Shown piece by piece: positions 1-64,000 of a stretch of 64,000 nt of DNA. Positions within the stretch are counted from its first letter, which is position 1; the number at the start of each line of letters is the position of its first letter. Below the pieces are notes generated by a model, which searched no databases, was not told the DNA's origin, and saw nothing but the letters and a program-made list of their open reading frames with translations. The DNA lies in the NCBI GenBank assembly GCA_947494715.1, contig CANLWG010000009.1, forward strand, positions 1,405-65,404, in the 5' to 3' direction. The translations under genes and the position numbers were made by a program. This stretch comes from an uncultured Flavobacteriaceae bacterium. GTDB lineage: Bacteria > Bacteroidota > Bacteroidia > Flavobacteriales > Flavobacteriaceae.

Positions 1-525
1 CAACAAATGGAAAGGGGTAGAAGCTATATGCTTGTGGCCAATCATACCAGTATGTTGGACATTATGCTTATGCTTTGGATAAGCAGAAGCCCCTTTGTTT
101 TTGTAGGCAAAAAGGAATTGGTTAAAATTCCGTTATTCGGATTTTTTTATAAGCGGGTCTGCATCATGGTAGATCGCGAGGATACGCGAAGTAGAACAGG
201 TGTTTATAGAAGGGCGCAACGACGTTTGAACCAAGGTCTAAGTATTTGCATCTTTCCAGAAGGGGGTGTCCCCGAGGAACACATTATTTTGGATGAATTC
301 AAGGACGGGGCATTCAAAATGGCCATTGCCCATAGTATTCCTGTAATGCCTATCACCTTTTTTGATGGTAAAAAGCGATTTCCCTTCACTTTTTTTAGTG
401 GAGGACCGGGTCCGTTACGGGTAAAAGTACATCCCTTTTTTGAAACGGTATCGTTGGCCGAAGAAGATAAAGGGAAATTAAGGGAACAGGTCCGAGGCCT
501 AATTTTAAGGGATTTGCAAAAATGA
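1..525 (+). CDS. plsC: 1-acyl-sn-glycerol-3-phosphate acyltransferase (lysophospholipid acyltransferase), 5'-truncated by window edge
   Basis: NHTSMLD (HxxxxD) and IFPEGG motifs; frame open to base 1. Confidence 0.9.
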   Translation, partial: QQMERGRSYMLVANHTSMLDIMLMLWISRSPFVFVGKKELVKIPLFGFFYKRVCIMVDREDTRSRTGVYRRAQRRLNQGLSICIFPEGGVPEEHIILDEFKDGAFKMAIAHSIPVMPITFFDGKKRFPFTFFSGGPGPLRVKVHPFFETVSLAEEDKGKLREQVRGLILRDLQK

Positions 526-529
526 AAAA

Positions 530-582
530 CGCCTCGACAAAGTTGTCGAGGCGAATTAGTAGTCGTTGAGGGTACAACGACT
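530..582. terminator. Two tandem hairpins between convergent genes (probable bidirectional terminator)
   Basis: cgcctcgacaa/ttgtcgaggcg (530-553) and agtcgttg/caacgact (561-582). Confidence 0.7.
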
Positions 583-598
583 GACCTAACCAACATTA

Positions 599-2179
599 TT
601 AGAATTTAAAACTCAATCCACTATATACGCCTACCGAAAACGGTTGGAAATCCCCAGCAGTTTCTGAGAAGGTATTCAGTTGATACTTAAAAATAGGCTC
701 CAGGTTAAATTGTAATTTAGGTGTAAATCTATAATTGAGGCCAAAACCTACATTGGTACTAAAGTTTACATCATTAATGTTGTTGGCCTCACCCATTTCA
801 GTAGTGAGTCCATCCGAGGTAAGGGTAACAGCATTATCTACCAAGAATAAGGAGCTTACCCCACCGATTAAATTTATCCCAAATTTTCGGTCTAGAAGGG
901 CATAATTGAGTTCCACCGGCACCTCTAAATATCCGAACTGTTGGGCCATAGTACCGTTTCTTGTCGGGTTCTGTGCCGCTATATCCAAAAGTGCGGCTTC
1001 CGGATCGGCTACAGCACTGGAAATACCGTTTGCCTTGCTTTGCACCACCAAGGTTTTGGAAGTCAATGTATAATCTATATTATCTATTTGCCCTTGAGCG
1101 GACGCCTGTAGGGAAGAGGAAAATTCCACATCATTGGTATCATAACCATAATCTACCCTATGAAGTCCTGAACGAATGCTTAACCGATCACTGATTTCAT
1201 AGGCTACCGTAAGACCATAACTTAAATTAATGTCCCCGGACTTTGAGTTGGGAACAAAAATGGAGTGTACGGGCGATCCCTCACCAATGGCATCGTAATA
1301 GACTGGTGCAATGCTGGGTCCTGCGGACCATTTACTGCTTTTTGCCTCTGCTAGGGCCTCATCTTCTTGCTGCTTTTCAATTTCATCAAAAATTGATTTC
1401 CCCCCATTATCCTGCTCAATTTCCTTGGATATCTCTTCCCCGGCTTCTGCAATACCTTCCTCCGATGTAGACTTCGGATTATCCTTGGAAGATATCTTGG
1501 TATGGTCCGGATTGGGGACAAATTCCGTTTCCTTCCCTTTTTCGTTATCTAAATTAGTATCGGAAATTACAACGGCTTCGTTCCCATTTTTGGGAACAAG
1601 ATTAGGACTATTCTTAAGTTGGAATTTATCAGTATCCGCTTGATTCTGTCGCTCGTCTTTTTGGGAATCTGCAATTTGAATAGCTTCGCCTTGTTGATTT
1701 TTTTCAGACACGACATCGTTTTCCCTTTTATTGATTTTGTTCAAACGGGAATCCGAAGCATCTTCCTTGATATCTGCAACAGCCGGACTTTTGTCCTCTG
1801 TTTGATGGATTGAATCGATTGTTTCTTTTTCGTCATTTGCATCAACATCTGCAACTTCAATTTCAACGGAACCTCGTGGAGTGGTGGAATCGGTTTCCTT
1901 TTCTCCTTTGGTTTGTTCCACATCTTGTCCATCGGTATTTTCAATATCCGTGATTATGGCGTCCTGTTCGGGGGTATCACCCAATGGACCAATAACGTAA
2001 ATAAGCAGGGCCAATACGGCGGCCACTCCGCCTAGTTTCCACCAAAGTGGAATCGCCTTGCGGGATTTTTTCTTTTTGTCCAATGAAGCTTCAATGGATT
2101 CCCAAACTTTCTCGTCCGGTTTTTCCTCGAAATCCTTGAATTTTCTTTGGAACAATGTGTCTAAGTTCTTTTTGTTCAT
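599..2179 (-). CDS. Putative anti-sigma factor with N-terminal TM helix, long acidic linker and C-terminal outer-membrane beta-barrel
   Basis: N-term LDTLFQRKFKDFEEKPDEKVW; TM WWKLGGVAAVLALLIYVI; low-complexity D/E/K linker; alternating beta-strands ending GLSFKF; directly downstream of ECF sigma. Confidence 0.75.
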   Translation of the reverse strand: MNKKNLDTLFQRKFKDFEEKPDEKVWESIEASLDKKKKSRKAIPLWWKLGGVAAVLALLIYVIGPLGDTPEQDAIITDIENTDGQDVEQTKGEKETDSTTPRGSVEIEVADVDANDEKETIDSIHQTEDKSPAVADIKEDASDSRLNKINKRENDVVSEKNQQGEAIQIADSQKDERQNQADTDKFQLKNSPNLVPKNGNEAVVISDTNLDNEKGKETEFVPNPDHTKISSKDNPKSTSEEGIAEAGEEISKEIEQDNGGKSIFDEIEKQQEDEALAEAKSSKWSAGPSIAPVYYDAIGEGSPVHSIFVPNSKSGDINLSYGLTVAYEISDRLSIRSGLHRVDYGYDTNDVEFSSSLQASAQGQIDNIDYTLTSKTLVVQSKANGISSAVADPEAALLDIAAQNPTRNGTMAQQFGYLEVPVELNYALLDRKFGINLIGGVSSLFLVDNAVTLTSDGLTTEMGEANNINDVNFSTNVGFGLNYRFTPKLQFNLEPIFKYQLNTFSETAGDFQPFSVGVYSGLSFKF

Positions 2180-2238
2180 TTTACAATGACTTAAGCAATG
2201 TTCATGTTTTCTTTTTCCGAACCCGGTAGATAGTTTCT

Positions 2239-2808
2239 TTATAGGGTGCCCACTAGTGCAATAATCAAAACGCCGATTATTGACCGGATTGTTTCGGTTT
2301 CAATTTTTTCTTTTAAAATGGTCCTTGCACGAGCAAGGTTTGATTTTGATGTTCCTGGCGACGTTCCCAAAAGCTTACTGATTTCTTTATGGGAATAGCC
2401 ATCCAATACGTATAAATTAAAGGTTAGTCTGTATTTGTTAGGTAGTTCTTGGATGTATTTCAGCAAAGTCTGTAAGCCTATATCCGCATAACTATCGGAT
2501 TCAAACTCTACTTCTTCGCCAATGTTCTCAGTAACCACTTTTAGGTATTCCTCCTTGCGATACTTTTGCAATACGGTATTCACGGTTATACGTTTTATCC
2601 ATCCTTCAAAGGAGCCCTTGGATCGGTACTGACCAATTTTGTCAAAAATGGTAATAAAACTGTCATGAAGACTGTCTTCTGCCTCAGTTCTATTACGGGA
2701 ATATTTAAGGCATATACCGAACAGTATATCAGAATATTTCCTATATAACTGCTCCTGCGCCTTTCTATTACCCTTTTTACAATTGGCTATGAGTTCTTCC
2801 AGACTCAA
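2239..2808 (-). CDS. ECF-type RNA polymerase sigma-70 factor
   Basis: Region 2 (AEDSLHDSFITIFDKI, FEGWIKRI) and region 4 (YSHKEISKLLGTSPGTSKSNLARAR). Confidence 0.93.
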   Translation of the reverse strand: MSLEELIANCKKGNRKAQEQLYRKYSDILFGICLKYSRNRTEAEDSLHDSFITIFDKIGQYRSKGSFEGWIKRITVNTVLQKYRKEEYLKVVTENIGEEVEFESDSYADIGLQTLLKYIQELPNKYRLTFNLYVLDGYSHKEISKLLGTSPGTSKSNLARARTILKEKIETETIRSIIGVLIIALVGTL

Positions 2809-2835
2809 AATGTTGGTTAGATTTTATTGCTTTTA

Positions 2836-3255
2836 TTAGTTAACGGGTACTTCCACTTCAAAATACTCATCCATGCCATCCTCTGTTCCTTGCCAAAATC
2901 TAAAGGTGTACGGTTCATCGAATAGCACAACAAATAAAAATGTAGCCTCCCCCTCTTCTATGGCCATGGTACAGGCTTGATCTGTCCGCACCGAACCTAC
3001 CGCTACTACATTACGCACGGTGACGTCATCCTTGGCAATGTCAAAACCTTCAAAGAAAGTACAACCATCAGGTCTTACATAGGTAACCTTTATTTCATAA
3101 GTCTCGTTGAGATTAAATGATTCGGGAAGTTCCGCACTTGTAATCTGTAAGGCCGTAAAATGAAAGTTAGGACCATCGTCCTCCAAATCGCATGAGCTTA
3201 GACTAAGCACTGCCAAAAGGGAACAAAAAATTAGAAAATACCTTTTCATTGGCAA
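2836..3255 (-). CDS. Hypothetical lipoprotein
   Basis: Lipobox LSSC after hydrophobic signal; beta-rich domain; co-directional with sigma gene. Confidence 0.75.
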   Translation of the reverse strand: MPMKRYFLIFCSLLAVLSLSSCDLEDDGPNFHFTALQITSAELPESFNLNETYEIKVTYVRPDGCTFFEGFDIAKDDVTVRNVVAVGSVRTDQACTMAIEEGEATFLFVVLFDEPYTFRFWQGTEDGMDEYFEVEVPVN

Positions 3256-3414
3256 TCGGGTTTTCTTCTAAGATGTAAAGAAAAGGCAAAGGTTGCGTAA
3301 ATACGCCTTATGACGGATCAAAATTGTATTTAATCCAACCCCTCGGCTTCAATAAGCTCGGGATACATTAAAGAAAAGAGACCATGGGGTTTTGCCAAAA
3401 AGAGAAATCGAATG

Positions 3415-4419
3415 CTATTTTAGGGCATTTATCGCTTCCCGTATTTTGCCTTCCAATTCTTCAAAAAGTTCGGGATTATCAATGAGCAGGGCTTTTACGG
3501 CATCCCTTCCCTGACCCAATTTGGTGTCGCCATAGCTGAACCATGAACCGCTCTTTTTTACGATTTCATATTCTACACCTAAATCTATAATTTCCCCAAC
3601 TTTGGAAATTCCCTCGCCATACATAATATCAAACTCTGCTGTCTTAAAAGGCGGGGCCACTTTGTTCTTTACTACTTTTACCCGTGTCTTGTTGCCCTGT
3701 ACCGAACCATCGGTATCCTTGATTTGGGTAGATCTGCGAATATCAAGGCGAACGGAAGCATAAAACTTCAATGCGTTACCCCCGGTGGTAGTCTCCGGAT
3801 TACCGAACATGACCCCGATTTTTTCCCGTAATTGGTTGATGAAGATAACCGTACAGTGGGTCTTGCTTATGGATCCTGTCAATTTCCGTAAGGCCTGTGA
3901 CATCAATCTGGCATGAAGTCCCATTTTGGAATCCCCCATTTCGCCTTCAATTTCACTCTTGGGGGTAAGTGCGGCAACAGAATCAATAATCACGATATCT
4001 ATGGCACCGGAGCGAATAAGATTATCGGTAATCTCCAAGGCTTGCTCACCATTATCCGGTTGGGATATGATGAGGTTGTCAATATCTATACCCAATTTCT
4101 GGGCATAGAAACGGTCAAAGGCATGTTCTGCATCTATAAAGGCTGCAATCCCACCATTTTTTTGAGCTTCGGCTATGGCATGTAGGGTTAAGGTGGTCTT
4201 TCCTGATGATTCCGGACCGTAGATTTCGATAACCCTTCCTCTTGGATAGCCCCCAACACCCAAAGCAATATCAAGACCCAAGGAACCGGAAGGGATTACC
4301 TCAACCTCCTCAACGACACTGTCGCCCATTTTCATTACGGCACCTTTGCCATACGTTTTGTCCAGTTTATCCAAGGTAAGTTTTAAGGCCTTTAATTTGG
4401 CGTCTTTTTCGGAGCTCAT
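3415..4419 (-). CDS. recA: Recombinase RecA (start moved to ATG 4419, MSSEKDAK)
   Basis: GPESSGKTT Walker [24 protein letters not shown]. Confidence 0.99.
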
Positions 4420-4632
4420 ATTATCTGTGATTAAGGACGCTAAAATACCATTTCTTTTTGCATATCGCAATGAGGACGCAACCTTTTTGGAAAACCTGCA
4501 TCTAGTTAAAAATCGGCGGTACTAACTCAATACATAAACCATTGTTTTTAGTGGCAGTGGGCAGCGGTGGTCATTTCCTTTTTGCATTTTTGTAAAGAAT
4601 GCTATGAAAAAGAAAAAATGGGATGGCCGATG

Positions 4633-4663
4633 AAGAGTCTTGATCAGTTCAAGGCTCTTTTTT
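4633..4663 (+). terminator. Hairpin with T-tract in recA-trhO intergenic region
   Basis: aagagtcttga-tcagt-tcaaggctctt followed by tttt. Confidence 0.45.
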
Positions 4664-4771
4664 ATTAGTTTTATTAATGAAACATATGTTTTGGGAAAAC
4701 CCATAGGTAACGTCACTACTCGTTTCCTAACAGAGCCTCTTTCAATTGTTTTGGAGTTTTCCATATTATCT

Positions 4772-4779
4772 TACCTTTG
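4772..4779 (+). promoter_or_regulatory. Bacteroidetes -7 promoter element for trhO
   Basis: TACCTTTG matches TAnnTTTG, ~40 nt upstream of ATG. Confidence 0.6.
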
Positions 4780-4820
4780 TCCTTTAAAATCATTCTTTCA
4801 ACTTAAACTATTCGTATAGC

Positions 4821-5852
4821 ATGCAACTGTACAATACCTTAAGTGCAAAGGAAAGAGCTGCGCTTATTGAAGAAGCCGGCCAAGAACGGCTTACTATCTC
4901 TTTTTATTCCTATGCACATATTGGCAATCCGCTGATTTTTCGAAACCACTTGTTCATCCACTGGAACGAGCTTGACGTTCTAGGTAGGATTTATGTGGCC
5001 CATGAGGGTATCAACGCTCAGCTATCCGTTCCCGCGGAAAACTTCAAGGCGTTTAAGGCACATCTGGACAGTATTTCGTTCCTTGAAAATGTACGTCTTA
5101 ACATTGCCATTGAACAGGATAACAAATCATTTCTCAAGCTAAAAATAAAAGTCCGCAAAAAAATTGTTGCCGATGGCCTCAACGACCATACTTTTGACGT
5201 TACCGATAAGGGCATACACGTAGATGCAGAGCTATTTAACGAGCTGATTGAAGATCCGGATACATTGTTGGTGGATATGCGCAACCATTATGAAAGTGAA
5301 ATAGGCCATTTTAAAAATGCCATTACCCCAGATGTGGATACTTTTCGTGATTCCTTGGATATCATTGAAAGGGATTTAGCCAACCATAAAGAAGATAAAA
5401 AACTGGTTATGTATTGCACTGGGGGCATTCGTTGCGAAAAGGCCAGTGCGTATTATAAACACAAAGGATTTAAGCAAGTCTATCAGTTAGAGGGAGGAAT
5501 CATTGATTATTCCAGACAGGTAGAGAAAAAGGGACTTGAGAACAAATTCCTTGGTAAGAATTTCGTTTTTGACCATCGCAGGGGCGAACGCATTTCGGAA
5601 GATATTATCGCCCAGTGCCATCAATGTGGTGAACCCTGTGATAACCATGTAAATTGTGCCAACGAGGCTTGCCATCTTTTGTTCATCCAGTGCGATGAAT
5701 GCGCTCAGAAAATGGATGATTGTTGTTCGGACAGCTGTAAGGAAGTCCACAACCTTCCTTATGAAGAGCAAAAAAAACTGCGCAAGGGAAAGGTAGTAAG
5801 TAACAAAATTTTCAAGAAAGGGCGTTCGGAGGTATTAAAATTCAAAAGGTAG
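4821..5852 (+). CDS. trhO: Rhodanese-related protein, TrhO/YceA family (tRNA U34 hydroxylase)
   Basis: EGINAQLS, DMRNHYESEIGHF, YCTGGIRCEKA, C-terminal Cys cluster. Confidence 0.9.
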   Translation: MQLYNTLSAKERAALIEEAGQERLTISFYSYAHIGNPLIFRNHLFIHWNELDVLGRIYVAHEGINAQLSVPAENFKAFKAHLDSISFLENVRLNIAIEQDNKSFLKLKIKVRKKIVADGLNDHTFDVTDKGIHVDAELFNELIEDPDTLLVDMRNHYESEIGHFKNAITPDVDTFRDSLDIIERDLANHKEDKKLVMYCTGGIRCEKASAYYKHKGFKQVYQLEGGIIDYSRQVEKKGLENKFLGKNFVFDHRRGERISEDIIAQCHQCGEPCDNHVNCANEACHLLFIQCDECAQKMDDCCSDSCKEVHNLPYEEQKKLRKGKVVSNKIFKKGRSEVLKFKR

Positions 5853-6074
5853 CCTACAGAATTTTGAGATGTAGGTGACGATATATGCGAAATTTTAGCA
5901 GGCTCAAGCTTAATTTTTTCGCCTACCCAAACAGTGGCCATGATTTGAATAACTTTTCATCGAATTAAAAAATCACTACCTTTACATTTAAGTTAAATAT
6001 GAACCTTTTTTGATCGAGAATCCTGTGGATTTTAGTACTGTGAGGGCAAGTTCGGTCAAATCAAGATATTAAAT

Positions 6075-7232
6075 ATGGGGTGTAGCAGTTGTTCGACCGC
6101 TAAGGACGGACAGCCACGTGGATGCAAGAACAATGGGACTTGCGGCTCGGATGGCTGTAATAAATTAACGGTTTTCGATTGGCTTTCCAATATGTCGCTT
6201 CCCAATGGTGCAAAACCGTTTGACTGTGTTGAAGTCCGATTCAAAAATAGCAGAAAGGAGTTCTTCAGAAATACGGAAAACCTAACACTTTCCATAGGTG
6301 ATGTTGTAGCTACCCAAGCGCAATCCGGTCATGATGTTGGCATGGTAACCCTTATAGGTGAGTTGGTAAAGGTACAGATGAAAAAGAAAAAGGAAGACCA
6401 TCATTCACCTGACCTTCCCAAAATATATCGCAGGGCTACACAAAAGGACATCGACAAATGGCAGAAATGTAGGAACAGGGAAGAGGAAATCAAGAAAAGG
6501 TCCAGGGAAATTGCCATTATATTGGGTCTTCAGATGAAAATCTCCGATGTTGAATTCCAGGGAGATGGCTCCAAGGCCACTTTCTATTATACTGCCGAGG
6601 AGCGCGTAGATTTTCGCCAACTGATAAAGGATATGGCCAAGGCGTTTGGCATACGCATAGAAATGCGCCAAATAGGATACCGGCAAGAAGCCCAACGACT
6701 TGGAGGAATTGGATCTTGTGGCCGGGAACTATGCTGCTCTACGTGGTTGACCGATTTTAGGTCTGTAAGTACCTCGTCGGCACGTTACCAACAATTATCC
6801 TTAAATCCCCAAAAATTGGCCGGCCAATGCGGTAAGCTCAAATGTTGCCTCAATTATGAATTGGATATGTATCTCGAGGCCTTAAAAGATTTCCCATCGT
6901 CAGATACCAAACTTCAAACGGAAAAAGGATTGGCCTTCTGCCAAAAAGCGGACATCTTTAAGTCTACCTTATGGTTCTCTTACAGAGACGAACCCTCCAA
7001 TTGGCACGCACTTTCTAAAGATCAGGTCCTGGAGATTATCCAGAAGAACAGAAAAAAGGAAAAAGTAGCTAGTTTGGAAGAATATGTGGCCGATAATTCC
7101 GTTGAGGAAGAAATGGCTTTTGAAAATGTTGTGGGTCAAGACAGTCTTACTCGTTTTGATAGGCCAAAGCGAAGAAAAAATAGGAATAGGAAATCAAGAA
7201 AGAATCAGAAAAGACGTCCAAAAAATGCTTAG
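6075..7232 (+). CDS. ricT: PSP1-domain protein, RicT/YaaT family
   Basis: GGIGSCGRELCCSTW, KLAGQCGKLKCCLNYE; Cys-rich N-terminus. Confidence 0.88.
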   Translation: MGCSSCSTAKDGQPRGCKNNGTCGSDGCNKLTVFDWLSNMSLPNGAKPFDCVEVRFKNSRKEFFRNTENLTLSIGDVVATQAQSGHDVGMVTLIGELVKVQMKKKKEDHHSPDLPKIYRRATQKDIDKWQKCRNREEEIKKRSREIAIILGLQMKISDVEFQGDGSKATFYYTAEERVDFRQLIKDMAKAFGIRIEMRQIGYRQEAQRLGGIGSCGRELCCSTWLTDFRSVSTSSARYQQLSLNPQKLAGQCGKLKCCLNYELDMYLEALKDFPSSDTKLQTEKGLAFCQKADIFKSTLWFSYRDEPSNWHALSKDQVLEIIQKNRKKEKVASLEEYVADNSVEEEMAFENVVGQDSLTRFDRPKRRKNRNRKSRKNQKRRPKNA

Positions 7233-7710
7233 GAGTTTACTTGCCCTAACGGTTATGTTACTCTTTATTTCCTGTAATGACGCTTTGGTAAAAGCGGAAT
7301 ACAAAGCTACGGATAAAGGTTCCTGGAACAAGGAAAGCATCCTTGAATTTACATTTTCCGAAATGGATACCTTACGTTCCCATAATATGTTTATTAATGT
7401 AAGAAATGATGAGACCTTCCCTTACAGTAACCTCTTTTTGATAGCCGAACTCGATTTTCCTTCGGGACAGACCATAAAGGATACGTTGGAATATGAAATG
7501 GCCAGACCGGACGGGAGTTGGTTGGGCAAAGGTTATGGCAGTGTAAAAGAAAACAAATTATGGTATAAGGAGAACATCGTTTTTCCTTCCTCTGGCGTAT
7601 ATACTTTACGCTTGTCCCATGCTATGCGAAAAAACGGAAAAGTAGAGGGAATCATGAACTTGCAAGGAATAACGGATGTTGGTTTTCAAATTGAAAAAAG
7701 TGATCCATAG
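7225..7710 (+). CDS. gldH: Gliding motility lipoprotein GldH (start at ATG 7225)
   Basis: Lipobox FISC; YSNLFLI, DTLEYEMARPDGSWLGKG, GITDVG; conserved position between PSP1 gene and PBP1a. Confidence 0.9.
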   Translation: MLRSLLALTVMLLFISCNDALVKAEYKATDKGSWNKESILEFTFSEMDTLRSHNMFINVRNDETFPYSNLFLIAELDFPSGQTIKDTLEYEMARPDGSWLGKGYGSVKENKLWYKENIVFPSSGVYTLRLSHAMRKNGKVEGIMNLQGITDVGFQIEKSDP

Positions 7711-7713
7711 GTA

Positions 7714-10053
7714 ATGGCAAAAATGGTAAAGAAAAAGAACGACAAAGGATTTTTTAAATTCATAAAATGGTTCTGGATACTCTTTGCAACGGGAATTCTT
7801 TCTGTTGCCCTTCTTTTTTTATTGGCTTCTTGGGGATTTTTAGGGGAAATGCCCACCTTTGAGAGGCTGGAGAACCCACAGACCAATTTGGCCTCTGAAA
7901 TCATTTCCTCGGACGGTAAGACTTTGGGAAAATTCTATCTGGATGATAATCGTACCCCGGTACCCTTCGATAGCCTTCCGCAAAATTTGGTCGATGCCCT
8001 GGTAGCTACCGAGGATGCCCGTTATTTTAAACATTCGGGAATCGATGCTCGCGGAACACTTCGAGCCTTCATTTTCTTAGGAAAGAGAGGGGGGGCCAGT
8101 ACCTTAACACAGCAACTTTCAAAACTGCTTTTTACCAAAAGACCTTCTGGAGGGTTAGATCGTATTCTTCAAAAAATAAAGGAGTGGGTCATTGCCACTC
8201 GTTTGGAACGGCAATATACCAAAGAGGAGATCATTAAAATGTACATGGACCAATATGACTTTGGTTATGCCGCCGATGGAATACGATCGGCATCTAGAAT
8301 TTATTTTGGAAAGGAACCCAATGAGCTCAAAACAGAAGAGTCGGCAGTGTTGGTGGGAATGTTAAAGAATTCATCGCTCTATAATCCTATCCGGAGAGAG
8401 GAGCTTGTTTTCAATCGGAGAAATACCGTATTGGGGCAAATGGCCAAGTACGGATACCTTACCGAAGCGGAGAAAGATTCTTTGCAGGCTTTGGAAATGG
8501 ATATCAATTTTAGTCCGGAATCACATCGGGAAGGAATTGCCACTTACTTCAGAATGTATCTACAAGGCTTCATGAACAGATGGATAAAGAAAAATCCAAA
8601 ACCGGCCTTGGATGATGAAAGAGATCAATGGAACATTTATTTGGATGGCCTAAAGATTTATACGACCATAGACTCCCGTATGCAGCAAAATGCCGAAGAT
8701 GCCGTGGCAGAGCATATGAAGAATCTTCAGGCGGAATTCTTTAATCAGAATACTACCGAGAAGAACCCAACGGCCCCCTTTCTGGAGCTCTCCCAGGAGG
8801 AAACACAAGGAATCATTGAAAATGCCATGCAAAATTCGGCCCGTTGGAAGAAAATGAAAGCAGCGGGATCTTCTGAAAAAAAGATCAGGGAGTCGTTTAC
8901 CAAGCCGGCAGAAATGACGGTTTTTGACTGGAACAGCGATTCCCAGGAAAAGGATACCATAATGACACCATTGGACTCAATAAGGTATTACAAAACTTTT
9001 CTAAGGGCGGCTATGATGTCTATGGAACCCCAAACGGGCCATGTAAAAGCATGGGTTGGCGGAATCGATTACAAACATTTTCAATATGATAATGTTATCC
9101 AGGGTGCCCGGCAGGCGGGATCTACTTTTAAGCCTTTTATCTATGCCGCGGCCATTGACCAACTTCGATTATCCCCTTGCGATTCCTTACCGGATACGCA
9201 ATATTGCATTGAAGCCTTAAAACATGGTAATATGGAACCCTGGTGCCCCAAAAATTCGGACGGGAAATACTCTGGGCGGATGTACACCTTAAAAAAGGCT
9301 TTGGCCAATTCCATCAATACGGTTACCGCACAGTTGATCGATCGGGTGGGTCCCAAATCTGTGGTTTCTATAGTAAAGAATTTAGGGCTTACAAAAGAGA
9401 TTATGGAGGTTCCCGCCATTGCTCTGGGAACGCCTGACTTCAACGTATATGAGATGGTTGGGGCTTATGGCACTTTTGTGAACCAAGGGGTGTATGTGAA
9501 ACCGGTCATGGTCACCCGCATTGAAGATAAAAATGGAACCGTACTTTACGAATATGTACCAGAGACCAAAGATGTGCTCAGCAAGGATGTAGCTTATGCC
9601 ATGGTAGATCTGATGAAAGGTGTTACCGAAGGGGGCTCCGGAACCCGTCTGCGCCACAACTTTGCCAAAAACCAAACGGTATATAAGAAAGTTGTTACTG
9701 GATACCCTTATGGGTTTACCAATCCAATAGCAGGGAAAACCGGGACTACACAGAACCAAAGTGATGGTTGGTTTATGGGCATGGTACCCAACTTGGTCTC
9801 CGGTGTTTGGGTCGGTGGCGAAGAACGCTCTATCCATTTCGGGGGTCTAGCCTATGGCCAGGGAGCCTCCATGGCCTTACCTATTTGGGGCCTCTACATG
9901 AGAAAAAACTACGCCAATAAGGAACTGGGCGTATCCGAAGAGGATTTTCCGGAACCCGAAGAATTATCCATTAATGTGGACTGTACCAAGGTCAAGGAAG
10001 AATTGGAAAAGGAGGTTGATTCCGAGGACGACCTTGACGATCTTGACTTCTAA
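7714..10053 (+). CDS. Class A penicillin-binding protein (PBP1a; transglycosylase + transpeptidase)
   Basis: EDARY..HSGID, GASTLTQQL; SxxK STFK, SxN SIN, KTG motifs. Confidence 0.96.
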   Translation: MAKMVKKKNDKGFFKFIKWFWILFATGILSVALLFLLASWGFLGEMPTFERLENPQTNLASEIISSDGKTLGKFYLDDNRTPVPFDSLPQNLVDALVATEDARYFKHSGIDARGTLRAFIFLGKRGGASTLTQQLSKLLFTKRPSGGLDRILQKIKEWVIATRLERQYTKEEIIKMYMDQYDFGYAADGIRSASRIYFGKEPNELKTEESAVLVGMLKNSSLYNPIRREELVFNRRNTVLGQMAKYGYLTEAEKDSLQALEMDINFSPESHREGIATYFRMYLQGFMNRWIKKNPKPALDDERDQWNIYLDGLKIYTTIDSRMQQNAEDAVAEHMKNLQAEFFNQNTTEKNPTAPFLELSQEETQGIIENAMQNSARWKKMKAAGSSEKKIRESFTKPAEMTVFDWNSDSQEKDTIMTPLDSIRYYKTFLRAAMMSMEPQTGHVKAWVGGIDYKHFQYDNVIQGARQAGSTFKPFIYAAAIDQLRLSPCDSLPDTQYCIEALKHGNMEPWCPKNSDGKYSGRMYTLKKALANSINTVTAQLIDRVGPKSVVSIVKNLGLTKEIMEVPAIALGTPDFNVYEMVGAYGTFVNQGVYVKPVMVTRIEDKNGTVLYEYVPETKDVLSKDVAYAMVDLMKGVTEGGSGTRLRHNFAKNQTVYKKVVTGYPYGFTNPIAGKTGTTQNQSDGWFMGMVPNLVSGVWVGGEERSIHFGGLAYGQGASMALPIWGLYMRKNYANKELGVSEEDFPEPEELSINVDCTKVKEELEKEVDSEDDLDDLDF

Positions 10054-10153
10054 ATAGGGTAGCAGCACTCACTTGGAAATCAGCAGTACTTTGGAGTTTT
10101 GTGCTTTCCTATTTCCCAAATATCGAGTAACTTCATAACTCAATATTTACAAC

Positions 10154-10855
10154 ATGATACGTAAGACCGTTACCGATGCAAGAGAGGCTTTGCAGGGTGT
10201 AGAAGATGGAATGACCTTTATGCTTGGAGGTTTTGGCCTCTGTGGAATCCCGGAGAATGCCATTGCAGAGCTAGTACGCTTGGGGATTACTGACATTACC
10301 TGTATTTCCAATAATGCCGGCGTGGATGATTTTGGTTTGGGGCTACTTCTCCAAAAGCATCAGATAAAAAAAATGATTTCCTCCTATGTGGGAGAGAACG
10401 ATGAGTTTGAAAGACAAATGTTGAGTGGTGAACTGGAGGTAGAGCTTACCCCACAGGGAACCTTGGCGGAGAAATGCAGGGCAGCCCAAGCCGGATTCCC
10501 GGCATTCTATACTCCGGCGGGGTATGGAACCGAAGTGGCACAAGGAAAGGAAACTCGGGAATTTAACGGAAAAATGTACGTGTTGGAAGAAGCTTTTGAA
10601 GCGGATTTTGCTTTTGTAAAAGCTTGGAAAGGTGATGAGGCCGGGAACCTTATATTCAAGGGTACGGCACGTAACTTTAATCCTTGTATGTCCGGGGCGG
10701 CAAACATTACGGTAGCAGAGGTAGAGGAATTGCTTCCTGCGGGCAGCTTAGACCCCAATCAGATTCATGTTCCCGGAATATTTGTGCAACGGATATTTCA
10801 AGGAGAACATTATGAGAAGCGAATTGAACAGCGAACCGTCCTTAAGCGGACTTAA
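10154..10855 (+). CDS. scoA: 3-oxoacid CoA-transferase subunit A
   Basis: [24 protein letters not shown]. Confidence 0.95.
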
Positions 10856-10899
10856 TTTGAAGGTTGATCGATTTGAAAATTTGATGACATGAGAAATGA
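10853..10899 (+). repeat. Left array of degenerate ~8-nt repeats (ATTTGAAR-type) before four-helix-bundle gene
   Basis: atttgaag gttgatcg atttgaaa atttgatg; TGA recurs every 7-9 nt. Confidence 0.6.
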
Positions 10900-11254
10900 C
10901 AAAGACAACTTAGTTGTAAGGAAAACATTTGATTTTGCCTTGGATATTATTGATTACACAGAACAATTGAGATCTCTTCATAAATTTGAAATGTCTTCTC
11001 AACTTTTCAAAAGTGGAACATCTATTGGAGCCAACACATGGGAGGCCCAAAATGCTGAAAGTACTGCTGATTTTATCCATAAATTCAAGATTGCAGCTAA
11101 GGAGGCGGATGAAACTAAGTTTTGGGTTGAACTCTGTAAGGCTTCAAAACATTATCCTGATCCCCAGGAGACATTATTTTCTGACCTAAAATCGATAATC
11201 CGGATTATTTCCAAAATTATTGGTTCCAGTAAACATGGCCAATTTTCAAATTAG
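10889..11254 (+). CDS. Four helix bundle protein (TIGR02436/IVP-like family)
   Basis: QLFKSGTSIGANTWEAQNAESTADFIHKFKIAAKEADETKFW. Confidence 0.93.
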   Translation: MRNDKDNLVVRKTFDFALDIIDYTEQLRSLHKFEMSSQLFKSGTSIGANTWEAQNAESTADFIHKFKIAAKEADETKFWVELCKASKHYPDPQETLFSDLKSIIRIISKIIGSSKHGQFSN

Positions 11255-11277
11255 CTCACTTTCAGATTCTCAAATCA
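11241..11277 (+). repeat. Right array of degenerate ~8-nt repeats, inverted relative to left array
   Basis: aattttca aattagct cactttca gattctca; 11241-11251 is the exact reverse complement of 10871-10881. Confidence 0.6.
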
Positions 11278-11282
11278 ATACT

Positions 11283-11936
11283 ATGTTAGATAAGAACGGA
11301 ATAGCGAAACGAATAGCACAAGAAGTCAAGGATGGTTACTATGTGAACTTGGGCATTGGCATTCCGACTTTGGTAGCCAATTTTGTACGCAATGATATCA
11401 ATGTTGAATTCCAAAGTGAAAACGGCGTATTGGGGATGGGCCCTTTTCCCTATGAGGGCGAAGAAGATGCGGATATCATCAACGCCGGGAAACAGACCAT
11501 TACCACTCTGCCCGGAGCGTCTTTTTTTGATTCGGCCACCAGCTTTGGGATGATTCGTGGACAACATGTGGACCTTACTATTTTGGGTGCGATGGAAGTG
11601 GCAGAGAACGGTGATATCGCCAATTGGAAGATTCCTGGAAAAATGGTGAAAGGAATGGGTGGTGCCATGGATTTAGTAGCAAGTGCGGAAAACATCATCG
11701 TGGCAATGATGCACACCAATAAGGTAGGCAAATCCAAGCTTTTAAAACGCTGTACCCTTCCGCTTACCGGAGTGGGCTGCGTCACTAAGATAGTAACCAA
11801 CCTGGCGGTATTGGAAGTTACTTCAAAAGGATTTATGTTGCTGGAACGAGCCCCGGGAGTGAATGTGGATGATATAAAAATGGCTACCGAAGGTACTCTG
11901 GTCGTTGAAGGAAATATTCCGGAAATGGCGCTTTAA
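11283..11936 (+). CDS. scoB: 3-oxoacid CoA-transferase subunit B (start at ATG 11283)
   Basis: YVNLGIGIPT, FQSENG catalytic Glu, KGMGGAMDL. Confidence 0.95.
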   Translation: MLDKNGIAKRIAQEVKDGYYVNLGIGIPTLVANFVRNDINVEFQSENGVLGMGPFPYEGEEDADIINAGKQTITTLPGASFFDSATSFGMIRGQHVDLTILGAMEVAENGDIANWKIPGKMVKGMGGAMDLVASAENIIVAMMHTNKVGKSKLLKRCTLPLTGVGCVTKIVTNLAVLEVTSKGFMLLERAPGVNVDDIKMATEGTLVVEGNIPEMAL

Positions 11937-12067
11937 AAATTAAGCATAAGTACAAATACCAAGTTCAAGAAAAGGGCATGCTCTTTCAAAAATACCCGCT
12001 TGCCGACTCTGGATTTTCATTCTCATTTCCAATGCTCTTATAATGGCAATACAGCTCAAAGAAGCAT

Positions 12068-12163
12068 TTCATCGAAGAAAATGACCGTTCATCCTTTTCA
12101 CAACATTTTGTGAAGACTTCACAACAATAGTTTCCATTTAGCACAGCACTAAAGTACCTTTAC
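12068..12163 (+). promoter_or_regulatory. Three-box activator-type promoter
   Basis: TTCATCGA 12068-75; TTCACAAC 12097-104 and 12118-125 (21-bp period); TACCTTTAC 12155-163; same layout recurs three times at 55-61 kb. Confidence 0.7.
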
Positions 12164-12225
12164 AGAACAAATCAATTCAAAAGTTTCAGACCCCAAATCT
12201 GACTTTTTTCAAAACCCACAAATCT

Positions 12226-12333
12226 ATGGAAGCCCAAATGAACCATGCTCCGACCAAAGAAGAAATTCAAGTGTACAAAAACGATTTTTTTAGCGGTATT
12301 GTCATGTTGACCAAGAAACTATTTATGCTATAG
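12226..12333 (+). CDS. Small protein, 35 aa (MEAQMNHAPTKEEIQVYKNDFFSGIVMLTKKLFML), absent from ORF track
   Basis: ATG in A/C-rich context; own promoter upstream and terminator downstream. Confidence 0.55.
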   Translation: MEAQMNHAPTKEEIQVYKNDFFSGIVMLTKKLFML

Positions 12334-12354
12334 CATTTTGGTAAAAATTCTAAA

Positions 12355-12394
12355 AAAAGGAGCGGTATAACCTACACTGCTCCTTTTCTTTTTT
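12355..12394 (+). terminator. Rho-independent terminator
   Basis: aaaaggagcggt / actgctcctttt stem followed by T-tract. Confidence 0.75.
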
Positions 12395-12421
12395 CTAATT
12401 TTGGGTATGGGCCCAAACCAA

Positions 12422-12955
12422 ATGCATTTACTTCTTCAAAAATGCAACCAAAATGATTTGGATGAACTTGTTGAACTGTCCATAAGAACATTCAAGGATG
12501 CCTTTGAAGCGGATAACGACCCAGAAGACTTTAAAGACTACCTTCGTACTGCATTTCATAGGGATACCTTGTTGGCCGAGCTGCAGGATAAGGATGTAAG
12601 TTTCTACTTTGTTAAGGTTGATACCGAGACGGCGGGTTATTTTAAGCTGAATGAAGATTTGGCCCAGACCGAAGTAAAGTCGGGCAATAGCATCGAATTG
12701 GAACGCATCTATGTTCTAAATACCTTCCAAGGCTCAGGAATAGGCTCATGGATGCTTGACGAAATAAAGCAAATCGCTTTCGAAAAAGGAAAACAATTTC
12801 TTTGGTTGGGGGTATGGGAGAAGAATCGTAAGGCCATTAGGTTTTACCAGAGGCTGGGATTTACAAAATTCGGGATCCATCCCTATTTCATTGGAAAGGA
12901 CGAACAGACCGATTGGCTAATGCGGTTTGATTTGATTAATTTGGATCCTGAATAA
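12422..12955 (+). CDS. GNAT family N-acetyltransferase (PaiA-like)
   Basis: IELERIYV, FQGSGIG, WLGVWEKNRKAIRFYQRLGF; start likely ATG 12422. Confidence 0.92.
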   Translation: MHLLLQKCNQNDLDELVELSIRTFKDAFEADNDPEDFKDYLRTAFHRDTLLAELQDKDVSFYFVKVDTETAGYFKLNEDLAQTEVKSGNSIELERIYVLNTFQGSGIGSWMLDEIKQIAFEKGKQFLWLGVWEKNRKAIRFYQRLGFTKFGIHPYFIGKDEQTDWLMRFDLINLDPE

Positions 12956-12966
12956 ATTCTTTTGAA

Positions 12967-14121
12967 ATGAAGTATCCCATCTTGATTCTTTTTTATCTTT
13001 TTTCCTTTGGAACCCTTTTCGCCCAGAAAGACTATTATTTTCCTGAAAGAAACGAGGTATGGGAGATCAAGGCCCCAAACACTTTTGAAATCGATGAAAA
13101 GAAACTTCAAGAAGTAGTTGATTTTGCCTGGGAGAATGAATATTCGGGCTCAAGGGATCTCCGTATTGCCATTCTTAAAGGTTTTGAACGAGAACCTTTT
13201 CATGAAATTTTAGGCCCCACCAAAAAACGAGGTGGCCCTGCCGGAATGATTTTGAAAAATGGTTATATCATAGCCCATTGGGGGGACACAAAAAGGGTAG
13301 ACATGACCTTTAGCGTTACCAAGAGCTTTTTGAGTACGGTAGCGGGACTTGCGGAGGACCGCGGACTGATTGCCCAAACCAATGATAAGGTAGCGAACTA
13401 TATCTGGGATGGCACTTTTGATGGGGAACACAACGGAAAAATTACCTGGGAGCATTTGTTGCAACAGAACTCCGATTGGTCTGGCGAACTTTGGGGAGGA
13501 AAGGACTGGGCCGATCGCCCGCCTCGGGAAGGGGATTTGGATGATTGGAAATTCCGAAAGCTCAATGAACCGGGAACCGTAATGGAATACAATGATGTAC
13601 GCGTTAATGTGTTGGCCTATGCATTGACCCATGTATGGCGAAAACCCTTGCCTATGGTACTTAAGGAGAATATAATGGATAAAATAGGTGCTTCTACGAC
13701 CTGGAGATGGCATGGGTATGAGCATGCATGGACGGAAATCGATGGCGTTCGGATGAAATCGGTTACGGGGGGCGGACACTCGGGGGCAGGAATGTTTATT
13801 AGCACGGAGGATATGGCCCGGTTTGGTTTGTTGTTCCTCAATCAAGGAAAATGGGAGGATCAACAACTTATTAGCGAAGATTGGATAAAAAAGGCCATTT
13901 TACCTTCTAAACCCAATGTAAATTATGGTTATATGTGGTGGTTGAACAAAAAAGGCGATCGGCATTGGGAGGGGCTTTCCGAAGACATTTATTACGCAGC
14001 TGGCTTTGGAGGCAACTACATTGTTATTGACCGTGAGAACGATTTGGTGGTGGTAATGCGTTGGTTGGAGCCCAGTAAAATAGGAGAGTTTATGACTATG
14101 CTTAGCGCAGCCTTGAAATAG
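12967..14121 (+). CDS. Serine hydrolase, beta-lactamase/esterase family, secreted
   Basis: SVTK (SxxK), YND, AAGFGGN; signal peptide. Confidence 0.9.
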   Translation: MKYPILILFYLFSFGTLFAQKDYYFPERNEVWEIKAPNTFEIDEKKLQEVVDFAWENEYSGSRDLRIAILKGFEREPFHEILGPTKKRGGPAGMILKNGYIIAHWGDTKRVDMTFSVTKSFLSTVAGLAEDRGLIAQTNDKVANYIWDGTFDGEHNGKITWEHLLQQNSDWSGELWGGKDWADRPPREGDLDDWKFRKLNEPGTVMEYNDVRVNVLAYALTHVWRKPLPMVLKENIMDKIGASTTWRWHGYEHAWTEIDGVRMKSVTGGGHSGAGMFISTEDMARFGLLFLNQGKWEDQQLISEDWIKKAILPSKPNVNYGYMWWLNKKGDRHWEGLSEDIYYAAGFGGNYIVIDRENDLVVVMRWLEPSKIGEFMTMLSAALK

Positions 14122-14124
14122 ACC

Positions 14125-15285
14125 TTATTGAACGCGCCTTAGAATTTCGGTGGCCTTTTCTAAAGTATCTTCAGTTTTGGCAAAACAAAATCGCAACACT
14201 TTATCATCTCGGTTATTCAAATTGAAGGAGGATATTGCAATACTTGCCAATTTATAATCTATTATTAACCGTTGTGCTAGAATTTCGTCCGGTTCATTGG
14301 TTATTCCCGTATAATCCAGCAATTGAAAATAAGTGCCTTGGGAAGGTGTAAACTTAAATTTGGAATCGGAAAGCCTACTTAGGAAATAGTCCCTTTTTTG
14401 TTGATAAAAGTCCTTCAACTCTAAATAATGCCCTTCATTTTTCAAGTATTCCGCCATAGCTCGCTGCACGGGATGATCCACACAGAAAACGGCGAACTGG
14501 TGCGTCTTTCGGAATTCATGCATCAGTTCGGCTGGTGCGGCACAATAGCCCATTTTCCATCCGGTTACATGAAAAGTCTTCCCAAAAGAGGCGCAGACAA
14601 AACTACGAGAGGCCAAATCATCCAAGCGCGAAGCACTTTCATGTTCCTTTCCATCAAAAACAATATGCTCGTATACCTCATCACTGACTAAAATAATATT
14701 AGTATCCCGTAGACTTTCCTGGAGCTGCAACATATCGGTTTTGGAGAAAATACGTCCGCTGGGATTATGTGGGGTGTTGATGACCACCATCCTGGTCTTG
14801 GAGGTAATTTTAGTTCGGAATTCTTCCCAATCCACTTGATAATCCTTCTCCCTCAACTGGATAAGAACCGGGATGCCGCCGTTTACTTCAATGGCCGGCT
14901 CGTAACAATCATAGGCTGGCTTCAGTACAATGACCTCGTCACCAGGGTGGACAAATGCCGTGATTGCCGTAAAAATTGCCTGAGTGGCCCCGACGGTTAC
15001 CGTAATTTCTTTTTCGGGATCATAACTTCGGCCATGAAGTTTTTCTATTTTCTCCGATATGATTTCCCGAAGTCCATAATACCCCTGCATAGCCGCATAT
15101 TGGTTATGACCGTGTAGCATGGCATCGGATACCAAACCCATTAACTTTCTATCGGCTTCAAAATTGGGAAATCCCTGGGAAAGGTCAATGGCCTTATGTT
15201 TTCTGGCCAGATTGCCTACGGTAGTGAAAATGGTAGTCTTTGCATGGGGGAGTTTGGAGGGGATATTAGTCTTAAAAATTGCCAT
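14125..15285 (-). CDS. PLP-dependent class I aminotransferase (YbdL/methionine aminotransferase-like)
   Basis: DLSQGFPNF, NTPHNPSG, SDEVYEH, SFGKTFHVTGWKMGY; start likely ATG 15285. Confidence 0.93.
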   Translation of the reverse strand: MAIFKTNIPSKLPHAKTTIFTTVGNLARKHKAIDLSQGFPNFEADRKLMGLVSDAMLHGHNQYAAMQGYYGLREIISEKIEKLHGRSYDPEKEITVTVGATQAIFTAITAFVHPGDEVIVLKPAYDCYEPAIEVNGGIPVLIQLREKDYQVDWEEFRTKITSKTRMVVINTPHNPSGRIFSKTDMLQLQESLRDTNIILVSDEVYEHIVFDGKEHESASRLDDLASRSFVCASFGKTFHVTGWKMGYCAAPAELMHEFRKTHQFAVFCVDHPVQRAMAEYLKNEGHYLELKDFYQQKRDYFLSRLSDSKFKFTPSQGTYFQLLDYTGITNEPDEILAQRLIIDYKLASIAISSFNLNNRDDKVLRFCFAKTEDTLEKATEILRRVQ

Positions 15286-15348
15286 GGACACGAGTATTGC
15301 CTTAAAAATAGGCAATTTAGTACTTACTACTTCTGTGAAAAGAGATCT

Positions 15349-15630
15349 TTACTTTGAAGTTTGTAAAAATTTATGCAGGTAGTGCTTGTCTCCCTCTGCC
15401 AAAAGCTGTCTTGCCAAAGAATTGTCAAAGGCGATCCGTAGAAGCTCTTCAATTGCCCTGGAATTTGATTTTGTAAGACTGTTGGTTCTATAAATTACGT
15501 CTCTAATGGTTGAAAAACTTACACCGGTAGCTGTAGCCACATTGGCAAAATCGTCTTTGGTAGTGTTTCTTCTTAATGTCAGTGATAATTTCTCATTAAT
15601 CGGTTTTCCGTAATCCTGGTCCGTAAACAT
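15349..15630 (-). CDS. Small HTH protein, Cro-like
   Basis: ANVATATGVSFSTIRDVI helix-turn-helix pattern; divergent from S24 repressor. Confidence 0.65.
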   Translation of the reverse strand: MFTDQDYGKPINEKLSLTLRRNTTKDDFANVATATGVSFSTIRDVIYRTNSLTKSNSRAIEELLRIAFDNSLARQLLAEGDKHYLHKFLQTSK

Positions 15631-15755
15631 GGGTTGCACTGTATTAGGGGGTTAATTAAACTTATTGTATTGCGATACGTTGATTCTTTTCCAATTATAT
15701 TCCAAAGTCATAGCCTAAGCATTGTATAGTCCTGTTACGTATTTTGCTATATTTG

Positions 15756-15822
15756 TTTGTAAACGATATACAAATAATGCAACATAATTGCGTTTTTCGA
15801 CAAAATATGTAGGATTATTACA
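15756..15822. promoter_or_regulatory. Three operator-like palindromes TGYA-N7-TRCR
   Basis: TTTGTA-aacgata-TACAAA 15756-74; TGCA-acataat-TGCG 15778-92; TGTA-ggattat-TACA 15808-22; TATATTTG -7 element at 15748-55. Confidence 0.6.
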
Positions 15823-15837
15823 CAATAATACGAACTT

Positions 15838-16554
15838 ATGTTTATATTGAAGCAATTAAGGCGTAAAAAAAATATAAATCAGACCGATTTGGCCAAGGCC
15901 ATAGGGGTGAGTTTGCGTACTATTCAGATATATGAGAAAAAAGATGCCAATATTCCCAGAAAAAATCTTACAAAAATTGCGCAATATTTTGATGTCAGTA
16001 TTGCCGAACTTTATTCCCATGAGAGCGTAAATGAAACAGGGGCGGCATATGATACCACTTCAAAACTTGAAAAAGGTCATACTATTATTAAATTGGCCCC
16101 AGGCAAATATTTAGTTTCCGTTCCTCTAGTAATGACCGAGCAATATGGTATATTTTCAAAGCAATATGCCAAAAAAGGTTTTGTACACGCGTTACCAAGA
16201 ATTAGCTTTGTCGTTGACCGCGTATCCGTGTCACATTATATGGCCTTTGAAGTTTCCAATAACTCTATGGATAATGGCTCTTTGAAAAGTATCCCGTTTA
16301 AATCCATAGTTTTAGGTAAGTTGATACTATTGGACAAACTACAGGGTCATATACAAAGCAATCCCGATTGTGCCTCGATACTGGTTTACAAGGGAAATGT
16401 AATGTGCAAAGTGATTGGGGATTATGATAAAAGAAATAAAACCGTAATATGTAAAAGCCTGAACGACTCACCAGAATATTCCAATTTTAGGGTAAAAATT
16501 GAGGAGATCGAACAGTTCTATACCATCTTAGGGAAACAAATTACTCATGTGTAA
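15838..16554 (+). CDS. XRE-family HTH + peptidase S24-like domain (CI/LexA-like repressor)
   Basis: N-term NQTDLAKAIGVSLRTIQIYEK; FEVSNNSMD (Ser), MCKVI (Lys), KSLNDSPEY. Confidence 0.8.
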   Translation: MFILKQLRRKKNINQTDLAKAIGVSLRTIQIYEKKDANIPRKNLTKIAQYFDVSIAELYSHESVNETGAAYDTTSKLEKGHTIIKLAPGKYLVSVPLVMTEQYGIFSKQYAKKGFVHALPRISFVVDRVSVSHYMAFEVSNNSMDNGSLKSIPFKSIVLGKLILLDKLQGHIQSNPDCASILVYKGNVMCKVIGDYDKRNKTVICKSLNDSPEYSNFRVKIEEIEQFYTILGKQITHV

Positions 16555-16624
16555 AAGGAGATCGACCAAGTTTTTAATTTTTTATTGATATGGACTTTAT
16601 ATCTTCCATGAAAAGAGGGAAGGG

Positions 16625-17107
16625 CTAATCAGAAACCTTTTCAATCAACTTTAAATGGGAAATGACTTGGTGCAGGCAAACATCCAGCTCTTTTTTTATT
16701 TTGCTCTCCCAAAAACGAAAAACAGTATACCCAGATTTTTTTAGTTCAAGATTTACCTCTTTATCCCGTTGCATATTACGTTCTATCTTGGCAATCCAGA
16801 ATTCACGGTTGGTCTTGATCTTTGGTTTCCGTTCTTCCCAATTATGGCCGTGCCAATATTCGCCATCAATAAAAACTACCGTTTTATATTTTTTCAGGGC
16901 AATGTCAGGTTTGCCAATCAATTTCTTGTAGTCTATGCGATAGCGATATCCTGCTGCCCACAGTGCCTTTCGGAAGGCCAGCTCCGGTTTGGTATTCTTG
17001 CCCCGGATTTTGCCCATGATCTTGGAACGTTCCGGGGTAGTATAGAACCCTGATTCCTCATTGAATCGAGGCACCTTAATACGTTCTTCGGGGTAGTTTT
17101 TCGGCAT
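16625..17107 (-). CDS. vsr: Very short patch repair endonuclease
   Basis: RSKIMGKIRGKNTKPE, GKPDI, VFIDGEYWHGH, FWIAKIERNMQRD. Confidence 0.95.
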   Translation of the reverse strand: MPKNYPEERIKVPRFNEESGFYTTPERSKIMGKIRGKNTKPELAFRKALWAAGYRYRIDYKKLIGKPDIALKKYKTVVFIDGEYWHGHNWEERKPKIKTNREFWIAKIERNMQRDKEVNLELKKSGYTVFRFWESKIKKELDVCLHQVISHLKLIEKVSD

Positions 17108-17235
17108 GGTTTAAAGGTACCAAAAGTGTTTTGGAAAGGAAAGAATCCGTAAAATTTAACGAATCTTGCTACATTTAAAACTGCTCGATTTTCTCTGGTA
17201 GAAACCCTTATTTTTAGAAGATAATTTATTGGGGT

Positions 17236-18162
17236 ATGGAAAAAAGGAATCAACAACAGCTACTATATATCCATAGGATCAACAAGGTTGTAGAGTATAT
17301 TGAAAACAACCTGGATGCAGATTTATCCTTAGAAGAACTCTCTAAAATTGCCTGTTTCTCACCTTTTCATTTCCATCGCATTTTCACGGCCCTATTAGGT
17401 GAGACTCCAAATGGTTACATCACCCGTAGACGCATTGAAAAGATTGCCGGGCGATTGTTCTATCCCGGGAAAAACGAATCATTGACCCAATTGGCCCACC
17501 AATATGGCTTTAAAAGCATATACTCCTTCTCAAGGGCCTTTCGTAAATTCTATGGAATGAGTGCCACCGAGTTTCAAAAAAAGGGACAAAACGAGTTTAG
17601 CAAGATAGGCAAAATTGAAAGCAGGAAAGGAGAAAACAAAGTGTCTTTCCAGAAATACTTTTACAGCATGGATAATCTTAAAAACTGGTTACAAATGAAA
17701 ACAAAAGTAGAAGTAAAGGAAATGCCCGAATCGAAATTAGTTCACCTAAGACATCAAGGAGCATATTCCGAAATTGGAAAAGCTTATGAAAGATTAATGG
17801 AATGGGCCGGCCCCAGGGGCCTTCTAAATTTTCCACAAACCAAAATGGTGGGAATCTATTATGATAGTCCCAGGGTGACGGACGAATCAAAAATGCAGTC
17901 CAGTGCCTGTTTGACCGTTGATACCGATGTGGAAACAAATGGCGAAATAGGAAAACTTACCGTCCCCAAGGGAAGGTTTGCAGTAGGTAGTTTTCAAATT
18001 AAGGTGGAAGAGTTCGAAAAGGCGTGGAATAGCATGACGTTATGGATTCCAGAAAACAACTTTGAACTTCGGGAAGGCCATTACCATGAAATTTATCATA
18101 ATAATGGCAAGCAACATCCTGAGGGATTGTTCTTCGTGGATATCTGTATCCCAGTTCAGTAA
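17236..18162 (+). CDS. AraC family regulator with GyrI-like ligand-binding domain
   Basis: FSPFHFHRIF, FSRAFRKFYG N-term HTHs; C-term HQGAYSEIGKAYERL, EIYHN. Confidence 0.92.
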   Translation: MEKRNQQQLLYIHRINKVVEYIENNLDADLSLEELSKIACFSPFHFHRIFTALLGETPNGYITRRRIEKIAGRLFYPGKNESLTQLAHQYGFKSIYSFSRAFRKFYGMSATEFQKKGQNEFSKIGKIESRKGENKVSFQKYFYSMDNLKNWLQMKTKVEVKEMPESKLVHLRHQGAYSEIGKAYERLMEWAGPRGLLNFPQTKMVGIYYDSPRVTDESKMQSSACLTVDTDVETNGEIGKLTVPKGRFAVGSFQIKVEEFEKAWNSMTLWIPENNFELREGHYHEIYHNNGKQHPEGLFFVDICIPVQ

Positions 18163-18167
18163 AAGAA

Positions 18168-18207
18168 AAATCCCGAACTCTATTCCAGGGTCCGGGATTT
18201 GTTTTTT
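18168..18207. terminator. Bidirectional terminator between AraC gene and sdhB
   Basis: aaatcccg...cgggattt stem with A-tract before and T-tract after. Confidence 0.7.
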
Positions 18208-18224
18208 GAAATTTATCGAAGCTT

Positions 18225-18971
18225 TTATCCTTCTACGGCCGCACTTAAATATTCCCGGTTCATACGAGCAATATTTTCCAAGGAAATTCCTTTGGGGCAC
18301 TCTACTTCACAGGCACCTGTATTGGTACAGTTGCCAAAGCCCTCAAGGTCCATTTGGCGTACCATGTTCTGTACACGTTCAGTGGCTTCCACCCTACCTT
18401 GTGGTAATAGGGCAAATTGGGAAACCTTGGCGGAAGTAAACAGCATTGCACTTGCGTTTTTACAAGCAGCAACACAGGCACCACAGCCAATACAGGTAGC
18501 CGCATCCATGGCCTTGTCGGCAACATGCTTTTTAATGGGAATGGCATTGGCATCTACCGGGTTACCCGATGTGTTTACTGAAATGTAACCCCCGGCCTGT
18601 TGAATACGGTCAAAAGCGGTACGATCAACGATCAAGTCTTTGATTACAGGAAAAGCCTTGGCCCTAAACGGTTCTATTACAATGGTGTCCCCATCATTAA
18701 AACTTCGCATGTGCAGTTGACAAACGGTGATTAGTCTGTCGGGACCATGGGGTTGTCCATTGATCATTAGCGAACAGGTTCCGCAGATACCCTCCCTACA
18801 GTCATGATCGAACTCCACGGGTTCTTCTCCTTTTGCCACCAAATCCTCATTAAGGACATCCAGCATTTCTAGAAAGGACATATCCGATTCTACATTGTTC
18901 AAGGTATAATCAACGATTTTTCCTTTGGAATCCACATCTTTCTGACGCCATATTTTTAAATATATCTTCAT
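18225..18971 (-). CDS. sdhB: Succinate dehydrogenase/fumarate reductase iron-sulfur subunit
   Basis: [33 protein letters not shown]. Confidence 0.97.
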
Positions 18972-19045
18972 AACTACTTAGTTATTCGTCTTGTATCGCT
19001 TGTTGTTAGCAAAGATTTGGTGCACCTTTAACCAACAATCATCGA

Positions 19046-21049
19046 CTATTTATAACTCCTTGTCTTCACTTCTATATTCTCGTAAGTGAGTTCCTCTTTA
19101 TGCAATTTAGAATCTTTCGGTTCGCCTACATATTCCCAAGCAGCGGCATATTTAAAGTTCTTATCGTCCCGTAAGGCCTCACCCTCGGGAGTTTGGTACT
19201 CCTCCCGGAAATGTCCCCCACAAGATTCATTTCTATGCAAGGCATCTTTTGCAAAGAGTTCACCAAGCTCTAAAAAGTCGGCTACACGCCCTGCCTTTTC
19301 CAATTCTTGATTTTTATCATCAGGATTTCCGGTAATTTTTACGTTTTCCCAAAAATCCTTTCGTAATTCGGCAATTTCAGCAATGGCCTCTTTTAAATCC
19401 TTTTCATTTCGGGACATACCACATTTGTTCCACATAATTTTGCCCAACTTCTTGTGATAATAGTCCACGGAATGTAGTCCTTTGCCTGACATCAACTTTT
19501 CAATTTTTTCTCTAACCGCTTTTTCGGTGGCCTCAAATTCAGGTGCATCCGTGGGAATGGCACCTGTTCGGATATCATCGGAAAGATAATCTCCAATAGT
19601 ATATGGTAAAACAAAATACCCATCGGCCAAGCCCTGCATTAACGCGGATGCTCCCAATCTATTGGCACCATGGTCGCTAAAGTTGGCCTCTCCAGCACAA
19701 TAGCACCCAGGAATAGTAGTCTGTAGATTGTAATCTACCCAAAGTCCACCCATGGTATAGTGTACTGCCGGATAGATCATCATTGGAGTCTCGTATGGGT
19801 TTTGATCCACGATTTTTTCATACATCTGAAAAAGGTTACCGTATTTGGCTTCCACGATTTCCTTGCCCAATCTGCGAGTGGTTTCCTTGTCGGGATCTTT
19901 TATCCCTGAAGTAAAGGCTTTCTCTTTACCATAGCGCATGATGGCGGCCTCAAAATCGAGGTAAACAGCTTCACCTGTCTTGTTCACACCGTGACCGGCA
20001 TCGCAACGTTCCTTCGCAGCTCTTGAGGCAACATCGCGGGGAACCAGGTTTCCGAATGCAGGATACCGTCGCTCTAAGTAATAATCCCTATCCTCTTCTT
20101 TTAACTGGGTTGGCTTTAATTTACCTTCTCGTATGGCTTGTGCATCTTCCAAGCGTTTGGGCACCCAGATTCTACCATCATTTCGAAGGGATTCGGACAT
20201 CAAGGTCAATTTAGACTGGTGGTCTCCTGAAACGGGGATACAAGTCGGATGTATTTGTGTAAAACAGGGATTGGCGAAAAAAGCCCCTCGTTTATGGGCC
20301 TTCCATGCCGCTGTCACGTTGGCGCCCATTGCGTAGGTGGACAAAAAGAAGAGATTTCCATAACCCCCGCTAGCCAATACTACCGCATGCGCCGAATGTC
20401 GTTCAATCTCTCCGGTTACCAAGTCCCTTGCAATGATTCCACGTGCCTTTCCATCAACTAAAACCAAATCCAACATTTCATGTCGGGTATAGGATTTTAT
20501 CTTTCCTCTTTGAATTTGCCGGTTCATTGCGGCATAGGCACCTAATAACAATTGTTGTCCGGTCTGGCCCTTGGCATAAAAAGTACGGGATACCAACACG
20601 CCACCAAAGGAACGGTTATCCAAAAGCCCTCCGTACTCCCTGGCAAAAGGTACACCTTGGGCCACGCATTGGTCAATGATATTAGAAGACACTTCCGCCA
20701 ACCTATACACATTAGCCTCACGGGAACGATAATCGCCCCCTTTGACGGTATCATAAAAAAGGCGATATACGCTGTCGCCATCGCCTTGATAGTTTTTTGC
20801 TGCATTTACCCCACCTTGGGCCGCAATGGAATGGGCCCTTCTAGGAGAATCTTGATAACAGAAAGTCTTTACGTTATAACCTAGTTCTGCCAAGGTAGCC
20901 GCTGCAGAACCTCCCGCCAGACCTGTTCCTACCACAATAACATCTATATTTCGCTTATTCGCGGGGTTTACAAGGTCGATTTCATTTTTATGTTTGGCCC
21001 ATTTATCGGCCAATGGCCCCGATGGAATTTTAGAATCCAATACGCCCAT
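19046..21049 (-). CDS. sdhA: Succinate dehydrogenase/fumarate reductase flavoprotein subunit
   Basis: [31 protein letters not shown]. Confidence 0.97.
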
Positions 21050-21051
21050 AA

Positions 21052-21720
21052 TTAATGTGTTATTGGGTTAAGGTGATGGTAGATAGCAATGAATGCAAAT
21101 GCTAAGGGAACGATCACCGCAAATAGTTTTGTAAAAGATTTCATGCCAGGAGTGTACTTATTGTTGACCCCCATACTTTGAAAAGATGAGGCAAAGCCAT
21201 GCCATAAGTGAAGGCTTAGCAGCACAAAAGAAACCACATAGAGGATAGTTCGCCAAAAAGGAGCAAATTTTTCTACGGTTTCTGCATAGTACCGAGTGGG
21301 ATCTTCGGGATTTGCCTCTACATACTTGTATGCCATTTCATGGATCCAAAAATCGTAAAAATGAAGACCTAGAAAAGCCAAAATCACTAAACCGGAATAA
21401 ATCATGTTCCGAGAGACCCAAGGTGCGTTGGCGCTACCTTTGTATTTCACATAGCCTATGCCACGGGCCGCCTTGTTTTGCAACTCTAGGACAAACCCCA
21501 TAACAAAATGGACAATGACCCCGGCGATTAAAATGGGTTGCATAATAAATTGTACCAACGGATTATATCCCATAAAATGGGAAGCTTCATTAAAAAACTC
21601 CGGAGAAATAACAGAGGCGAGGTTGATGGTGACATGCAATACTAAAAAAATCACTAAAAATAGACCCGAAAGAGCCATCACAACTTTTCGGGCAATTGAA
21701 GACTTTATCAATCCACTCAT
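21052..21720 (-). CDS. sdhC: Succinate dehydrogenase cytochrome b subunit
   Basis: Five TM helices with His ligands (LHVTIN, VHF, LHF, HLWHG); first gene of sdhCAB. Confidence 0.93.
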
Positions 21721-21985
21721 TAGTAGCTGGTTTTAACCACAAATTTAGGATACGGGTGAGTTATTAACAAGTTTTAAGAAGGTTTAGTATGGTATTTAGA
21801 CACATTTTGATCAAAGGGAAAATAGTGTGGAATGCTAAGCCTTAAAATGAGGCTGATTTCATAAATAGATTAAACAATTTTTAGGATTCTCTAGCATAGC
21901 GAGAAGAATGTTAGGAATGAATTAGTGGAAATCTTTTTTTTGCCCGATATTACAATCCTGAACACAATACCATACGATTCTTAAA

Positions 21986-22876
21986 ATGGACATTGGACTT
22001 CTTTCCGTCAGCATGAACGTCTATTCAACGAAACGAATAGCCGAGGAGGCGGAAAAGCTTGGACATTACATTGAACTTATCGATCACACCAAATGTTCGG
22101 TAAAATTAGGGTCGGGCAAACCCCAAATTTATTTGCGCGATGAAAACATTACGCAGGAATTCCATGCCGTTATACCTCGGATCGGGGCGAAAGTAACCCG
22201 TCATGGAGCGGCTATAGTAAAACAATTTGAAATGAACGGGGTGTTTAGTACAGCTCGCTCCTTGGGCATTACAAGAGCCAGAAACAAAGTGCGAACGCTA
22301 CAAATAATGACCAGAAAAGGCATCCCCATACCGGAAACCTTATTTTCCATAAATCCGGATAACATAGAGGAACAGATTAAAATTTTGGGAGGTACCCCCG
22401 TCATCATCAAACTACAAGAAGGCACGCAAGGTTTGGGAGTGATTTTGGCGGAGACCAAGAAATCTGCCAAATCCATTATCGATACTTTTTATAAAATGGA
22501 TACCAGTATCCTTATCCAAAAATATATTGAGGAATCCAATGGCGAGGACATACGGATTATTGTGGTGGGCAACAAAATAGTGGCTGCTATGAAACGAACC
22601 AGTGAAGTCGGTGAATTCCGATCTAATGTGCACCGTGGTGGCACTACGGAATCTGTTAAACCTACGGCAAAGGAACAATTCATTGCTTTAAACGCTGCTA
22701 AACATTTAGGACTTGGGGTTGCCGGAGTGGATTTGATCCGTTCCAAAAAAGGGCCCTTGTTGATTGAGGTGAATGCATCTCCTGGATTACGGGGCATAGA
22801 GGCCGCTACTGGGATCAACGTTGCACGGGAAATCATTTTATTTGTTGAGAAAAATGGACGTAGAAGAAGGAAATAG
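21986..22876 (+). CDS. rimK: RimK family alpha-L-glutamate ligase (ATP-grasp)
   Basis: IPRIG, ARNKVRTLQ, EGTQGLGV, FRSNVHRGG, IEVNASPG. Confidence 0.88.
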   Translation: MDIGLLSVSMNVYSTKRIAEEAEKLGHYIELIDHTKCSVKLGSGKPQIYLRDENITQEFHAVIPRIGAKVTRHGAAIVKQFEMNGVFSTARSLGITRARNKVRTLQIMTRKGIPIPETLFSINPDNIEEQIKILGGTPVIIKLQEGTQGLGVILAETKKSAKSIIDTFYKMDTSILIQKYIEESNGEDIRIIVVGNKIVAAMKRTSEVGEFRSNVHRGGTTESVKPTAKEQFIALNAAKHLGLGVAGVDLIRSKKGPLLIEVNASPGLRGIEAATGINVAREIILFVEKNGRRRRK

Positions 22877-22955
22877 ATGGGTTGTATCTAGAGATTTTCG
22901 AACTGTTCGAAAGTTATGTGGAAATTAAAAACCGGGTCGATTTGATAATTTTGAA

Positions 22956-23004
22956 CCAAAATCCAAAATCCAAAATCCAAAACCTGAAACTTGGAACCTG
23001 AAAC
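22956..23004 (+). repeat. Tandem heptad array (7 x 7 nt)
   Basis: ccaaaat ccaaaat ccaaaat ccaaaac ctgaaac ttggaac ctgaaac. Confidence 0.85.
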
Positions 23005-23962
23005 TAACAAAACAATAACCATAGGCGGTGAGACCGTTGTTCCCGGGGAGAGCAAACTTTTAAGAATACGTATTGATCGACTGCCCACTGGAACCCTGAT
23101 CGATATTCCCATATATGTCTTCAATGCCAAAAAACCTGGCCCTGTGCTGTTGGTACAAGCTGGGCTCCATGGAGATGAAATCAATGGTATTGAAATTGTT
23201 AGGCGAATGCTTAAGCAGAAGGAGCTTAAAGTCAAAAAGGGTGCGGTCATCGCCGTACCTATTCTCAACATTTTTGGTTTCATCCATTTTTCCAGGGATG
23301 TTCCGGATGGAAAGGATGTAAACCGAAGCTTTCCAGGAACAAAAACAGGATCAATGGCCAGTAGGATAGCCTATCATTATGTCACTGAGATTATGAACCA
23401 AATGGATTTTGCCATAGACCTCCATACTGGAGGTGCCCAACGGCACAATTTCCCACAGATCCGATTTACCGAAGAGGATGAAAAAAGCAAAGGTTTAGCA
23501 GAGATCTTTAATGCGCCCATTTCTTTTGCGTCACGATTGATCAAAGGGTCGTTTCGAAATGCCGCTTATCGTATGGGGAAACCTACCATTGTTTTTGAGG
23601 CCGGGGAAAGTATGCGTTTTGATGATTATGCTATTTTGGAAGGTATGCAGGGCATCTTAAATGTGTTAAAATACTTCGGGATGATAACCAAAAAAGACCC
23701 CCTCTTTGTGGAACGCAAGGAAACCATTTTTCTTAAGGACCGAAAATGGCTGAGAGCACCCACGGCCGGAATGTTCATTCCGGAGATTGTCAATGGTAGT
23801 GAGTTGAAAATGGGACAATTAATGGGAATCGTAACGGATACCTATGCCAAACATACGAAGCGGATAAAGGCCCCTTTTGATGGATATGTCATTAGCGTTA
23901 ATCATCAGGCAGTGGTCAATCAAGGCGATGCCTTGTTTCATTTGGGGAAAGAAATTTCCTAA
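22991..23962 (+). CDS. Succinylglutamate desuccinylase/aspartoacylase family protein (M14-like), TTG start
   Basis: GLHGDEING, DVNRSFPG, IDLHTGG, FEAG; in-frame TGA at 22985 limits the start. Confidence 0.9.
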   Translation: MEPETNKTITIGGETVVPGESKLLRIRIDRLPTGTLIDIPIYVFNAKKPGPVLLVQAGLHGDEINGIEIVRRMLKQKELKVKKGAVIAVPILNIFGFIHFSRDVPDGKDVNRSFPGTKTGSMASRIAYHYVTEIMNQMDFAIDLHTGGAQRHNFPQIRFTEEDEKSKGLAEIFNAPISFASRLIKGSFRNAAYRMGKPTIVFEAGESMRFDDYAILEGMQGILNVLKYFGMITKKDPLFVERKETIFLKDRKWLRAPTAGMFIPEIVNGSELKMGQLMGIVTDTYAKHTKRIKAPFDGYVISVNHQAVVNQGDALFHLGKEIS

Positions 23963-24037
23963 CTCCTTGCATTGCATTTGTATAAAAAACCGGAAACGAG
24001 CGCTGTGGTTTGAATGAAAAAGAAAACCTCTTCGACC

Positions 24038-25697
24038 CTATTTTCCAATCGGACTTACCTTAATCGGATGAATGACATATTTCTTTAGGGCAAGTTCGAT
24101 TCCTTCCAAGAGCTGTTTTCCTTTATAGTTTGTAGATGAACCATTGGTCAGATCTTTCACCTCGTAGGCGTCATTTGCATTTACGGTAAACCATTCCGGG
24201 AACTGGTTGATCCGTGGCCAATCAACAGGCATTTGCATTATAATATGGTGCCTGGGCGCATCAAATTTCAGTATCCCTTGCCAATCTTCATCTGCCTTAA
24301 TGCTTAGGATTATCCCATCATCGCTGTCTACTGCCCCTAATTTTATGTCCGATCGCCATGGTTGGATTGTGGCACCTTGGCTTTTCCATAGGCAATACAT
24401 TATTGTGGTACGAGCAAAATTACCATCTCCGTGCCAACCTTCGATAATCCCTGAACCTTTCCATTTTTGGGCATTTTTCCGGTGACTAGAATCTTGTAGA
24501 GACCACATGACCTGAATTTCACTCTCGATCCAATCCCTTGTAGATGAAAGGGGTTCTCTTGCATATAAATTTAAGGCTCCCTCAATGGCATCGGCATATC
24601 CATCGGATGATCCGCGTTCCCAATCATAATTTCGGTATTTTTGATCGAGTACTGCAAGAGCCTTTATGGTGGCCTCCTTATAGGCCTCAACGGAATCTAT
24701 TTGAAACACTGTATAAAAACCATTTAGGGTATACCCAAAATTGTCCGCTGTTCCTTCCCATTTTACGGTTCCGTTTTTAGGATCAACAGCATTGTAAAAA
24801 AGGCCGTCATCATTTCGGCCTACAGCCAAAATCCGGTTTAGCATCTCATGTATATGGGGTTGGTAAGCCTCTTTTTTCAGGAGCCGCCATGCTTAATGTT
24901 GCATAGAGCTCGCATAATCCGGATACAATTTCACAACCATGATCTCGGAGCCTGAGAACCTCAAAATTTCGAGTAGGATGATGGTCTCCGAATACATAAT
25001 AATCTCCCAGGCGCGTAGCCCACTCTAGATATTTCTCCTCTCCGGTCATCCAATACACTCGGGAAAGCACCTGCAACATTTCTCCATTCAATTCTACATT
25101 GGTAGAAGGAATGTTTCCATAGGCAGTCTTGGTCGGTGCATATTTCCAGATATCATCCAAAATAGCGATCATCCTATCCGACCAAGGACTTGGGCCTAAC
25201 CATTCAGTAAGCGGTAAAAGTCCATCTTTTATATACTCTGAAGACCCGAACAATAAATTGTGCAGGTCATATTCTTGGGTCTCAAACCCCTTTTTGCTAA
25301 ACGAATACGTGTCGGGAAGATTCCCAAGACGTGAAGTCAATCTGGTCTCCGTATGCAACATGTCTAGCATCCGCTCTTGGAAAAGGTTTGAATCTGTTAA
25401 GGCCGCTGTCAACACCATAAATGGATAGTTATCCGCAGCCGAATCTTGGGCATTCCAGATATCCAAACTTTCATCCAGATTTCTGGGAATGAGTCCGGTA
25501 GTAGTGTCTGCCTTGGCCAGCCAATCTGTAACAAACCGTTGGCAACGTTGAAGACCTTCATTTGCCAAATCGCCATTGATTTCTGCTTGCTTAAGTGCCA
25601 GACTATCCACTTTGGATAAGTTTCCATGGTTTTGGGAGGGATGTGAACAGGACACCATTAGAATAATGTTGAAGCAAAAGACAAAGTGATTTCTCAT
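24038..25697 (-). pseudogene. Lipoprotein of unknown function (~552 aa if joined) split by a frameshift in an A6 tract at 24872-24877
   Basis: ORFs 24846-25715 and 24038-24844 join as ...APEK(K)EAYQPHIHEMLNRILAVG... with A5 or A8; lipobox VSC in the upstream part. Confidence 0.8.
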
Positions 25698-25718
25698 TAT
25701 AGTTCCATTTGGCATATA

Positions 25719-27605
25719 CTATTCAATGGTCTCCCCGCAATTGATCAAGGTTTGGTCCAAGGCCATTCCAATAAACATGGGATAGGACCAATTTTTATAC
25801 CTGCCCCAAACCTCACCGGCTATTTTTGGAAATACTTTTTCTTTTATTAGCGGGACCAATGGGGCAGCCTTTTCTCCCAAGTTTCTCACATTTACGGCAA
25901 CATGAAGCAGCACTGTTTCATTTTCTGGATGTTGAAGTAAATCCTCCAAGACCTGGAACGCTTCTTCTGAACGATTTAGCTTGTTGATCAAAATTTCTGC
26001 TGCCAATCCCCGATTGGGTTGAGAAGAATCATCCAATGCATCCAATACATTTTCCTTTTGTGAGCTTATATCCCCCTCAAAAGCGTCTATAGCGTTTAGT
26101 GCCCAAAACCGAACTGATGGATCTTCATTTTGAAAGTACTTTTCCAATACATCTAGGTTCTGTATTTTGCCTACCAATTCAGCAGCTTCCAATACACGTT
26201 CCGGCTGGTATTGGCTGGTATCCCTTGCCATTTCATAGACCGAACTATTTTCACCTGAGATCATCATTTGGCCCTCCGCCATAAATCCGGTATCCTTTGT
26301 TTCAATGGTATGGTCTTTTATCTTTTCATGAAGTTTGTTTTTAACTTCCTCATATTGGGGATCATTGATCAGGTTGTGCAATTCATTTGGATCCTGTTGT
26401 AAGTCATATAGTTCCTCGGGAGCTTTTGGTTTGAACATTTTTAAGGATTCTTCCGAGAGTTCCCCTAAGTTCTTTACTCGAAACAGCTCGTCATATGACC
26501 TTTTCCCTGTATTGAATATCTGTGCATTTTGAATGTATGGTCTATGTGGTAAATAATTTCGGATATATAAATATCTGCCATCAAAAATTGACCTACTGAC
26601 ATCAAAGACATCATCCGCCCTGTCCCGATAGCCAAAGATGTATTCCTTATTTTGGGCATTTGGGCCCAAAAAATTCTTTCCTTCCATAATTGGAGGAGTT
26701 TCTGCTCCGACAAGACCTAACACGGTCGGCGCAAAATCTACAAAGCCTACCATTGTCTCTACATTTCCAGAATTAAGATTGGAAACCAAATGCTTGTATT
26801 TCTTCGGGGTATGTAAAACAAAAGGTACGCGCAGCCCTGTATCGTATAACCATCTTTTATAGCGGGGTAACCCAAAACCATGGTCCGAGAATACAAAAAT
26901 GATAGTATTTTCATAAAGCCCATCTTCTTTAAGTTGTTCAATTAGCTTGCCCACTTCTTGATCAAAAACGCTGATGAGATCATACTGGTGTGCTATTATT
27001 TTTCGGAATTCCTGGGTATTCGGGAAGTAGGGTGGAACTATCATATCCCTTGGGTCACGCTTCTTTTTCAAAGATTTTGTATCATCAGGATTGTATTTGT
27101 TGGCATGGCCTTCGTGGGTAATCCCGAAATTGAAGACACTAAAGAAGGGTCGTTTATCCTCTCTGTTTCTCCAATGCGCTTGGTTCCCCAAGTCGTCCCA
27201 TTTGCCATCAGGACTAAAATTATAGTCCGTTTTGGAGTTATTGGAGGTGAAATAACCTTTTTCTGACACGAGTTGGGGAAGGATTTTTAGATCTGCCGGC
27301 ATCGGGATGGCAGACCTTAAATTTTGTGTGCCTGTGCTGGTAGCATACATGCCCGTAATCAAGGTTGCCCTTGCCGGAGCACATATGGGAGCATTGGAAA
27401 AGGCTTGGGTAAAAACATAACCTTGGCTTGCCAACGCATCTATGTTAGGTGTCGTCGCCATGCTATCCCCATAACAACCCCAAGCGGGGCTAATGTCTTC
27501 CGTAGATATCCATAAGATATTAGGTGGATTTATCGGCTCCTTTTCGCCTTGTTTACAAGAGGGAAAAAGACCAACAACTATAAGGCTTAATAAAAGAACT
27601 CTCAT
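25719..27605 (-). CDS. Formylglycine-dependent sulfatase (Cys-type), lipoprotein, with C-terminal HEAT-like repeats
   Basis: NILWISTED, CAPARATLITG (CxPxR), FSDHG, ELYDLQQDP; C-term DPSVRFWALNAI. Confidence 0.93.
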   Translation of the reverse strand: MRVLLLSLIVVGLFPSCKQGEKEPINPPNILWISTEDISPAWGCYGDSMATTPNIDALASQGYVFTQAFSNAPICAPARATLITGMYATSTGTQNLRSAIPMPADLKILPQLVSEKGYFTSNNSKTDYNFSPDGKWDDLGNQAHWRNREDKRPFFSVFNFGITHEGHANKYNPDDTKSLKKKRDPRDMIVPPYFPNTQEFRKIIAHQYDLISVFDQEVGKLIEQLKEDGLYENTIIFVFSDHGFGLPRYKRWLYDTGLRVPFVLHTPKKYKHLVSNLNSGNVETMVGFVDFAPTVLGLVGAETPPIMEGKNFLGPNAQNKEYIFGYRDRADDVFDVSRSIFDGRYLYIRNYLPHRPYIQNAQIFNTGKRSYDELFRVKNLGELSEESLKMFKPKAPEELYDLQQDPNELHNLINDPQYEEVKNKLHEKIKDHTIETKDTGFMAEGQMMISGENSSVYEMARDTSQYQPERVLEAAELVGKIQNLDVLEKYFQNEDPSVRFWALNAIDAFEGDISSQKENVLDALDDSSQPNRGLAAEILINKLNRSEEAFQVLEDLLQHPENETVLLHVAVNVRNLGEKAAPLVPLIKEKVFPKIAGEVWGRYKNWSYPMFIGMALDQTLINCGETIE

Positions 27606-27720
27606 AGATCGGTATGGTTTGGAACAAGATACGAATAACCTGAATATCGGATGGTTGATTGTTCTTTATTGGAGGGTATAAAAAATCGCTCATGGGAGTT
27701 AAGCCATGAACGAGATTCTT

Positions 27721-28263
27721 TTATAAAAAATTGAATCGAATATGTTTTGATTTTTTCTCTTTCCTAAGGCGAATATCATATTTGCCCTTAAGGGATTTTC
27801 CATTTCTATATTTCACGGAATAGTTCGATTTTTCAAAACCCCATCCTGGATATTTTCTAGCAATTTTTTGACTTAGTTTTAACGGGATTTTTAAATTTTT
27901 ATACTGTTCAACGCTACTTATAATGTTTCCTAGATGGTCATATTTAATATATAATGTGGAATATGTGGACCTAATGACCACGTCGTATTTTGATTTTTCG
28001 CTTTTATCATAAATGGCCAAAGAACTGAGATTAAAATTAGCTGCTTCCCGCTGTAGTCTATCTATTTCCAATGGCCGTTCATTTTGGGCATTTCTCTTTA
28101 GATAATCATAGTTTCTAATTTTTTTCTCTGTTATTGATCTTGAGGGCGTGTTTGTTTTTGTTGTACGATTATAGGATGCAACTGGCTGAGCCTCTTGCCC
28201 TTTACTTATTTGCATATTTAGTATAGTACAAAGAAAAACCGATGAAAAAATTATACTTTTCAT
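27721..28263 (-). CDS. Secreted hypothetical protein (Flavobacteriaceae family with a small repeat-like beta domain)
   Basis: Signal peptide; NYDYL, YDHLGNIISSVEQYKN, KYPGW pattern. Confidence 0.7.
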   Translation of the reverse strand: MKSIIFSSVFLCTILNMQISKGQEAQPVASYNRTTKTNTPSRSITEKKIRNYDYLKRNAQNERPLEIDRLQREAANFNLSSLAIYDKSEKSKYDVVIRSTYSTLYIKYDHLGNIISSVEQYKNLKIPLKLSQKIARKYPGWGFEKSNYSVKYRNGKSLKGKYDIRLRKEKKSKHIRFNFL

Positions 28264-28298
28264 AATTTTTGATTTTTAGATTACTTGCTTTTAGTGGT

Positions 28299-29420
28299 CT
28301 ATTCTCTTCCAAGAATTTGCTTTCCTGTGAATTCATATTGATTCCATTTGGGTAGTGGGTGAAACTGCGATGCCTGAACATCCCTAAATAATCTTTCAAG
28401 AGGATGTAGTTTATAAAAACTCTGGCCTCCAACAATTTCCATGGCCAGGCTTACTGTCTCTCTTGCCAAATCCGAAACATTGGTTTTATAGGCTAACATA
28501 TTCGCTGTATGTAGTTCCGAAGGTCTAAAATCCAGGTTGCTGGTCAGCTCCAGCATAGCCTTCCATTGTGCTTGCCCCGAAAGCAAAGTGTTATGCAACT
28601 GACCAATACTATAGATTGAATGTTGCTGTCTGTTTTGCTGTGCACTTTTTATGGCTATTTCATGAGCATCTTGAGCTATGCCCATGTAAGCGGACATAAT
28701 CAGGGGCATGGCCACGGTCAGGACAATGTTCCATACGGGGTGAAATTCATTTTGTTTTCGTGTCAAGGCAATGGCATCTTCCGGGATGAAGACTTTATCA
28801 AAGAAAATGGTTTGGGATCCCGTGGCTCGCATGCCCATAACATCCCAGTCGTCCATAAGGGATACCCCACTTTGTTTTAATGGAACCGAAAAGTGTAATA
28901 CAGAGTTGTTCCCTTTCGGATTTTTGAAAATAGAACTTGTAACGGCAATGTCACCAACAACAGATTGACTGGCGAAGTGCTTTTTGGCCGAAAACGAATA
29001 GCCTCCATCAAGTTTTGTAAGCTCTCCATTGGATCCCAACCAATCTTTGGCCCCGGTACTTACCAAAACGAACTGGCTTTCAGCTATTTTTGCAAGTGTT
29101 TTCGCCCCTTCATTTTTGTGCTTGTATTTCCATACCGCAGCTGCCACCAAATGTTGGTGCATAGAAAATGCCAATGCAGTAGAGCCGCAATAACTTCCAA
29201 TGACCCTTATAATGTTGCACATTTCAGAATATGAAACTCCTCCTCCACCCAATTCTATGGGAATTAGTGCGGAGAAATAACTTCCTGATTTTAAAAGCGC
29301 ATAATTTTCATGGACGAATGTGCCATTGGCATCATGCTCCATTGCTTTTTCAGTAAATGCTTTTCCCAGTTCATGGGCTTGTAGAATCCAATTTTTTGTT
29401 TGTGGTGTTTTTGTTTCCAT
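28299..29420 (-). CDS. Acyl-CoA dehydrogenase family protein
   Basis: IPIELGGGG, STALAFSMH, GMRATGS, LERLFRDVQA. Confidence 0.9.
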   Translation of the reverse strand: METKTPQTKNWILQAHELGKAFTEKAMEHDANGTFVHENYALLKSGSYFSALIPIELGGGGVSYSEMCNIIRVIGSYCGSTALAFSMHQHLVAAAVWKYKHKNEGAKTLAKIAESQFVLVSTGAKDWLGSNGELTKLDGGYSFSAKKHFASQSVVGDIAVTSSIFKNPKGNNSVLHFSVPLKQSGVSLMDDWDVMGMRATGSQTIFFDKVFIPEDAIALTRKQNEFHPVWNIVLTVAMPLIMSAYMGIAQDAHEIAIKSAQQNRQQHSIYSIGQLHNTLLSGQAQWKAMLELTSNLDFRPSELHTANMLAYKTNVSDLARETVSLAMEIVGGQSFYKLHPLERLFRDVQASQFHPLPKWNQYEFTGKQILGRE

Positions 29421-29540
29421 GGTATTGTAATTTGTTTACCATGCAAAATTGGACCAACTTTTCCAGGTGTAGTTTTCTCAGAAGGTCAAATGATTTGTTC
29501 TGAAGTTCAGCCTAACCTGTTGAAAAAGAACAATATATTG

Positions 29541-30404
29541 TTATTTGTTTTTTGCAGAACGAAACTGCTGTGGAGGAAGGTTATATTTTTCCTTAAACGT
29601 CTTGTTGAAGTGTGATGGGTTTTTGAACCCACTTTCATAACAGATTTCATTTATCGTAAGCGAGGAACGGGTAAGCAATGCTTTTGCACATTCCAAACGC
29701 CTGTTCTTGATCCAATTTCCCGGAGTCTCTTTGAAGTGTTCATTAAAGTCCCTTTTGAAAGTGGATAGGCTTCTACCACATAGTCTTGCGAATTCATCCA
29801 AGCTAAGATTATGTTGAAAATTTTTAAGCATTGTATATTCCAAGTCTGTTTTTTCGGTTTCCAGAAGAGAGTTCAGATACTTGGCCAATGGTCTATTCCT
29901 TGGGTTTAAAATAATATTGAACAGCAATTCCCTAAATTTTATTTCCACCAAACTTTTGGGAACACCTCCGCTTTGTTTAAAGTAGTTAAAGACACTATAG
30001 ATCAAGGAACTAAAAGTGTCATTGACATCAATTTCGAAAATCTGGCCATATTCATTTTTCTCCGATGGAAATTGTAGCGAAGGATGCTCCTTAAGAAAAT
30101 TGATGATGAAGTCATCGTTGATAAAAAAAAGTATTACACAAAAATCTACCTCAAAATGTTGTCTCGTTGTATAAATACCCTTTCTTACAAATAAGGCGTC
30201 CCCACCTTCTATATGGTATGTTTTACTGGGGGCAATCCAATCCTTCTTTCCACTTATTACATAGTTAATGATATGCGAATCCGTGAACAATTGGAATTTT
30301 TCAATATCGATGGGACACTTATATTCAACAAAAAGGTAATTGTCACCTACAAGTTTGTTGAAGTTTGGATTGTTCCTGAAGTATTGTTGAATATCGACTA
30401 TCAC
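29541..30404 (-). CDS. AraC family transcriptional regulator
   Basis: LCGRSLSTFKRDF, SGFKNPSHFNKTFK. Confidence 0.93.
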   Translation of the reverse strand: MIVDIQQYFRNNPNFNKLVGDNYLFVEYKCPIDIEKFQLFTDSHIINYVISGKKDWIAPSKTYHIEGGDALFVRKGIYTTRQHFEVDFCVILFFINDDFIINFLKEHPSLQFPSEKNEYGQIFEIDVNDTFSSLIYSVFNYFKQSGGVPKSLVEIKFRELLFNIILNPRNRPLAKYLNSLLETEKTDLEYTMLKNFQHNLSLDEFARLCGRSLSTFKRDFNEHFKETPGNWIKNRRLECAKALLTRSSLTINEICYESGFKNPSHFNKTFKEKYNLPPQQFRSAKNK

Positions 30405-30528
30405 ATTTAAAAATACGAAATATTCGGAAGTCGAGTTTCATAAAAGTTATGAAACCTAATTGTAACACGGATTTTGGACCTTTAGACTGAGGGTAATCTA
30501 AAGGGTTTTCAGCACACTCAGATATCGG

Positions 30529-30969
30529 TTATTGCGGCACTATGCCAATTCTTCTTTTCCGGCTATTGATTTTATTTACACTCCATTCCACGGCACTTTC
30601 CAAGTCTGAAAACTGATTAATGGAATTTTGAAAGAACATCCGTTCCAGAACCAAGCTCGCGAAGCTACCCTGGGTACTTCCAACAACAGAATAAAAATCG
30701 AGCTGGTGTCTATTTTTATAAAACTTTACCCAATCGGTAGGCACTACCGTATAGCTATTTATCCGGTTGGATATGTAGGCGATCGGTTGATCTTCCCCAA
30801 AGATTTCATGGGCGGCCTTAATGGCTTTTTTGGCCATTTTCCAATTAAAAAGGGCACCTTCCTTCATTTCAGAAATGACCAAGCCTTCGAAGTAATAGAA
30901 AACTCCGAATTCGAATTCTCGTATTTCCCGAATGTTTTTAAAGAAATCTAGGTCTCTTACACGTTTCAT
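30529..30969 (-). CDS. Hypothetical protein (STAS/SpoIIAA-like Flavobacteriaceae family)
   Basis: YISNRINSYTVVPTDW, FSDLESAVEW. Confidence 0.75.
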   Translation of the reverse strand: MKRVRDLDFFKNIREIREFEFGVFYYFEGLVISEMKEGALFNWKMAKKAIKAAHEIFGEDQPIAYISNRINSYTVVPTDWVKFYKNRHQLDFYSVVGSTQGSFASLVLERMFFQNSINQFSDLESAVEWSVNKINSRKRRIGIVPQ

Positions 30970-31153
30970 AGCAAAAATTGACGTATGAGGTATAAAGGAT
31001 AAATATATTATTTTTTTTGGGTTTTCACTGCAAGGAAAAGAAGACCGTTAATTATGAAGTTTCTGACTCAGTGCGAAGTGATTGCCAATCGTTAATGTTC
31101 TTTTTTAGTGAAGTATATAGAATTGATTTAATGTTAATATTGAACTATGAAGA

Positions 31154-31543
31154 TTATTTTTCCATATTGTTTAATTGAATACTCAAGGCTTTGGTGGACA
31201 ATTGTACCTCTATCAATGAAAGTAAAAGAGATACCATTAAAAATATTAAACTGATACCAAAAATAATCTGGGCCAGAATCTCTTTCTCTACATAAATTAG
31301 GAACATAGTTACTGCCGATAGTAAAAAACTGACAATGGCACTAGCCTGCATGTTTTTTATAATTCCCAAACGCTTTCGCAATTGATGGATTTGTCTTTTT
31401 AATGGAGACGACGAGGATTCCTCAAATTGTTTGTGCAATTGACGAATTAGGGCGGCAATGGCCAAATAGCGCGCATTATAGGCCAACATGGTCAACGAAA
31501 TGGCTGGAAAAAGCAAAGCAGGGATACTAAGGGTCAATTGCAT
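31154..31543 (-). CDS. DUF2721-like membrane protein
   Basis: PALLFPAISLTMLAYNARY; three TM segments. Confidence 0.85.
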   Translation of the reverse strand: MQLTLSIPALLFPAISLTMLAYNARYLAIAALIRQLHKQFEESSSSPLKRQIHQLRKRLGIIKNMQASAIVSFLLSAVTMFLIYVEKEILAQIIFGISLIFLMVSLLLSLIEVQLSTKALSIQLNNMEK

Positions 31544-31549
31544 GATACC

Positions 31550-32536
31550 TTATTTATTGAATGCTCTGGAGCTGGATTTGTTTTCCATTGGAAAACCTTC
31601 AGGAATTTCCTGTGTTACTTTTCCCGTGGCAGCCCATTCCGTGCCACGTAGCATTGTGGTGATGAAACCGAGGCATTCCACGGAATAATCTGCATGGCCC
31701 ATGATGTTATGGAAGATGCGCCCTTTGCCATAATCCAGAACCATTAGGGCAGGTTCATGATGTCCAGAGCCTTTCATTTCCGGAGCGGCATAGGCCGTTG
31801 CCAAAATTTCCATTTTTTCGGCGGGGCCACGTAGGCGTTCATAGAGTTCATCCTTGGTATGTAACCATTTGGTAGGCATGCCCTTTGTTATTGGGTGTTC
31901 CGTATTTCTAACTTGGATAACATATTCATGCTGGGGACCGTGTGCCCCTGCATTTCCGGGCGAGGTATCCCGAATAAGTTCATCCTTGTCATTAAAATAT
32001 ACATAAGGCCCATCTTTTTCCGTTCGATCGCCCCAACCGCCAAGGCCTATCATTTTGTTGTATGCCTTCCATTTGGGAAAGGAGTTGTCCGCGGCATGAA
32101 AGACCACCAGTCCGCCTCCATTTTGCATATATTTTTCAAATGCTTTCTGGGTCGATTCCGGCCAGGAAGCTGCATTCCATCCAAAATTGGAAATAACTAC
32201 ATCATAGGCGGAGAAATTGGGGTTGAAGTTCAAATCGGGTTTAGGTTTCTCCATAGCCGTAGTTTCTCCGACACCCTTAATGTGAAAATCTTCTAGATAG
32301 TCATCGCCCTCCCAAGTATAGGCAGATCTAACCACATCTACCTCAAATAAACCGGCATCTTCCAAGTAGTGCTTCAGCATAAATGTAATTTTGGGCCATT
32401 GGTTATGATTGTTTTGACCATCGACAATCAGAACATTAATTTTGCTTTTCTTCGATTCTGGTTGGGAATAGAGGCTTCCGGTCAGGATGATAAAGAAACT
32501 GACACAAACCATACTTTTGAACCTCATTGTTTTCAT
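31550..32536 (-). CDS. ThuA-like (trehalose utilisation/glutamine amidotransferase-like) domain protein, secreted
   Basis: VLIVDGQNNH, GGGLVVFHAA, DELYERLRGP, GKGRIFHNIMGH. Confidence 0.88.
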   Translation of the reverse strand: MKTMRFKSMVCVSFFIILTGSLYSQPESKKSKINVLIVDGQNNHNQWPKITFMLKHYLEDAGLFEVDVVRSAYTWEGDDYLEDFHIKGVGETTAMEKPKPDLNFNPNFSAYDVVISNFGWNAASWPESTQKAFEKYMQNGGGLVVFHAADNSFPKWKAYNKMIGLGGWGDRTEKDGPYVYFNDKDELIRDTSPGNAGAHGPQHEYVIQVRNTEHPITKGMPTKWLHTKDELYERLRGPAEKMEILATAYAAPEMKGSGHHEPALMVLDYGKGRIFHNIMGHADYSVECLGFITTMLRGTEWAATGKVTQEIPEGFPMENKSSSRAFNK

Positions 32537-32559
32537 GTTTTTAAATTAAAATAATTCAT

Positions 32560-35427
32560 TCATTTTATTTTAGAAGCGTCCTTTACCTCAAATTTCACCT
32601 TCTTTTTTTGGCCCTTGCCCTCAAGCTCCACAAGATACTTCCCTTTGGGTAGGTAGGTCTTTCCATTTTGGGCCTCTTTCAACATCTTTTTATTCTTTTT
32701 CAAGTAGGCCGTTTTCCCGGATTTTGAGAAGGCCACGTCATAGGATAGGATGTTAAGACCTTTATCCGCTGAAATATCCGTCCTGCTGATCGCAATGTTA
32801 TCCAAAGTCTTTATGGTCGCCGAAAAAGTAGCCGGATTGGGACTATAAAAAACAACATCCAAACCTGGTGTAGAAGGTTTTGACCAAGCCCCAGGTGAAT
32901 TGCCCCAATTTGGGGAATGTACTATAGGTTCAATTTCAAAAACATGTAGGTCTTTTTCCAATACTTCAGAGTTCAATTGTTGCATATGGGCAATATCCGC
33001 TTTGTAAATGCTTCGGCCGTGGGTACCCACTAAAAGGTGCTTGGCATCAGGCTGAATGACCAAATCTTGGATGGCCACATTGGGCATGCCATTTTGGAAA
33101 ACCTCCCATGAACCACCTTGGTCAAAAGAAACATAAAGCCCATTATCCGTACCCACAAACAAAAGGTTCTCATTTTCCGGATCTTCAAGAATTACATTTA
33201 CAGGCGAAGCCGGAATACCCTTGGAAATAGGTTTCCAGGTCTTACCATAATCATCGCTTACAAAAACATAGGGGGTAAAATCGTCCCAGCGATACCCATT
33301 CAAACTTACATACACACGTTCCTTTTTATGTTTGGAAGCAGCAATACGGCTTATCCACAAATCTTTGGGAAAAGAATCGGATATAATTTCCCAACTATCA
33401 CCTCCATTTTTGGAAACATACACTAGACCGTCATCACTTCCGGTATACAACAGTCCAAATGCAAAAGGAGATTCCGAAATTGTGGTCAAGGTACCATAGG
33501 CAACGTTACCTTTCCGACCACCTTGGGTAAGGTCTGTTGAAATGGATTCCCAATCGTTTCCTTGATTCATGGAACGGTGCAGTATGTTGCTTCCCATATA
33601 TAGGATATCCTGATTGTGGGAAGACAGTAGAATAGGGGTTTGCCAATTGAAACGACAGGGAGGAGCTCCCAACTGATGTTTAGGCATTATGCCGACCCTT
33701 TGATTTTTCTCCAAATCCAAACGATAATAATTTCCGAATTGATACCCGGTATACACGGTATTGGAGTTTCTATTGTCAATTTGTACCTGCATACCATCAC
33801 CGCCCAATATGGATTTCCATGGATAATGGCCCGTTTGGTGCCAAAGACTGTTTTCCTCCGCATTGTGTGGCCCCTTCCAAACACCGTTGTCCTGTAATCC
33901 ACCATAAATATTATAAGGTTTTTCATTATCCACATTTATGGCATAGAACTGGCCCACGGATGGGGAATTGTTTTTTATCCAATGCTCCCCATCATCGTAA
34001 GAGATGTTTACCCCACCATCATTTCCGTTGATTAGATGACCGGAACGGGCTGGATTTATCCAAAGAGCGTGGTGATCGGCATGTACATTTTTGTTACTAA
34101 TGGAAGTAAAGGTTTTACCCCCATCTTCCGATTTTAATATTGGGACACCGCCCAAATAAATTTTATTTTTATCATTGGGATCTACCCGGATCTGTGCAAA
34201 GTAATATCCATAACTATAGAAAAGGTCATCAATATAGTTTTCATTTTGCTTGGTCCAGGTTTTGCCGCTGTCATCACTTCTGTATACTTCGGCCCCGACT
34301 ACAGGCGTATCGAAAAGGAGAGAATTGGCATCTTCTAGATATTTGGCCAAATCTATGGGTTTTACCGACCCACTGCGAATCAATTGTTTTACATTTTCAG
34401 CCTTATATTTTTCCTGAAAGTTGTTCGTCTTCAGAAAATCATTAAGTTTTTGGTTATCCAGTTTCAAAAAATGCTCAACCGACATGGATTTAAAATCATC
34501 TTTGCCCAATTTGTCCGATTTCTTTTTTGGTTCCTTTGATTTTTTACGACGAAATTGGTTATCATGTACTGCATATAGGGTATTCTCATCAAAAACGGTC
34601 AGACCGATACGGCCCACTCCGTCGCCAGTGGGAAAACCACTTTCTGATGTAGAAATTTTATTCCAAGTGGTTCCCCCATCCGTGCTTTTGTAAATGCCCG
34701 AAGTATTGCCACTACCCGTAAAATTCCATGCCTTTCGATCCTTCTGCCATGCTGCCGCATAAAGGATATTGAAATTACCGGGTGGGTGGGCCAAATCTAT
34801 GATTCCCGTTTCATCATCTATAAAAAGGGTTTTTTGCCAAGATTTCCCCCCATCTGTAGTTTTGAATACACCACGTTCGGAATTGGTAGAATACAAATGT
34901 CCCGTAACGCCTACTACAACTTCATTAGGATTATTGGGATGTAAAAGGATTCTCCCTATATGATGCGAATCGGCCAGGCCCATATGTTGCCAAGTCTGGC
35001 CCTTATCTGTGGATTTAAGTATCCCAATGCCTGCATACGAAGATCTCGACGCATTATTTTCACCTGTACCGACCCAAATAGTACCAGAGTTCCAATCCAC
35101 CGCAATATCGCCCACATTCTGAGTTTCCGAGGAATCCAATATAGGAACAAACGAGGTGCCATTATTTTTGGTATACCAGAGTCCACCTGAAGCATAACCC
35201 ACATAAAACTCCGTAGGATTTTCCGGATTCACATCCAAGTCTACAACGCGACCGCTCATCACCGAAGGGCCAACATTTTTCAACGGAATATTTTTCACCA
35301 ATGAGTTGTTGGTCATCTGATTTTTTTGGCGAAGCGCTTCTTCCACCTTTTGCGATGGAGTGGAGGAAAGCTGCCCGAAAATCGAAAAGTGACATAGTAA
35401 TAGACCTGTTACTACAAATCCACGCAT
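32560..35427 (-). CDS. VPS10/BNR (Asp-box) beta-propeller glycosyl hydrolase-like protein, secreted
   Basis: Repeated STDKGQTW, TTDGGKSW, SDDSGKTW, SEDGGKTF, SDDYGKTW Asp-boxes. Confidence 0.9.
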   Translation of the reverse strand: MRGFVVTGLLLCHFSIFGQLSSTPSQKVEEALRQKNQMTNNSLVKNIPLKNVGPSVMSGRVVDLDVNPENPTEFYVGYASGGLWYTKNNGTSFVPILDSSETQNVGDIAVDWNSGTIWVGTGENNASRSSYAGIGILKSTDKGQTWQHMGLADSHHIGRILLHPNNPNEVVVGVTGHLYSTNSERGVFKTTDGGKSWQKTLFIDDETGIIDLAHPPGNFNILYAAAWQKDRKAWNFTGSGNTSGIYKSTDGGTTWNKISTSESGFPTGDGVGRIGLTVFDENTLYAVHDNQFRRKKSKEPKKKSDKLGKDDFKSMSVEHFLKLDNQKLNDFLKTNNFQEKYKAENVKQLIRSGSVKPIDLAKYLEDANSLLFDTPVVGAEVYRSDDSGKTWTKQNENYIDDLFYSYGYYFAQIRVDPNDKNKIYLGGVPILKSEDGGKTFTSISNKNVHADHHALWINPARSGHLINGNDGGVNISYDDGEHWIKNNSPSVGQFYAINVDNEKPYNIYGGLQDNGVWKGPHNAEENSLWHQTGHYPWKSILGGDGMQVQIDNRNSNTVYTGYQFGNYYRLDLEKNQRVGIMPKHQLGAPPCRFNWQTPILLSSHNQDILYMGSNILHRSMNQGNDWESISTDLTQGGRKGNVAYGTLTTISESPFAFGLLYTGSDDGLVYVSKNGGDSWEIISDSFPKDLWISRIAASKHKKERVYVSLNGYRWDDFTPYVFVSDDYGKTWKPISKGIPASPVNVILEDPENENLLFVGTDNGLYVSFDQGGSWEVFQNGMPNVAIQDLVIQPDAKHLLVGTHGRSIYKADIAHMQQLNSEVLEKDLHVFEIEPIVHSPNWGNSPGAWSKPSTPGLDVVFYSPNPATFSATIKTLDNIAISRTDISADKGLNILSYDVAFSKSGKTAYLKKNKKMLKEAQNGKTYLPKGKYLVELEGKGQKKKVKFEVKDASKIK

Positions 35428-35624
35428 AAATTCCAGTATTTAAAAAATCACATTGGGAAAGTTAAGGAAACTTCGCCAGAAATTGTATTAACATAAGATC
35501 GGTTGAGTTATCAATCTTAAAATAGTCTTAGCAAATACTAAAATGTTAAATAAGGGTTCATTTTGTTGCGCACTAACTTAAATTTTTGTTAATTTATTGA
35601 CAATAACGAACCAAACCTTTTGAA

Positions 35625-35909
35625 ATGGAAGAGTACTTACCATTAATAATTCAACTGGTCTCAGGTGCCATTGGAGGCAATGTGGCCGGGAAATTAATGA
35701 ACAACTTGTCCTTAGGAACCGTGGTCAACTCCGTCTTGGGAATTTTGGGAGGTGGCCTTGGAGGGCAGCTTTTGGGAATGCTGGGATTGGAAACTGCTGG
35801 CGGGGGCATGGATATGGCCAGTATTTTGGGTAGTATAGCCGGTGGCGGAGTCGGTGGTGGTGTTCTCATGGCCATTATAGGAGCTATTAAAAATGCAATA
35901 GGAAAATAA
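35625..35909 (+). CDS. Small glycine-rich membrane protein
   Basis: GxxxG-rich helices (LGILGGGLGGQLL, IAGGGVGGGVL). Confidence 0.85.
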   Translation: MEEYLPLIIQLVSGAIGGNVAGKLMNNLSLGTVVNSVLGILGGGLGGQLLGMLGLETAGGGMDMASILGSIAGGGVGGGVLMAIIGAIKNAIGK

Positions 35910-35937
35910 CAACGATAACATAACCAACGTAAACTCT

Positions 35938-35967
35938 GACCCCAAAGGTCTTAAAACCTTTGGGGTC
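35938..35967. terminator. Perfect 12-bp hairpin (terminator or REP-like palindrome)
   Basis: gaccccaaaggt-cttaaa-acctttggggtc. Confidence 0.65.
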
Positions 35968-36030
35968 TCTTTATTTTGATGACTTAGATCTTCGTGGAAA
36001 TCGCTATTTTTGGTCAAAGCACATGTCAAA

Positions 36031-37323
36031 ATGAAATACGACCAAATTTCCAATACACTTTTTGTAAAGAACCGCAAAAAATTCATGACCCGAATGCAGC
36101 CCAAAAGTGTAGCAGTATTCAATTCCAATGATATATATCCCATTAGTGCGGATAGCACAATGCCCTTTCAGCAACATCGCGATATTTTCTATCTGAGCGG
36201 TGCGGACCAAGAGGAAACGATTTTGGTGCTTTTCCCCGATGCTCTGGACAAAAGACATCGTGAGGTTCTATTTGTAAGGGAGACGAATGCACATATTGCC
36301 GTTTGGGAAGGTGCTAAATTGACCAAGGAAAAGGCCACGGAAGTTTCCGGAATCGAAACCATTTATTGGCTGTCCGATTTTGACAAGGTGTTTTTTGACC
36401 TCATGACCGAGGCCAACACTATTTATTTAAATACCAATGAACATTATCGGCAAGCCGTAGAGACCCAGACCCGAGAAGATCGATTTATTCAAGAATGCAA
36501 ACGGAAGTTCCCGGCACATAGCGTCGCCAAAAGTAATCCTATTTTACAGCAGATTCGTGGGGTTAAGGAATCCGAGGAAATTGACCTTATACAAAAGGCG
36601 TGCAATATTACCGAAAAAGGCTTTCGACGCGTGTTGGATTTTGTACAACCCGGCGTTTGGGAATATGAGATCGAGGCCGAATTGCTCCACGAATTTGTAC
36701 GTCATCGTTCCAAAGGATTCGCCTACACGCCTATAATCGCTTCGGGCAATAATGCCAATGTACTTCATTATATAGAGAACAATCAGCAGTGTAAGGATGG
36801 GGAACTAATTTTAATGGATGTCGCTGCGGAATACGCCAACTACTCCAGTGATCTTACACGCACCATTCCCGTAAATGGTAGATTCAACGAACGCCAAAAG
36901 TCGGTATATGAAGCCGTTTTACATGTTAAAAAAGAAGCGACACAAATGCTGGTTCCCGGAACAATTTGGGCTGAGTACCACAAGGAAGTAGGGAAGGTGA
37001 TGACTTCCGAACTCTTAGACCTAAACCTTTTGGATAAGGCCGATGTACAGAATGAGGATAAAGATTGGCCAGCTTATAAAAAGTACTTTATGCACGGCAC
37101 CAGTCACCATATTGGCTTGGACACCCATGACTATGGGGAGCTAAAGACCGCTATGAAGGCCAATATGGTATTTACCGTTGAGCCGGGCATCTATATTCCC
37201 GAGGAAAAAATGGGGGTACGATTGGAAGACGATGTGGTCATTCAGGAGAATGGGAAACCGTTTAATCTAATGCGTAATATCCCGATTGAATTGGAGGAAA
37301 TCGAATCTCTTATGGCGAAATAG
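36031..37323 (+). CDS. pepP: Xaa-Pro aminopeptidase (M24), start at ATG 36031
   Basis: DVAAEYANYSSDLTRT, HGTSHHIGLDTHD, TVEPGIY, GVRLEDD. Confidence 0.95.
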   Translation: MKYDQISNTLFVKNRKKFMTRMQPKSVAVFNSNDIYPISADSTMPFQQHRDIFYLSGADQEETILVLFPDALDKRHREVLFVRETNAHIAVWEGAKLTKEKATEVSGIETIYWLSDFDKVFFDLMTEANTIYLNTNEHYRQAVETQTREDRFIQECKRKFPAHSVAKSNPILQQIRGVKESEEIDLIQKACNITEKGFRRVLDFVQPGVWEYEIEAELLHEFVRHRSKGFAYTPIIASGNNANVLHYIENNQQCKDGELILMDVAAEYANYSSDLTRTIPVNGRFNERQKSVYEAVLHVKKEATQMLVPGTIWAEYHKEVGKVMTSELLDLNLLDKADVQNEDKDWPAYKKYFMHGTSHHIGLDTHDYGELKTAMKANMVFTVEPGIYIPEEKMGVRLEDDVVIQENGKPFNLMRNIPIELEEIESLMAK

Positions 37324-37395
37324 TTGGGTTGGCTCACTTACACAAAGGAGCAATATTTATATTAGGATCAATGCACATTTATTGAATGGAAAACG

Positions 37396-38355
37396 ATGAA
37401 AAAAAGAATTAAAATAGCCGTAGGTATATTTGGGCTTTTAGTGGCAAGTTGCACGAATTATAAAACGGCCAACGGGTTGACCAAGTATGAAAATATTGAT
37501 TCCTTGACCATCTTTGCCCCTGAATTGGCCGTGGAGCGAAATACCTATAAGGGCTCTTTTTCAGACGATTATAATACCTTCTTCTTTTTTCGTAAAAAAA
37601 CAAAAGACCAAGAAAAATATGTACCCTATCGATCCACCTTTGAAAAAGGCAAGTGGAATGCACCACAGGTGGCTGAATATTATGATGAGGACTATTCGTT
37701 TACATACCAGCTAAATGTTCCTAAAGTAGACAAGCTTATTTTTTTGTCCAACATGAGGACTAAAAATGATACAACAGATAAGCCGAATTACAATTTCTGG
37801 TCGATCGAGCAATCTGACGGGATTTATGGGTTGCCCAAAGAATTGAGGCCAAAAAAACTTATGTATAACTACAATTCCCAACCTTCAATATCTAAGATTG
37901 GCACGATTTTCTTTACTTCTGATACTCCCGATTGGGCACATACATATTCCTATAAAATGGAGTTGTTGGACAATGGTACATATGATGAACCGGAGCCATT
38001 TGAGCCAATAAACCAATGGAGAGATCAGCAAGACTTAACAATCTTTGAATTCGCGATGGCTCCGAATGAGGATTTTCTAATTGTTTGTATTAAGGAAGAA
38101 TCCAAAAAAGGAACCTTGAATACGGATTTATATATTTCTTATTTCAAAAATAATGACTGGACCCGGCCGAAAAAGTTGAACAATGGAATAAACACTGCAG
38201 AAACGGAAAACTTTCCGGTTATTACCGCTGATGGTAAATATTTGATTTTCACAAGGGCGTTTTCCCAGTTTTATATAATACCGATTGACATGTTGACCGA
38301 GACAGCTACATCAATCGAGGACAGTGCTTCCTCAAAAGAAAAGCTTCAACTATAG
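37396..38355 (+). CDS. Lipoprotein with PD40/TolB-like beta-propeller repeats
   Basis: Lipobox VASC; DLYISYF..NDWTRPKKLNNGINT, FPVITADGKYLIFTR. Confidence 0.8.
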   Translation: MKKRIKIAVGIFGLLVASCTNYKTANGLTKYENIDSLTIFAPELAVERNTYKGSFSDDYNTFFFFRKKTKDQEKYVPYRSTFEKGKWNAPQVAEYYDEDYSFTYQLNVPKVDKLIFLSNMRTKNDTTDKPNYNFWSIEQSDGIYGLPKELRPKKLMYNYNSQPSISKIGTIFFTSDTPDWAHTYSYKMELLDNGTYDEPEPFEPINQWRDQQDLTIFEFAMAPNEDFLIVCIKEESKKGTLNTDLYISYFKNNDWTRPKKLNNGINTAETENFPVITADGKYLIFTRAFSQFYIIPIDMLTETATSIEDSASSKEKLQL

Positions 38356-38447
38356 CCATAGTGATTGGGTGATGTTACCTTGTTCGATCAGATAAGGAAA
38401 ACTTAACCCATGAAAAATGGATTTCAAGTAAACAAACGCAATTCAGA

Positions 38448-39719
38448 TTATAGGTCTTTTGTTATAAAATTATTTAGTACAAAAATTGCGGCGGCGGGTA
38501 ACACCCATCCCATACTAAATTGACTTAAAGGAATCCACTCAGAAATATCGGCAATTGATTCACCGAGACCAATACTTCCCAAGAAATCGGGAATACTAAA
38601 AAGTATTGTGGTAAGCACCACCCATTTAAAAACTTTTGTTGAAGCAAACTTTTGGGGAACTACATTTAATAGAATCAAAACTATGGTAATCGGGTAAATG
38701 AACATTAGTACTGGTAAGGCCACGGCAATGATATACCCCACATTAAATTGCCCCATGGCCACGCCGAGGACGCACCCGATTATCGCCGTTAGTGTATAGG
38801 CCTTTTGTGAATTATTGAAACGATACTTAACAAAATCTGCTGTTCCTGTAATGATACCTACGGCGGTGGTAAAACAGGCCAAACTCACCAAAATGCTAAG
38901 AAATAGATTGGCTGTACCTCCTAAGGTATACTTGCCGATACCGCTCAATAATGCGGTTCGGGTAATAGCGTCATCGAATTCGGAATGCATTAAGGCTCCT
39001 GTAAGAATAAGCCCGGCATAGATTAAGAATAGTCCAAGTCCCGCCAACCATCCAGCGTTTGCAATTAAGGCTTTCTTTTCATTGTAGGTGGCGTCGGTCA
39101 TCTTAAGGTTTATGGAAACAATGATCACTCCACCTACGACAACGGCTCCAATAGCATCGAATGTTTGGTAACCCTCCAAGACGCCATCTGTGAAGGGACT
39201 GTGAAAGGCAATATTTCCAAAATTGAATTCGAACGAAAAGAGAGTCGTACCGATAATCGCCAAAAGGATAAGAATAATGGCCGGCGTTAACCACTTTCCA
39301 ATCACATTCAAGATTTTGGAACGGTTCATGACAAAAATGAAGACCAGTAGGAAATATATAAAGCTGGTCAAAATTGAAGAAGTTTGGAATACGGGTGCAA
39401 TGGCCATCTCATGAGTAACGGCGGCCGTTCTGGGGGATGGTAAAGTGATGGCTATGGCATAAATCAAAAGAGAATAGACCAAGCTAAAAGTTGGGGATAC
39501 CTTTTTCCCTAAATCGAAAAGGGTCCCTTGCAATCGGGCATGGGCCAAGATGCCCAAGATAGGAACTAAAACGGCAGAAAGACAAAATCCCAGGGCAACC
39601 AACCACCAAAGCTCTCCGGATCGAAAGCCCAACAATGGAGGCAAGATAAGATTACCGGCGCCAAAGAAAAGTGAGAACAAAGCAAATGCAGTTATAAAGG
39701 TTTCTTTGGTTACTTTCAC
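38448..39719 (-). CDS. brnQ: Branched-chain amino acid:cation symporter (start likely GTG 39719)
   Basis: FALFSLFFGAGNLILPP, GYQTFDAIGA, LACFTTAVG. Confidence 0.93.
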   Translation of the reverse strand: MKVTKETFITAFALFSLFFGAGNLILPPLLGFRSGELWWLVALGFCLSAVLVPILGILAHARLQGTLFDLGKKVSPTFSLVYSLLIYAIAITLPSPRTAAVTHEMAIAPVFQTSSILTSFIYFLLVFIFVMNRSKILNVIGKWLTPAIILILLAIIGTTLFSFEFNFGNIAFHSPFTDGVLEGYQTFDAIGAVVVGGVIIVSINLKMTDATYNEKKALIANAGWLAGLGLFLIYAGLILTGALMHSEFDDAITRTALLSGIGKYTLGGTANLFLSILVSLACFTTAVGIITGTADFVKYRFNNSQKAYTLTAIIGCVLGVAMGQFNVGYIIAVALPVLMFIYPITIVLILLNVVPQKFASTKVFKWVVLTTILFSIPDFLGSIGLGESIADISEWIPLSQFSMGWVLPAAAIFVLNNFITKDL

Positions 39720-39988
39720 TTTGTCGATTTTTTTTAGAGGTCGGAAAGGTAATCCAAAATTACTTTTTGTACCAAGCATAACTCCTTCCGGCCATATTCC
39801 GGATTGTTCGAAAGGTTGCACTTTATCGATTTTTTGAAAAGAAGTGCCCGCCGTACCCAATAAAAAACAGAGCTAAGACGTTGTATGCTATATAATGCTC
39901 AACAGACATTGTAAGCAGTTAACCCAAATCCAGAATTTCGTGTTCATTTGACCCCAATCATCGAATACGACTTGATAAACCTACAAGT

Positions 39989-40207
39989 ATGAAAAAGTTT
40001 TTTTGCAATCTTTTTGGCCACCATTATTCCGTGTCCAAGAAAGTCACACATCACATTAAGGAATATAAATGCATCCATTGTGGTAGAGAGGTTACCACGG
40101 ATGTCAGCGGAAATCTTTCGACCTTGACTCCAGAGTTACAGGATATTAACAAGACCTTGGAAGGTCTTTATCAAAAAAGACATAGAGCTGCACAGCAAGT
40201 AGCTTAA
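39989..40207 (+). CDS. Small DUF1660-like protein with Cys/His motif
   Basis: FCNLFGHHY...YKCIHCG. Confidence 0.8.
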   Translation: MKKFFCNLFGHHYSVSKKVTHHIKEYKCIHCGREVTTDVSGNLSTLTPELQDINKTLEGLYQKRHRAAQQVA

Positions 40208-40369
40208 CTATGCTTTGGCAAGAAGGTTCCGTGCCCTAGGGGCAGGCGGAATTATAAGTTATTCCTGGAAATTGAGTAAGCACCCTTATTCTCCACTGTC
40301 GTTTGCCCCACAACAGTTTAATAGGGACTGCCCTTGATTTTCGGGAATTTTTTATGAAATCGAATAGTA

Positions 40370-40396
40370 ACCCCGTCCCAGGACGGGTCTTTTTTT
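40370..40396 (+). terminator. Rho-independent terminator
   Basis: cccgtcc-ca-ggacggg followed by T-tract. Confidence 0.65.
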
Positions 40397-40407
40397 GTTA
40401 AAACCGT

Positions 40408-41055
40408 TCAAGATAAACTTCTTTTTCGACGGAAAAATAGGATGGACCCAATTGCGAGCAAAGTACCAAAAATCGAAGGTAAAAACTGACTATAGGGATG
40501 ATATTGCGGCAATACGGTACCTATAAAGGCAGCCAACAATGCAGTAAACGCCGCAATCATTTTGTAGATATGTTCGTAAAGCCATATTTTTTTATAACGT
40601 TCCGCTTTGATTAGATAGCGAAGAAAATCATAGGCTATCATAGCAAACAATGCGCCTACCGTGCTGTAAATAATTACGGGAGACCAAATCATTCCAATAG
40701 AATCAAAGTAATACAAAAAGTAGAGTCCTGAACTTAACGTCAACAAAGCGATCAGGATATCCAGTGTTTTCGGCTTGTTCGATTTTGATTTCAAAACACG
40801 ATACCCGGAAAATGCCTGATACCCGCTCAACATAGTCAGCGCTATTAAAAACCCGTTGGCCTCGAATGCAAAAACGCCCATTAGGGCTGTTAGAATTACA
40901 ATGGCAATTAAGACAAGGAAAATGAGTCCACTTTTTTTATGCACTCTTCTTCCTTTTTTGGATATTAATGCTAGAAGCCCTAAAAACAAAGCAGCAGTTC
41001 CGCTGGTGACGTGTATAATAATGTTTAGCTGATGTGAAAAAGTATAATCGCCCAT
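40408..41055 (-). CDS. DUF2306-like membrane protein
   Basis: IHVTSG, HKKSG, EHIYKMIAAFTALLAAF; six TM segments. Confidence 0.8.
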   Translation of the reverse strand: MGDYTFSHQLNIIIHVTSGTAALFLGLLALISKKGRRVHKKSGLIFLVLIAIVILTALMGVFAFEANGFLIALTMLSGYQAFSGYRVLKSKSNKPKTLDILIALLTLSSGLYFLYYFDSIGMIWSPVIIYSTVGALFAMIAYDFLRYLIKAERYKKIWLYEHIYKMIAAFTALLAAFIGTVLPQYHPYSQFLPSIFGTLLAIGSILFFRRKRSLS

Positions 41056-41129
41056 AACATGAGGTTTTCACAAATGTGGAAATGGGTTATGGATTACACG
41101 ACCCAACCCATGGGCTGAAACTTATTGTG

Positions 41130-42257
41130 CTATTTTTTCTTGAATTCTGAAGGTGCCGTTCCCGTATATTTTTTAAAGTAGCGATTGAAGGAAGATTTTG
41201 ATTTAAAGCCACAATCAAATGCAATTCCCAAAATGGACAGATGCCGGTAATCTGCTGATAGCAATCTCTTCTTTGCCTCTTCCACTCTATATTGATTGAT
41301 GAAATCATAAAAGTTTTTCTGAAAATACTGATTGATGACCTGTGAAAGATGGGGAGGCGAGATTTGACTTTGTTCTGCAAGGAGGGTCAAGTTGAGGTCT
41401 TCGTTCAAAAAAGGTTTTTCCTTCTCCATATGCTTGTTCAATTGATTTGCCAAAATTTCGATTTTTTCGGACGTAAGTCCTGATTTGGAGTATGAGGCCT
41501 TTTCGGACATAGTAATTTTCAAATCTGTCATACGTCCAGCATCTATATTGGAAAAAATAGCAGTCTGTCGAAATCCATAAAATCCGAAAGCGATTAACAT
41601 TAAACATAGCGTTATTCCAACAAGGGCAAAGGCATTTTCAATAGGCAAAAGCTGAAAATGGATGGCTCCAAAAATCAGGATAGAAGTCACCAAAAAAAGT
41701 AAAAAATAGGAGTAGACAATATAGTTTACCCATTTAAGGTTGACCTTTTCATAGAACGAGAAGAATGCTACGATATTCTTGCTGTGTTTCCTTAACAAGG
41801 CTAAATCCCAAACACAATAGAAAAGTCCGGATAGGGCCAAGGGCACTGCATAGTACTGCATCCAAATCGGAGGACTTTTTGGGAGTCGAAAAAGCCCATT
41901 AGTGGCAATAAGGACTATCCCATCGCGCTCTTGTACTAAAAACAGCAACAAGATATATATTGGGTAAATACCAAGATGTGCCAAAACAATTTTCCATGTT
42001 ACGGAGCGTCCGGTCAACGCCAGAATATAAAGAAATAAAAGAGGTGCACCCAACAAAGGCAGTCCAAAGGAGGCGATGGCCCAAATACCCCGGAATTCAA
42101 AACGGTAAATAGTAATCTCATAAAAAGCAATTTGGCCGAGCGTAACCATTATCCAACACAGGAAAAAATAATCCTCTTGTTTTTTGCTTCTTTTAAATAG
42201 CAAAAGCCAAAACATTAAGGTGCCTATGCCCAACCCTGCATTTAGGATAACTTCCAT
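41130..42257 (-). CDS. Membrane-bound AraC regulator (7TM N-terminal sensor + AraC HTH)
   Basis: Hydrophobic N-terminal 230 aa; FYDFINQYRVEEAK, CGFKSKSSFNRYFKK. Confidence 0.9.
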   Translation of the reverse strand: MEVILNAGLGIGTLMFWLLLFKRSKKQEDYFFLCWIMVTLGQIAFYEITIYRFEFRGIWAIASFGLPLLGAPLLFLYILALTGRSVTWKIVLAHLGIYPIYILLLFLVQERDGIVLIATNGLFRLPKSPPIWMQYYAVPLALSGLFYCVWDLALLRKHSKNIVAFFSFYEKVNLKWVNYIVYSYFLLFLVTSILIFGAIHFQLLPIENAFALVGITLCLMLIAFGFYGFRQTAIFSNIDAGRMTDLKITMSEKASYSKSGLTSEKIEILANQLNKHMEKEKPFLNEDLNLTLLAEQSQISPPHLSQVINQYFQKNFYDFINQYRVEEAKKRLLSADYRHLSILGIAFDCGFKSKSSFNRYFKKYTGTAPSEFKKK

Positions 42258-42314
42258 AAAAGTGTATTGTTCCGAACTACAAACTAATACATTATTAAAA
42301 TAGGGCGGTGGTCA

Positions 42315-43361
42315 TTACCTGGAAAAAGAATTCCATCCCTGTGCCGTTAATGGAATTTGGTTTCCTCCCCGTCCAATTAAATTGGCACCTAAAGAATCAT
42401 CCGTCATATGCCCAACGACGGTCAAATTTGGATTGCCTTTGATTTTGTCAAAGTCCTTTTGGTCAATTGTAAACAGCAGCTCATAATCCTCACCACCACT
42501 AAGGGCCACCAAAGTACTATCCATCTTAAATTCCTCACAGGCCGAAATGACTGTGGGGTCCAGTGGGATTCTATCCTCGAACAACTTACACCCCACTCGG
42601 CTCTGTTTACAGAGATGTAATATTTCAGAGGACAGACCATCACTAATATCGATCATAGCCGTTGGCGTTACCCCGAGGTTTTCCAAAAGCTCAACCATAT
42701 CTTTTCGCGCCTCGGGTTTCAATTGTCGTTGTACAACATAGGAATAGGGCTCCAGATCGGGTTGACTATTAGGATTGACTTTAAAAACTTCCTTTTCCCT
42801 TTCAAGCACTTGTAGACCCATATAAGCTCCGCCCAAATCTCCGGAAACGACAAGCAGGTCGTTCGGTTTTGCTCCGTTTCGGTAAACAATGTTTTCCTCC
42901 TTACTTTCTCCAATCGCGGTTACACTGATGAGCATACCTTTCGTAGAAGAAGTGGTGTCCCCTCCGGCCAAATCCACTTTATAAAAATTGCAGGCCAGGG
43001 CAATGCCTTCGTAAAGTTCTTCGAGCGCTTCCAAGGGAAATCTATTCGAAACTGCAATAGACACCAAAATTTGGGAGGCCTTGGCATTCATGGCATACAC
43101 GTCCGATAAATTTACCACGACAGCCTTATATCCCAGGTGTTTCAAAGGCATATAGCTGAGGTCAAAATGGATTCCCTCTACCAGCAAGTCGTTGGTAACT
43201 ATTGTCCTTGCATCCTTAAAATTGAGCACGGCGGCATCATCGCCAATGCCTTTTATTGTCGATTTTAGATTTATGGGGAAGTCCTTGGTCAAATGGTCTA
43301 TTAATCCAAATTCTCCCAATTGCTCCAGGGAGGTGCGTTCCTGATTCTTGTTTTCCAGCAT
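42315..43361 (-). CDS. thiL: Thiamine-monophosphate kinase
   Basis: GEFGLI, GIGDDAA, NLSDVYAM, GGDT, IDISDGL, GGEDYEL. Confidence 0.97.
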   Translation of the reverse strand: MLENKNQERTSLEQLGEFGLIDHLTKDFPINLKSTIKGIGDDAAVLNFKDARTIVTNDLLVEGIHFDLSYMPLKHLGYKAVVVNLSDVYAMNAKASQILVSIAVSNRFPLEALEELYEGIALACNFYKVDLAGGDTTSSTKGMLISVTAIGESKEENIVYRNGAKPNDLLVVSGDLGGAYMGLQVLEREKEVFKVNPNSQPDLEPYSYVVQRQLKPEARKDMVELLENLGVTPTAMIDISDGLSSEILHLCKQSRVGCKLFEDRIPLDPTVISACEEFKMDSTLVALSGGEDYELLFTIDQKDFDKIKGNPNLTVVGHMTDDSLGANLIGRGGNQIPLTAQGWNSFSR

Positions 43362-43426
43362 GCCGCAAAAATAAGGAGGATATAATATAAATAGTATCTT
43401 TACTAGAAAAGAACTTAAATTAGGCT

Positions 43427-44677
43427 ATGCAAAGGTTCTTCACTTTCCTATTTGGCACTTTCCTATTTTTTAGTTGCTCCAATGATGACAATGGCAGTGG
43501 TGATAACGGCAATATGGATAATCAAGCACCACAGGATAACATTGATGATACGGTCGGGTTTACCCCTTGTGAGAATGGAACAGCAGGACCATTTGCGTGT
43601 GATGGATATGATTTGTTGAGGAGAATTCCGCTATCGGATTTTGGAGCAAATTCCGGAAATGATATCTGGGGATGGACGGATAGCTCCACCAGCAAGGAAT
43701 ATGCCCTGGTAGGATTGGACAACGGAACGGCCTTTGTGGATATATCGGATACCGAGAATTTGGTGTATTTGGGAAAACTGCCCACCGCTACGGTTGCCAG
43801 CACTTGGCGTGATATTAAAGTATACAACGACCATGCATTTATAGTCTCCGAAGCCAATGGACATGGTATGCAGGTCTTCGACCTCACCAGATTGCGAAAT
43901 GTGGCCAATCCACCACAAACTTTTGACGAGGATGCGCAATATACCGGATTTGGCAATGCGCATAATGTGGTGGTTAATGAAGATACCGGGTTTGCCTATT
44001 CCGTAGGTACGGCAAGGGACGATATTTTTAATGGTGGGGTTCATTTTATAGATGTCCAGGACCCTAAAAGTCCGGTTTCCGTAGGAGGGTATGGGGCCAG
44101 TGGGTATTCACATGATGCACAGGTGGTTACGTATAATGGACCGGACCTGGATTATACCGGTAAGGAAATCTACATAGGAGCAAACGAAAACAGAGTAGTG
44201 ATTGCCGATGTTACCGATAAAGAGAATCCTTCGGAAATAGCCACCCTTCAGTACGGCAATATTGGTTATACCCATCAGGGGTGGTTTACGGAAGATCAAA
44301 TCTATTTTATTCTTGGGGACGAAACCGACGAAATAGATTTCGGGTTCCAATCGCGAACTTTGATTTTTGATTTCACTGATTTAGATCAACCCGTACTACA
44401 TCATACCTATTTGGGCCCGACCAGTGCCATAGACCACAATGGATATGTAAAGGGGAATCAATTTTTCTTGGCCAATTATGCGGCAGGAATCCGTGTTCTC
44501 GATATTTCGGACATAGCGAACAGGAGCGTTGTTGAAGAAGGTTTTTTTGATACCTATCCCGAAAACGATACCCCTGGTTTTGAAGGCGTTTGGAGTGTTT
44601 ACCCTTATTTTGAAAGTGGAAAAATCATTGTTAGTGATACGAATTCAGGACTTTTCGTAATAAGGAAATCGGATTAA
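43427..44677 (+). CDS. Choice-of-anchor B family protein (lipoprotein)
   Basis: Lipobox FSC; GNDIWGWTD, STWRDIKVY, YSHDAQ, YTHQGW, IDHNGY. Confidence 0.88.
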   Translation: MQRFFTFLFGTFLFFSCSNDDNGSGDNGNMDNQAPQDNIDDTVGFTPCENGTAGPFACDGYDLLRRIPLSDFGANSGNDIWGWTDSSTSKEYALVGLDNGTAFVDISDTENLVYLGKLPTATVASTWRDIKVYNDHAFIVSEANGHGMQVFDLTRLRNVANPPQTFDEDAQYTGFGNAHNVVVNEDTGFAYSVGTARDDIFNGGVHFIDVQDPKSPVSVGGYGASGYSHDAQVVTYNGPDLDYTGKEIYIGANENRVVIADVTDKENPSEIATLQYGNIGYTHQGWFTEDQIYFILGDETDEIDFGFQSRTLIFDFTDLDQPVLHHTYLGPTSAIDHNGYVKGNQFFLANYAAGIRVLDISDIANRSVVEEGFFDTYPENDTPGFEGVWSVYPYFESGKIIVSDTNSGLFVIRKSD

Positions 44678-44713
44678 AGATAGTTAACCTTGATGTCTTG
44701 AAAATAGATTGCA

Positions 44714-46075
44714 ATGAAAAAGATATTCTTTTTATTTTTTTTGATAGGCTTAATTAGCTGTTCTACAGATTCTGAAAATGACGATTCAGAAAACCAGCCC
44801 GTGGAAAGAGAAGAGGAAAATATTTTTGAGGGCAAGATTGATTGGGTAAAGAGTTTTGGCGGATCGGGAGAGGATACCCCTAGGACCCTGATTACCACTT
44901 CGGATGGAGGCTATGCCATATTGGGATATACCAATAGTACCGATGGGGATCTTGTAGGCAAAACCTTGGAGGTAAACGATTATTGGTTATTGAAATTAGA
45001 TGCGGACGGCGACTTGCAATGGAGCAAAACATACGGCGGTAGCAAGGATGACAGGGGGCAATCCGTGGTGCAGACTATGGATGATGGATATGCCATTACG
45101 GGTTATGCCATGAGTAGTGATGGCGATGGCAGCAAGAATGAAGGTTTTCATGATAATTGGATCGTTAAGTTGGATGCTTCGGGAAATATTGAATGGGAGC
45201 GAAGCTATGGGTTTTCGGGACATGACCATTCCTATGATTTAGTACAGACCGTTGATGGCGGGTACTTTTTTATTGGCTTTTTGGACATTACCGCCGCCAG
45301 ATCGGATGGATATGAAGAAAAGGGCTATTCCCAAACGAGACATGGTGTGGGCGAGTTTTGGGGTACAAAGATTGATGCCCAAGGTAACATAGAATGGCGA
45401 AGATATTTTGGAGGAACCAATAATGACAGAGCCCATGCCGTGGTACAGGCGGATGATGGCGGCTTTGTTATGGCAGGGTTTTCGGAAAGTGATGATTTTG
45501 ATATCTCAAATACGAAGGGGAGTTATGATTTTTGGGTCCTTAAGATCAATGCTCAAGGAGATTTAGTTTGGGAACGCTCATTCGGCGGAACGGGAATCGA
45601 AATTTCACAGGACATTGTAAAAACCAAGGATGGGAATTATGTGGTTACAGGACATACTTTTAGTACCGATACCGATATTTCCAAAAACAATGGGGAGTCC
45701 GATATCTGGATGATAAAAATTGATGATTCTGGAAATCTGTTATGGGAAAAAACTTTTGGGGGTTCTCAGTTCGACGCCTCGGAAAATGTGAGTCTGGCAA
45801 ACGATGGCGGATTTATAATCTCCGGGAACTCCAAAAGTTCAGATGCCGACCTCACCGAAAATGAAGGTGAAAACGATCTTTGGGTCATAAAGACAGATGC
45901 CGATGGCAAGTTGATTTGGCAGAAAAGTTATGGAACCGTAGGATTGGACTTTGGGTTTGATGCCCTTCAAAATCAAGATGGAAGTATTCTCTTTACAGGC
46001 GAGATGGATGCCCCTGGCTTTCTAGAACTTCAAGGCAAAGGAAAGACAGATTTGGTCTTAATTAAAATTAAATGA
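44714..46075 (+). CDS. Lipoprotein with ~50-aa repeats forming a beta-propeller
   Basis: Repeated W.K.(Y/F)GGS..D....(T/A).DGG...G...S motifs; lipobox ISC. Confidence 0.85.
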   Translation: MKKIFFLFFLIGLISCSTDSENDDSENQPVEREEENIFEGKIDWVKSFGGSGEDTPRTLITTSDGGYAILGYTNSTDGDLVGKTLEVNDYWLLKLDADGDLQWSKTYGGSKDDRGQSVVQTMDDGYAITGYAMSSDGDGSKNEGFHDNWIVKLDASGNIEWERSYGFSGHDHSYDLVQTVDGGYFFIGFLDITAARSDGYEEKGYSQTRHGVGEFWGTKIDAQGNIEWRRYFGGTNNDRAHAVVQADDGGFVMAGFSESDDFDISNTKGSYDFWVLKINAQGDLVWERSFGGTGIEISQDIVKTKDGNYVVTGHTFSTDTDISKNNGESDIWMIKIDDSGNLLWEKTFGGSQFDASENVSLANDGGFIISGNSKSSDADLTENEGENDLWVIKTDADGKLIWQKSYGTVGLDFGFDALQNQDGSILFTGEMDAPGFLELQGKGKTDLVLIKIK

Positions 46076-46170
46076 TTTTCTTTTTTTAGGAGACGCATCC
46101 CATAAGTTAATCTTATACTTTTATACGTTATAATAATGTTAGGGGATGTGGTAAAAACCCCACGATAACT

Positions 46171-46178
46171 TATATTTG
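46171..46178 (+). promoter_or_regulatory. Bacteroidetes -7 element for suf operon
   Basis: TATATTTG ~30 nt upstream of sufA ATG. Confidence 0.6.
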
Positions 46179-46209
46179 TTTAACTATTTAGAATAAATCC
46201 AATTAAGAT

Positions 46210-46539
46210 ATGATTCAAGTATCGGAAACGGCCAAGCAAAAAGTTGTCACATTAATGACAGAGGAAGGTTTTGATGCTTCCAAGGACTATGTTCGCGTAG
46301 GTGTAAAAAGCGGAGGATGTAGTGGGTTGTCCTATGAATTAAATTTTGATAATAAGGTAGATGAAGCCGACAAGGTTTTTGAGGATAATGATGTTCGCAT
46401 CATTGTGGATAAAAAGAGTTTTCTGTACCTCGTAGGCACAACCTTGGAATATTCTGGCGGATTAAACGGCAAAGGCTTTGTATTCAACAATCCCAATGCC
46501 CAAAGAACCTGTGGGTGTGGCGAGAGCTTCTCACTGTAA
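46210..46539 (+). CDS. sufA: A-type Fe-S carrier (HesB/IscA/SufA family)
   Basis: GGCSGLSY, CGCGESF. Confidence 0.93.
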   Translation: MIQVSETAKQKVVTLMTEEGFDASKDYVRVGVKSGGCSGLSYELNFDNKVDEADKVFEDNDVRIIVDKKSFLYLVGTTLEYSGGLNGKGFVFNNPNAQRTCGCGESFSL

Positions 46540-46594
46540 TTTGAAGATAGGATGATTTTCGAACGGACACCCCTAAACTAACTAATCGAAAAAA

Positions 46595-48040
46595 ATGGCA
46601 TATACTGAAGAGGAATTAAAAAAAGAACTGGAGACCAAGGAATATGAGTATGGTTTCTATACCGATATCGAGTCGGATACCCTTCCCAAAGGACTCAGCG
46701 AGGAAATCGTAATAGCCATTTCCAAGAAAAAGGAAGAACCTGACTGGATGACACAATGGCGCTTGGAATCCTACCGGTATTGGAAGGAGATGGCAGAACC
46801 GGAATGGGCCAATATTCGTTACAAGAAACCAGAATTTCAGGATATATCCTATTATTCGGCACCCAACAAAAAGCCCAAATACGAGAGTTTGGACGAGGTA
46901 GATCCCGAATTGTTGGAGACCTTCAAAAAATTGGGGATTTCCCTTGACGAACAAAAAAAGTTGGCAGGAGTTGCGGTGGATATCGTTATGGACTCCGTTT
47001 CTGTGGCCACTACCTTTAAAAAGACCCTGGCAGAAAAGGGGATTATTTTTTGTTCCATTTCAGAGGCCATACAGGAACATCCGGAACTGGTCAAAAAATA
47101 TATAGGCTCTGTTGTTCCACAAAAAGACAATTTTTATGCCGCTTTGAATTCGGCGGTATTCTCGGATGGGAGTTTCTGCTACATACCCAAAGGGGTAAGA
47201 TGCCCAATGGAGCTCTCCACATACTTTCGGATAAATCAGGCTGGTACAGGCCAGTTTGAGCGAACATTGGTCATAGCCGATGAAGGTAGTTACGTGAGTT
47301 ATCTAGAAGGGTGTACGGCCCCCTCACGTGACGAAAATCAATTGCATGCAGCCGTAGTGGAGCTTGTGGCATTGGACAATGCCGAAATAAAATACTCAAC
47401 GGTACAAAACTGGTTTCCCGGGGATAAGGAAGGCAAAGGAGGTGTTTATAATTTTGTAACCAAACGGGGAATATGTGAGAAAAACGCAAAAATTTCTTGG
47501 ACCCAGGTAGAAACAGGCTCGGCCATAACTTGGAAGTATCCTTCCTGTATTTTAAAGGGGGACAATTCCATTGGGGAATTCTATTCCATCGCCGTTACCA
47601 ACAACTTTCAACAAGCGGATACAGGAACTAAAATGGTGCATTTGGGCAAAAATACCCGAAGTACTATTATATCCAAAGGTATTTCCGCCGGACACTCCCA
47701 GAACAGCTATAGGGGTTTGGTACAGGTAAATAGCAGAGCGGAAAATGCTCGAAATTTTTCGCAGTGTGATTCCCTTTTGATGGGCAACGAATGTGGTGCG
47801 CATACTTTTCCCTATATCGAGGCCAAGAATAAATCAGCGCAGATAGAGCATGAGGCCACGACAAGTAAAATTGGTGAAGATCAAATCTTTTATTGCAACC
47901 AACGGGGAATAGATACCGAGAAGGCCATCGCCCTTATTGTAAATGGTTTCAGTAAGGAGGTATTGAACAAGTTACCTATGGAGTTTGCCGTTGAGGCCCA
48001 AAAATTGTTGGAGATAAGTTTAGAAGGTTCGGTTGGCTAG
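46595..48040 (+). CDS. sufB: Fe-S cluster assembly protein SufB
   Basis: [32 protein letters not shown]. Confidence 0.98.
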
Positions 48041-48053
48041 TAAGACTGGCGAT

Positions 48054-48932
48054 ATGAAAAGAATAGTACTTGTTATAGTTTCGATTTTTGTGGTCTTTTC
48101 ATGTAAAGACCACAAAAAGGAAATGGCTCATACAGATTCATCTGGTACTGAAACCCAAAGACCGGAAATAAAGCTTTATGTTTTTGATGGAGGTACCGTA
48201 CAGGTAAATAAATTGGGACTTTTTTCACAAGATGATACCTATGAAGGACAAAATGCTGAGTTCGCGGATGCCTTTTATGTCATCAGTCATCCAGATGGTA
48301 ATTTAATGTGGGATGCAGGATTGCCTGAAAATCTTGTAGGGCTTACAGAACCCTACACCTCTCCGGACGGGGCATTTACCGTCTCCAGAAAAGACTCCGT
48401 GATCAATCAGCTAAAGCGTATTGGTTTAGCCCCGGCAGATTTCAAATATATTGCACTGTCCCATACCCACTTTGATCACAGTGGACATGCCAATGTTTTT
48501 AAGGAAGCAACATGGTTGGTCCAAGAAGAGGAATATGATTTTATAACCAGTAAGGAAACCCGGAAAAATAATCCGGATAGCTACAATGCCATCAAGGAAT
48601 TGACTCGTATTAAAAAGCTTAAAGGTGATTTTGATGTATTTGGGGATGGCAGTGTAATCCTAAAGTTTATGCCGGGTCATACCCCGGGCCATCAGATATT
48701 GTTTGTGGACTTAAAGGGCCATGGCCCTCTACTTTTGACGGGAGACCTATATCATTTTTCCGATAATAGAAAGTTTAGGCGAGTCCCTATTTTCAATTAT
48801 GATATATCCAAGACCAGGGCCAGTATGGATGCTTTTGAGGCGTTTGCGAAGGAGAAAAAGGCCAAGGTGTATTTACAACATTCCAAAGAAGATTTTAATG
48901 AGATGCCCAAGGCACCAGAATATTTAAAATAA
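48054..48932 (+). CDS. Metallo-beta-lactamase-fold N-acyl homoserine lactonase family lipoprotein
   Basis: HTHFDHSGH (HxHxDH), GHTPGH, TGDLYH; signal ending FSC; start ATG 48054. Confidence 0.85.
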   Translation: MKRIVLVIVSIFVVFSCKDHKKEMAHTDSSGTETQRPEIKLYVFDGGTVQVNKLGLFSQDDTYEGQNAEFADAFYVISHPDGNLMWDAGLPENLVGLTEPYTSPDGAFTVSRKDSVINQLKRIGLAPADFKYIALSHTHFDHSGHANVFKEATWLVQEEEYDFITSKETRKNNPDSYNAIKELTRIKKLKGDFDVFGDGSVILKFMPGHTPGHQILFVDLKGHGPLLLTGDLYHFSDNRKFRRVPIFNYDISKTRASMDAFEAFAKEKKAKVYLQHSKEDFNEMPKAPEYLK

Positions 48933-48944
48933 ATAGAAACAACT

Positions 48945-49697
48945 ATGCTAAAGATAGATAACCTGCATGCAGGTGTAGAAGGAAATGAAATATTGAACGG
49001 CATCAACCTCGAGGTAAAAGCAGGGGAAGTACATGCCATTATGGGTCCTAACGGTTCCGGTAAGAGTACCTTGGCGGCGGTGATTGCCGGTAAAGAAGAA
49101 TTTGAGGTTACCGAAGGCACCGTAGTTTTGAATGGAGAGGATTTGGAAGAGTCGGCTCCGGAAGAGCGTGCCCATAAGGGAATTTTCCTTTCTTTTCAAT
49201 ATCCTGTGGAGATTCCAGGGGTAACCGTGACCAACTTTATGAAAACAGCTATCAACGAATCCAGAAAAGCAAAAGGCTTGGAGGATATGCCCGCCAATCA
49301 GATGCTGAAATTGATTCGGGAGAAATCCGAACTTCTGGATATTAATCGAAAGTTTTTATCCAGATCGTTGAACGAAGGTTTCTCCGGAGGCGAAAAAAAG
49401 AGGAACGAGATCTTTCAAATGGCTATGTTGGAGCCTAAATTGGCCATTTTGGACGAAACTGATTCCGGTTTGGACATTGATGCGCTTCGTATCGTGGCCA
49501 ATGGTGTCAATAAACTGAAAAGCAAGGACAATGCCGTTATCATAATTACCCATTACCAGCGTTTGTTGGAGTATATAGTGCCGGATTATGTCCATGTGCT
49601 ACACGAAGGAAAAATTGTAAAATCCGGTAGCAAGGAACTGGCCTTCGAGTTGGAGGAAAAAGGGTATGACTGGATCAAAAATGAAGCGGTTGTTTAA
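48945..49697 (+). CDS. sufC: Fe-S cluster assembly ATPase SufC
   Basis: GPNGSGKS, FSGGEKKRNE, LDETDSGLD. Confidence 0.98.
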   Translation: MLKIDNLHAGVEGNEILNGINLEVKAGEVHAIMGPNGSGKSTLAAVIAGKEEFEVTEGTVVLNGEDLEESAPEERAHKGIFLSFQYPVEIPGVTVTNFMKTAINESRKAKGLEDMPANQMLKLIREKSELLDINRKFLSRSLNEGFSGGEKKRNEIFQMAMLEPKLAILDETDSGLDIDALRIVANGVNKLKSKDNAVIIITHYQRLLEYIVPDYVHVLHEGKIVKSGSKELAFELEEKGYDWIKNEAVV

Positions 49698-49730
49698 TTG
49701 ATAATCCGTAAGGAGTCGGCTGGAATCAGA

Positions 49731-49765
49731 TACTGCTTACCGAATACTATCTACTGAAGACTAAA
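49731..49765 (+). repeat. Tandem heptad array (5 x 7 nt) upstream of sufD
   Basis: tactgct taccgaa tactatc tactgaa gactaaa. Confidence 0.65.
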
Positions 49766-49768
49766 AAA

Positions 49769-51085
49769 ATGGATTTAAAAGATAAACTTATATCATCCTT
49801 TATGGCTTTCGAGAGCAATGTGGATATTGATCACCCTGTTCATGATGTTCGTGTTGAGGCGATGAAGAATTTTGAGATGAAGGGATTCCCGAACAAAAAG
49901 CTGGAAGCTTGGAAATATACTTCGTTGAACAGTTTGCAAAAGGTAGACTTTAGTATTTTTCCCAAGGAAGTCAATGCCTTGGAATATAAGGATGTTAAAA
50001 AGTATTTCCTACACGAAATGGACACCTACAAAATAGTATTTGTAGATGGCATTTATAGTTCTTTTTTATCCGAAACAACACATGACGGCGTGGATATTTG
50101 TTTGATGAGCTCGGCCCTTACCAAACCCATGTACAAGCCCGTAATCGATGTATACTTCAACAAGGTGGCGTCCAACGACGAATCCTTGACTACTTTGAAT
50201 ACTGCGTTCAGTAGAGAAGGGGCCTATATTTATATTCCAAAGAACAAAATGCCCAAAAAACCAGTAGAAATTGTGCATTTTGCCACTGGAAACGAAGCAT
50301 CCTTGATGTTACAGCCACGTAATTTGATCGTTGTGGAAGAGAATGCGGAATTACAGATTATAGAGAGGCATCAGAGCTTAACGAGCAATGAGGTGTTGAC
50401 CAATTGCGTAACGGAAATCTATGCGGCCACCAACGCTATTGTGGATTACTACAAAGTCCAGAACGATACGGCTTCCTCTTCGTTGATAGATAATACGTAT
50501 ATCAATCAGAAAAACAAAAGTGTAGTCAAGGTACATACCTTTGCCTTTGGGGGAAAGTTAACAAGGAACAATCTCAACTTCTATCAAAATGGGGAGTATA
50601 TAGACTCTACCATGAAAGGGGTTACCATATTGGGGGAGAAACAGCATGTGGACCACCATACATTGGTACATCATATAGAGCCGAATTGCGAAAGTCATCA
50701 AGACTATAAAGGTATTTATGGGGAAAACTCAACCGGAGTATTCAACGGAAAGATTATCGTGGACAAGGTGGCCCAAAAGACGAATGCCTTTCAACAGAAC
50801 AATAATATCCTGATTAGCGATAAGGCGACGATAAATACAAAACCCCAGTTGGAAATCTTTGCGGACGACGTAAAATGTTCCCATGGCTGTACCATTGGCC
50901 AGTTGGATGAAGAGGCCCTTTTTTATCTACAATCCAGGGGCATTCCCAAAAAAGAAGCCAGGGCACTGCTTATGTATGCTTTTGCCAATAATGTTTTGGA
51001 AAGTGTACGGATTCCTGAACTAAAGACAAGGATTAATAAACTGATTGCCAAAAAGTTGGGGGTTAGTTTGGGATTTGATTTGTAA
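49769..51085 (+). CDS. sufD: Fe-S cluster assembly protein SufD
   Basis: EAWKYTSL, TKPQLEIFADDVKCSHGCTIG. Confidence 0.97.
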   Translation: MDLKDKLISSFMAFESNVDIDHPVHDVRVEAMKNFEMKGFPNKKLEAWKYTSLNSLQKVDFSIFPKEVNALEYKDVKKYFLHEMDTYKIVFVDGIYSSFLSETTHDGVDICLMSSALTKPMYKPVIDVYFNKVASNDESLTTLNTAFSREGAYIYIPKNKMPKKPVEIVHFATGNEASLMLQPRNLIVVEENAELQIIERHQSLTSNEVLTNCVTEIYAATNAIVDYYKVQNDTASSSLIDNTYINQKNKSVVKVHTFAFGGKLTRNNLNFYQNGEYIDSTMKGVTILGEKQHVDHHTLVHHIEPNCESHQDYKGIYGENSTGVFNGKIIVDKVAQKTNAFQQNNNILISDKATINTKPQLEIFADDVKCSHGCTIGQLDEEALFYLQSRGIPKKEARALLMYAFANNVLESVRIPELKTRINKLIAKKLGVSLGFDL

Positions 51086-51209
51086 ATATTGGTTGGTCCA
51101 GGGTCCTTACTAGTATAAGGATGATGTAGGTTTCCTCTCGTAGAGCATGAAATGAGTAATGTTTGCAACCCATGTTAATCGTATTAGTTACAAAAAATTT
51201 AATTTAGAT

Positions 51210-52436
51210 ATGCTGCGGACCTCATTGGATGTACAGACCATTAGGAAAGACTTTCCTATCCTAGACAGAAAAGTCAATGGAAGACCTTTGGTTTATTTGG
51301 ATAATGCCGCTACCTCGCAGACCCCACAACAGGTAATCGATGTTATTGTAGATTATTATAGTAACTACAATGCCAACATTCATAGAGGGGTACATGCGTT
51401 GTCACAAGAAGCTACGGACAAGTATGAAGAGGCCCGGAAAAAGATTCAGGAACATTTCAATATCGCCAAGTCCCACGAAATTATTTTTACTTCTGGAACC
51501 ACTCATGCCATAAATCTCGTAGCCAATGGTTTTTCTTCCTTTTTAAAACAGGGGGATGAAATACTGGTCTCGGCCATGGAACATCATTCCAATATAGTGC
51601 CGTGGCAAATGCTCGCCGAAAGAACGGGAGCGATTCTTAAGGTAATCCCCATGAGCCTGGATGGGGAATTGGAAATGGATGCATACGAAGAATTGCTTTC
51701 GGACAAGACCAAGCTTGTTTTTTGTAATCACGTTTCCAACGCCTTGGGAACCATCAACCCCATTCAGGAAATTATTGATAAGGCACACGAGATTGGCGCG
51801 GCGGTTTTGATCGACGGCGCTCAGGCGGCCCCTCATATTAAAGCAGATCTTAAAGCATTGAATGTGGATTTCTATACGGTTTCCGCCCATAAGATGTGTG
51901 GGCCAACGGGGGTTGGCATGCTGTACGGAAAAGAAGAATGGCTCAATACACTACCTCCGTATCAGGGCGGTGGGGAAATGATAGCCGAAGTTACCTTTGA
52001 AAAGACCACATATGCGGATCTGCCCCATAAATTCGAGGCCGGTACGCCCAACATTTGTGGCGGAATAGCTTTTGGAGCAGCCTTGGATTACATGAACGCC
52101 ATTGGTTTTGAGTCCATGGCCAAGTATGAAAAAGAGCTATTGGATTACGCTACCAAGAGATTGTCGGAAATCGACGGACTTAAAATTTATGGCACTGCAA
52201 AAAACAAGACTTCCGTAATTTCCTTTAATATTGAGGGTATCCATCCGTACGACATAGGAACAATCTTGGACAAACTGGGTATAGCCGTCCGTACGGGTCA
52301 TCACTGTGCCCAACCTATAATGGACTTTTATAAAATCCCCGGGACGGTACGTGCCAGTTTTAGTTTTTATAATACCAAGGAAGAAGTTGATATTTTGGTA
52401 GAAGGTGTACAACGGGCTAAATCCATGTTACTATAA
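51210..52436 (+). CDS. sufS: Cysteine desulfurase SufS (start ATG 51210)
   Basis: YLDNAATSQ, SAHKMCGPTG, RTGHHCAQP. Confidence 0.97.
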   Translation: MLRTSLDVQTIRKDFPILDRKVNGRPLVYLDNAATSQTPQQVIDVIVDYYSNYNANIHRGVHALSQEATDKYEEARKKIQEHFNIAKSHEIIFTSGTTHAINLVANGFSSFLKQGDEILVSAMEHHSNIVPWQMLAERTGAILKVIPMSLDGELEMDAYEELLSDKTKLVFCNHVSNALGTINPIQEIIDKAHEIGAAVLIDGAQAAPHIKADLKALNVDFYTVSAHKMCGPTGVGMLYGKEEWLNTLPPYQGGGEMIAEVTFEKTTYADLPHKFEAGTPNICGGIAFGAALDYMNAIGFESMAKYEKELLDYATKRLSEIDGLKIYGTAKNKTSVISFNIEGIHPYDIGTILDKLGIAVRTGHHCAQPIMDFYKIPGTVRASFSFYNTKEEVDILVEGVQRAKSMLL

Positions 52437-52510
52437 ACAAGCCAAGTTATCATTCTCTTAAATTGTTGATAACCATCGATTCTTGTTGTATTTTTACCGA
52501 AAATCAATAT

Positions 52511-52933
52511 ATGACCATTGAAGAAATTCAGGAGGAAATTGTGGACGAGTTCTCCATGTTCGATGATTGGATGCAACGGTACGAATACATGATAGAATTG
52601 GGAAAGTCACTTCCTCTGATAAATGAAAAATATAAGACTGAGGATAACATAATAAAAGGCTGCCAGAGTAAGGTCTGGGTACACGCCGAGTTGGAGGATG
52701 ATAAATTGGTGTTCACCGCGGATAGCGATGCTATTATTACCAAGGGTATCATAGCTATTTTGATACGGTCATTCAGTAACCAAAGACCGCAGGATATTAT
52801 TAATGCAGATACAGATTTTATTGATGAAATAGGTCTTAAAGAGCATTTATCGCCCACACGTGCCAATGGACTGGTCAGCATGATCAAGCAGTTAAAATTG
52901 TATGCGGTGGCCTATCAAACACAATTAAACTAG
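52511..52933 (+). CDS. sufE: SufE sulfur acceptor (start ATG 52511)
   Basis: IKGCQSKVW, DSDAIITKG, LSPTRANG. Confidence 0.96.
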   Translation: MTIEEIQEEIVDEFSMFDDWMQRYEYMIELGKSLPLINEKYKTEDNIIKGCQSKVWVHAELEDDKLVFTADSDAIITKGIIAILIRSFSNQRPQDIINADTDFIDEIGLKEHLSPTRANGLVSMIKQLKLYAVAYQTQLN

Positions 52934-52938
52934 GAAAA

Positions 52939-53271
52939 ATGAGCGAGGAAATAACTAAAATAGATACCCAAGAATTAGGGGAGAAAATAGTAAAGGTGCT
53001 AAAGACCATTTACGATCCCGAAATCCCGGTTGATATTTATGAACTGGGCTTAATATACGACGTTTTCGTAAACGAGGACAATGAGGTAAAGATCTTAATG
53101 ACCTTGACATCGCCTAACTGTCCAGTGGCTGAAACCTTACCTGTTGAAGTAGAGGAAAAGGTGAAGTCCTTGGATATGGTAAGAGACGCGGAGGTAGAAA
53201 TCACCTTTGACCCGCCTTGGACCCAAGATCTGATGAGCGAAGAAGCCAAGTTGGAATTGGGGTTGTTATAG
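52939..53271 (+). CDS. SUF system Fe-S assembly protein (PaaD/SufT-like, DUF59)
   Basis: IYDPEIPVDIYELGLIY, MTLTSPNCP, FDPPW. Confidence 0.93.
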   Translation: MSEEITKIDTQELGEKIVKVLKTIYDPEIPVDIYELGLIYDVFVNEDNEVKILMTLTSPNCPVAETLPVEVEEKVKSLDMVRDAEVEITFDPPWTQDLMSEEAKLELGLL

Positions 53272-53299
53272 ATTTCAGATGTGGGATATCAGATGTCAG
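53272..53299 (+). repeat. Left heptad array (4 x 7 nt)
   Basis: atttcag atgtggg atatcag atgtcag. Confidence 0.75.
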
Positions 53300-53654
53300 G
53301 TGATAAGGGATTTGAACAAATAATTTCATGGAGGAAAGCGAGAGAGCTGAATAAGGAGATTTATCGCTTGACCAAAGATTCTAAATTTTCAAAAGACTTT
53401 GCCCTAAGAGACCAGATAAGAAGAGCATCAATATCTATTTCTTCAAACATAGCCGAAGGATTTGGAAGAAAATCGAATAAGGAATTTATATATTTTTTGA
53501 ATGTCGCCCAAGCTTCATGTTACGAAGTAAAATCTCAATTATATTTGGCTTTGGATATTGAGTATATTATGGAATCTGAATTTAGTGACTCATTTGCGAT
53601 GAAATATCCAAAACAATTTTTGGACTAATAAAACATCTTGAGAAAAAGCAATAA
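53293..53654 (+). pseudogene. Four helix bundle protein with a frameshift near 53597
   Basis: LRDQIRRASISISSNIAEGFGRKSNKEFIYFLNVAQASCYEVKSQL; family-like C-terminus DEISKTIFGLIKHLEKKQ* lies in a shifted frame (53598-53654); ORF as read stops at 53628. Confidence 0.8.
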
Positions 53655-53671
53655 TGCTCTATGTACTAAAC

Positions 53672-53706
53672 CCGATCACTTAAATCTGAAATCTTATGTC
53701 TGAAAT
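53672..53706 (+). repeat. Right heptad array (5 x 7 nt), inverted relative to left array; contains the next gene's ATG
   Basis: ccgatca cttaaat ctgaaat cttatgt ctgaaat; ctgaaat is the reverse complement of atttcag. Confidence 0.75.
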
Positions 53707-54199
53707 AGTAAACCGTGTGGCCCAAAGCAAATTGGTCACTTTAGACTTGGAGGATTATTATCCGGAAGGCAAGAGGATTCTTTTGGACATCAAGGATTGG
53801 TTGTACGAGGGATTCATCCTCAAAGAAAAGGAATTTAGGGCCCAGGTTGCGAGCCATACATGGGAGCAGTATCAAAATTCGTATGTTGCATTAACCTGCT
53901 CAACGGATGCCATAGTCCCCGGATGGGCCTATATGCTTGTAATGACCCGTTTGCAGCCTTATGCCAAAAAAGTAGTCCAAGGAACGTTGATGGATTTGGA
54001 AACTATCCTATTCCATTCTGTAATAGAAAACTTGGATGTGGATGATTTTAGGGATAAACCGGTAATCATTAAGGGATGTACCAACAAACCCGTTCCGCCA
54101 AATGCCTATTTGTGGATAACGGCTAAACTACAAACGGTCGCCAAAAGCGTAATGTATGGTGAAGCTTGCTCTTCTGTCCCCCTTTTTAAGCGTAAATAA
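53696..54199 (+). CDS. DUF2480 family protein
   Basis: EIVNRVAQSKLVTLDLEDYYP, CSTDAIVPGWAY, SVMYGEACSSVP. Confidence 0.9.
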   Translation: MSEIVNRVAQSKLVTLDLEDYYPEGKRILLDIKDWLYEGFILKEKEFRAQVASHTWEQYQNSYVALTCSTDAIVPGWAYMLVMTRLQPYAKKVVQGTLMDLETILFHSVIENLDVDDFRDKPVIIKGCTNKPVPPNAYLWITAKLQTVAKSVMYGEACSSVPLFKRK

Positions 54200-54276
54200 T
54201 TGTTGACAACATTGTTCATTATTTGTTTACATGTTTAAATTTGTAGTTCATAAACTATAACTAAACACTAGACATT

Positions 54277-55209
54277 ATGAAAAAGTTAGTATTTGGGCTG
54301 GCAACAGCCCTTATGGTTTCTGTTGCCTCGGCACAGACACTTGAAGAGCTCAAGACCGAGCAGGCGGCCAAAAAGGATTCCGTAGCAGACATTCAGGGGA
54401 GGGTAGATGCCCTGCAGGGACAAATAGATGCCTTCCCGGGTTGGAAAAAGGGCGCCTTTGGAACCATAGGAGCGAACATTTCAGGATTCAACAATTGGTA
54501 TGCCCAGGGAACTCCCAACAACTCTTCCGGGAATATTGGGGCTACGCTCAATGCCTTTGCTAATCTAAACAAAGAAAAGTTTTTTTGGAGGAATTCAGGA
54601 AACATTAATTTGCAATGGGTAAAGTTGGATGATAAGGATAGTGATACGGATGACGAAAGTTTCAACGGCACTACGGATGTTTTTAACCTTACATCCCTTT
54701 ATGGGTATAAATTGAGCGAAAAATTTGCAATTTCGGCTTTGGGCGAATATCGAACCACGATTATAAACAATTTCAACGATCCAGGTTATTTGGATTTGGG
54801 AATCGGGGCCACGTGGACGCCCATTACGGATATGGTAGTGGTTATCCATCCGCTCAACTACAACTTTGTATTCAGTAGTGAGGACGATATTTATGAATCC
54901 TCGACCGGGGCCAAAATCTTGGTAGATTATACCCGACAAATAGGGGATATAAATTTCAAGACTAATTTTTCCACCTTCCAAAGCTATAAAAGTGGAGACC
55001 TTTCTAACTGGACATGGGTCAATTCCTTTGGATATACTTTATGGAACGGTATTGGTCTTGGATTTGAATTCGGTCTTAGGAACAACAAACAAGAAGCTTT
55101 GGATTATGCCATAAACAAGGCACCTACCCCCGATCCGGATGCGACTTTTGATAGCATTGACAATGATTTGCAGACCTACTGGATTTTTGGACTCAACTAT
55201 TCCTTTTAA
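54277..55209 (+). CDS. DUF3078 family outer-membrane protein
   Basis: Signal peptide, short coiled coil, WKKG..G, NNWYAQG; beta-strands ending NYSF; TAAATTTG promoter at 54236-43. Confidence 0.85.
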   Translation: MKKLVFGLATALMVSVASAQTLEELKTEQAAKKDSVADIQGRVDALQGQIDAFPGWKKGAFGTIGANISGFNNWYAQGTPNNSSGNIGATLNAFANLNKEKFFWRNSGNINLQWVKLDDKDSDTDDESFNGTTDVFNLTSLYGYKLSEKFAISALGEYRTTIINNFNDPGYLDLGIGATWTPITDMVVVIHPLNYNFVFSSEDDIYESSTGAKILVDYTRQIGDINFKTNFSTFQSYKSGDLSNWTWVNSFGYTLWNGIGLGFEFGLRNNKQEALDYAINKAPTPDPDATFDSIDNDLQTYWIFGLNYSF

Positions 55210-55234
55210 AATATAGGGTTTCCTAGTATAAAGT

Positions 55235-55264
55235 AAAAGACCCGACAATTTTGTCGGGTCTTTT
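55235..55264. terminator. Bidirectional terminator, perfect 14-bp inverted repeat
   Basis: aaaagacccgacaa-tt-ttgtcgggtctttt. Confidence 0.85.
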
Positions 55265-55345
55265 CTGTTAAGTAGGATACATTTAATTTGTTTGCACAGT
55301 CAAATAAAATCGAACTTTATATTCGGTAAAGATTTAGGTGGTGCC

Positions 55346-55365
55346 ATCCTGATAGCTATCAGGAT
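55346..55365. repeat. Perfect 20-bp palindrome (REP-like)
   Basis: atcctgatagctatcaggat. Confidence 0.85.
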
Positions 55366-55554
55366 CAATTTCCGTTAAGTTACGTTCTCTTCTGGGACAA
55401 TCATTAAACCTTTAAATACATTGCGAATGTAGTTTCATAGCATATGATGCTTAAATTTTTGTTGTGAAAGGAATAGAATTTGTTGTGAACAACGTTAAAA
55501 TGTGTTGTATCATCGATGAAATGCATAGAAAAGCACTTTAAACCTTTTTAAAAA

Positions 55555-55817
55555 TAAAAAAGCCCGGACTGTGGGGTTCGGGCCATTTTTTAGCTAAGTA
55601 GGTTATTGTAAAATTTGGACTAAGCTTTGTAGGTTAGAATTTTGGCTTGGGAAAACCTCCATTCTTTTCGGTTAAGTTCAAGGTGTCGATTTGGGGTCAA
55701 CACTATCACTTAATTACAATGTAAATGTAGTACGGATATGGGATTGTTCTAAATTATTGTTGTGAACCGATCCTAATTTGTGGTGAAATTTTTAACGGTC
55801 TTGTTTTATCGATGAAT
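55555..55817 (-). repeat. 263-bp direct repeat copy 1 (promoter + 19-codon sORF 55603-55662 + terminator)
   Basis: About 15 differences from 60541-60802 by manual alignment; sORF MEVFPSQNSNLQSLVQILQ. Confidence 0.92.
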
Positions 55818-55929
55818 AGCACTTTTATCTATTTGGAAACCATACTTTTTCAAATTGGGACTGTGGTATTAGTATTTAAGGCGGAACAGATCTAGTATTG
55901 TAAAATTAAGTACCTTGTAGAAATAGCGA

Positions 55930-58872
55930 ATGGAGATGAAACAATTACTTCTCCCCCCCTTATTATTTTTTTCTTCTTTTTTGATTTCGCAATCAAAAGT
56001 AGACAGTCTTCAATTGGGATTTGAAAATGCCCAAGAGGATACTGTCAAAATCCAGCTACTTCATGAGCTTTATTATGAGTTTGAAAATCGGGTTCCCCAA
56101 AGAGCCAGTGAAACGGCATTGAAAGCTTTAAGAATGGCAGAACGATCTGGTAATGGAGAATTACAGATCAAGAGCATTACCATATATGGAGACTTTTTGT
56201 ATTCCCAGTCCCAATATGATTCGGCCATAACCTTATATAACAATGCCTTGGAACTGGCACGAAAAAACCTTTCCATACTCGGAGAAACAGAGGCTCTTTT
56301 CGGATTGGGAAACACGTATTATAGAAAAGGCAATTTTGAAAAAGCAAAAGAGTTTCACCTGGAAAAATTAAATATTGCTAAAAAAGCAAAGGACAATGAA
56401 GGTATTGCCGGTTCATATAACAGTTTGGGTCTCATATATTCTGAACAGGGAGATTATACCAAAGCCATGGAATACTTTACTAAGTCATCCAAAATGTATC
56501 AGGAAGTAGGCCATTTAAAATACTACGGCATTACTTTAATGAGCATTGGTATGGTACAGCGTATGCTGGGCAATTATGAAATGGCGAAAAACTATTACCA
56601 AAAAAGCGACAGCATTCATATAAAAACAGATAATCTACTTGGGAGAGCCTACGTTTTTCATAATCTGGCCATAATCAATAAAAATACCGGAGCCTTTGAA
56701 GAAGCCATGATATATAATAACAAAGCACTGGAGAGCTTCCAAAAATTGGGGGATATAAAAAAAGTTGGGGAAGTATTTTACAACTTGGCCAGCATTCATA
56801 TGGAACAGGAGAGTTTTGCCAAGGCCATAAGCCATTATCATGAATCGCTTGATATTTCCCTAAAGGCCAATGACTCATTAATGATTGCTTTTTCCAACTG
56901 CGCCATAGGGGAATGCCATTTGCACCTTAAGGATTTCAATAAGGCAGAAAAACATTTATTGGAAGCGGTTAAAGTAGCCCAGGCTATTAATTTATATCCA
57001 ATTGAGATGGATGGGTACGAATATCTTTCCACAGTATACGAAACCCAGGGCGATTTTACCAAGGCTTATAAAAGCAAAAGCAAGTATTTAGTTTTAAGGG
57101 ATAGCCTGTACACCAAGGAAAAAAGAGAACTGGCCAATGAAATTGAGGCCAAATACCAAAATGAACAAAAGACAAAGGAAATTGCCCTTTTGGCATCCGA
57201 GAAGGATTTACAGACATTACAGTTGCAAAAACGGATAAACGAACGGAATGGTATTATTGCCTTTTCCTTGATCGTTCTCCTCTTGGCCGCACTAGTGTAC
57301 AATCAATATCGAATAAAGCAAGGAGCTAACAAACGCCTTCATGAATTGGACCGGTTAAAGTCCAATTTTTTCACCAATGTTTCGCACGAATTTAGGACAC
57401 CGTTAACATTGATCAAAGGACCCATTGAACAGCTAGAGCAAAATCCCGATGAAAAGCTGGGTGTGCCTACTATCAAGATGATGCGTCGTAACGCCAATCG
57501 CTTGCTCAATATGGTAAATCAGTTATTGGACCTTTCAAAAGTTGATGAAGGCAGCTTAAAACTAACGCCTACAGAAGGGGATGTGTATAAATGTTTGAGG
57601 GCTGCGGCATCCTCTTTCAATTCACATGCCGCCCAACGTTATATCGATTATAAGGTACGGATTCCGCAGGGTTTGTTATGGGCTTCCTTTGATTGGGATA
57701 AGCTGGAGAATATAGTTTATAATTTACTCGGGAATGCTTTCAAATTTAGCGAAGACGGATCAGGGATTTCCTTTCTTGTATCCTATAACGGCCAGGACCT
57801 TCAAATCGAGGTAGGTGATTCCGGAAAAGGTATTCCAGAGGAAAGGTTGCCTTTTATTTTTGATCGCTTCTATCAGGTAGACAGTAGTACCACTAAGGAA
57901 AAGGAAGGTTCGGGAATTGGGCTTTCGCTTTCCAAAGATTTGGTTGAGCTTATGGATGGGACAATTACCGTGATAAGCGAAGTAGGTAAAGGTACTTTTT
58001 TTACCATCCATTTGCCCATTTTGGAAATTCGGACAAGGCCCAAAGATGTGACGGAAACTAATGTGCCTTCAGATATAACGGAGGTAAGGCCCCAACCTTT
58101 CCAGCTGACCAAAGGAGATAAGAGAAATCTACCCAGCATTTTGTTGGTAGAGGATAATAGTGATATGAGACACTTCATAGGAGGGCAATTGATAAAAAAA
58201 TATAAGGTCAAAGAAGCCACAGATGGCAAGAGTGGGCTGCAAAAAGCGATTGCGGATTCTCCCGAATTGATTATCACCGACCTGATGATGCCCAAAATGG
58301 ACGGATTGGAACTTTGCAGAAAATTGAAGACCGATTTACGTACGAGCCATATTCCTGTAATAATGTTGACAGCCAAGGCAGGAATGAGCAATAAAATTGA
58401 AGGGTTGGAAACCGGGGCGGATGACTATCTCACCAAACCCTTTGATGCCAAGGAACTCATGGCGCGAACTAAAAATCTAATTGAACAACGGCAAAAACTA
58501 AGAGAACTCTATAGCACCAAAGAAACCCATATAGACCCTAAAAGGATTACCCTCACCTCTATTGATCAGAGGTTTTTGGAAGAGGTTTTGTCCCTTTTAG
58601 AAGAAAATTATTCGGACTCAAGTTTTGGGGTACCTAAAATGCAGACGGCCTTGGCCATGAGCAAGACCCAATTACATCGGAAATTAAAAGCATTGACGAA
58701 CGAGGCCCCTGGGGAGCTACTCCGGAACTTTCGTCTAAAAAGGGCCGCACAATTATTATCCCAGAAAGCGGATAACGTTACCCAGATTGCCTATAAAGTA
58801 GGTTTTAACAATCTCTCCTATTTCGCCAAATGCTTTAAGGAGCTCTATGGGGTGGCACCTTCTTCCTATTAA
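55930..58872 (+). CDS. Hybrid two-component sensor (TPR sensor, TM, HisKA, HATPase, receiver, AraC HTH)
   Basis: TPRs; NVSHEFRTPL; DKEGSGIGL-like G-box (EKEGSGIGL); LIITDLMMP; KVGFNNLSYFAKCFK. Confidence 0.96.
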   Translation: MEMKQLLLPPLLFFSSFLISQSKVDSLQLGFENAQEDTVKIQLLHELYYEFENRVPQRASETALKALRMAERSGNGELQIKSITIYGDFLYSQSQYDSAITLYNNALELARKNLSILGETEALFGLGNTYYRKGNFEKAKEFHLEKLNIAKKAKDNEGIAGSYNSLGLIYSEQGDYTKAMEYFTKSSKMYQEVGHLKYYGITLMSIGMVQRMLGNYEMAKNYYQKSDSIHIKTDNLLGRAYVFHNLAIINKNTGAFEEAMIYNNKALESFQKLGDIKKVGEVFYNLASIHMEQESFAKAISHYHESLDISLKANDSLMIAFSNCAIGECHLHLKDFNKAEKHLLEAVKVAQAINLYPIEMDGYEYLSTVYETQGDFTKAYKSKSKYLVLRDSLYTKEKRELANEIEAKYQNEQKTKEIALLASEKDLQTLQLQKRINERNGIIAFSLIVLLLAALVYNQYRIKQGANKRLHELDRLKSNFFTNVSHEFRTPLTLIKGPIEQLEQNPDEKLGVPTIKMMRRNANRLLNMVNQLLDLSKVDEGSLKLTPTEGDVYKCLRAAASSFNSHAAQRYIDYKVRIPQGLLWASFDWDKLENIVYNLLGNAFKFSEDGSGISFLVSYNGQDLQIEVGDSGKGIPEERLPFIFDRFYQVDSSTTKEKEGSGIGLSLSKDLVELMDGTITVISEVGKGTFFTIHLPILEIRTRPKDVTETNVPSDITEVRPQPFQLTKGDKRNLPSILLVEDNSDMRHFIGGQLIKKYKVKEATDGKSGLQKAIADSPELIITDLMMPKMDGLELCRKLKTDLRTSHIPVIMLTAKAGMSNKIEGLETGADDYLTKPFDAKELMARTKNLIEQRQKLRELYSTKETHIDPKRITLTSIDQRFLEEVLSLLEENYSDSSFGVPKMQTALAMSKTQLHRKLKALTNEAPGELLRNFRLKRAAQLLSQKADNVTQIAYKVGFNNLSYFAKCFKELYGVAPSSY

Positions 58873-58897
58873 CACTTTCCAAATTCCTGTTCATTCG

Positions 58898-58924
58898 GGA
58901 ACTATGCTGTTACCATCTGGAACC
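58898..58924 (+). promoter_or_regulatory. Tandem GGAACY boxes 21 bp apart (candidate AraC-domain binding site)
   Basis: ggaact 58898-903 and ggaacc 58919-924 between the sensor gene and its downstream gene. Confidence 0.45.
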
Positions 58925-59010
58925 TTACTATTAGCCATTCGAGCACGCAAGCCATAGTTTTGACATATCTGGTCCCCTAAAATCAATTATTCATTCTAAA
59001 GGAGGTAACT

Positions 59011-60009
59011 ATGGAATTAACAAGACAAAACCGAAGGGGTATTGTATTCAATGCGCTGTACAAATTAATTCCCCAGGCCTTACTGTTAATCGCTTTTTTT
59101 GCGATGATAATATGTTTAACGCTATTATTGAGTTGTAGCAACGGGGATGATACAACGGGTTCGCAAGGTGCCGGAATAGGTGATGTAATGGGGTCGGTAG
59201 AAGATGAGAATGGGAACCCATATCCCAATACTGTAGTAAAACTTTCTACGGGTGCAGCTTTCATCGAAACAAAAACCGATTCCAATGGAAATTTTGACTT
59301 TAATGATGTTGCCGGGGGAACACATGAAGTTACCATAAGTCTTCCATTATCTACAGAGGGAGTTACCAATACCTCCACCGCCATTAATGTTCAGGACAAT
59401 CAAACGATTACGGTTGATTTTGTCATCCGCCCTTTGCAAGTAAAGGCACACTTAAATTTTGGTAATGTACAATTACTGGAGGAAATAAAAGATGAGAACG
59501 GAAACACACCTACTGATCCCGATGAGCCCTTGTATGCTGAGAATATCTTTGATGAACCATTGGGTCTTTTAACGGCAATCAAGACTCCGGATGGCGAACA
59601 TGTTACACTATCCGAATTTAAAACGGCCCAAGGAAATCTGATGGTGCATTGCAATGGAGACACTTCCATTGTCGAAATTGCCTTAGAAGGTATGATACCT
59701 AACGGAACCTATACATTTTGGCTCGCCTATCTCAATAAAACAAGAAGCGTGGGCGAGCCCATAGACTTTGCAAATGATTTTGTCAATTTCACAAACCCTC
59801 CCATTGGATCTGCGTCAGGTACGGAAAATATAGTTGTAGCTACTGAAGATGGAACCATTAACACATCACTTCAACATACTTCCTGCATTCTAACGGACGA
59901 GGTTGCTCTTGTTATTCCTGTGCTGTACCATATCAATGGAAAGACGTTTGGAGGTGGACATGTGCCGGATCCCGAGGAAATGGTTCAAATGTTGGCTTAC
60001 TTTCAATGA
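59011..60009 (+). CDS. Lipoprotein with carboxypeptidase-regulatory-like (Ig-like) domain and uncharacterised C-terminal domain
   Basis: Lipobox LSC; GSVEDENGNP...TDSNGNFDFNDV; C-term GMIPNGTYTFW, LYHINGKTFG. Confidence 0.8.
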   Translation: MELTRQNRRGIVFNALYKLIPQALLLIAFFAMIICLTLLLSCSNGDDTTGSQGAGIGDVMGSVEDENGNPYPNTVVKLSTGAAFIETKTDSNGNFDFNDVAGGTHEVTISLPLSTEGVTNTSTAINVQDNQTITVDFVIRPLQVKAHLNFGNVQLLEEIKDENGNTPTDPDEPLYAENIFDEPLGLLTAIKTPDGEHVTLSEFKTAQGNLMVHCNGDTSIVEIALEGMIPNGTYTFWLAYLNKTRSVGEPIDFANDFVNFTNPPIGSASGTENIVVATEDGTINTSLQHTSCILTDEVALVIPVLYHINGKTFGGGHVPDPEEMVQMLAYFQ

Positions 60010-60063
60010 TTGGCAGGGTCAAATAAAATTCAATAGTTCCCAAAATATAACATCATTTAAAAA

Positions 60064-60543
60064 TTGAAGAACATGGAAATGAAAAGAAACAAAGAAGCGC
60101 GTATTGTTTTGAATACAGTACAAAGAGTTATGGCAACCTTTCTACTTGTAATGGTTTTAGCCAATTGCAGCAAAGATGATGCCGCTCCAGAAAGTTCTAT
60201 TAGGCTGGGTGCCTTGAGTCTTTCCGAGAATGGGGATTGCAATCACAGCAGTGGGGTAACGGGAACCTCATTTGGAATTTTGATTCCATATAGCGGTACT
60301 CAGGACGATACGCTTATCCGAATATTATATAAACTTATCCCTGAAGGAGGGGATGCAATTGAGCGTACAGCAAATTATAATGATTTTTCCTTAAAGGATG
60401 GAAGCGGGGAAATGACATGGAACTCCTGTTTGCGTTTTTTTGATGTGAGCTTTATTGATTTGGAAATACGTATAGAAACTGCGGATGGGATAATAAGCAG
60501 TGTGTCCAAAATAAAGATTAACAAACCCGATGGTGCCAATTAA
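60064..60543 (+). CDS. Hypothetical lipoprotein
   Basis: Lipobox LANC-SKDD; start possibly ATG 60073. Confidence 0.75.
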   Translation: MKNMEMKRNKEARIVLNTVQRVMATFLLVMVLANCSKDDAAPESSIRLGALSLSENGDCNHSSGVTGTSFGILIPYSGTQDDTLIRILYKLIPEGGDAIERTANYNDFSLKDGSGEMTWNSCLRFFDVSFIDLEIRIETADGIISSVSKIKINKPDGAN

Positions 60544-60802
60544 AAAAGCCCGGACTGTGAGGTTCGGGCTTTTTTTAGCTAAGTAGGTTATTGTAAAATT
60601 TGGACTAAGCTTTGTAGGTTAGAATTTTGGTTTGGGGAAACCTCCATTCTTTTCGGTTAAGTTCAAAGTGCTGGTTTGGGGTCAACACTATCACTTAATT
60701 ACAATGTAAATGTAGTACGGATATGGGACTGTTCTAAATTATTGTTGTGAACCGATCTTAATTTGTAGTGAAAATTTTAACGGTCTTATTTCATCGATGA
60801 AT
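60541..60802 (-). repeat. 262-bp direct repeat copy 2 (promoter + 19-codon sORF 60588-60647 + bidirectional terminator)
   Basis: Near-identical to 55555-55817; sORF MEVSPNQNSNLQSLVQILQ; terminator aaaaaagcccggac...gttcgggcttttttt. Confidence 0.92.
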
Positions 60803-60831
60803 GACACCCTTTTTTAATAAAAAGTAGCTTT

Positions 60832-62043
60832 CTAGTATTGATCTAGATGTTCCGGATAGAGAAAATTGTTGTAGGGGAATCTACTTACATGGATTTCCCT
60901 GACGGCATTATACACCTTACTCCGAAACACATCCAGATTATCTTTGTTCAGGGCGGAAATGAAGAGCACGTTATCGCCCAACCGCTGCATCCATGTCCGT
61001 TCCCATTCCTCCATAGTAAAATGTCTTGAAGTCCTTTCGGTAACCAAATCGTCTTCATCTAGGGTCTCATGTGAATATTGGTCTATTTTATTGAAAACCA
61101 TTATCATTGGCTTTTCCGCACTATCAATTTCACCTAAAATTTGATTTACAGAATCTATATGCTCCTCAAATTGGGGATGGGAGATATCCACTATGTGCAG
61201 CAATAGATCCGCTTCCCTTACCTCGTCCAGGGTGCTTTTAAAACTTTCCACCAATTGGGTAGGAAGCTTCCGAATGAATCCTACCGTATCGCTCAATAAA
61301 AATGGAAGGTTGCCAATGACCACTTTCCGTACCGTGGTATCCAAAGTGGCAAAAAGTTTGTTCTCGGCAAAAACATCGCTTTTACTTATCACGTTCATTA
61401 ATGTCGATTTCCCGACGTTGGTATAGCCTACCAAGGCTACGCGTACAAGGGAGCCCCGGTTACCGCGTTGGGTCTCCATCTGCTTATCTATCTTGGTCAG
61501 TTTCTTTTTTAATAGGGAAATCCGGTCGCGAACTATACGACGGTCGGTTTCAATTTCCGTTTCGCCCGGACCGCGCATTCCAATGCCTCCACGTTGACGC
61601 TCTAAGTGTGTCCATAGGCCGGTAAGTCTAGGTAAAAGATATTCATATTGCGCAAGCTCCACTTGGGTACGGGCATAACTGGTCTGTGCGCGTTGGGCAA
61701 AAATATCCAGGATAAGACCGGTGCGATCCAGGATTTTGCAACGTAATAATTTTTCGATATTGTTCTGCTGGGCAGGGGTTAGCTCATCGTCAAAAATAAC
61801 AGACCCTATTTCGTGCTCTTTAACATAGGCCTCAACCTCCTTCATTTTTCCGCTACCTATATAAGTCTTAGGATTGGGGACCTCTACACGTTGCACAAAA
61901 CGTTTGGTTACCTCTCCACCGGCGGTGTAGGTCAAAAACTCCAGTTCATCCAGATATTCGGTTACCTTTTCCTCATTTTGCGCTCTATTGATGACACCGA
62001 TCAAAACGGCCTGCTCATAATCTATGTGCTGCTTTTCTAACAT
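60832..62043 (-). CDS. hflX: GTPase HflX
   Basis: RGPGETEIETDRR, GYTNVGKST, LFATLDTT, DTVGFI, NKID. Confidence 0.98.
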   Translation of the reverse strand: MLEKQHIDYEQAVLIGVINRAQNEEKVTEYLDELEFLTYTAGGEVTKRFVQRVEVPNPKTYIGSGKMKEVEAYVKEHEIGSVIFDDELTPAQQNNIEKLLRCKILDRTGLILDIFAQRAQTSYARTQVELAQYEYLLPRLTGLWTHLERQRGGIGMRGPGETEIETDRRIVRDRISLLKKKLTKIDKQMETQRGNRGSLVRVALVGYTNVGKSTLMNVISKSDVFAENKLFATLDTTVRKVVIGNLPFLLSDTVGFIRKLPTQLVESFKSTLDEVREADLLLHIVDISHPQFEEHIDSVNQILGEIDSAEKPMIMVFNKIDQYSHETLDEDDLVTERTSRHFTMEEWERTWMQRLGDNVLFISALNKDNLDVFRSKVYNAVREIHVSRFPYNNFLYPEHLDQY

Positions 62044-62120
62044 ATGGAATAGTAAAGTGCAAATTTAAGCAATACAGGCCAAGCTATTTTTGTAAATTGA
62101 TCTTCCCAAACGGAAAACCC

Positions 62121-63095
62121 ATGCTTTTTTCATTTTTTAAGAGAAAGAAAGGCAAACAGCTACATACCATAGCGTTTTATAATCTGGAAAATCTATTTGA
62201 TACCATAGACGATCCGGATACCTTGGACGATGACTTTACGCCAAATGGACATAAAAAATGGTCGGATAGGCGATATCAAAAGAAAGTGAACCAATTGGCC
62301 GAGACCATTTCCGAAATTGGGAACGAGTCTGCCCAAAATCCACCTGTTCTGGTAGGGGTCGCCGAAGTGGAGAACAAAACGGTGATGGACGACCTGATAG
62401 CATCCGAACCTTTGCAAGGTATCGATTATGGCTATGTACATTACGATTCACCGGATGAACGTGGCATAGATACCGCATTAATTTATCACAAGACGAATTT
62501 TGAGGTGCTCCATTCCGAACCCATCGCTTTGTTGATTTATGAAATGGATGGATTAAGGGATACCACCAGGGATATTTTATATGTTCATGGGAAATTGAAC
62601 GGAGAGGAAGTCCATATTTTTGTAAATCATTGGCCTTCCCGCAGGAGTGGGTCAGTAGAAACTGAATACAAACGGGTTCGAGCGGCGGAAACCATACGAG
62701 AATTTATGGCCTCTTTAGAAATGAAAATCCCTGACCCTAACTACATAATTATGGGAGATTTTAATGACGACCCTTCTTCGGAAAGTATACAGACCTTAAT
62801 GCAATCCACTACCTTGTACAATCCTATGGAAAAGTTACATTCACCAGAAAGGGGTAGTGCCAATTATAGGCGAAGTTGGAGTCTTTTTGATCAGATTATG
62901 GTCTCGCACAATTTCTTTAATTATGAAAAAGGGACCCATAGCTTTGCCCATGCCAATATCTTTGACGACCTTTTTTTGACGGAATGGACGGGAAAATATA
63001 AGGGCAGTCCGTATAGAACCTATGTTGGGCGGAAATATCTAGGGGGGTATAGCGATCATTTTCCGGTATATATACAATTGAAGTACAATGGATGA
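62121..63095 (+). CDS. Endonuclease/exonuclease/phosphatase family protein
   Basis: FYNLENLFD, GVAEVEN, NHWPSRR, MGDFNDDP, FDQI, YSDHFPV; start likely ATG 62121. Confidence 0.93.
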   Translation: MLFSFFKRKKGKQLHTIAFYNLENLFDTIDDPDTLDDDFTPNGHKKWSDRRYQKKVNQLAETISEIGNESAQNPPVLVGVAEVENKTVMDDLIASEPLQGIDYGYVHYDSPDERGIDTALIYHKTNFEVLHSEPIALLIYEMDGLRDTTRDILYVHGKLNGEEVHIFVNHWPSRRSGSVETEYKRVRAAETIREFMASLEMKIPDPNYIIMGDFNDDPSSESIQTLMQSTTLYNPMEKLHSPERGSANYRRSWSLFDQIMVSHNFFNYEKGTHSFAHANIFDDLFLTEWTGKYKGSPYRTYVGRKYLGGYSDHFPVYIQLKYNG

Positions 63096-63100
63096 GAATT

Positions 63101-63814
63101 TTAGACCTTTTTAATTTCGGTGTCTTCCAACAAATCCTCATTTCGCAAACGTAGAAAAACCTGTGCCGTGGTTACAACATCGCCTTCGCAGTACAAAATA
63201 ATTCTATCCAAGTCGTTGTCTTCGTAATAAACTTCACGCACTTTACTACCGTCTATATCTTCCTTTGGCGAGGGGATGCCCAAAATATGGGCCAACAATT
63301 TTAAGGAGGTATAGTGTTTGTAATCCCCGAATTTCCAGAGCTCCATAGTATCCAGATGGGGTACTTCCCAAGGTTTTTTGCCAAAAAGATCCAGTTTATA
63401 AGGTAATGAAATACCGTGGACAATCATGCGCCGTGCGATATAGGGGAAATCGAATTCCTTGCCGTTATGACCGCACAACAGATGTTTTGGCGAGCTGAAA
63501 TGACCGTTCAGAAGGTTTTTGAAGTCCTTTAGGATTTTTACCTCATCTCCATGAAAAGAGGTTACTCTAAAACTACGGACGTCCCCTCTTAGGTTAAAAT
63601 AACCAACGGAAATACAGATAATCTTTCCAAATTCTGCCCAGATACCGGCACGTTCGTAGAACTCCTCGGCTGTAATCTCGTCCTTTCGTTGGTATTGAGA
63701 TTTTTGCTCCCAAAGTTCTTGCTCGGCATCATTTAATTCTTCAAAAGCAACCTTTTGGGGAACGGTCTCTATATCCAGGAACAAAACATGTTCCAAATTT
63801 ATTTTCTGTAACAT
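63101..63814 (-). CDS. 3'-5' exonuclease (DEDD, PolB-exo-like)
   Basis: FLDIETVP, GHNGKEFDFPY, HLDTMELW, YCEGDV. Confidence 0.92.
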   Translation of the reverse strand: MLQKINLEHVLFLDIETVPQKVAFEELNDAEQELWEQKSQYQRKDEITAEEFYERAGIWAEFGKIICISVGYFNLRGDVRSFRVTSFHGDEVKILKDFKNLLNGHFSSPKHLLCGHNGKEFDFPYIARRMIVHGISLPYKLDLFGKKPWEVPHLDTMELWKFGDYKHYTSLKLLAHILGIPSPKEDIDGSKVREVYYEDNDLDRIILYCEGDVVTTAQVFLRLRNEDLLEDTEIKKV

Positions 63815-64000
63815 CTAAGGCTGTTTTAGGAAAAGGTAAATGTTGGAGTGACTTATATCAATGGAATCTTTTTTAACGTAAAAGCCTAAATCGGTGAATA
63901 CAATTTTGGCCGAGGTACTATCATTTTTGAATTCCATGACCAACTTCTCAGGATCAATGGAATGGAGGTTTTTCCCATATTTTGTAAATTCCCTGAGTTT
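63815..64000 (-). CDS. C-terminal fragment of a hypothetical protein (truncated by window edge)
   Basis: 62 open codons KLREFTKY...SNIYLFLKQP*; stop abuts the exonuclease ATG. Confidence 0.6.
   Translation of the reverse strand, partial: KLREFTKYGKNLHSIDPEKLVMEFKNDSTSAKIVFTDLGFYVKKDSIDISHSNIYLFLKQP

Follow-up and report, generated by a model that had tools for sequence, protein, structure and literature searches.

The window analysed here is a stretch of 64,000 nt from the genome of an Ulvibacterium-type flavobacterium (contig CANLWG010000009.1). Two of its junctions of co-transcribed housekeeping genes, scoA|scoB and sufT-like|DUF2480, hold a small open reading frame (ORF) enclosed by periodic arrays, referred to here as arms (Table 1). 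In cassette 1, the left arm begins at the scoA stop codon and runs to the ATG of the cassette, and the right arm overlaps the stop codon of the ORF and runs to the scoB ATG. Arm positions 10854-10881 and 11241-11268 are 71% complementary over 28 nt, and a second register of 18 nt is 83% complementary. The ORF scored 73.7 bits against PF05635 (E 1.7e-20, cut-off 33.8) and 88.1 bits against TIGR02436 (E 4e-25, cut-off 24), and its product shows 92.6% amino acid identity to the orthologue in genome G004, with a dN/dS of 0.07. In cassette 2, the left arm begins one base past the upstream stop codon and includes the cassette ATG at 53293, and the right arm includes the DUF2480 ATG at 53696. These arms (53272-53299 and 53679-53706) are 75% complementary over 28 nt, with a perfect 11-nt core and a 7/14-nt periodicity. 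Here, the ORF reached 114.2 bits for PF05635 (E 4e-33, cut-off 33.8), in an alignment covering only profile positions 2-92 of 106, and 108.4 bits for TIGR02436 (cut-off 24). Since a 7-nt deletion has frameshifted its C-terminus with respect to the copies of genomes G003 and G006, the ORF of cassette 2 is probably decaying. In the predicted MFE and centroid RNA folds of both cassettes, an arm-arm stem encloses the entire ORF; the fold energies of the whole cassettes were unremarkable (z of 0.18 for cassette 1 and -1.61 for cassette 2).

Table 1. Coordinates of the cassettes, their neighbouring genes and related sites in the window.
Feature	Position	Strand	Description
scoA-like CoA-transferase subunit A	10154..10855	+	PF01144, E 2e-74; gene 5' of cassette 1
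Cassette 1 left arm	10854..10888	+	TTTGAA / TTTGAAAATTTGA units; inverted repeats I1, I2, I5
Cassette 1 ORF	10889..11254	+	121 aa, four-helix-bundle protein, PF05635/TIGR02436
Cassette 1 right arm	11241..11285	+	TTTTCAAAT / TCTCAAATCAA; pairs with left arm in the predicted folds
scoB-like CoA-transferase subunit B	11286..11936	+	PF01144, E 2e-47; gene 3' of cassette 1
Arms-only hairpin	18972..19045	-	Junction with full PF05635 cassette in G006 and G003 (L219, L224)
rimK|deacylase insert	22877..23014	+	138 nt, heptamer array, no cargo gene
sufA|sufB spacer	46540..46594	+	Empty allele; PF05635 cassette there in congener G003
sufC|sufD spacer	49698..49768	+	Empty allele; cassette with CCTGAAAC-type arms in congener G005 (L231)
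sufT-like FeS_assembly_P gene	52939..53271	+	PF01883; gene 5' of cassette 2
Cassette 2 left arm	53272..53299	+	ATTTCAG/ATGTGGG/ATATCAG/ATGTCAG units
Cassette 2 ORF	53293..53628 (alternative start 53281)	+	PF05635
Cassette 2 right arm	53679..53706	+	Two 14-nt units, CTTAAATCTGAAAT and CTTATGTCTGAAAT
DUF2480 gene	53696..54199	+	PF10652, E 1e-77; gene 3' of cassette 2

The same genome carries PF05635 cassettes scattered singly over 10 operons, and all ten genes share their orientation with both neighbouring genes, compared to a baseline of 22% for small genes (p = 3e-7). The spacers around them measure 21-82 nt on the 5' side and 31-69 nt on the 3' side and are filled by the arms all the way from the preceding stop codon to the following start codon. 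Cassettes were found even between subunits of one enzyme (scoA/scoB, leuC/leuD, fadB/fadA, imuB/dnaE2). The original prediction, made from the sequence of the window, had proposed two occupied sites of one recurrent system that is inserted in sense at operon junctions, with arrays abutting the upstream stop and/or the downstream start. All of this was borne out, the two sites each consisting of a PF05635 gene between 28-nt inverted periodic arms. The ten copies of this genome all show the layout of ORF and inverted arms, as does the majority of cassettes in two wider sets, 28 from other Flavobacteriales and 73 from many phyla. Convincing arms were lacking in about one quarter of the sampled cassettes, and in one of them (L094) the arrays are direct, not inverted.

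Arm sequences differ from copy to copy, yet the two arms of a copy complement each other. For 38 cassettes, the duplex of cognate arms had an energy of -22.2 kcal/mol versus -14.7 kcal/mol for non-cognate arms (permutation p < 1e-4). Self-match at a lag of 7 nt was 0.46 in arms versus 0.30 in 1049 control spacers, and 7 was the best lag in 26 of the 38 left and 21 of the 38 right arms, versus 14% of controls. A period of 7 was also obtained in 42 and 44 of 73 arms of the cross-phylum set. Mismatches within the arms showed no excess of G:U over A:C (40 vs 31, p = 0.34). Because there is no such excess of sense-strand wobble pairs, complementarity could be maintained by slippage or template switching at the DNA level instead of by selection on RNA.

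The cargo is always a gene for a PF05635 four-helix-bundle protein, of the family named after the 23S rRNA intervening-sequence protein, and not an arbitrary one. Relatives of the cassette proteins in the PDB, identified as sequence matches, are 2GSC (E 1.5e-14 for the cassette 2 protein) and 2RLD, both pentameric structures. The dN/dS values of 0.07-0.15 clearly place the ORF under purifying selection, and the paralogues of this genome share 16-35% identity. In the ten copies of this genome, S45 never varies, and N49 and E52 are nearly invariant. The conserved motif of the family is R-x3-S-x3-N-x2-E (Lin 2006; Zhang 2013, PMC3936711); the corresponding stretch of cassette 2, RASISISSNIAE, fits it, and in that of cassette 1, KSGTSIGANTWE, K replaces R. 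No description of the class outside rRNA was found in the searchable literature.

Besides the occupied sites, rimK|deacylase, sufC|sufD and perhaps sufA|sufB had been predicted as empty-looking ones. The two suf junctions are indeed occupied in congeners: the flanks of locus L226 map to sufA|sufB, where the insert of G003 measures 436 nt. However, the spacers of the genome under study contain no arrays, with no significant fold at sufA|sufB and a weak, non-significant hairpin at sufC|sufD (z -1.56). At rimK|deacylase, a heptamer array is present (CCAAAAT three times, followed by CCAAAAC/CTGAAAC/TTGGAAC/CTGAAAC), but the insert is cargo-less, making the site at most a candidate empty one, and none of the sampled relatives has a PF05635 gene at this junction. 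The insert is strain-specific, being missing in G001, G003, G004 and G006, where the genes abut or overlap, and apart from short array matches it has no second copy in the genome. An arms-only hairpin on the minus strand (18972..19045), absent from the predicted list, has arm words resembling those of the G006 and G003 cassettes at the same junction and folds with a z of -2.75, 3 of 200 shuffles folding equally well. Cassettes decay to such arms-only hairpins and to remnants; a remnant was found at fadA|fadE, and elsewhere the ORFs have acquired stop codons and frameshifts, pseudogenes being frequent.

At sufT|DUF2480, this genome, G006 and G003 have a PF05635 cassette and G001, G004 and G005 have arrays without cargo; most other genera show a gap of 2-60 nt. 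Likewise, the scoA-scoB gap is just 2-30 nt in many other genera, where the junction is empty. Comparison of orthologous junctions, proposed with the original prediction, has thus yielded pairs of occupied and empty alleles, so the distribution of the cassettes is not purely vertical. Whole cassettes including their arms differ among congeners at three junctions (scoA|scoB, x|hemW and ffh|folD), with related 'FEVSKKFP'-type cassettes taking the place of two different residents. In eight of nine comparisons between close relatives, the cassette was less diverged than its flanks. At fadB|fadA, the cassette differs from that of G003 by about 1.6% and the flanks by 11%, and the borders of the low-divergence tract lie no more than 10 nt (left side) and 37 nt (right side) from those of the cassette. 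At scoA|scoB of G003 and G006, the values were 3.0% and 10.6% (p = 8e-9), and four more comparisons gave p values from 6e-5 to 0.014. The reverse case was sufT|DUF2480 in this genome versus G006, with 4.7% in the cassette and 1.5% in the flanks. In agreement with the majority, dS was 0.07-0.50 for cassette ORFs versus 0.42-0.96 for scoB. Because cassettes are less diverged than flanks in eight of nine cases, we read the low divergence as recent horizontal exchange. The comparisons with sister species indicate that cassettes come and go, replace one another and are exchanged, each time as a whole unit. Cassette proteins group by junction across genera, and therefore much of the inheritance is vertical. 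We found no near-identical copies at different loci, no target-site duplication at pairs of occupied and empty sites and no terminal inverted repeat shared among copies. Since near-identical copies, target-site duplications and an adjoining recombinase are all missing, transposition to new sites was not directly observed.

As predicted, the ORF list of the interval contains no transposase, and no transposase, integrase, recombinase or reverse transcriptase of diversity-generating retroelements (DGRs) adjoins any copy. The prediction had suggested searching for co-occurring nucleases or reverse transcriptases; no partner enzyme of any kind was found next to the copies. The single reverse transcriptase of the genome is that of a type III-A retron, which has WH and PRTase partners and is located on contig C6 far from every PF05635 gene, and no DGR template/variable repeat pair accompanies the cassettes. 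One Y1 (HUH) transposase gene is encoded in the genome, but Y1_Tnp is absent from 18 of 37 PF05635-carrying genomes, among them G003, G005, G006 and G030 with 11-12 PF05635 copies each. A transposon or MITE with terminal inverted repeats does not fit the copy-specific arms, the 16-35% identity of the paralogues, the lack of target-site duplications and the patchy occurrence of Y1_Tnp. The element had been called non-autonomous, which is unproven because the four-helix-bundle protein may be its own factor. As a whole, the original interpretation is partly supported.

S23p proteins are encoded by 23S rRNA intervening sequences (IVS) of Leptospira, Brucella and Xanthomonas. In Coxiella burnetii, the IVS in helix 45 of 23S rRNA contains an S23p ORF within a 28-bp terminal stem, tandem GACAGAT heptamers of variable copy number lie 5' of the ORF, RNase III cleaves in the stem and the ORF is decaying (PMC4990558). 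The cassettes match this module of ORF-bearing 23S rRNA IVS, their nearest counterpart so far described: a PF05635 gene is enclosed by a terminal stem of about 28 bp, tandem heptamers directly precede the ORF start, the ORF is prone to decay and no recombinase is carried. In contrast to the rRNA IVS of helices 25 and 45, they are located at operon junctions of mRNAs (no Rfam match was obtained in the window), their arms abut a stop and a start codon, and their ORF is clearly under purifying selection. Other known systems share single traits. PF05635 is the commonest Pfam family among DGR neighbours, and a structural alignment links 2GSC to Avd (4DWL) (PMC10053308); the cassette protein belongs to a four-helix-bundle family homologous to Avd, but neither a reverse transcriptase nor a template/variable repeat adjoins the cassettes. 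Heptamer arrays are abundant in Flavobacteriia and cyanobacteria (PMC4679880). Like the heptamer long simple sequence repeats, cyanobacterial STRR and TAACTGA repeats, the arms are intergenic, have a period of 7, often lie by start codons and are transcribed with operons, but the published arrays are described as direct repeats lacking a protein partner, whereas the cassette arrays form inverted complementary pairs around one family. With homing elements (group I introns and inteins carrying homing endonuclease genes) and integron cassettes they have in common that a promoterless ORF always occupies one given position within conserved genes or operons, that there are both occupied and empty alleles, that the insert is younger than its flanks and shows short co-conversion-like tracts, and that, as in attC, boundaries are set by structure and not by sequence. 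They differ in having no detectable endonuclease or integrase domain and no splicing chemistry, and, unlike integron cassettes, which have a single attC 3' of the ORF and are stacked at attI beside intI, they bear arms on both sides and are singly dispersed.

We therefore consider it probable that these are cassettes of the intervening-sequence type, consisting of a promoterless PF05635 (S23p/Avd-like) gene between mutually complementary arrays of about 7-nt units at junctions of housekeeping cistrons. Arms and ORF would move horizontally as one copied unit between corresponding junctions of related genomes, whether by a homing-like route or by short-tract recombination. In the transcript, base pairing of the arms is predicted to give a stem some 25-30 bp long, which may be cut by RNase III, encoded in this genome by rnc, as in rRNA IVS; alternatively, the stem might couple translation of both flanking cistrons across the insert. 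Either cutting or coupling would make the insertion tolerable, and the four-helix-bundle protein would be the only factor that the element encodes. Excision by RNase III has been demonstrated for rRNA IVS and is, by analogy, a candidate for the mRNA cassettes. The predicted hairpinning of the cargo out of the mRNA by the arms, which would limit polarity, fits this precedent (PMC4990558) and the predicted folds, but the lack of a G:U excess over A:C among the arm mismatches counts against it.

Several features could also be reconciled with a hairpin element acting at the DNA level, modelled on integron attC, IS200/IS605 ends and REP/RAYT, whose single-stranded or cruciform arms would be recognised in trans by a structure-specific recombinase, RNA pairing being a by-product. 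As in attC, arm sequences vary while structure is kept, G:U is not favoured over A:C in mismatches, the low-divergence tract stops sharply near the arm borders and there is one Y1 transposase gene in the genome. We find this explanation unlikely given the patchy Y1_Tnp, missing even from genomes with 11-12 copies, the lack of an adjoining integrase or transposase, arms that bracket an ORF instead of forming one recombination site, and a strict sense orientation that a DNA-only mechanism would not need. The grouping of the proteins by junction across genera, the purifying selection, the old age of all within-genome paralogues (16-35% identity) and the fact that no mobilising enzyme was found would be expected of a vertically inherited host module. 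This would comprise a small protein with an ordinary accessory or regulatory role and a stem serving as host regulatory structure, distributed by ancient insertions, many deletions and ordinary homologous recombination between strains, with no element-specific mobility. Such a module is likewise improbable, since three independent junctions show a cassette divergence 2-7 times below that of the highly constrained flanks, low-divergence tracts end at cassette borders, unrelated cassettes with their arms occupy the same junction in congeners, pseudogenes are frequent and the same module lies inside rRNA genes of unrelated phyla (PMC4990558).

Coincidence, with slippage producing heptamer arrays in many spacers where small genes then acquire them, appears very improbable and is already disfavoured. 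It could draw on the 37 strict period-7 arrays of the genome, versus 0-7 each for periods 5, 6, 8, 9 and 10, of which 36 are intergenic and most lie far from PF05635 genes. Arrays also occur 5' of non-PF05635 genes at sufT|DUF2480 in other genera (L024, L027), and heptamer arrays had already been described in Flavobacteria and cyanobacteria (PMC4679880). However, the arms are inverted, cognate-specific pairs around one family, 55-68% of arms versus 14% of control spacers have their best lag at 7, and the layout persists where general heptamer arrays are not typical, both in other phyla and in the rRNA IVS of Coxiella. Cassettes of the intervening-sequence type being the preferred reading, a less likely possibility that goes further is that they are minimal autonomous homing-type elements, whose four-helix-bundle pentamer would recognise its own heptamer hairpin as RNA or single-stranded DNA and promote copying of arms and ORF into the same conserved junction, in DNA that is incoming or already resident. 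If true, the target junction would be either a boundary between cistrons of an operon or a helix of rRNA, 23S rRNA IVS would merely be copies that landed in rRNA, and the surplus of heptamer arrays and of hairpins consisting of arms only, seen in Bacteroidota, cyanobacteria and other groups, would be debris of the life cycle.

To our knowledge, rRNA intervening sequences have lacked an explanation for over 30 years, the large PF05635/TIGR02436 family has no known function, Avd of DGRs being its one characterised relative, and the origin of heptamer arrays in bacteria has not been established. Should ordinary operon junctions be colonised by the same module, rRNA IVS, PF05635 and heptamer arrays would become one testable system. 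A cassette younger than its flanks, with a tract ending at the arms, predicts homing-like conversion. For genome annotation, the finding would explain the 'four helix bundle protein' genes that split conserved operons, as well as the arms-only hairpins and cargo-less heptamer arrays at the same junctions.

Between housekeeping genes of the window, two ORFs bracketed by inverted repeats had been predicted, and both were recovered as PF05635 genes (23S rRNA intervening-sequence protein), with E values of 1.7e-20 for cassette 1, at the scoA/scoB junction, and 4e-33 for cassette 2, at sufT/DUF2480. By cassette we mean a PF05635 ORF lying between two mutually complementary arms, inverted runs with a periodicity of about 7 nt. 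Both proteins also belong to TIGR02436 ('four helix bundle protein'), that of cassette 2 matches by sequence the pentameric structures 2GSC and 2RLD, and neither matched any defence-system model in PADLOC. An 'Ulvibacterium sp.' protein is among the members of the 90% cluster to which the cassette 1 protein belongs. In both cassettes, the left arm begins at the stop codon of the upstream gene or one base past it, and the downstream start codon is located inside the right arm or at its end. When the whole cassettes were folded as RNA, a closing stem between the arms appeared in the MFE and centroid structures of both, with total fold energies that were not unusual. An Rfam search of the whole window gave no match and no rRNA.

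Positions of the cassettes and of other features mentioned in the text (window positions, unless a contig, C, of the same genome is indicated)
Feature	Position	Description
Cassette 1 ORF	10889-11254	between CoA-transferase subunit genes scoA (10154-10855) and scoB (11286-11936), co-oriented
Cassette 1 arms	10854-10881 / 11241-11268	imperfect 28-nt inverted repeats, 71% complementary
Cassette 2 ORF	53281/53293-53628	between sufT-like FeS_assembly_P gene (52939-53271) and DUF2480 (53696-54199), co-oriented
Cassette 2 arms	53272-53299 / 53679-53706	imperfect 28-nt inverted repeats, 75% complementary, 7/14-nt periodicity
7-nt loss in cassette 2	53590-53600	compared with L012 and L013
DUF2480 first codons	53696-53710	compared with L014-L016
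Arms-only remnant	18972-19045 (minus strand)	74-nt spacer between two minus-strand genes
Metallo-beta-lactamase-fold gene	48055-48932	sufB/sufC, 12-14-nt spacers
fadA/fadE remnant	C1:672066-672255	188 nt
Empty junctions	C1:864644-864670; C3:238394-238433	
Type III-A retron	C6:141863-142429 (L235)	RT, winged-helix and PRTase genes
Perfect 11-12-unit heptamer arrays	C1:1077303-1077379; C6:1-89; C8:1-84; C18:123930-124013; C25:1-77; C30:1-77	examples at contig ends

The same layout was found throughout this Flavobacteriaceae draft genome (5.97 Mb). All ten of its PF05635 genes lie in the sense orientation with a co-oriented gene on either side, upstream spacers measuring 21-82 nt and downstream spacers 31-69 nt (n=10), against a baseline of 22% for small genes of this genome with such a layout (p = 3e-7). 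Several junctions separate the genes for partner subunits of a single enzyme or complex (scoA/scoB, leuC/leuD, fadB-like/thiolase, imuB/dnaE2), and the remaining ones include ffh/folD, x/hisF and x/hemW; these gene names were read from the translated flanks and Pfam-checked for the sco and suf genes only. Arm sequences are copy-specific yet complementary across both sides, as in the pairs GAACAAT/ATTGTTC, AAAATTG/CAATTTT and TCAAGGT/ACCTTGA of this genome. In a set of 38 cassettes, comprising these ten and 28 from other Flavobacteriales genera, the mean arm duplex reached -22.2 kcal/mol for cognate versus -14.7 kcal/mol for non-cognate pairs (permutation p < 1e-4), and the cognate pair ranked first in 12 cassettes, where 1 was expected. 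Self-match at lag 7 was 0.465 in left arms and 0.462 in right arms compared to 0.30 in control spacers (n=1049), 7 being the best lag in 26/38 left arms, 21/38 right arms and 14% of the control spacers. For 73 further cassettes from Acidobacteriota, Planctomycetota, Verrucomicrobiota, Chloroflexota, Gemmatimonadota, Actinomycetota, Desulfobacterota, CPR groups and others, the means were -25.3 (cognate) versus -15.5 kcal/mol (non-cognate), and 7 was the best lag for 42 of the left arms and 44 of the right arms. The related-locus search was built on a subset of four paralogue sequences, the alignment of all ten being too divergent. A common heptamer word was rejected: AGC/GCT/TAG showed no more than weak enrichment (z 4-6), and the units differ widely. 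The arms-plus-ORF layout is genome-wide and phylum-wide and not due to chance, and the recurrent cassette system of the original prediction is thereby borne out. An exception to the hairpin rule is locus L094 of genome G015 (listed with L098 of G033), where GGCAGTG-type arrays occur in direct orientation, scoring -64.6 kcal/mol as direct versus -23.5 kcal/mol as inverted repeats.

Occupancy of the junctions differs among relatives, which include the congeners G001, G003, G004, G005 and G006. When 23 cassettes of congeners were mapped onto this genome, two junctions were pristine-empty here and occupied in relatives. Concerning the sites that had been considered empty-looking, sufA/sufB is occupied in G003 and sufC/sufD in G005, whereas rimK/deacylase instead holds a strain-specific array insert of 138 nt, the two genes abutting or overlapping in four congeners. 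At this last junction, G005 (L105) carries a different insert of 191 nt, in which a heptamer-like run on the left (ATTTTGA/ATTGAAG) is accompanied by an ORF of 40 codons that is not related to PF05635.

At sufT/DUF2480, one cassette is common to this genome, G006 and G003, each copy bearing its own damage: a 7-nt deletion frameshifts the C-terminus here, G006 shows two in-frame stops and G003 an N-terminal stop. The missing unit, TTTGCGA, is kept in G006 and G003, and its loss alters the frame of the last helix; thus, the indel within the ORF is likewise heptameric. In G001, G004 and G005, the junction consists of 107-127-nt spacers with cargo-less heptamer arrays (e.g. TTGGAAT x5), most other genera have a gap of 2-60 nt, and some contain unrelated genes, two of them with heptamer arrays in front. 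Of these non-PF05635 genes, one codes for an XRE-HTH membrane protein and the other for a 114-aa protein whose function is unknown (L024 of G014, L027 of G031), and the arrays ahead of them (CAGTnnn; GTGTTCA x8) lack a complementary downstream array. The DUF2480 start, ATGTCTGAAAT, recurs in the right arm of cassette 2. Depending on the state of the junction, DUF2480 begins with MSEIV, where its ATG comes from the right arm, or with MKLKEEPIV, in the congeners with cargo-less arrays. G035, a genus with an empty site, has the MSEIV start without a cassette, its start sequence being identical to the arm unit of cassette 2; either an excision footprint or a target-derived arm might account for this. 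Different cassettes at one junction have different arms, so that arms travel with the cassette, and an origin of the arms from the target site is disfavoured.

The scoA/scoB gap measures 2-30 nt in many genera. This genome and G004 have a cassette lineage in common, of which three other genera hold partly decayed copies; the cassettes of G003, G006, G001 and G005 belong to a sister lineage that differs in its arms and reaches only 51-60% protein identity. Whole cassettes, including arms, were found replaced at x/hemW (this genome and G001 versus G006, G003 and G004) and at ffh/folD (this genome, G003 and G004 versus G006), the replacing alleles at both being related 'FEVSKKFP'-type cassettes. 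Several relatives have full cassettes at both fadB/fadA and fadA/fadE of one operon; in this genome, fadA/fadE retains a remnant in which the two arms survive, together with ~18 codons (about 55 nt) from the 3' end of a PF05635 ORF. A minus-strand spacer in the window, which forms a significant hairpin (z -2.75) and whose arm words resemble the full PF05635 cassette of G006 and G003 at that junction, is an arms-only remnant that the original prediction had not listed. Another kind of passenger in the suf operon is the metallo-beta-lactamase-fold gene, which has a lipoprotein-like signal peptide and no repeat arms. Strict period-7 arrays number 37 in this genome (0-7 for each neighbouring period), 36 of them intergenic. 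Perfect arrays of 11-12 units were observed at contig ends, so the true arrays are probably longer and break the assembly.

In the protein tree, cassettes cluster by junction across genera and the two scoA/scoB lineages are sisters, which indicates that much of the inheritance is vertical. The fadB/fadA and adjacent fadA/fadE cassettes form a single clade, suggestive of an ancient move to the neighbouring junction within the operon; within one such operon, the two copies are ~57% identical, too old to define the ends of the element. The cassette ORF is under purifying selection (dN/dS 0.07-0.15).

Divergence of cassettes and their flanks in pairs of genomes
Junction	Pair	Cassette	Flanks	p
fadB/fadA	this genome vs G003	about 1.6% (8 differences)	about 11%	
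scoA/scoB	G003 vs G006	3.0%	10.6%	8e-9
scoA/scoB	G003 vs G001	7.7%	13.6%	3e-4
scoA/scoB	G006 vs G001	7.7%	14.4%	6e-5
scoA/scoB	this genome vs G004	9.3%	14.8%	0.002
sufT/DUF2480	this genome vs G003	5.9%	9.7%	0.014
sufT/DUF2480	G006 vs G003	5.1%	9.9%	0.001
fadB/fadA (eighth comparison, sliding windows; same trend)	this genome vs G004	3-10%	mostly 10-17%	

The flanks are strongly constrained, yet the cassette is systematically less diverged, the sole exception being the decaying sufT/DUF2480 copy of this genome versus G006 (cassette 4.7%, flanks 1.5%). In the fadB/fadA comparison with G003, the low-divergence tract starts at most 10 nt ahead of the fadB stop and ends at most 37 nt inside fadA. 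In the pairs for which both were calculated, dS was 0.07-0.50 for the cassette ORF versus 0.42-0.96 for scoB. Extreme synonymous constraint on the cassette might also produce such low values, but this seems unlikely. The lower divergence of the cassette rather suggests that the cassette unit was recently exchanged horizontally between same junctions. Together with the occupied and empty junctions and the whole-cassette replacements, this agrees with the earlier claim that the distribution is not purely vertical. The original interpretation of the system is thus supported in part, the proposed looping-out of the cargo at the RNA level being hypothetical.

The unit would spread via homing-like or short-tract recombination using the conserved flanking genes. 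Neither near-identical cassette copies nor target-site duplications were found among the paralogues of this genome and the occupied/empty pairs. MITE-like repetition was rejected, since the 138-nt rimK insert is single in the genome and the paralogous cassettes are without exception old. This genome has one copy of a Y1/HUH transposase; as an obligatory trans-acting partner, it was rejected because it is absent from 18 of 37 cassette-carrying genomes, many of them cassette-rich, and genome size confounds its statistical association with cassettes. The DGR accessory protein Avd likewise belongs to PF05635 (PMC10053308); in contrast to that system, the only reverse transcriptase here is that of a type III-A retron, which lies on a different contig, unlinked to any PF05635 gene, and the co-occurring reverse transcriptase that had been sought as a partner was discarded. 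No candidate mobilising enzyme emerged from the Y1 transposase and RT surveys.

In the transcript, the arms are predicted to pair into a stem of ~25-30 bp. RNase III, whose gene rnc is encoded in the genome, might cut this stem, by analogy with rRNA intervening sequences. Alternatively, the stem might mediate long-range translational coupling of the flanking cistrons across the insert: with its base at the upstream stop codon and the downstream start codon in its 3' strand, a ribosome terminating upstream would open it and free that start codon. Arm mismatches, used as a wobble test for RNA-level selection, included 40 G:U versus 31 A:C, a difference that is not significant and speaks neither for nor against an RNA role; in view of this lack of a sense-strand wobble signature, a DNA-level role of the arms is also possible. 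A search of sequencing runs for RNA-seq from this strain or from the relative G055 yielded low-share metatranscriptomes only.

Heptamer arrays are already known from Flavobacteriia and cyanobacteria (PMC4679880), and PF05635 genes have been noted within cas operons (PMC3936711); no description of an arms-plus-ORF cassette at operon junctions was found in our literature search. The closest described case is the 23S rRNA intervening sequence of Coxiella burnetii, which is the same module: 428 nt enclosing an S23p (PF05635) ORF under ongoing reductive evolution, with a 28-bp terminal inverted-repeat stem cleaved within by RNase III and, just 5' of the ORF start, GACAGAT heptamers in tandem whose copy number varies (PMC4990558). 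Unlike it, the cassettes described here reside in mRNA and not in rRNA. They are a class of IVS-type elements outside rRNA, whose cargo is specifically a PF05635 gene, by virtue of which they may be autonomous.

Follow-up and report, generated by a model that had tools for sequence, protein, structure and literature searches.

The stretch of DNA analyzed here, referred to as the window, spans 64,000 nucleotides of the genome of an uncultured Flavobacteriaceae bacterium. On its forward strand, positions 12068-12394 hold a small-protein transcription unit (unit D) in which a palindrome, two boxes, a -7 box, a leader, an open reading frame (ORF), and a terminator follow one another. An earlier note on this DNA had assigned positions to the motifs of the unit, and reading the sequence directly confirmed all of them. 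Specifically, TTCATCGA starts at 12068, TTCACAAC starts at 12097 (+29) and again at 12118 (+50), TACCTTTAC starts at 12156, which is 30 nt 3' of the proximal box, and GACCCCAAATC occupies 12189-12199, 37 nt 5' of an ATG. That ATG opens a gene for a 35-residue protein, MEAQMNHAPTKEEIQVYKNDFFSGIVMLTKKLFML (12226-12333, forward strand), which is conserved among relatives. The unit closes with an intrinsic terminator on the same strand (12355-12394) composed of a 12-bp stem, a 9-nt loop, and a U tract (-15.8 kcal/mol, z = -5.6), which a simple scan for terminators overlooked on account of the 9-nt loop. At 73 of 80 orthologous loci, a terminator satisfying strict criteria begins 16 to 28 nt past the stop codon, and the remaining loci have bulged stems. 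The earlier description of the unit as a stand-alone small-protein unit holds, in that it has its own promoter and terminator and its ORF is conserved across genera.

The 80 loci were retrieved from Ulvibacterium (the genus of the window), Maribacter, Arenibacter, Zobellia, Eudoraea, Pricia, Sediminicola, and others, and the small ORF (sORF) is intact in every one of them, across more than 15 named genera. All 80 consist of an ATG and 33 to 35 codons ending in KLFM[L/F]-stop. DNA searches revealed that length differences among relatives are in-frame indels of 3 and 6 nt, accompanied by synonymous substitutions. Over the gap-free last 24 codons, we calculated a pN/pS of 0.12 at a pS of 0.83; the third position varies in 23 of the 24 codons, and stop codons are abundant in the other two frames. 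By this pattern of substitution, the 35-codon ORF is a genuine gene. Conservation of the peptide, which the earlier note had proposed as a check on its reading, is also strong in profile searches. Of 301 genomes sampled from the family, 55 have a strong match to a profile built from the orthologues, each with a single copy, and the profile also identifies 163 loci in GTDB species genomes. Searched against 1.84 billion representative proteins, the profile recovers only 26 clusters, and all of these, except for one weak match to a repeat protein, are 32 to 59 residues long with the motif at the C terminus.

The peptide has no significant match in Pfam, NCBIfam, PADLOC, PHROGs, or the PDB, the best being a PHROG of unknown function (E = 0.03). 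Orthologues in Zobellia (Z. galactanivorans CAZ95863.1), Arenibacter, and Pricia are annotated as “hypothetical protein”, and literature searches for the protein accessions, KKLFML, the box motif, and LytTR in Flavobacteriaceae or Zobellia returned nothing relevant. AlphaFold2, supplied with 64 sequences, predicts one helix spanning residues 7-34 (pLDDT 79, rising to 89-94 in the C-terminal half), and conservation covers this entire helix rather than the C terminus alone. The peptide has no signal peptide and no transmembrane segment. Its helix carries no net charge and has a hydrophobic C-terminal half, but it is neither transmembrane-like nor strongly amphipathic: in 18-residue windows on the Eisenberg scale, mean hydrophobicity does not exceed 0.25 and the hydrophobic moment does not exceed 0.28, and the longest uncharged hydrophobic run is 9 residues. 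On the evidence of these comparisons, the protein belongs to a previously undescribed family of 32 to 36 residues, predicted to form a single alpha-helix with an invariant C terminus, KKLFM[L/F/I]. Among the genomes searched, the family is confined to one clade of marine Flavobacteriaceae. We tentatively propose that the protein acts through its helix, binding or modulating a cytoplasmic protein of the same signaling pathway, an assignment we regard as possible rather than likely.

Upstream of the gene, the 9-bp sequence TTCACAACA occurs as two direct repeats on the forward strand, separated by a 12-bp spacer to give a 21-bp period. The distal copy (12097-12105) is near-invariant and in fixed register across 30 genera, and 68 of 77 distinct orthologous promoters have the proximal copy (12118-12126), which abuts the -33 region, without any mismatch. 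At 77 of the 80 loci, the double-box score exceeds 12, with the boxes lying 89 to 118 nt 5' of the ATG. Within the window, TTCACAAC is present in 7 copies against 2.5 expected, a number reached by none of 100 shuffles. Downstream of the repeats, TACCTTTA (12156-12163, forward strand) corresponds to the consensus TAnnTTTG/A and is the predicted sigma-A -7 box; it stands at a fixed +38 from the proximal box in 62 of the 77 promoters. From its spacing, TTTC (12131-12134, forward strand; orthologue consensus AATAATTTAG) was assigned as a candidate Bacteroidetes -33 element. The proximal repeat ends 30 nt before the conserved -7 box and 4 nt before the -33-like TTT, the start site itself being a prediction. 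Because the sigma-A -7 box TAnnTTTG spans -12 to -5 in flavobacterial maps of transcription start sites (PMC9723704), we predict +1 at ~12168, which places the distal repeat at -71 to -63 and the proximal repeat at -50 to -42.

The upstream regions of the 30 genera align without gaps for 60 nt on either side of the proximal box, yielding the promoter consensus ..TTyATCGA.. ACCGTTCAT.. TTTTTCACAACA-N12-TTCACAACAATAATTTAG-N~20-TAnATTTA..TGTAATTAA. Between the palindrome and the distal box, this alignment contains a further conserved block, ACCGTTCAT (12084-12092, forward strand; consensus ..acc.TT.aT..), which may be an extra weak half-site (TTCAT). Operators of LytTR regulators, such as AgrA, ComE, PlnC, and YpdB, consist of two direct repeats of 9 to 11 bp placed 11 to 13 bp apart (PMC4847170, PMC2766830), and sites of this type adjoin the core promoter on its upstream side (PMC2766830, PMC4847170, PMC4227749). 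In Staphylococcus aureus, for example, the LytTR protein AgrA binds two direct repeats directly 5' of the core promoter (PMC4227749). The TTCACAACA pair, at 9 bp with a 12-bp spacer, has the layout of a LytTR operator. We consider it probable that positions 12068-12394 constitute one monocistronic unit with a predicted transcript of ~225 nt, specifying a 35-residue cytoplasmic protein from a promoter activated by a LytTR-type regulator.

A candidate for this regulator is encoded elsewhere in the genome. By domain assignment, the gene at C1:878449-879198 specifies a response regulator with REC and LytTR domains, and the gene at C1:879973-881940 specifies a sensor kinase with a signal peptide, periplasmic TPR repeats, a transmembrane segment, and HisKA_2 and HATPase domains. 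Between the two genes lies an sRNA-like unit (C1:879274) flanked by two of the best box sites. A weight matrix trained on the sORF promoters only identified 21 sites in this genome, and, in 28 of 30 other genera, matrix sites lie ~60 to 650 nt downstream of the REC-LytTR gene, all on the regulator's strand. Altogether, the regulator loci of the 30 genera contain 45 matrix matches compared to ~0.4 expected, with none elsewhere within the loci. The TPR kinase gene follows the regulator gene in 29 of the 30 loci and also carries a box pair. This genome encodes many LytTR paralogues, from which the regulator is clearly set apart, its orthologues being 86-97% identical across sORF-bearing genera. 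We found the regulator in 54 of 55 sORF-positive genomes (the sole exception is 83% complete). All of the positives belong to a single clade, so common descent confounds this co-occurrence. In another 11 genomes, the regulator is present but the sORF is not, and the regulator orthologues there are more divergent, which suggests that the sORF joined a regulon that already existed. From the placement of its sites, we infer that the REC-LytTR regulator is the activator that acts at the boxes.

We also compared complete genomes using a box-pair pattern that tolerates up to two mismatches, with the reversed pattern as a control. Nine regulator-positive genomes contain 128 box-pair matches against 19 for the control (about 7-fold), and nine genomes of the same family without the regulator show no enrichment, with 11 matches against 35. 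The frequency of the motif, a further check that the earlier note had proposed, is above background in each regulator-positive genome taken individually (10 to 19 box-pair matches versus 0 to 4 for the reversed control). Orthologous sites recur 5' of genes for an ECF sigma factor, an OmpA-like protein, and LRR proteins in 5 to 7 genera. Estimated at about 10 to 15 promoters, the regulon would bring together sRNAs and small ORFs with an ECF sigma factor and surface proteins. The earlier note had envisaged a dispersed regulon of tiny genes. Dispersed promoters with a common operator are indeed what we observe, but the label is only partly apt because genes of ordinary size (for an ECF sigma factor, an OmpA-like protein, LRR proteins, and a histidine kinase) are also members, and the units at 55-61 kb are non-coding.

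Three of these units, all on the reverse strand, lie at 55-61 kb of the window. Unit A (55555-55817) has a palindrome and two-box promoter followed by a predicted non-coding sRNA of ~165 nt, in which CCCCAAA-type loops and a pair of AACCUAC motifs are present; unit C (60541-60802) is a near-copy of unit A; and in unit B (55235-55530) this promoter module precedes an sRNA with another body and a terminator of its own. The same promoter architecture had been claimed for unit D and the 55-61 kb repeats, and all three repeats have it; the boxes are at +29 and +50 in units A and C and at +31 and +52 in unit B. Relatives have lost the ATG of the 19-codon ORF in units A and C but retain the RNA blocks and terminator. 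On these comparative grounds, the units at 55-61 kb are non-coding sRNAs rather than peptide genes. RNAalifold returned a weak consensus for seven sRNA copies (-3.6 kcal/mol, 2 covarying pairs), the sequences being too few and too similar to establish a structure. In relatives from Ulvibacterium and another genus, units A and B are located between DUF3078 and hflX with no TPR-HisKA-REC-AraC cassette. This cassette separates unit A from unit C in this genome only and, given its absence from the relatives, is an insertion specific to this genome.

Between the predicted start site and the ATG, the leader of unit D contains a hairpin (12179-12207, forward strand) with a CCCCAAA loop (12191-12197), an inner stem TCAGA/TCTGA, and an outer stem AAAAG/CUUUU. 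Taken alone, this hairpin is thermodynamically weak (z = -0.4), and covariation of the stem is modest (3.94 bp, compared to 3.44 +/- 0.14 for re-paired arms). The short motifs are strongly enriched in orthologous leaders: among 75 distinct leaders, CCCAA is found in 65 (background, 8%), CCCCAAAT in 43 (background, 0.2%), and AACC[TC]A near the ATG in 35 (background, 1%). GACCCCAAATC by itself does not have a significant frequency in the window. The C-rich motif usually falls within a short hairpin loop, and the hairpin is missing in Eudoraea. A 5' block, TGTAATTAA (RNA UGUAAUUAA), is kept in the orthologous leaders of other genera and has been lost from the window's own leader. Across the 21 matrix sites of this genome, CCCAA occurs 55 to 76 nt past the proximal box at 8 (background, 10%) and at 9 over the whole scanned range of +46 to +136, in each case with a pattern defined after inspection of the data.

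We noticed that CCCCAAAU and AACC(U/C)AC are common to this mRNA leader and sRNA units A and C, and the CCCCAAAU loop motif is also present in several other regulon mRNAs. The sequences between the promoter motifs of the units had been described as unrelated, and this is not wholly so, as AACC(T/C)AC near the ATG also occurs in the sRNA units. The presence of both motifs in the mRNA leader and the sRNAs makes a common post-transcriptional factor likely. Searches of the genome identified no antisense partner or complementary target of the common RNA motifs, duplexes between the regulon sRNAs and the sORF mRNA scored no better than shuffled controls, and CsrA and Hfq are absent from this genome. 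Rfam 15 gave no match in the window at gathering score, and unit D and the sRNA loci had chance-level matches only (E <=1). One scheme that would connect these observations, albeit an improbable one in our estimation, is titration of the Csr/Rsm kind, whereby decoy sRNAs induced through LytTR would sequester an RNA-binding protein specific for C-rich loops and so free the mRNAs bearing the same loop. In an alternative version, the 35-residue protein would itself belong to that RNA-binding machinery. Were this scheme true, titration would release the translation or stability of loop-bearing mRNAs, including that of the 35-residue protein, in a phylum without CsrA or Hfq.

We considered whether the genomic neighborhood or the nature of the RNA and peptide could support a different account of unit D. 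The neighbors across loci are scoAB, a GNAT acetyltransferase gene, a beta-lactamase-like gene, an aminotransferase gene, and PBP1a or hflX. The sORF follows scoAB at 73 of the 80 loci and is otherwise found after PBP1a or beside hflX; promoter and terminator are kept in the scoAB, PBP1a, and hflX contexts alike. A link to scoAB was rejected, as loci that lack scoAB or are rearranged still have the sORF with its promoter. The GNAT gene raises the question of whether the sORF is a leader peptide, such that the sORF and terminator would form an attenuator controlling read-through into the PaiA-like GNAT gene, with KKLFML-stop as a ribosome-stalling motif. The co-oriented order of ORF, terminator, and GNAT gene fits this model, as do the presence of the GNAT gene downstream at 64 of the 80 loci, the short and constant distance of 16 to 28 nt from stop codon to terminator, and the 6 to 27 nt that separate the end of the terminator from the GNAT start, leaving no space here for a separate GNAT promoter. 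However, the sORF and terminator are fully conserved in Zobellia and at loci L118 and L154, where a convergent aminotransferase gene follows, and also in genomes where the GNAT gene is elsewhere or absent (G007, G247, G249). About 30 genomes have the GNAT gene without the sORF, and the helix is conserved in its entirety, beyond the C terminus. We rejected the leader peptide as a general explanation, since the unit is intact with a convergent next gene or a displaced GNAT gene, and we judge attenuation quite improbable at this locus. A reading that is compatible with the preferred one, and somewhat less remote although still unlikely, is that the transcript is a dual-function RNA resembling staphylococcal RNAIII, an mRNA for the 35-residue protein whose sRNA-like leader would give it a regulatory function as well. 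The leader motifs that it has in common with non-coding units A and C, the 5' UGUAAUUAA block of orthologous leaders, and the use of one promoter module for both mRNA and sRNA transcripts are in line with this possibility. Against it, searches of the genome identified no complementary target, sRNA-mRNA pairing is at a random level, and regulation of the mRNA in cis could explain the conserved leader motifs equally well.

The remaining alternatives concern the regulator and the peptide. An AraC-type hybrid sensor-regulator (TPR-HisKA-REC-HTH_AraC) is encoded at window positions 55930-58872, divergently from unit A and adjoining units A and B, and could in principle bind the boxes in place of the LytTR protein. 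AraC-family proteins use direct repeats with a 21-bp period, and the 21-bp phasing of the boxes is compatible with AraC-type binding. Yet each repeat is a single 9-bp block, unlike the two-part AraC half-site, and the box sites track the LytTR locus in 28 of 30 genera. The hybrid is also argued against because the cassette is missing beside units A and B, between DUF3078 and hflX, in relatives that bear these units; we therefore rejected it as the common regulator, its position as a neighbor not being conserved, and consider its binding of the boxes very unlikely. The small gene might instead be activated through LytTR and encode an exported signaling peptide comparable to the precursors ComC, BlpC, or AIP, with an invariant C terminus that the kinase would detect through its periplasmic TPR domain in an autoinduction loop. 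The LytTR-type operator on a small gene is reminiscent of Firmicutes, in which LytTR operators typically drive peptide-pheromone genes (PMC2766830). The linked kinase does have a periplasmic TPR domain, and its gene has a box pair. In general, the TPR fold often binds peptide termini. The peptide, on the other hand, has no signal peptide or double-glycine consensus, its only candidate, S23-G24, lacking the hydrophobic pattern at -4/-7/-12; the genes near the sORF include none for an ABC or C39 exporter; an exported peptide would need to cross two membranes; and the sequence is near-invariant across genera, whereas pheromones usually diversify. We give a pheromone role as little credence as binding by the AraC hybrid. 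The least probable reading, by a small degree, is a membrane-active peptide, either type I toxin-like or a surfactant resembling the PSMs or delta-toxin. In Staphylococcus, AgrA directly activates genes for PSM/delta-toxin-like peptides, and the peptide studied here is likewise small and helical, with a hydrophobic C-terminal half and no signal peptide. These similarities are outweighed by the low moment (<=0.28), low hydrophobicity (<=0.25), hydrophobic run of 9, and charge of 0, and by the character of the gene, which is single-copy, syntenic, under strong purifying selection, and without a match in PADLOC.

The reading we favor, a monocistronic small-protein gene under LytTR-type control, suggests the following sequence of events. 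A signal perceived by the kinase would act through the REC-LytTR regulator to switch on the dispersed regulon, and dimers of this LytTR-type response regulator would bind TTCACAACA-N12-TTCACAACA. Transcription would then start from an activator-dependent Bacteroidetes sigma-A promoter of the -33/-7 type. Members of the proposed regulon would be the gene for the 35-residue protein, those for the sRNAs at 55-61 kb, another two sRNA-like units, and the genes encoding the ECF sigma factor and cell-surface proteins. The 35-residue protein might in turn have a target within the pathway, for example by exerting feedback on the kinase or the regulator.

By analogy, the logic of the unit is closest to the outputs of staphylococcal agr and to small proteins induced by two-component systems, such as MgrB. 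In the S. aureus agr system, a LytTR regulator activates a regulatory RNA together with tiny helical peptides lacking signal peptides, an arrangement that would have its counterpart here, and a single transcript can serve as both mRNA and regulatory RNA. The present system differs in that it belongs to another phylum and has a Bacteroidetes -33/-7 promoter and the box sequence TTCACAACA; in that it has no agrBD-like autoinducer machinery, the kinase being of the periplasmic-TPR HisKA_2 type; and in that the 35-residue peptide is far more conserved than the agr peptides and is not amphipathic or lytic. The PhoQ/PhoP-MgrB, EvgS/EvgA-SafA, and Sda-KinA systems provide a second parallel, namely a gene for a tiny protein within a two-component regulon, whose product is proposed to bind a signaling component directly. 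MgrB and SafA are membrane proteins, whereas the 35-residue protein has no transmembrane segment. It also has no relationship in sequence or fold to MgrB, SafA, or Sda, and a feedback role here is purely hypothetical. A third parallel is the GacS/GacA-RsmY/Z-RsmA pathway, in which one conserved upstream sequence places several sRNA genes under a two-component system, and a short hairpin-loop motif recurs in the sRNAs and in some mRNA leaders. In contrast to that pathway, the motif here is C-rich (CCCCAAAU) and not GGA, the genome has no CsrA or Hfq, and the regulator is of the LytTR rather than the FixJ/NarL type.

Flavobacteriia, which are dominant degraders of marine polysaccharides, have hardly been explored for small proteins or post-transcriptional control. 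For this class, our analysis defines a new and tightly conserved protein family of 33-35 residues and an explicit cis-element, TTCACAACA-N12-TTCACAACA, and it names a candidate pair composed of the REC-LytTR regulator and the periplasmic-TPR kinase. The family is represented in Zobellia galactanivorans (CAZ95863.1), the organism in which Zhu et al. (2017, cited in PMC9723704) reportedly carried out genetic analyses, and the predictions made here are therefore directly testable in that species.

A last element of the unit is the near-palindrome TTCATCGAAGAA (TTCnTCGAnGAA) at 12068-12079 on the forward strand, 50 bp 5' of the proximal box. In the 5.97-Mb genome, this palindrome is combined with two boxes at exactly four places, in units A, B, and C and in unit D, all of which fall within the 64-kb window. 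Since units A-D alone pair the boxes with the palindrome, the arrangement suggests that TTCnTCGAnGAA is a second operator or input for these four units. About half of the orthologous promoters keep a TTyATCGA sequence at a constant offset, and so do the sRNA promoters of other genera.

Immediately downstream of the sORF, the 35-aa protein gene with its own promoter and terminator, we observed that a PaiA-like GNAT gene starts (window 12394-12424) only 6-27 nt past the sORF terminator, and there is therefore no space for a GNAT promoter after the terminator. Transcription of the GNAT gene in this genus must proceed either through the sORF unit or from inside it. In another genome with the sORF (G128), representing one genus, two tandem copies of the sORF lie 5′ of the GNAT gene (C1:176492-177459), one of which has diverged (E = 1e-3).

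A 5-kb cassette (window 55930-60543) is flanked by the non-coding sRNA units A and C. It encodes a TPR-HisKA-REC-HTH_AraC hybrid sensor together with two lipoprotein-like genes. Because three relatives have the gene order DUF3078, units B and A, and hflX, with the cassette absent, the cassette looks like an insertion accompanied by duplication of the sRNA unit.

Elsewhere in the assembly (GCA_947494715.1), beyond the window, a box pair with a PWM score of 25.8, using the matrix trained on sORF promoters, precedes a tandem pair of genes that each encode a 56-aa DUF6747 membrane protein (contig C14:~104100-104870). These are likely further tiny genes in the same regulon as the sORF. A short sRNA-like unit of ~90-110 nt also occurs outside the window in two copies (C1:879274-879445 and C6:285088-285260). 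Both copies contain TTTTTTCATTTTCATATAGTGTTCTCGTAAAAGAG as a common block, both have a terminator, and both lie downstream of a box pair of the TTCACAACA type; one of them separates the gene for the LytTR regulator from that for its TPR kinase. Box pairs likewise precede the genes for a T9SS-CTD protein (C7:107296), a collagen-repeat protein (C40:2153) and a PAS kinase (C21:45224), again outside the window. The early leader of each mRNA contains a (G/T)ATCCCAAA or GACCCCCAAAT motif, resembling the sORF leader.

Within the window, a gene for a 121-aa four-helix-bundle protein (10889-11254) forms an insertion between scoA and scoB, which directly adjoin one another in most other genera. The protein belongs to the 23S rRNA intervening-sequence protein family, a second member of which is encoded at 53281-53628.

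Follow-up and report, generated by a model that had tools for sequence, protein, structure and literature searches.

A candidate LytTR-controlled regulon of small RNA genes and a small-protein gene in an uncultured Flavobacteriaceae bacterium

The agr P3/RNAIII promoter of Staphylococcus aureus and the AgrA-dependent psm genes are controlled by a LytTR regulator acting on two direct repeats located about 21 bp apart beside the core promoter. The agr system activates a regulatory RNA as well as genes encoding tiny proteins, is autoregulated from a similar site, and makes use of C-rich hairpin loops as pairing seeds. A different mode of RNA control is represented by sRNA sponges or decoys (SroC-GcvB, AgvB-GcvB, chb-ChiX), in which an sRNA is titrated by an RNA bearing one or more sites complementary to the sRNA seed. 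Flavobacteriaceae are major marine polysaccharide degraders and fish pathogens; to our knowledge, very little has been described about their post-transcriptional control and almost nothing about the targets of their many LytTR regulators, and we know of no Hfq- or ProQ-type chaperone in Bacteroidota.

We analyzed a 64,000-nucleotide stretch of DNA from an uncultured Flavobacteriaceae bacterium (C9:1405-65404, hereafter the window), in which an initial annotation had pointed out four short units, designated here U1 to U4, with similar promoters. These units are probably separate genes of one regulon with LytTR-activated promoters, whose sRNAs would act by pairing through C-rich loops. The arrangement resembles agr in repeat spacing, in the combination of a regulatory RNA with a tiny-protein gene, in autoregulation and in the C-rich loops, all of them predicted here from sequence.

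Promoter architecture of the four units

Inspection of the DNA upstream of the four units revealed two boxes separated by 21 bp, start to start, preceded by a further upstream box in 4/4 cases, as had been described. In the U1 promoter (plus strand, 12068..12163), the TTCATCGA box is located at 12068-12075, box 1 (TTCACAAC) at 12097-12104, box 2 (TTCACAAC) at 12118-12125, and the −7 element TACCTTTAC at 12155-12163. The remaining three promoters lie on the minus strand. That of U2 (55423..55520) contains the sequence TTCATCGATGA at 55510-55520, which includes the TTCATCGA box (55513-55520), followed by box 1 at 55482-55489, box 2 at 55461-55468, and the −7 element TACATTCGC at 55423-55431. In U3 (55721..55816), TTCATCGA is found at 55809-55816, box 1 (TTCACCAC) at 55780-55787, box 2 (TTCACAAC) at 55759-55766, and the −7 element TACATTTAC at 55721-55729. 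The U4 promoter (60706..60801) carries the palindrome TTCATCGATGAA at 60790-60801, with the box aligned to TTCATCGA at 60794-60801, box 1 (TTCACTAC) at 60765-60772, box 2 at 60744-60751, and the −7 element TACATTTAC at 60706-60714. The distance from the end of box 2 to the T of the TAC in the −7 element was 29 nt in 4/4 units, the same invariant previously given as 30 nt when counted one base differently.

The composite pattern TTCAYCGA-N15-35-TTCACNAC-N10-16-TTCACAAC matched four times in the window against 0.00 matches expected from 100 shuffles. A scan of the whole 5.97-Mb genome with this strict pattern returned exactly these four matches, and the reversed control returned 0. When up to two mismatches were allowed, 20 box pairs were found in the genome, at least 17 of them in intergenic DNA, which makes up 12% of the genome. 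The pair, of the form TTCACAAC(A)-N12/13-TTCACAAC(A), was present in U1 to U4 and was retained by orthologous promoters in other genera, and corresponds to the two imperfect direct repeats of about 9 bp, with 12-13 bp between them, of LytTR-dependent promoters. A TTTAG −33-like element starts no more than 5 nt after box 2, so that the repeats directly precede the core promoter with constant spacing. The third box of the proposed three-box promoter is palindromic in U2, U3, and U4, with the core TCATCGATGA (TTCATCGATGAA in U4), and this palindromic element is widespread in intergenic DNA. It is a separate element and not obviously a third copy of the repeat. An alternative reading of the U3 promoter as one for an ECF sigma factor (GAAC...CGTA) was rejected, since that stretch is not conserved in other genera.

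The promoters were conserved beyond the genome under study. Five genomes of the genus retain the U1 promoter, which also occurs with both boxes in another genus (L198). Type B units of other genera, which correspond to U2, are preceded by a U2-like promoter, and the promoter together with the 5′ end of the RNA is conserved in Muriicola, Maribacter, Pricia, Arenibacter, Spongiimicrobium, and Zeaxanthinibacter. Based on these features, each unit would be transcribed from a sigma-A-type Bacteroidetes promoter, with TTTAG-like −33 and TAnnTTTA/G-like −7 elements, whose activity would depend on an activator binding to two 9-bp direct repeats (TTCACAACA) placed 21 bp apart and abutting the −33 element.

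Two RNA families and a small-protein gene

U3 and U4 encode putative sibling RNAs of about 160 nt (type A), with predicted 5′ ends. The U3 RNA (minus strand, 55556..55716) shows the loop CCCCAAAUC at 55688-55696 and a terminator at 55556-55583, and the corresponding positions in U4 (minus strand, 60542..60701) are 60673-60681 for the loop CCCCAAACC and 60542-60569 for the terminator. The U3 layout comprises a P1 helix (UUAAGU/ACUUAA), a P2 helix with the 7-nt loop CCCCAAA, and a second C-rich hairpin, followed by ACCAAAUUUUACAA, CCUACUUAG, and the terminator. The predicted fold of U3, in which CCCCAAA is in a loop, had an energy of −33.8 kcal/mol (z −2.86). In an alignment of 17 sequences, P1 was 95% paired with compensatory changes, and P2 was paired in 65% only. 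The covariance model of the 5′ domain (R1) scored U3 at 76 bits and U4 at 72.1 bits, and matched in 15/151 genera with one to three copies each, although more divergent forms, like that of Flagellimonas, escape the model. U3 and U4 share about 94% identity and are, as expected for sibling sRNAs, paralogous non-coding genes with their own promoters, conserved structure, an unpaired conserved motif, and an intrinsic terminator.

The 19-codon open reading frame noticed in these two units, with F/S and S/N differences between copies, was present as described, and the reservation that had been expressed about selection on the peptide was right, as the frame is not conserved. Its ATG is changed to ACG in the U4 copy of a 99%-identical strain (L005), and in other genera the sequences lack both the ATG and the frame and carry indels that are not multiples of three. 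Rfp11 of Flavobacterium psychrophilum was also considered as a type A homolog and set aside: its 5′ end is similar (GUUAAGUG), but it lacks the C-rich loops and has another promoter spacing.

U2 corresponds to a second RNA (type B) of about 185 nt, with a predicted 5′ end (minus strand, 55231..55417). In it we located GUCCCAG, ACUUAAC, the block AAGUUCGAUUUUAUUUGACUGUGCA that is specific to type B, and CCUACUUAAC, with the terminator at 55235-55264. Conserved type B units follow type A in Maribacter-like loci and in others (L023, L024, L143, L145, L149, L154, and L161). Types A and B each form a conserved RNA family of their own, and the units differ 3′ of the promoter. The leader motif attributed to all four units held in part: GACCCCAAAYC occurs in U1, U3, and U4, and its place in U2 is taken by GUCCCAG.

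The U1 transcript (plus strand, 12168..12395, 5′ end predicted) contains a leader hairpin (CAGACCCCAAAUCUG, 12187-12201), a 35-codon open reading frame at 12226-12333 (MEAQMNHAPTKEEIQVYKNDFFSGIVMLTKKLFML), and a final hairpin with a U-run at 12359-12395. L197 and L198 preserve the reading frame, as their deletions of 3 and 6 nt leave it intact and their changes are mainly synonymous, and within the genus 5 synonymous and 3 non-synonymous changes were counted. The family of about 35 aa to which the product belongs includes 14 cluster representatives of 32-36 aa, some of them annotated with longer N-termini; a Pfam search with the U1 protein gave no match. This pattern of substitutions indicates that U1 encodes a conserved protein of 35 aa whose frame is under purifying selection. 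The set is therefore mixed, consisting of three sRNAs and one micropeptide mRNA, and the earlier description of the units as sibling sRNAs or dual-function RNAs applies to U3 and U4 as siblings, but not to U1, a small-protein mRNA, with U2 being a second type of RNA.

A hairpin followed by a T-run was found at the end of 4/4 units, in agreement with what had been reported. A simple terminator scan flagged U2 alone on the transcribed strand, flagged the U3 hairpin on the plus strand only, and left U1 and U4 unflagged; the hairpins with U-runs of U1, U3, and U4 were seen by RNAfold at −9 to −15 kcal/mol. No Rfam family accounts for the units: at gathering scores there were no matches in the whole window, and at E values up to 10 the region 55200-55900 gave weak terminator-driven matches only. 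A literature search found the conserved 12-mers in no paper. In an RNA run from a near-identical strain (X20), available as assembled contigs of low and patchy depth, contigs covered U2 (5x) and a U3/U4-like copy (11.8x) and extended past the predicted transcript ends; with this low, patchy coverage, the depth over U1 was 0. Among the RNA runs listed, none contained the unit of a relative.

Complementarity to Rfp13-family RNAs

In F. psychrophilum, Rfp13 is reported to be induced under iron depletion, and beyond this only computational target predictions are given for it; it is located beside sodA, and Rfp15 after purF (Guerin et al. 2021, PMC9723704). We found no paper other than that of Guerin et al. 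2021 mentioning Rfp13. Members of the Rfp13 family were detected in 121/151 genera (about 80% of the genera of the family). The genome under study contains, outside the window and between sodA and purF, five tandem Rfp13-like copies that share with the family the hairpin, the seed, the terminator, and the sodA/purF synteny, with an identical core AAGUAGGUUAAGUUCAUGGUAAGAUUUGGGG. No gathering-score match was obtained in Rfam for this cluster either, only weak terminator-driven ones.

The hairpin loops of U1 and U3 (CCCCAAAUC; CCCCAAACC in U4) are the complement of the Rfp13-family seed. This seed, GAUUUGGGG, is the exact complement of CCCCAAAUC; each of the two 9-mers is kept across genera and, according to the predicted folds, lies in a single-stranded region. 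A genome-wide clustering of 7-mers as Rfp13 target sites was dominated by heptad repeat arrays, and duplex energies were used instead. The predicted duplexes with the Rfp13-like RNA had energies of −38.1 kcal/mol for U3 (z −5.7), −34.8 kcal/mol for U4 (z −4.4), and −31.1 kcal/mol for U1 (z −3.4), and no significant complementarity was observed for U2 (duplex z −0.8). Among 9,932 intergenic windows ranked by duplex energy with the Rfp13-like RNA, U3 was the second best non-trivial locus and U4 the fifth. The Rfp13 seed is invariant, and therefore the pairing leaves no covariation to score.

From these data, we tentatively consider that the type A siblings, and perhaps also the leader of the micropeptide mRNA, might be dedicated sponges or antagonists of the Rfp13-family sRNA, in such a way that a LytTR two-component system would gate an iron-starvation RNA response through sRNA-sRNA pairing between the CCCCAAAUC loop and the GAUUUGGGG seed. 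The sRNAs would most likely base-pair through their C-rich loops (CCCCAAAUC in U3, CCCCAAACC in U4), with the Rfp13-family sRNA as the best candidate partner; a CCCCAAAUC hairpin is present in the U1 leader as well. If the loops pair with the seed, the regulon would either titrate the iron-starvation sRNA or be controlled by it.

The complementarity of U3 and U4 could also be coincidental, as the internal P1 helix already places a constraint on the ACUUAAC block and U2 lacks complementarity to Rfp13. In another possible, less likely explanation, the regulon is as proposed but its C-rich loops act on G-rich mRNA sites, in the manner of RsaE/RoxS, or bind a protein, the match to Rfp13 being incidental. 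Such an explanation would fit with C-rich hairpin loops being a common design of sRNA seeds and with the behavior of U2; in addition, similar C-rich motifs occur in other transcripts from box-pair promoters and in an unrelated leader (39906-39990), which may reflect a common partner, either a protein or an mRNA. The exact match between two conserved 9-mers that are predicted to be single-stranded, as well as the positions of U3 and U4 in the duplex-energy ranking, argue against it.

The candidate activator and comparison with known systems

The initial annotation had placed the units under one LytTR-type activator encoded outside the window. None of the 33 LytTR genes of the genome is located in C9:1405-65404, and comparative evidence (gene layout, co-occurrence, and shared geometry) supports such an activator. 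The candidate is a REC-LytTR response regulator gene (G000:C1:878452-879198) whose product shows the Pfam domains Response_reg and LytTR (PF04397; LytTR 64.9 bits), associated with a partner kinase gene (C1:879973-881940; Pfam TPR, HisKA_2, and HATPase_c). Two box-pair promoters with the same 29-nt geometry between box 2 and the −7 element lie beside the regulator gene, directly after it. The regulator recurs with 88-93% identity in 25 other genera, and the order of regulator gene, same-strand box pair, and TPR-HisKA_2 kinase gene was observed in 25/30 genera. Across 151 genera, at least three box pairs were present in 30/33 genomes with the regulator vs 1/118 without it (Fisher p=4e-27, phylogeny not corrected for), the reversed-pattern control giving about 0.2 pairs per genome. 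The regulator was found in 14/15 type-A-positive genomes, the exception being 83% complete, and 19 genomes with the regulator gave no match to the type A model, which misses diverged variants. The association between regulator and sites is one of linkage rather than binding, and any other regulator limited to the same clade would give equal co-occurrence. In another case in this genome, a TTCACGACA pair lies upstream of an operon ending in a membrane-bound LytTR protein. Altogether, this REC-LytTR protein is most likely the activator of the four units. It would be paired with the TPR-HisKA_2 sensor kinase, and the same boxes in the kinase promoter imply positive autoregulation. A literature search for LytTR-controlled sRNAs in flavobacteria yielded nothing.

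A rival candidate for the activator lies among the genes adjoining the units. A hybrid two-component sensor of 980 aa (plus strand, 55930..58872; Pfam TPR, HisKA, HATPase, REC, and AraC HTH) is divergent from U3 and forms, with a CarboxypepD_reg-like gene (59011-60009) and a gene without family (60064-60543), a 5-kb cassette between the two type A copies. AraC-family dimers typically bind direct repeats about 21 bp apart, and the AraC domain of this sensor might bind the repeats and drive the divergent and neighboring sRNA genes. The sensor adjoins type A units in Ulvibacterium, Flagellimonas, Allomuricauda, Muriicola, and G042, with the divergent arrangement also in the last four, and nearly all close homologs found have a unit within about 4 kb. 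However, we consider it unlikely to be the activator: close orthologs (57-77% identity over the C-terminal half) were present in 6/15 type-A-positive genomes, and the other nine, with well-kept boxes, gave no homolog above 44% identity over the kinase-REC-AraC half. Moreover, in about ten genera the units occupy a conserved site consisting of hflX, one or two copies of type A, type B, and an opposite-strand DUF3078 gene, with no hybrid sensor within 7 kb. In the window, this site is bounded by hflX (minus strand, 60832-62043), directly after which U4 sits in the ancestral position of the units, and by the DUF3078 outer-membrane-type gene (Pfam; plus strand, 54277..55209) that converges on U2. 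Any hybrid sensor of this kind is also distant from U1 and from the box pairs next to the gene of the LytTR regulator. On the basis of the ortholog and synteny surveys, the sensor was rejected as a general activator and regarded as a neighbor, which may have a local role at the units beside it. Finally, it is highly improbable that the units belong to downstream genes as their 5′ leaders or attenuators, or are what is left of a repeated mobile sequence, in spite of the U3 and U4 repeats around the cassette and of the same-strand GNAT gene downstream of U1, as every unit ends in a strong hairpin and U-run, U2 to U4 are followed by convergent genes or another unit and by no same-strand gene, one syntenic site keeps promoter and RNA across genera with gene-like divergence and compensatory changes in P1, and neither transposase nor terminal inverted repeats were present.

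The candidate LytTR-activated regulon considered here offers a concrete circuit with a named candidate regulator, a DNA site, a promoter geometry, and a candidate RNA partner, Rfp13, in a compact set comprising two new sRNA families and a new family of 35-aa proteins. If the predicted pairing is true, it would provide the first interaction partner for Rfp13 and a case of an sRNA antagonist that is dedicated to this role and has its own regulation.

Unlike agr, the proposed system belongs to Bacteroidota and uses −33/−7 promoters, its kinase is of the TPR-HisKA_2 type instead of AgrC, the locus showed no genes for an AgrB/AgrD-like peptide signal, and there is no sequence similarity; moreover, its RNA genes occur in several copies that are not linked to the regulator. 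With Qrr1-5 (LuxO), RsmX/Y/Z (GacA), and PrrF1/2, the units share paralogous sRNA genes with a common promoter type, conserved single-stranded motifs, and intrinsic terminators, and their copy number varies between genera (one to three type A copies). They differ from these systems in the class of activator (LytTR), in the motif CCCCAAAUC, in the presence of a micropeptide gene and a second RNA type, and in having no known chaperone. Rfp13/Rfp15 would be a putative partner rather than a homolog, as the units carry the complement of the core AAGUAGGUUAAGUUCAUGGUAAGAUUUGGGG and not the core itself. As in sponges, type A RNAs present two C-rich loops together with AACUUAACC and CCUACUUA blocks; unlike SroC, AgvB, and chb, the candidate sponge, whose interaction is predicted, would be no mRNA fragment but a dedicated gene, present in several copies and regulated separately.

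Promoter architecture shared by four units

Examination of the window sequence revealed that the elements previously described for four units, U1 (12068-12395, plus strand), U2 (55231-55520, minus strand), U3 (55556-55816, minus strand) and U4 (60542-60801, minus strand), are in place at all of them. The two TTCACAAC-type direct repeats of the promoter (box 1 and box 2) lie 21 bp apart, start to start, in 4/4 units, as the initial annotation had reported, and the distance from the end of box 2 to a TACnTTYRC element is 29 nt in every unit. The composite pattern TTCAYCGA-N15-35-TTCACNAC-N10-16-TTCACAAC gave 4 matches vs 0.00 expected from the shuffled window, and a motif scan of the whole genome (G000, 5.97 Mb) found it only at U1-U4, with 0 matches for the reversed control. 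The -7 motif of Bacteroidetes is TAnnTTTG, and the sequence of the TACnTTYRC element fits it. The element has in addition the same shape as TACTTTTAC, which precedes the mapped start of the sRNA Rfp13 in F. psychrophilum (PMC9723704 supplement). At its 3' end each unit carries a hairpin followed by a U-run, and the units matched no Rfam family. Promoters with identical boxes, spacing and predicted transcript start (ATTGTAATTAAGTGATAGTGTT...) were also found in Muriicola, Maribacter, Pricia, Arenibacter, Spongiimicrobium, Zeaxanthinibacter and other genera.

The third box (TTCATCGA, 5' of the repeats) forms a palindrome in U2, U3 and U4, with the core TCATCGATGA (TTCATCGATGAA in U4). The GCATTTCATCGA motif, which is also the third box of U1-U4, has 15 genomic sites, 15/15 of them intergenic and frequently arranged as direct repeats 21 bp apart; it is probably a separate regulator motif, the site of another factor.

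With up to two mismatches allowed, the genome contains 20 box pairs, at least 17 of them intergenic, including U1-U4 and two promoters beside a regulator gene on contig C1. Others precede genes for a secreted 682-aa protein (leader UUGACCCCCAAAUU), an ECF sigma factor, a ROK-family kinase and a PAS kinase, and C-rich motifs occur in several of these leaders. The genes behind these box pairs are likely other members of the regulon. Long intergenic arrays of 7-nt repeats (CACTTAC/CTCTTAC units) were also observed in this genome (C7:149816-150124, C6:3-83, C1:501517-501593, C1:1077304-1077373 and C20:46283-46453).

Candidate activators of the unit promoters

The initial annotation proposed a LytTR-type activator that is not encoded in the window, and indeed the 33 LytTR-domain proteins of the genome are all encoded elsewhere. 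One of them, a REC+LytTR response regulator according to Pfam (C1:878452-879198), is followed by a 770-bp spacer and a gene for a TPR+HisKA_2+HATPase_c kinase. This spacer holds box-pair promoters, likewise 29 nt from a -7 element, and an sRNA-like unit of ~130 nt (C1:879276-879450, plus strand) in which GACACAAC-N13-TTCACAAC boxes are followed after 29 nt by a TACTTTAG -7 element; this unit has a terminator and no C-rich loop. The regulator shows 88-93% identity in 25 other genera. It is present in 33/151 genera and in 14/15 of the genomes positive for type A RNAs, the sibling sRNAs of U3 and U4. A same-strand box pair between the regulator and kinase genes was found in 25/30 genera, and one genus (G131) has four box pairs ~216 bp apart located 3' of the regulator gene. 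Genomes with the regulator contain a mean of ~6 box pairs (no more than one mismatch) vs ~0.2 in those lacking it, which equals the level of the reversed control; three or more box pairs occur in 30/33 genomes with the regulator vs 1/118 of those lacking it (p=4e-27, no phylogenetic correction). This linkage between regulator and boxes, seen in four comparative results covering conservation, synteny and co-occurrence, lends good support to a LytTR-type activator, whose binding to the boxes is predicted. Altogether, we consider it fairly probable that U1-U4 belong to one regulon with this REC-LytTR protein as candidate activator.

The first candidate for activation of the unit promoters was a hybrid sensor of 980 aa (TPR-HisKA-HATPase-REC-AraC; 55930-58872, plus strand), encoded divergently from U3 and also found as a 99% identical protein in Ulvibacterium marinum CCMM003; the source of the window is a flavobacterium resembling this species. 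Such a sensor adjoins type A units in Ulvibacterium, Flagellimonas, Allomuricauda, Muriicola and one more genus. However, ~10 genera carry the units between hflX and a DUF3078 gene and have no sensor of this kind in the surrounding 7 kb, and a close orthologue exists in just 6/15 type-A-positive genomes, the others having none or one of at most 44% identity (kinase-REC-AraC half). The sensor-free synteny and the orthologue count led us to reject it as a general activator. From the genomic comparison, the hflX/DUF3078 spacer is the ancestral site of the units; in most other genera type A copies lie there in direct tandem, ~300 bp apart. At 55555-60802 of the window, two type A copies ~94% identical to each other enclose a 5-kb cassette made up of the hybrid sensor gene, a CarboxypepD_reg-like gene and a gene for a 159-aa protein of no known family.

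Regarding other LytTR proteins, a related pair, TTCACGACA-N12-TTCACGACA, was observed at C6:191601-193035 (plus strand), 5' of an operon with an ankyrin-like gene followed by one encoding a LytTR protein. In this last product (246 aa), membrane helices at the N-terminus are combined with a LytTR domain at the C-terminus, and the locus resembles an autoregulated LytTR system tethered to the membrane.

Gene products of the units and predicted pairing with an Rfp13-like RNA

As far as sequence conservation indicates, the four units represent conserved genes that fall into three kinds: type A, type B and U1. Of the earlier description as sibling sRNAs or dual-function RNAs, the sibling-sRNA part holds for U3 and U4, conserved type A RNAs; U1 carries a coding ORF and U2 corresponds to the distinct type B. 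Type A RNA has a predicted length of ~160 nt. In its helix P1, UUAAGU pairs with ACUUAA (95% paired, with compensatory changes, in 17 sequences), and the P2 hairpin is predicted to expose the 7-nt loop CCCCAAA (fold z -2.86). Predicted further downstream are another hairpin whose loop is also C-rich, the unpaired stretches ACCAAAUUUUACAA and CCUACUUA, and a terminator. When searched with a covariance model built on the 5' domain, 15/151 Flavobacteriaceae genera yielded 1-3 copies per genome. The 19-codon ORF of U3/U4 was rejected as a peptide gene: a 99%-identical strain has ACG in place of the ATG in its U4 copy, and no such frame exists in other genera, in line with the earlier caveat against strong selection on the peptide. 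Type B (U2) is a separate conserved RNA usually found after type A.

The 35-codon ORF of U1 (12226-12333) is counted as coding on the strength of mostly synonymous changes and in-frame 3-nt and 6-nt deletions in a diverged congener and one other genus, together with a conserved protein family. A search of 1.84 billion representatives yielded 14 clusters of ~35 aa with the consensus M[ED]AQ.N..P..EE[IV]QVY[RK]NDF.SGI..L.KKLFML, and Pfam gave no match for the protein. Elsewhere in the window, the two CoA-transferase subunit genes (10154-10855 and 11220-11936) flank a gene (10889-11254, plus strand) whose product belongs to the four-helix-bundle family '23S rRNA intervening sequence protein'.

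A search of intergenic DNA for CCCCAAATC revealed five tandem ~208-bp units between sodA and purF (C3:193480-194400; L115:880-1800; minus strand), each a predicted sRNA of ~70 nt with ACCAUAGCAUAAGUAGGUUAAGUUCAUGGUAAGAUUUGGGG followed by a terminator. In F. psychrophilum, Rfp13 is a 73-nt RNA with a mapped start, located beside sodA and annotated as 'induced under iron depletion', and its paralogue Rfp15 is located after purF (PMC9723704). Judged by its sequence, the C3 sRNA is a homologue of Rfp13. The core AAGTAGGTTAAG-N4-14-GATTTGGG is present in 121/151 Flavobacteriaceae genera, mostly in 2-5 tandem copies; Rfam has no entry for the family, and a literature search found no mention of Rfp13 beyond PMC9723704. 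Each C3 copy has a TATGTTTG -7 element and, just 5' of -33, TTCAACCA-N12-TTCATCCA boxes 20 bp apart, an arrangement that points to a paralogous regulator binding direct repeats. Just 5' of the first copy (C3:194425-194465), ATCGATGAAATGCAC-AAATTT-GTGCATTTCATCGAT forms a perfect palindrome.

The unpaired GAUUUGGGG of the Rfp13-like RNA is exactly complementary to the CCCCAAAUC loops in U1 and U3, with which it is predicted to pair, and its GGUUAAGUUC and UAAGUAGG are complementary to GAACUUAACC and CCUACUUA of type A. Predicted duplexes, computed without regard to accessibility, reached -38.1 kcal/mol for U3 (z -5.7 vs shuffles), -34.8 for U4 (z -4.4) and -31.1 for U1 (z -3.4); the value for U2 was not significant (-22.8 kcal/mol, z -0.8). 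Among 9,932 intergenic windows, U3 ranked 2nd and U4 5th, the antisense of the Rfp13 genes being set aside. It has to be noted that ACUUAAC of type A is already constrained by helix P1, and that the Rfp13 seed is invariant and thus offers no covariation signal. That the pairing is real is a tentative proposal, which we consider somewhat doubtful.

The RNA-seq run X20 contains a near-identical strain and was available as assembled contigs only (depth 3-14). Coverage was 5x for U2 and 11.8x for a U3/U4-like copy, with many neighbouring genes at similar depth and contigs extending beyond the predicted transcript ends; U1 was uncovered (low-depth contigs). A 65-nt contig consisted of 22 nt of Illumina adapter and 43 nt of an Rfp13-like copy (L115:1723-1765), with its end coinciding precisely with the 5' end predicted for that copy (CCAUAGC...); flanking sodA and purF had depth 0.

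Partial complements of the Rfp13-family core (AACCCAAAUCC, UUGACCCCAAUC and AAACCUACAAGUAUG, the last spanning the start codon) were observed in the leader (39906-39990, plus strand) of a DUF1660-like gene (39989-40207), with no TTCACAAC boxes 5' of it; sRNAs of the Rfp13 type may target this mRNA leader. A partial antisense core, CCCAAATCTTACCATAGCTAACC, was found at C2:433926-434200 (plus strand), adjoining a relaxase-like gene, and at C1:204001-204170 (minus strand), both copies fused to conserved, structured-looking sequence GCGCGTGGATCCTG...GGTAGATAAGCG... These fusions may be an attachment-site remnant left by a mobile element that targets Rfp13 genes, or may represent some RNA element with no relation to them.

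Comparison with known regulatory systems

The new elements here are two RNA families absent from Rfam and a new family of 35-aa proteins. In the staphylococcal agr system, a LytTR regulator acting on 21-bp-spaced repeats drives genes for a regulatory RNA and very small proteins, and autoregulates. By analogy, agr would be the closest counterpart in mechanism to the U1-U4 regulon, and sets of sibling sRNAs that share a response regulator (Qrr, Rsm, PrrF) may serve as a second model for the units. The proposed U1-U4 regulon differs from these systems in phylum and promoter type, in kinase class, in its unlinked multi-copy RNA genes, in the RNA and protein families named above, and in its predicted antagonism with Rfp13.

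Follow-up and report, generated by a model that had tools for sequence, protein, structure and literature searches.

Small regulatory RNAs (sRNAs) that exist as several sibling copies within one genome, each carrying repeated C-rich loops, are familiar from RsaE/RoxS of the Firmicutes, from the tandem Qrr RNAs and from OmrA/B. In the Bacteroidota, which to our knowledge generally lack Hfq, sRNAs and their regulators are poorly charted outside the gut Bacteroides. For promoters under LytTR control, a general site layout has been described, in which two repeats of 9-11 nt lie 11-13 nt apart upstream of the core promoter (PMC4847170). The locus described here lies in a stretch of 64,000 nt from an uncultured Flavobacteriaceae bacterium (GCA_947494715.1, contig CANLWG010000009.1; ‘the window’), where a ‘cassette’ consisting of a hybrid sensor-regulator gene and two lipoprotein genes is enclosed by direct repeats. 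The favoured reading, to which a probability of roughly 0.7 is given for its parts taken jointly, is that a conserved noncoding gene of ~280 bp, most probably encoding a regulatory sRNA on the minus strand, is present here in two paralogous copies, which form the repeats; recombination between these units and LytTR control of their promoter are the other two parts of the reading.

Global alignment of positions 55555-55817 with 60541-60802 yields 248 identities in 263 (94.3%), in agreement with the ~94% given by a preliminary description of this DNA; the content that it had assigned to the segment between DUF3078 and hflX (a TPR hybrid sensor and two lipoprotein genes) is likewise recovered by open reading frames, Pfam domains and lipoboxes (Table 1). 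A repeat search of the window paired 55581-55831 with 60566-60816 (92%, spacing 4985) and, for the hairpin part, 55552-55590 with 60538-60576, and BLAST against the same genome returned exactly two repeat copies, the second matching at 94% over 266 nt (E=2e-113). A third, diverged tandem copy (type A) stands immediately to the left of the first. Misassembly had been named as something that might undo this picture; the same structure is found in an independent assembly, Ulvibacterium marinum CCMM003, and the cassette and its repeats are therefore not an assembly artefact.

Table 1. Features of the window discussed in the text (positions counted from its first nucleotide).
Feature	Position	Strand	Evidence or remark
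Paralogous promoter/leader module, 35-aa sORF and terminator	12060..12400	+	nhmmer match, sequence
DUF3078 gene, left interval border	54277..55209	+	Pfam PF11276; syntenic in all relatives
Type-A unit, diverged paralogue	55235..55551	-	nhmmer E=1.6e-10
Type A, terminator hairpin	55235-55264	-	
Type A, -7-like box	55424-55431	-	
Type A, boxes	55460-55468, 55481-55489	-	
Type A, TTCATCGA	55513-55520	-	
B-left (repeat copy 1), complete unit	55552..55831	-	repeat search, BLAST, nhmmer, alignments
B-left, predicted transcript	about 55553-55717	-	
B-left, terminator hairpin	55556-55589	-	
B-left, -7-like box TACATTTA	55722-55729	-	
B-left, -33-like box	55749-55756	-	
B-left, direct-repeat boxes	55758-55766, 55779-55787	-	
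B-left, TTCATCGA	55809-55816	-	
HTCS gene upstream region	55832..55929	+	divergent from B-left transcription
Hybrid sensor-regulator (HTCS), 980 aa	55930..58872	+	Pfam: TPR, HisKA, HATPase_c, REC, AraC-type HTH
CarboxypepD_reg-domain lipoprotein, 332 aa	59011..60009	+	Pfam PF13620; lipobox LLSC
Small lipoprotein, 159 aa	60064..60543	+	lipobox LANC
B-right (repeat copy 2), complete unit	60538..60816	-	repeat search, BLAST, nhmmer, alignment
B-right, hairpin	60542-60575	-	
B-right, -7-like box	60707-60714	-	
B-right, -33-like box	60734-60740	-	
B-right, boxes	60743-60751, 60764-60772	-	second box with one mismatch, by eye
B-right, TTCATCGA	60794-60801	-	
hflX, right interval border	60832..62043	-	Pfam GTP-bdg_N, GTP-bdg_M, MMR_HSR1

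Neither of the 263-bp repeats is the scar of an insertion; both are whole copies of a noncoding ‘unit’ of ~280 bp. On the minus strand its elements run in the order TTCATCGA, two 9-nt direct repeats (TTCACAACA) of 21-bp period, a TTTAG box, a spacer of 19-20 nt that is variable in sequence but constant in length, and a TAnnTTTA box; a conserved stretch follows that contains two or three hairpins, and after it come ACCTAC motifs and a GC hairpin that runs into a T-run. The stems of the hairpins vary between copies and the loops stay CCCCAAA. The -33-like and -7-like boxes are each one position off the Bacteroidota consensus, and in an alignment of 22 copies from about 10 genera the boxes, spacer and -7 box are colinear. 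Searches with nhmmer found full-length units in all related loci, with orthologous type-A units following DUF3078 in six genera. B-right lies 16 nt beyond the stop codon of hflX, and at its other end its hairpin is abutted by the stop codon of the 159-aa lipoprotein gene, a position from which that hairpin could end transcription of the lipoprotein gene as well as of the unit.

Within the cassette, the 980-aa protein has the HisKA, HATPase_c, REC and AraC-type HTH domains of an HTCS, in the expected order and in one polypeptide, and its homologues occupy the equivalent position in other genera. The CarboxypepD_reg lipoprotein has 17 related loci; the 159-aa lipoprotein matched no Pfam family. 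The region upstream of the HTCS gene is partly conserved at a second-locus cassette of G004 (blastn match in L035; genomes and loci are cited by our own handles), and it shares, by eye in an alignment, a motif with a GGnACTAnAGTGTTAGC stretch found in four further loci. At 0.38-0.42, the GC content of the cassette matches that of its flanks, and its proteins are 55-78% identical to those of other genera, a divergence that a long-resident locus would be expected to show.

Units are carried by 34 of the 201 Flavobacteriaceae genera sampled, at 1-7 copies per genome, and across a clade of this family an array of units in the same orientation fills the DUF3078-hflX interval, with or without cargo. 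The comparison of these intervals among relatives, which had been suggested as a check, revealed cargo that differs among genera, HTCS cassettes being one kind: a unit-cassette-unit layout is found in Saonia, Maribacter halichondriae, several metagenome-assembled genomes, G198 and G127, and is common to at least eight other genera; a cassette of a classical histidine kinase and an OmpR-type response regulator takes the same slot in G058 and G046; elsewhere two cassettes stand in series; and tandem units without any cargo are present in G007, G070 and G021. Units dispersed to a few other loci lie next to genes for TonB-dependent receptors, Sortilin-like/DJ-1 proteins or desaturases, and are syntenic between genera, as at the Sortilin/DJ-1 locus of G007 and G021.

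It is within Ulvibacterium that presence and absence of the cassette can be compared most closely. In four congeners (G001, G003, G004 and G005) the interval lacks the cassette and holds a single type-B unit (A-B-hflX), and among seven congeners the cassette is found at this interval in the pair G000 and G006 only. Direct repeats of 94% identity over 263-266 nt, combined with single-unit empty sites in relatives, are the configuration expected of repeat-mediated recombination. B-right of the present genome (G000) displays left-copy states at 55594, 55619, 55636 and 55801-2, positions where the ancestral state persists both in the outgroups and in B-right of G006, and these patches indicate gene conversion between the copies; in the tree of units, the flanking copies of Saonia, Maribacter and Ulvibacterium cluster within genomes. 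The cassette could credibly be lost, gained or exchanged by homologous recombination between units, because the empty sites hold one unit, cargo differs among genera and conversion between copies has occurred. To this extent the proposal of the preliminary description, that the cassette entered by homologous recombination and in doing so duplicated the unit, finds support. Its second half does not, since entry of the cassette need not have created the duplication: the units form an old multi-copy family with cargo-free tandems, and the relatives that it had said would speak against it, lacking the cassette and yet having both copies, exist in G007 and G070 (A-B-B-hflX).

A version of that proposal restricted to Ulvibacterium nevertheless has to be weighed, in which the cassette and one unit, arriving as circular or linear DNA, recombined with the unit already in place in the ancestor of the G000-G006 pair (by a Campbell-type crossover or by replacement from a congener), so that the second copy was created then. 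Parsimony on the HflX tree favours one such gain over three or more losses, given the confinement of the cassette to that pair among the seven congeners; the unit and HflX trees are in themselves compatible with either gain or loss. B-right clusters with the single unit of G003, and B-left has a long branch that carries about 14 derived states. The single copies of the empty sites share none of these B-left-specific states, which arrival of B-left together with the cassette would explain no less well than loss in situ. Mobility of cassettes of this kind is shown by G004, in which a homologous cassette and a fragment of the hflX 3' end lie beside a tyrosine integrase and an IS, and the CarboxypepD_reg tree is incongruent with the HflX tree. 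However, the occurrence of the unit-cassette-unit layout at the same locus in many genera means that the layout predates Ulvibacterium, and the position of both flanking copies inside the Ulvibacterium unit clade means that any donor would have been an Ulvibacterium already possessing the arrangement. The closest cassette known is only 65-67% identical and thus no close donor, the GC content is not anomalous against the flanks, and tandem type-B copies exist without cargo. Creation of the second copy by a recent arrival is, on this balance, unlikely.

Returning to the reading of the repeats as sibling sRNA genes, we infer a transcript of about 165 nt from each unit. A predicted promoter of its own (-33/-7-like boxes around a spacer of constant length and variable sequence) and a Rho-independent terminator are present, the GC hairpin and T-run of the latter differing in sequence between copies with the pairing kept, and none of the ORFs within the unit is kept from genus to genus. 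Stems that flank the CCCCAAA loops change in the same manner, their pairing being retained. Pairing in the outer helix of SL1 reaches 96%, with variation mostly to G-U on the minus strand, and is modestly above that of shuffles (30/500). The minus strand folds with z=-2.76 (0/200 shuffles as good) and the plus strand with z=-1.14; RNAalifold, applied to whole units aligned with MAFFT, recovered the terminator alone, on either strand, and G-U versus A-C extensions of the loop stems (229 versus 222 pairs) do not separate the strands. Transcription of the minus strand is also predicted from the paralogous module at 12.1 kb, whose sORF has its ATG near 12227 (MEAQMNHAPTKEEIQVYKNDFFSGIVMLTKKLFML) and an ortholog in G005 (L019): the orientation of this sORF establishes which strand of the shared promoter architecture is the coding one, and that strand corresponds to the minus strand of the units. 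A related motif also precedes a gene at 39.9 kb. Rfam produced no match in the window at gathering thresholds, and at E values up to 10 just terminator-driven sub-threshold matches, and a search of the published literature turned up neither the unit nor any LytTR-sRNA regulon of flavobacteria. The units are thus candidates for a new sRNA family.

The same 12.1-kb module can be turned against this reading, as the promoter and CCCCAAA-hairpin leader of the unit there precede a real, conserved 35-aa sORF. Together with the related motif ahead of the 39.9-kb gene and a 19-aa ORF inside type-B units of Ulvibacterium, it would suit units that are leaders or remnants of small proteins, or DNA-level regulatory modules (landing pads for transcription factors) with no RNA of their own. 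A conserved sORF was considered and rejected, the 19-aa ORF being limited to some Ulvibacterium type-B copies and missing or broken in frame in G003 and all other genera, where the nucleotide sequence is still conserved. What lies downstream of the unit promoter, moreover, is a series of conserved loops on stems that vary yet still pair, with a terminator of its own, and units without an RNA product are accordingly judged improbable.

The promoter of the units is probably activated by a conserved REC-LytTR response regulator. In 22 aligned copies TTCACAACA occurs twice, 21 nt from start to start, abutting the -33-like box; the 9-nt repeats and 12-nt spacer thus fit the general layout of LytTR sites (PMC4847170). 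In the same genome, three such promoters are flanked on one side by a REC-LytTR gene (C1:878506-879198) and on the other by a kinase gene of the TPR-HisKA_2 type, and the order of regulator then promoter is repeated in G051, G165, G161, G122 and G204. Units are present in 31 of the 32 genomes that have an ortholog of this regulator at 87% identity or above, a pattern of co-occurrence for which one shared clade could account. The AraC-type HTCS was considered as the factor that binds the boxes and is disfavoured; its paralogue at C2:397-400 kb has no boxes nearby.

Readings that invoke a mobile element fare worst. As had been reported, integrases and transposases are absent: ORFs between 51.1 and 63.8 kb encode no recombinase domain, and neither a Bacteroidota tyrosine integrase nor an IS transposase, used as tblastn queries, had a match in the window. 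An integrase-mediated island was rejected on these grounds, and also by its expected att repeats (about 15-60 bp, often a tRNA end), the repeat here being a whole gene unit of 265-280 bp and the GC content matching the flanks; a composite transposon or MITE was rejected because the unit has no inverted repeat apart from its terminator hairpin and there is no transposase. That the unit might be a mobile or site-specific recombination element which captures cassettes, MITE-like or att-like for a recombinase encoded elsewhere, is hardly credible, for although it exists in several copies, occurs at a few loci elsewhere and always lies between convergent genes, it has neither terminal inverted repeats (the terminator hairpin excepted) nor target-site duplications nor a recombinase nearby, its copy number is low (1-7), and the synteny of dispersed copies between genera counts against recent mobility.

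With the repeats read as sibling sRNA genes, whether an Ulvibacterium genome has the 4.7-kb cassette would depend on RecA-type recombination between the flanking units, in the direction either of deletion in four congeners or of re-import from a congener, and the 94% identity of B-left and B-right would reflect concerted evolution as opposed to a recent duplication generated by insertion. A more ambitious and rather doubtful proposal is that the hflX-proximal array of sibling sRNAs serves as a ‘docking site’, at which signalling cassettes would be exchanged, stacked and discarded by marine Flavobacteriaceae through homologous recombination, with the sRNAs under the LytTR system and coupled to the divergent sensors. 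Should it be wrong, the finding is one of ordinary repeat-mediated gain or loss. The locus offers a candidate sRNA family, absent from Rfam and found in about a sixth of the Flavobacteriaceae genera sampled, whose promoter code points to a specific and highly conserved LytTR two-component system; paralogous small genes that may act as recombination substrates, by which a sensor cassette is present, absent or different between close relatives; and a putative regulon that can be tested in cultivable marine flavobacteria.

Each part of the locus has a known counterpart from which it also departs. Like RsaE/RoxS, Qrr and OmrA/B, the units occur as several paralogues per genome, some in tandem, and each has a predicted promoter, a Rho-independent terminator and two or three hairpins with the same C-rich loop; they differ in having no sequence or Rfam relationship to those RNAs and in belonging to the Bacteroidota. 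The promoters of AgrA P2/P3, ComE, PlnC and YpdB share the two 9-nt repeats placed 12 nt apart directly upstream of the core promoter, whereas the TTCACAACA consensus matches no characterised regulator and is a predicted site that adjoins a Bacteroidota -33/-7 promoter. In the HTCS of Bacteroides polysaccharide utilisation loci, the same order of HisKA, HATPase, REC and AraC HTH is found on a single polypeptide, but the N-terminal sensor there is a periplasmic beta-propeller and here a TPR region, and the partners of the present gene are two lipoproteins in place of an adjacent susC/susD. Finally, as with the rRNA operons, tuf genes and IS copies that undergo RecA-dependent deletion, amplification and gene conversion, direct repeats (here ~265 bp, 94% identical) flank a segment of 4.7 kb, one-copy empty sites are found in relatives, and short conversion patches are seen; unlike those systems, the repeats are small noncoding genes within a conserved array, and the cargo is a signalling cassette that varies from genus to genus.

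The segment between the DUF3078 gene and hflX is bracketed, as the preliminary description had claimed, by direct repeats that enclose the gene for a hybrid sensor (HTCS) and two lipoprotein genes; over the exact limits assigned there to the two copies (B-left and B-right), the identity is 248/263 (94.3%). A repeat search in the window aligned 55581-55831 with 60566-60816 (92% identity, spacing 4985) and, in the adjoining hairpin segment, 55552-55590 with 60538-60576, while BLAST of the first copy against its own 5.97-Mb assembly returned two copies only, the second with 94% identity over 266 nt (E=2e-113). The reported absence of an integrase or transposase also held: no recombinase domain was found in 51-64 kb, and integrase and transposase queries had no tblastn match in the window. 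The same repeat-cassette-repeat structure is present in the independent assembly of Ulvibacterium marinum CCMM003 (G006, about 99% related).

Features of the window discussed in the text
Feature	Position	Strand	Description
35-aa sORF MEAQMNHAPTKEEIQVYKNDFFSGIVMLTKKLFML	12060-12400	+	hydrophobic C-terminus, own terminator
Type-A unit	55235-55551		third, diverged tandem unit; profile match
B-left	55552-55831	-	repeat copy 1
Hybrid sensor, 980 aa	between repeat copies		TPR, HisKA, HATPase_c, REC, AraC HTH
CarboxypepD_reg-domain lipoprotein	between repeat copies		
Lipoprotein, 159 aa	between repeat copies		
B-right	60538-60816	-	repeat copy 2
DUF3078 and convergent hflX	flanks of repeat-bracketed segment		

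The repeat is noncoding, its first element being a GC hairpin preceded by an A-run and followed by a T-run. A profile from Ulvibacterium copies identified full-length units of ~270 nt, in one common orientation, in every related locus. Alignment of 40 unit copies, read on the minus strand, gave a shared order of elements: TTCATCGA; two 9-nt direct repeats TTCACAACA, 21 nt apart; TAATTTAG; a stretch of 19-20 nt, constant in length and free in sequence; TA(nn)TTTACA; and then GTAATTAAGTGA...CCCCAAATC...GAACTTAAC. Further hairpins follow (a second, in some copies also a third), again with the CCCCAAA loop, then two ACCTAC motifs, and the terminator closes the order. The two boxes around the variable spacer resemble the -33 and -7 (TAnnTTTG) elements of Bacteroidota sigma-A promoters, the flavobacterial -7 consensus having been described (PMC9723704).

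No ORF conserved across genera lies inside the unit, and no Rfam family matches it. The CCCCAAA-loop stems vary in sequence from copy to copy with their pairing kept, the SL1 outer helix is 96% paired (its variation being mostly to G-U on the minus strand), and the fold of the predicted 165-nt minus-strand RNA beats 200 of 200 shuffles (z=-2.76, versus z=-1.14 for the plus strand). On these grounds we regard the unit as a candidate for an sRNA gene. The upstream end of B-right is just 16 nt away from the hflX stop codon (60816-60832), and this gap has no terminator, so that hflX transcripts may read through B-right to the shared hairpin; given such read-through, B-right may also yield a 3'-UTR-derived RNA.

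Comparison of relatives, which had been proposed as a check for differing cargo, revealed HTCS cassettes, HisKA/OmpR-type cassettes, cassettes in series or none at all. In four Ulvibacterium congeners (G001, G003, G004 and G005), the interval from DUF3078 to hflX contains a type-A unit and a single type-B unit (the 263-bp repeat), without the cassette. Beyond Ulvibacterium, a Saonia MAG, Maribacter halichondriae Hal144 and five Flavobacteriaceae MAGs show the order A/B unit(s), HTCS, CarboxypepD_reg protein, (further genes), B unit(s) and hflX, and two genomes sampled independently of the cassette (G198 and G127) have a unit-HTCS cassette-unit-hflX layout. The slot of G058 (L053, 4061-8021) and G046 (L056, 4151-7414) holds, with no HTCS cassette, a classical HisKA/HATPase kinase and an OmpR-type regulator, together with beta-lactamase-family or hypothetical genes; G064 and locus L039 carry two cassettes in series with a unit in between; and cargo-free slots read A-B-hflX (G021) or A-B-B-hflX (G007 and G070). 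At loci where strand was determined, the cargo runs in the DUF3078 direction, with the sensor gene divergent from the left type-B unit. Units dispersed elsewhere in the genomes likewise lie between convergent genes. At L038 (Maribacter halichondriae CP107030, a complete genome), the long-type HTCS at 3635-7583 is split into overlapping ORFs of 753 and 571 aa; either a frameshift or a pseudogene could account for the split.

The Ulvibacterium type-B copies all fall into a single clade of the unit tree, and the left and right copies of Saonia and of Maribacter group within genomes, a clustering that indicates concerted evolution. The B-right copy of the present genome (G000) has B-left-type states at 55594, 55619, 55636 and 55801-2, where G006 B-right and the outgroups are ancestral; judged from this site table, these are short gene-conversion patches, later than the G000/G006 split. 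Recombination between the flanking units is thereby shown at the level of conversion, and a crossover between them would give precisely the empty sites of the congeners.

A putative import of B-left and the cassette from a congener into the G000/G006 lineage fits the HflX tree (one gain versus at least three losses within Ulvibacterium) and the long branch of B-left, whose derived states are absent from all empty-site copies. The rival history is loss, or long residence, of the cassette in the genus: the unit-cassette-unit layout clearly predates Ulvibacterium, and both flanking copies are of Ulvibacterium type, so that any donor already had the arrangement. That cassette entry itself duplicated the unit was not borne out, since the array of units is long-standing and cargo-free tandems of type-B copies occur in G007 and G070, so that the duplication can be explained without it.

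The cassette proteins of G000 match their counterparts in other genera at 55-78% identity and have no near donor, and the GC content of the cassette is that of its flanks. Divergence within the HTCS is much greater in the N-terminal sensor region (34-60% identity, or a different, longer domain in its place) than in the kinase-REC-AraC part (67-78%). At a second locus of G004 (L035, G004:C1:2135701-2155700; 4712-15506), a cassette with homologous HTCS (64%), CarboxypepD_reg (61%) and lipoprotein genes precedes a piece of the hflX 3' end that carries a frameshift (8866-9031), near a tyrosine integrase (4712-5965) and an IS DDE transposase (13968-15506). An hflX-adjacent site was evidently the source from which this cassette was captured; capture at the hflX locus and transfer elsewhere are thus possible for such cassettes.

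The interpretation in the preliminary description, in which the unit may act as an integration hub, thus has partial support. Gene conversion and slot cargo that varies by genus both speak for its part on recombination: the small units look like a recombination substrate, with the slot between them holding different cargo by genus. Its part on the origin of the second copy is not supported, the units being an old family of sRNA-like genes and not a by-product of insertion.

The units' promoter and leader also recur elsewhere. Upstream of the 35-aa sORF, which has no Pfam family, lies a module with the units' boxes, -33/-7 elements and CCCCAAA-hairpin leader; conservation of this sORF in the congener G005 fixes the direction of the shared promoter. 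The leader (39900-39995, plus strand) of a gene starting at 39989 has ACATTGTAA, GACCCCAATC and AAACCTACAAGT right before its ATG, which resemble unit motifs, and no TTCACAACA boxes were seen upstream of them. A second family of predicted short terminated transcripts, sharing TTTTTTCATTTTCATATAGTGTTCTCGTAAAAGAG, occurs in the G000 genome at C6:285087-285300 and C1:879261-879450. It follows box promoters of the same type as the units and may add a further sRNA to their regulon. Outside the window, three TTCACAACA-box promoters lie in the ~770 nt between a REC-LytTR regulator and a TPR-HisKA_2 kinase (C1:878506-881940), and a predicted short terminated transcript starts from one of these promoters.

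New here are a candidate sRNA family with a predicted LytTR-type promoter and an array of such units that serves signalling cassettes as a variable slot. About a dozen further sites matched the promoter profile in the G000 genome, three of them between this REC-LytTR gene (C1:878506-879198) and the kinase gene. A covariance model of promoter plus SL1 had matches in 34 of 201 Flavobacteriaceae genera (1-7 copies per genome); orthologues of the LytTR protein (87-94% identity) occur in 32 genomes across the 201 genera covered, 31 of which have units, and in five (G051, G165, G161, G122 and G204) a model match lies just downstream of the regulator gene, as it does in G000. This association may partly reflect the shared ancestry of one clade; it is nonetheless suggestive of the LytTR regulator acting on the unit promoters. 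The boxes of the unit, with 9 nt, a 12-nt spacer and 9 nt immediately ahead of the core promoter, are arranged as LytTR response-regulator sites generally are (PMC4847170).
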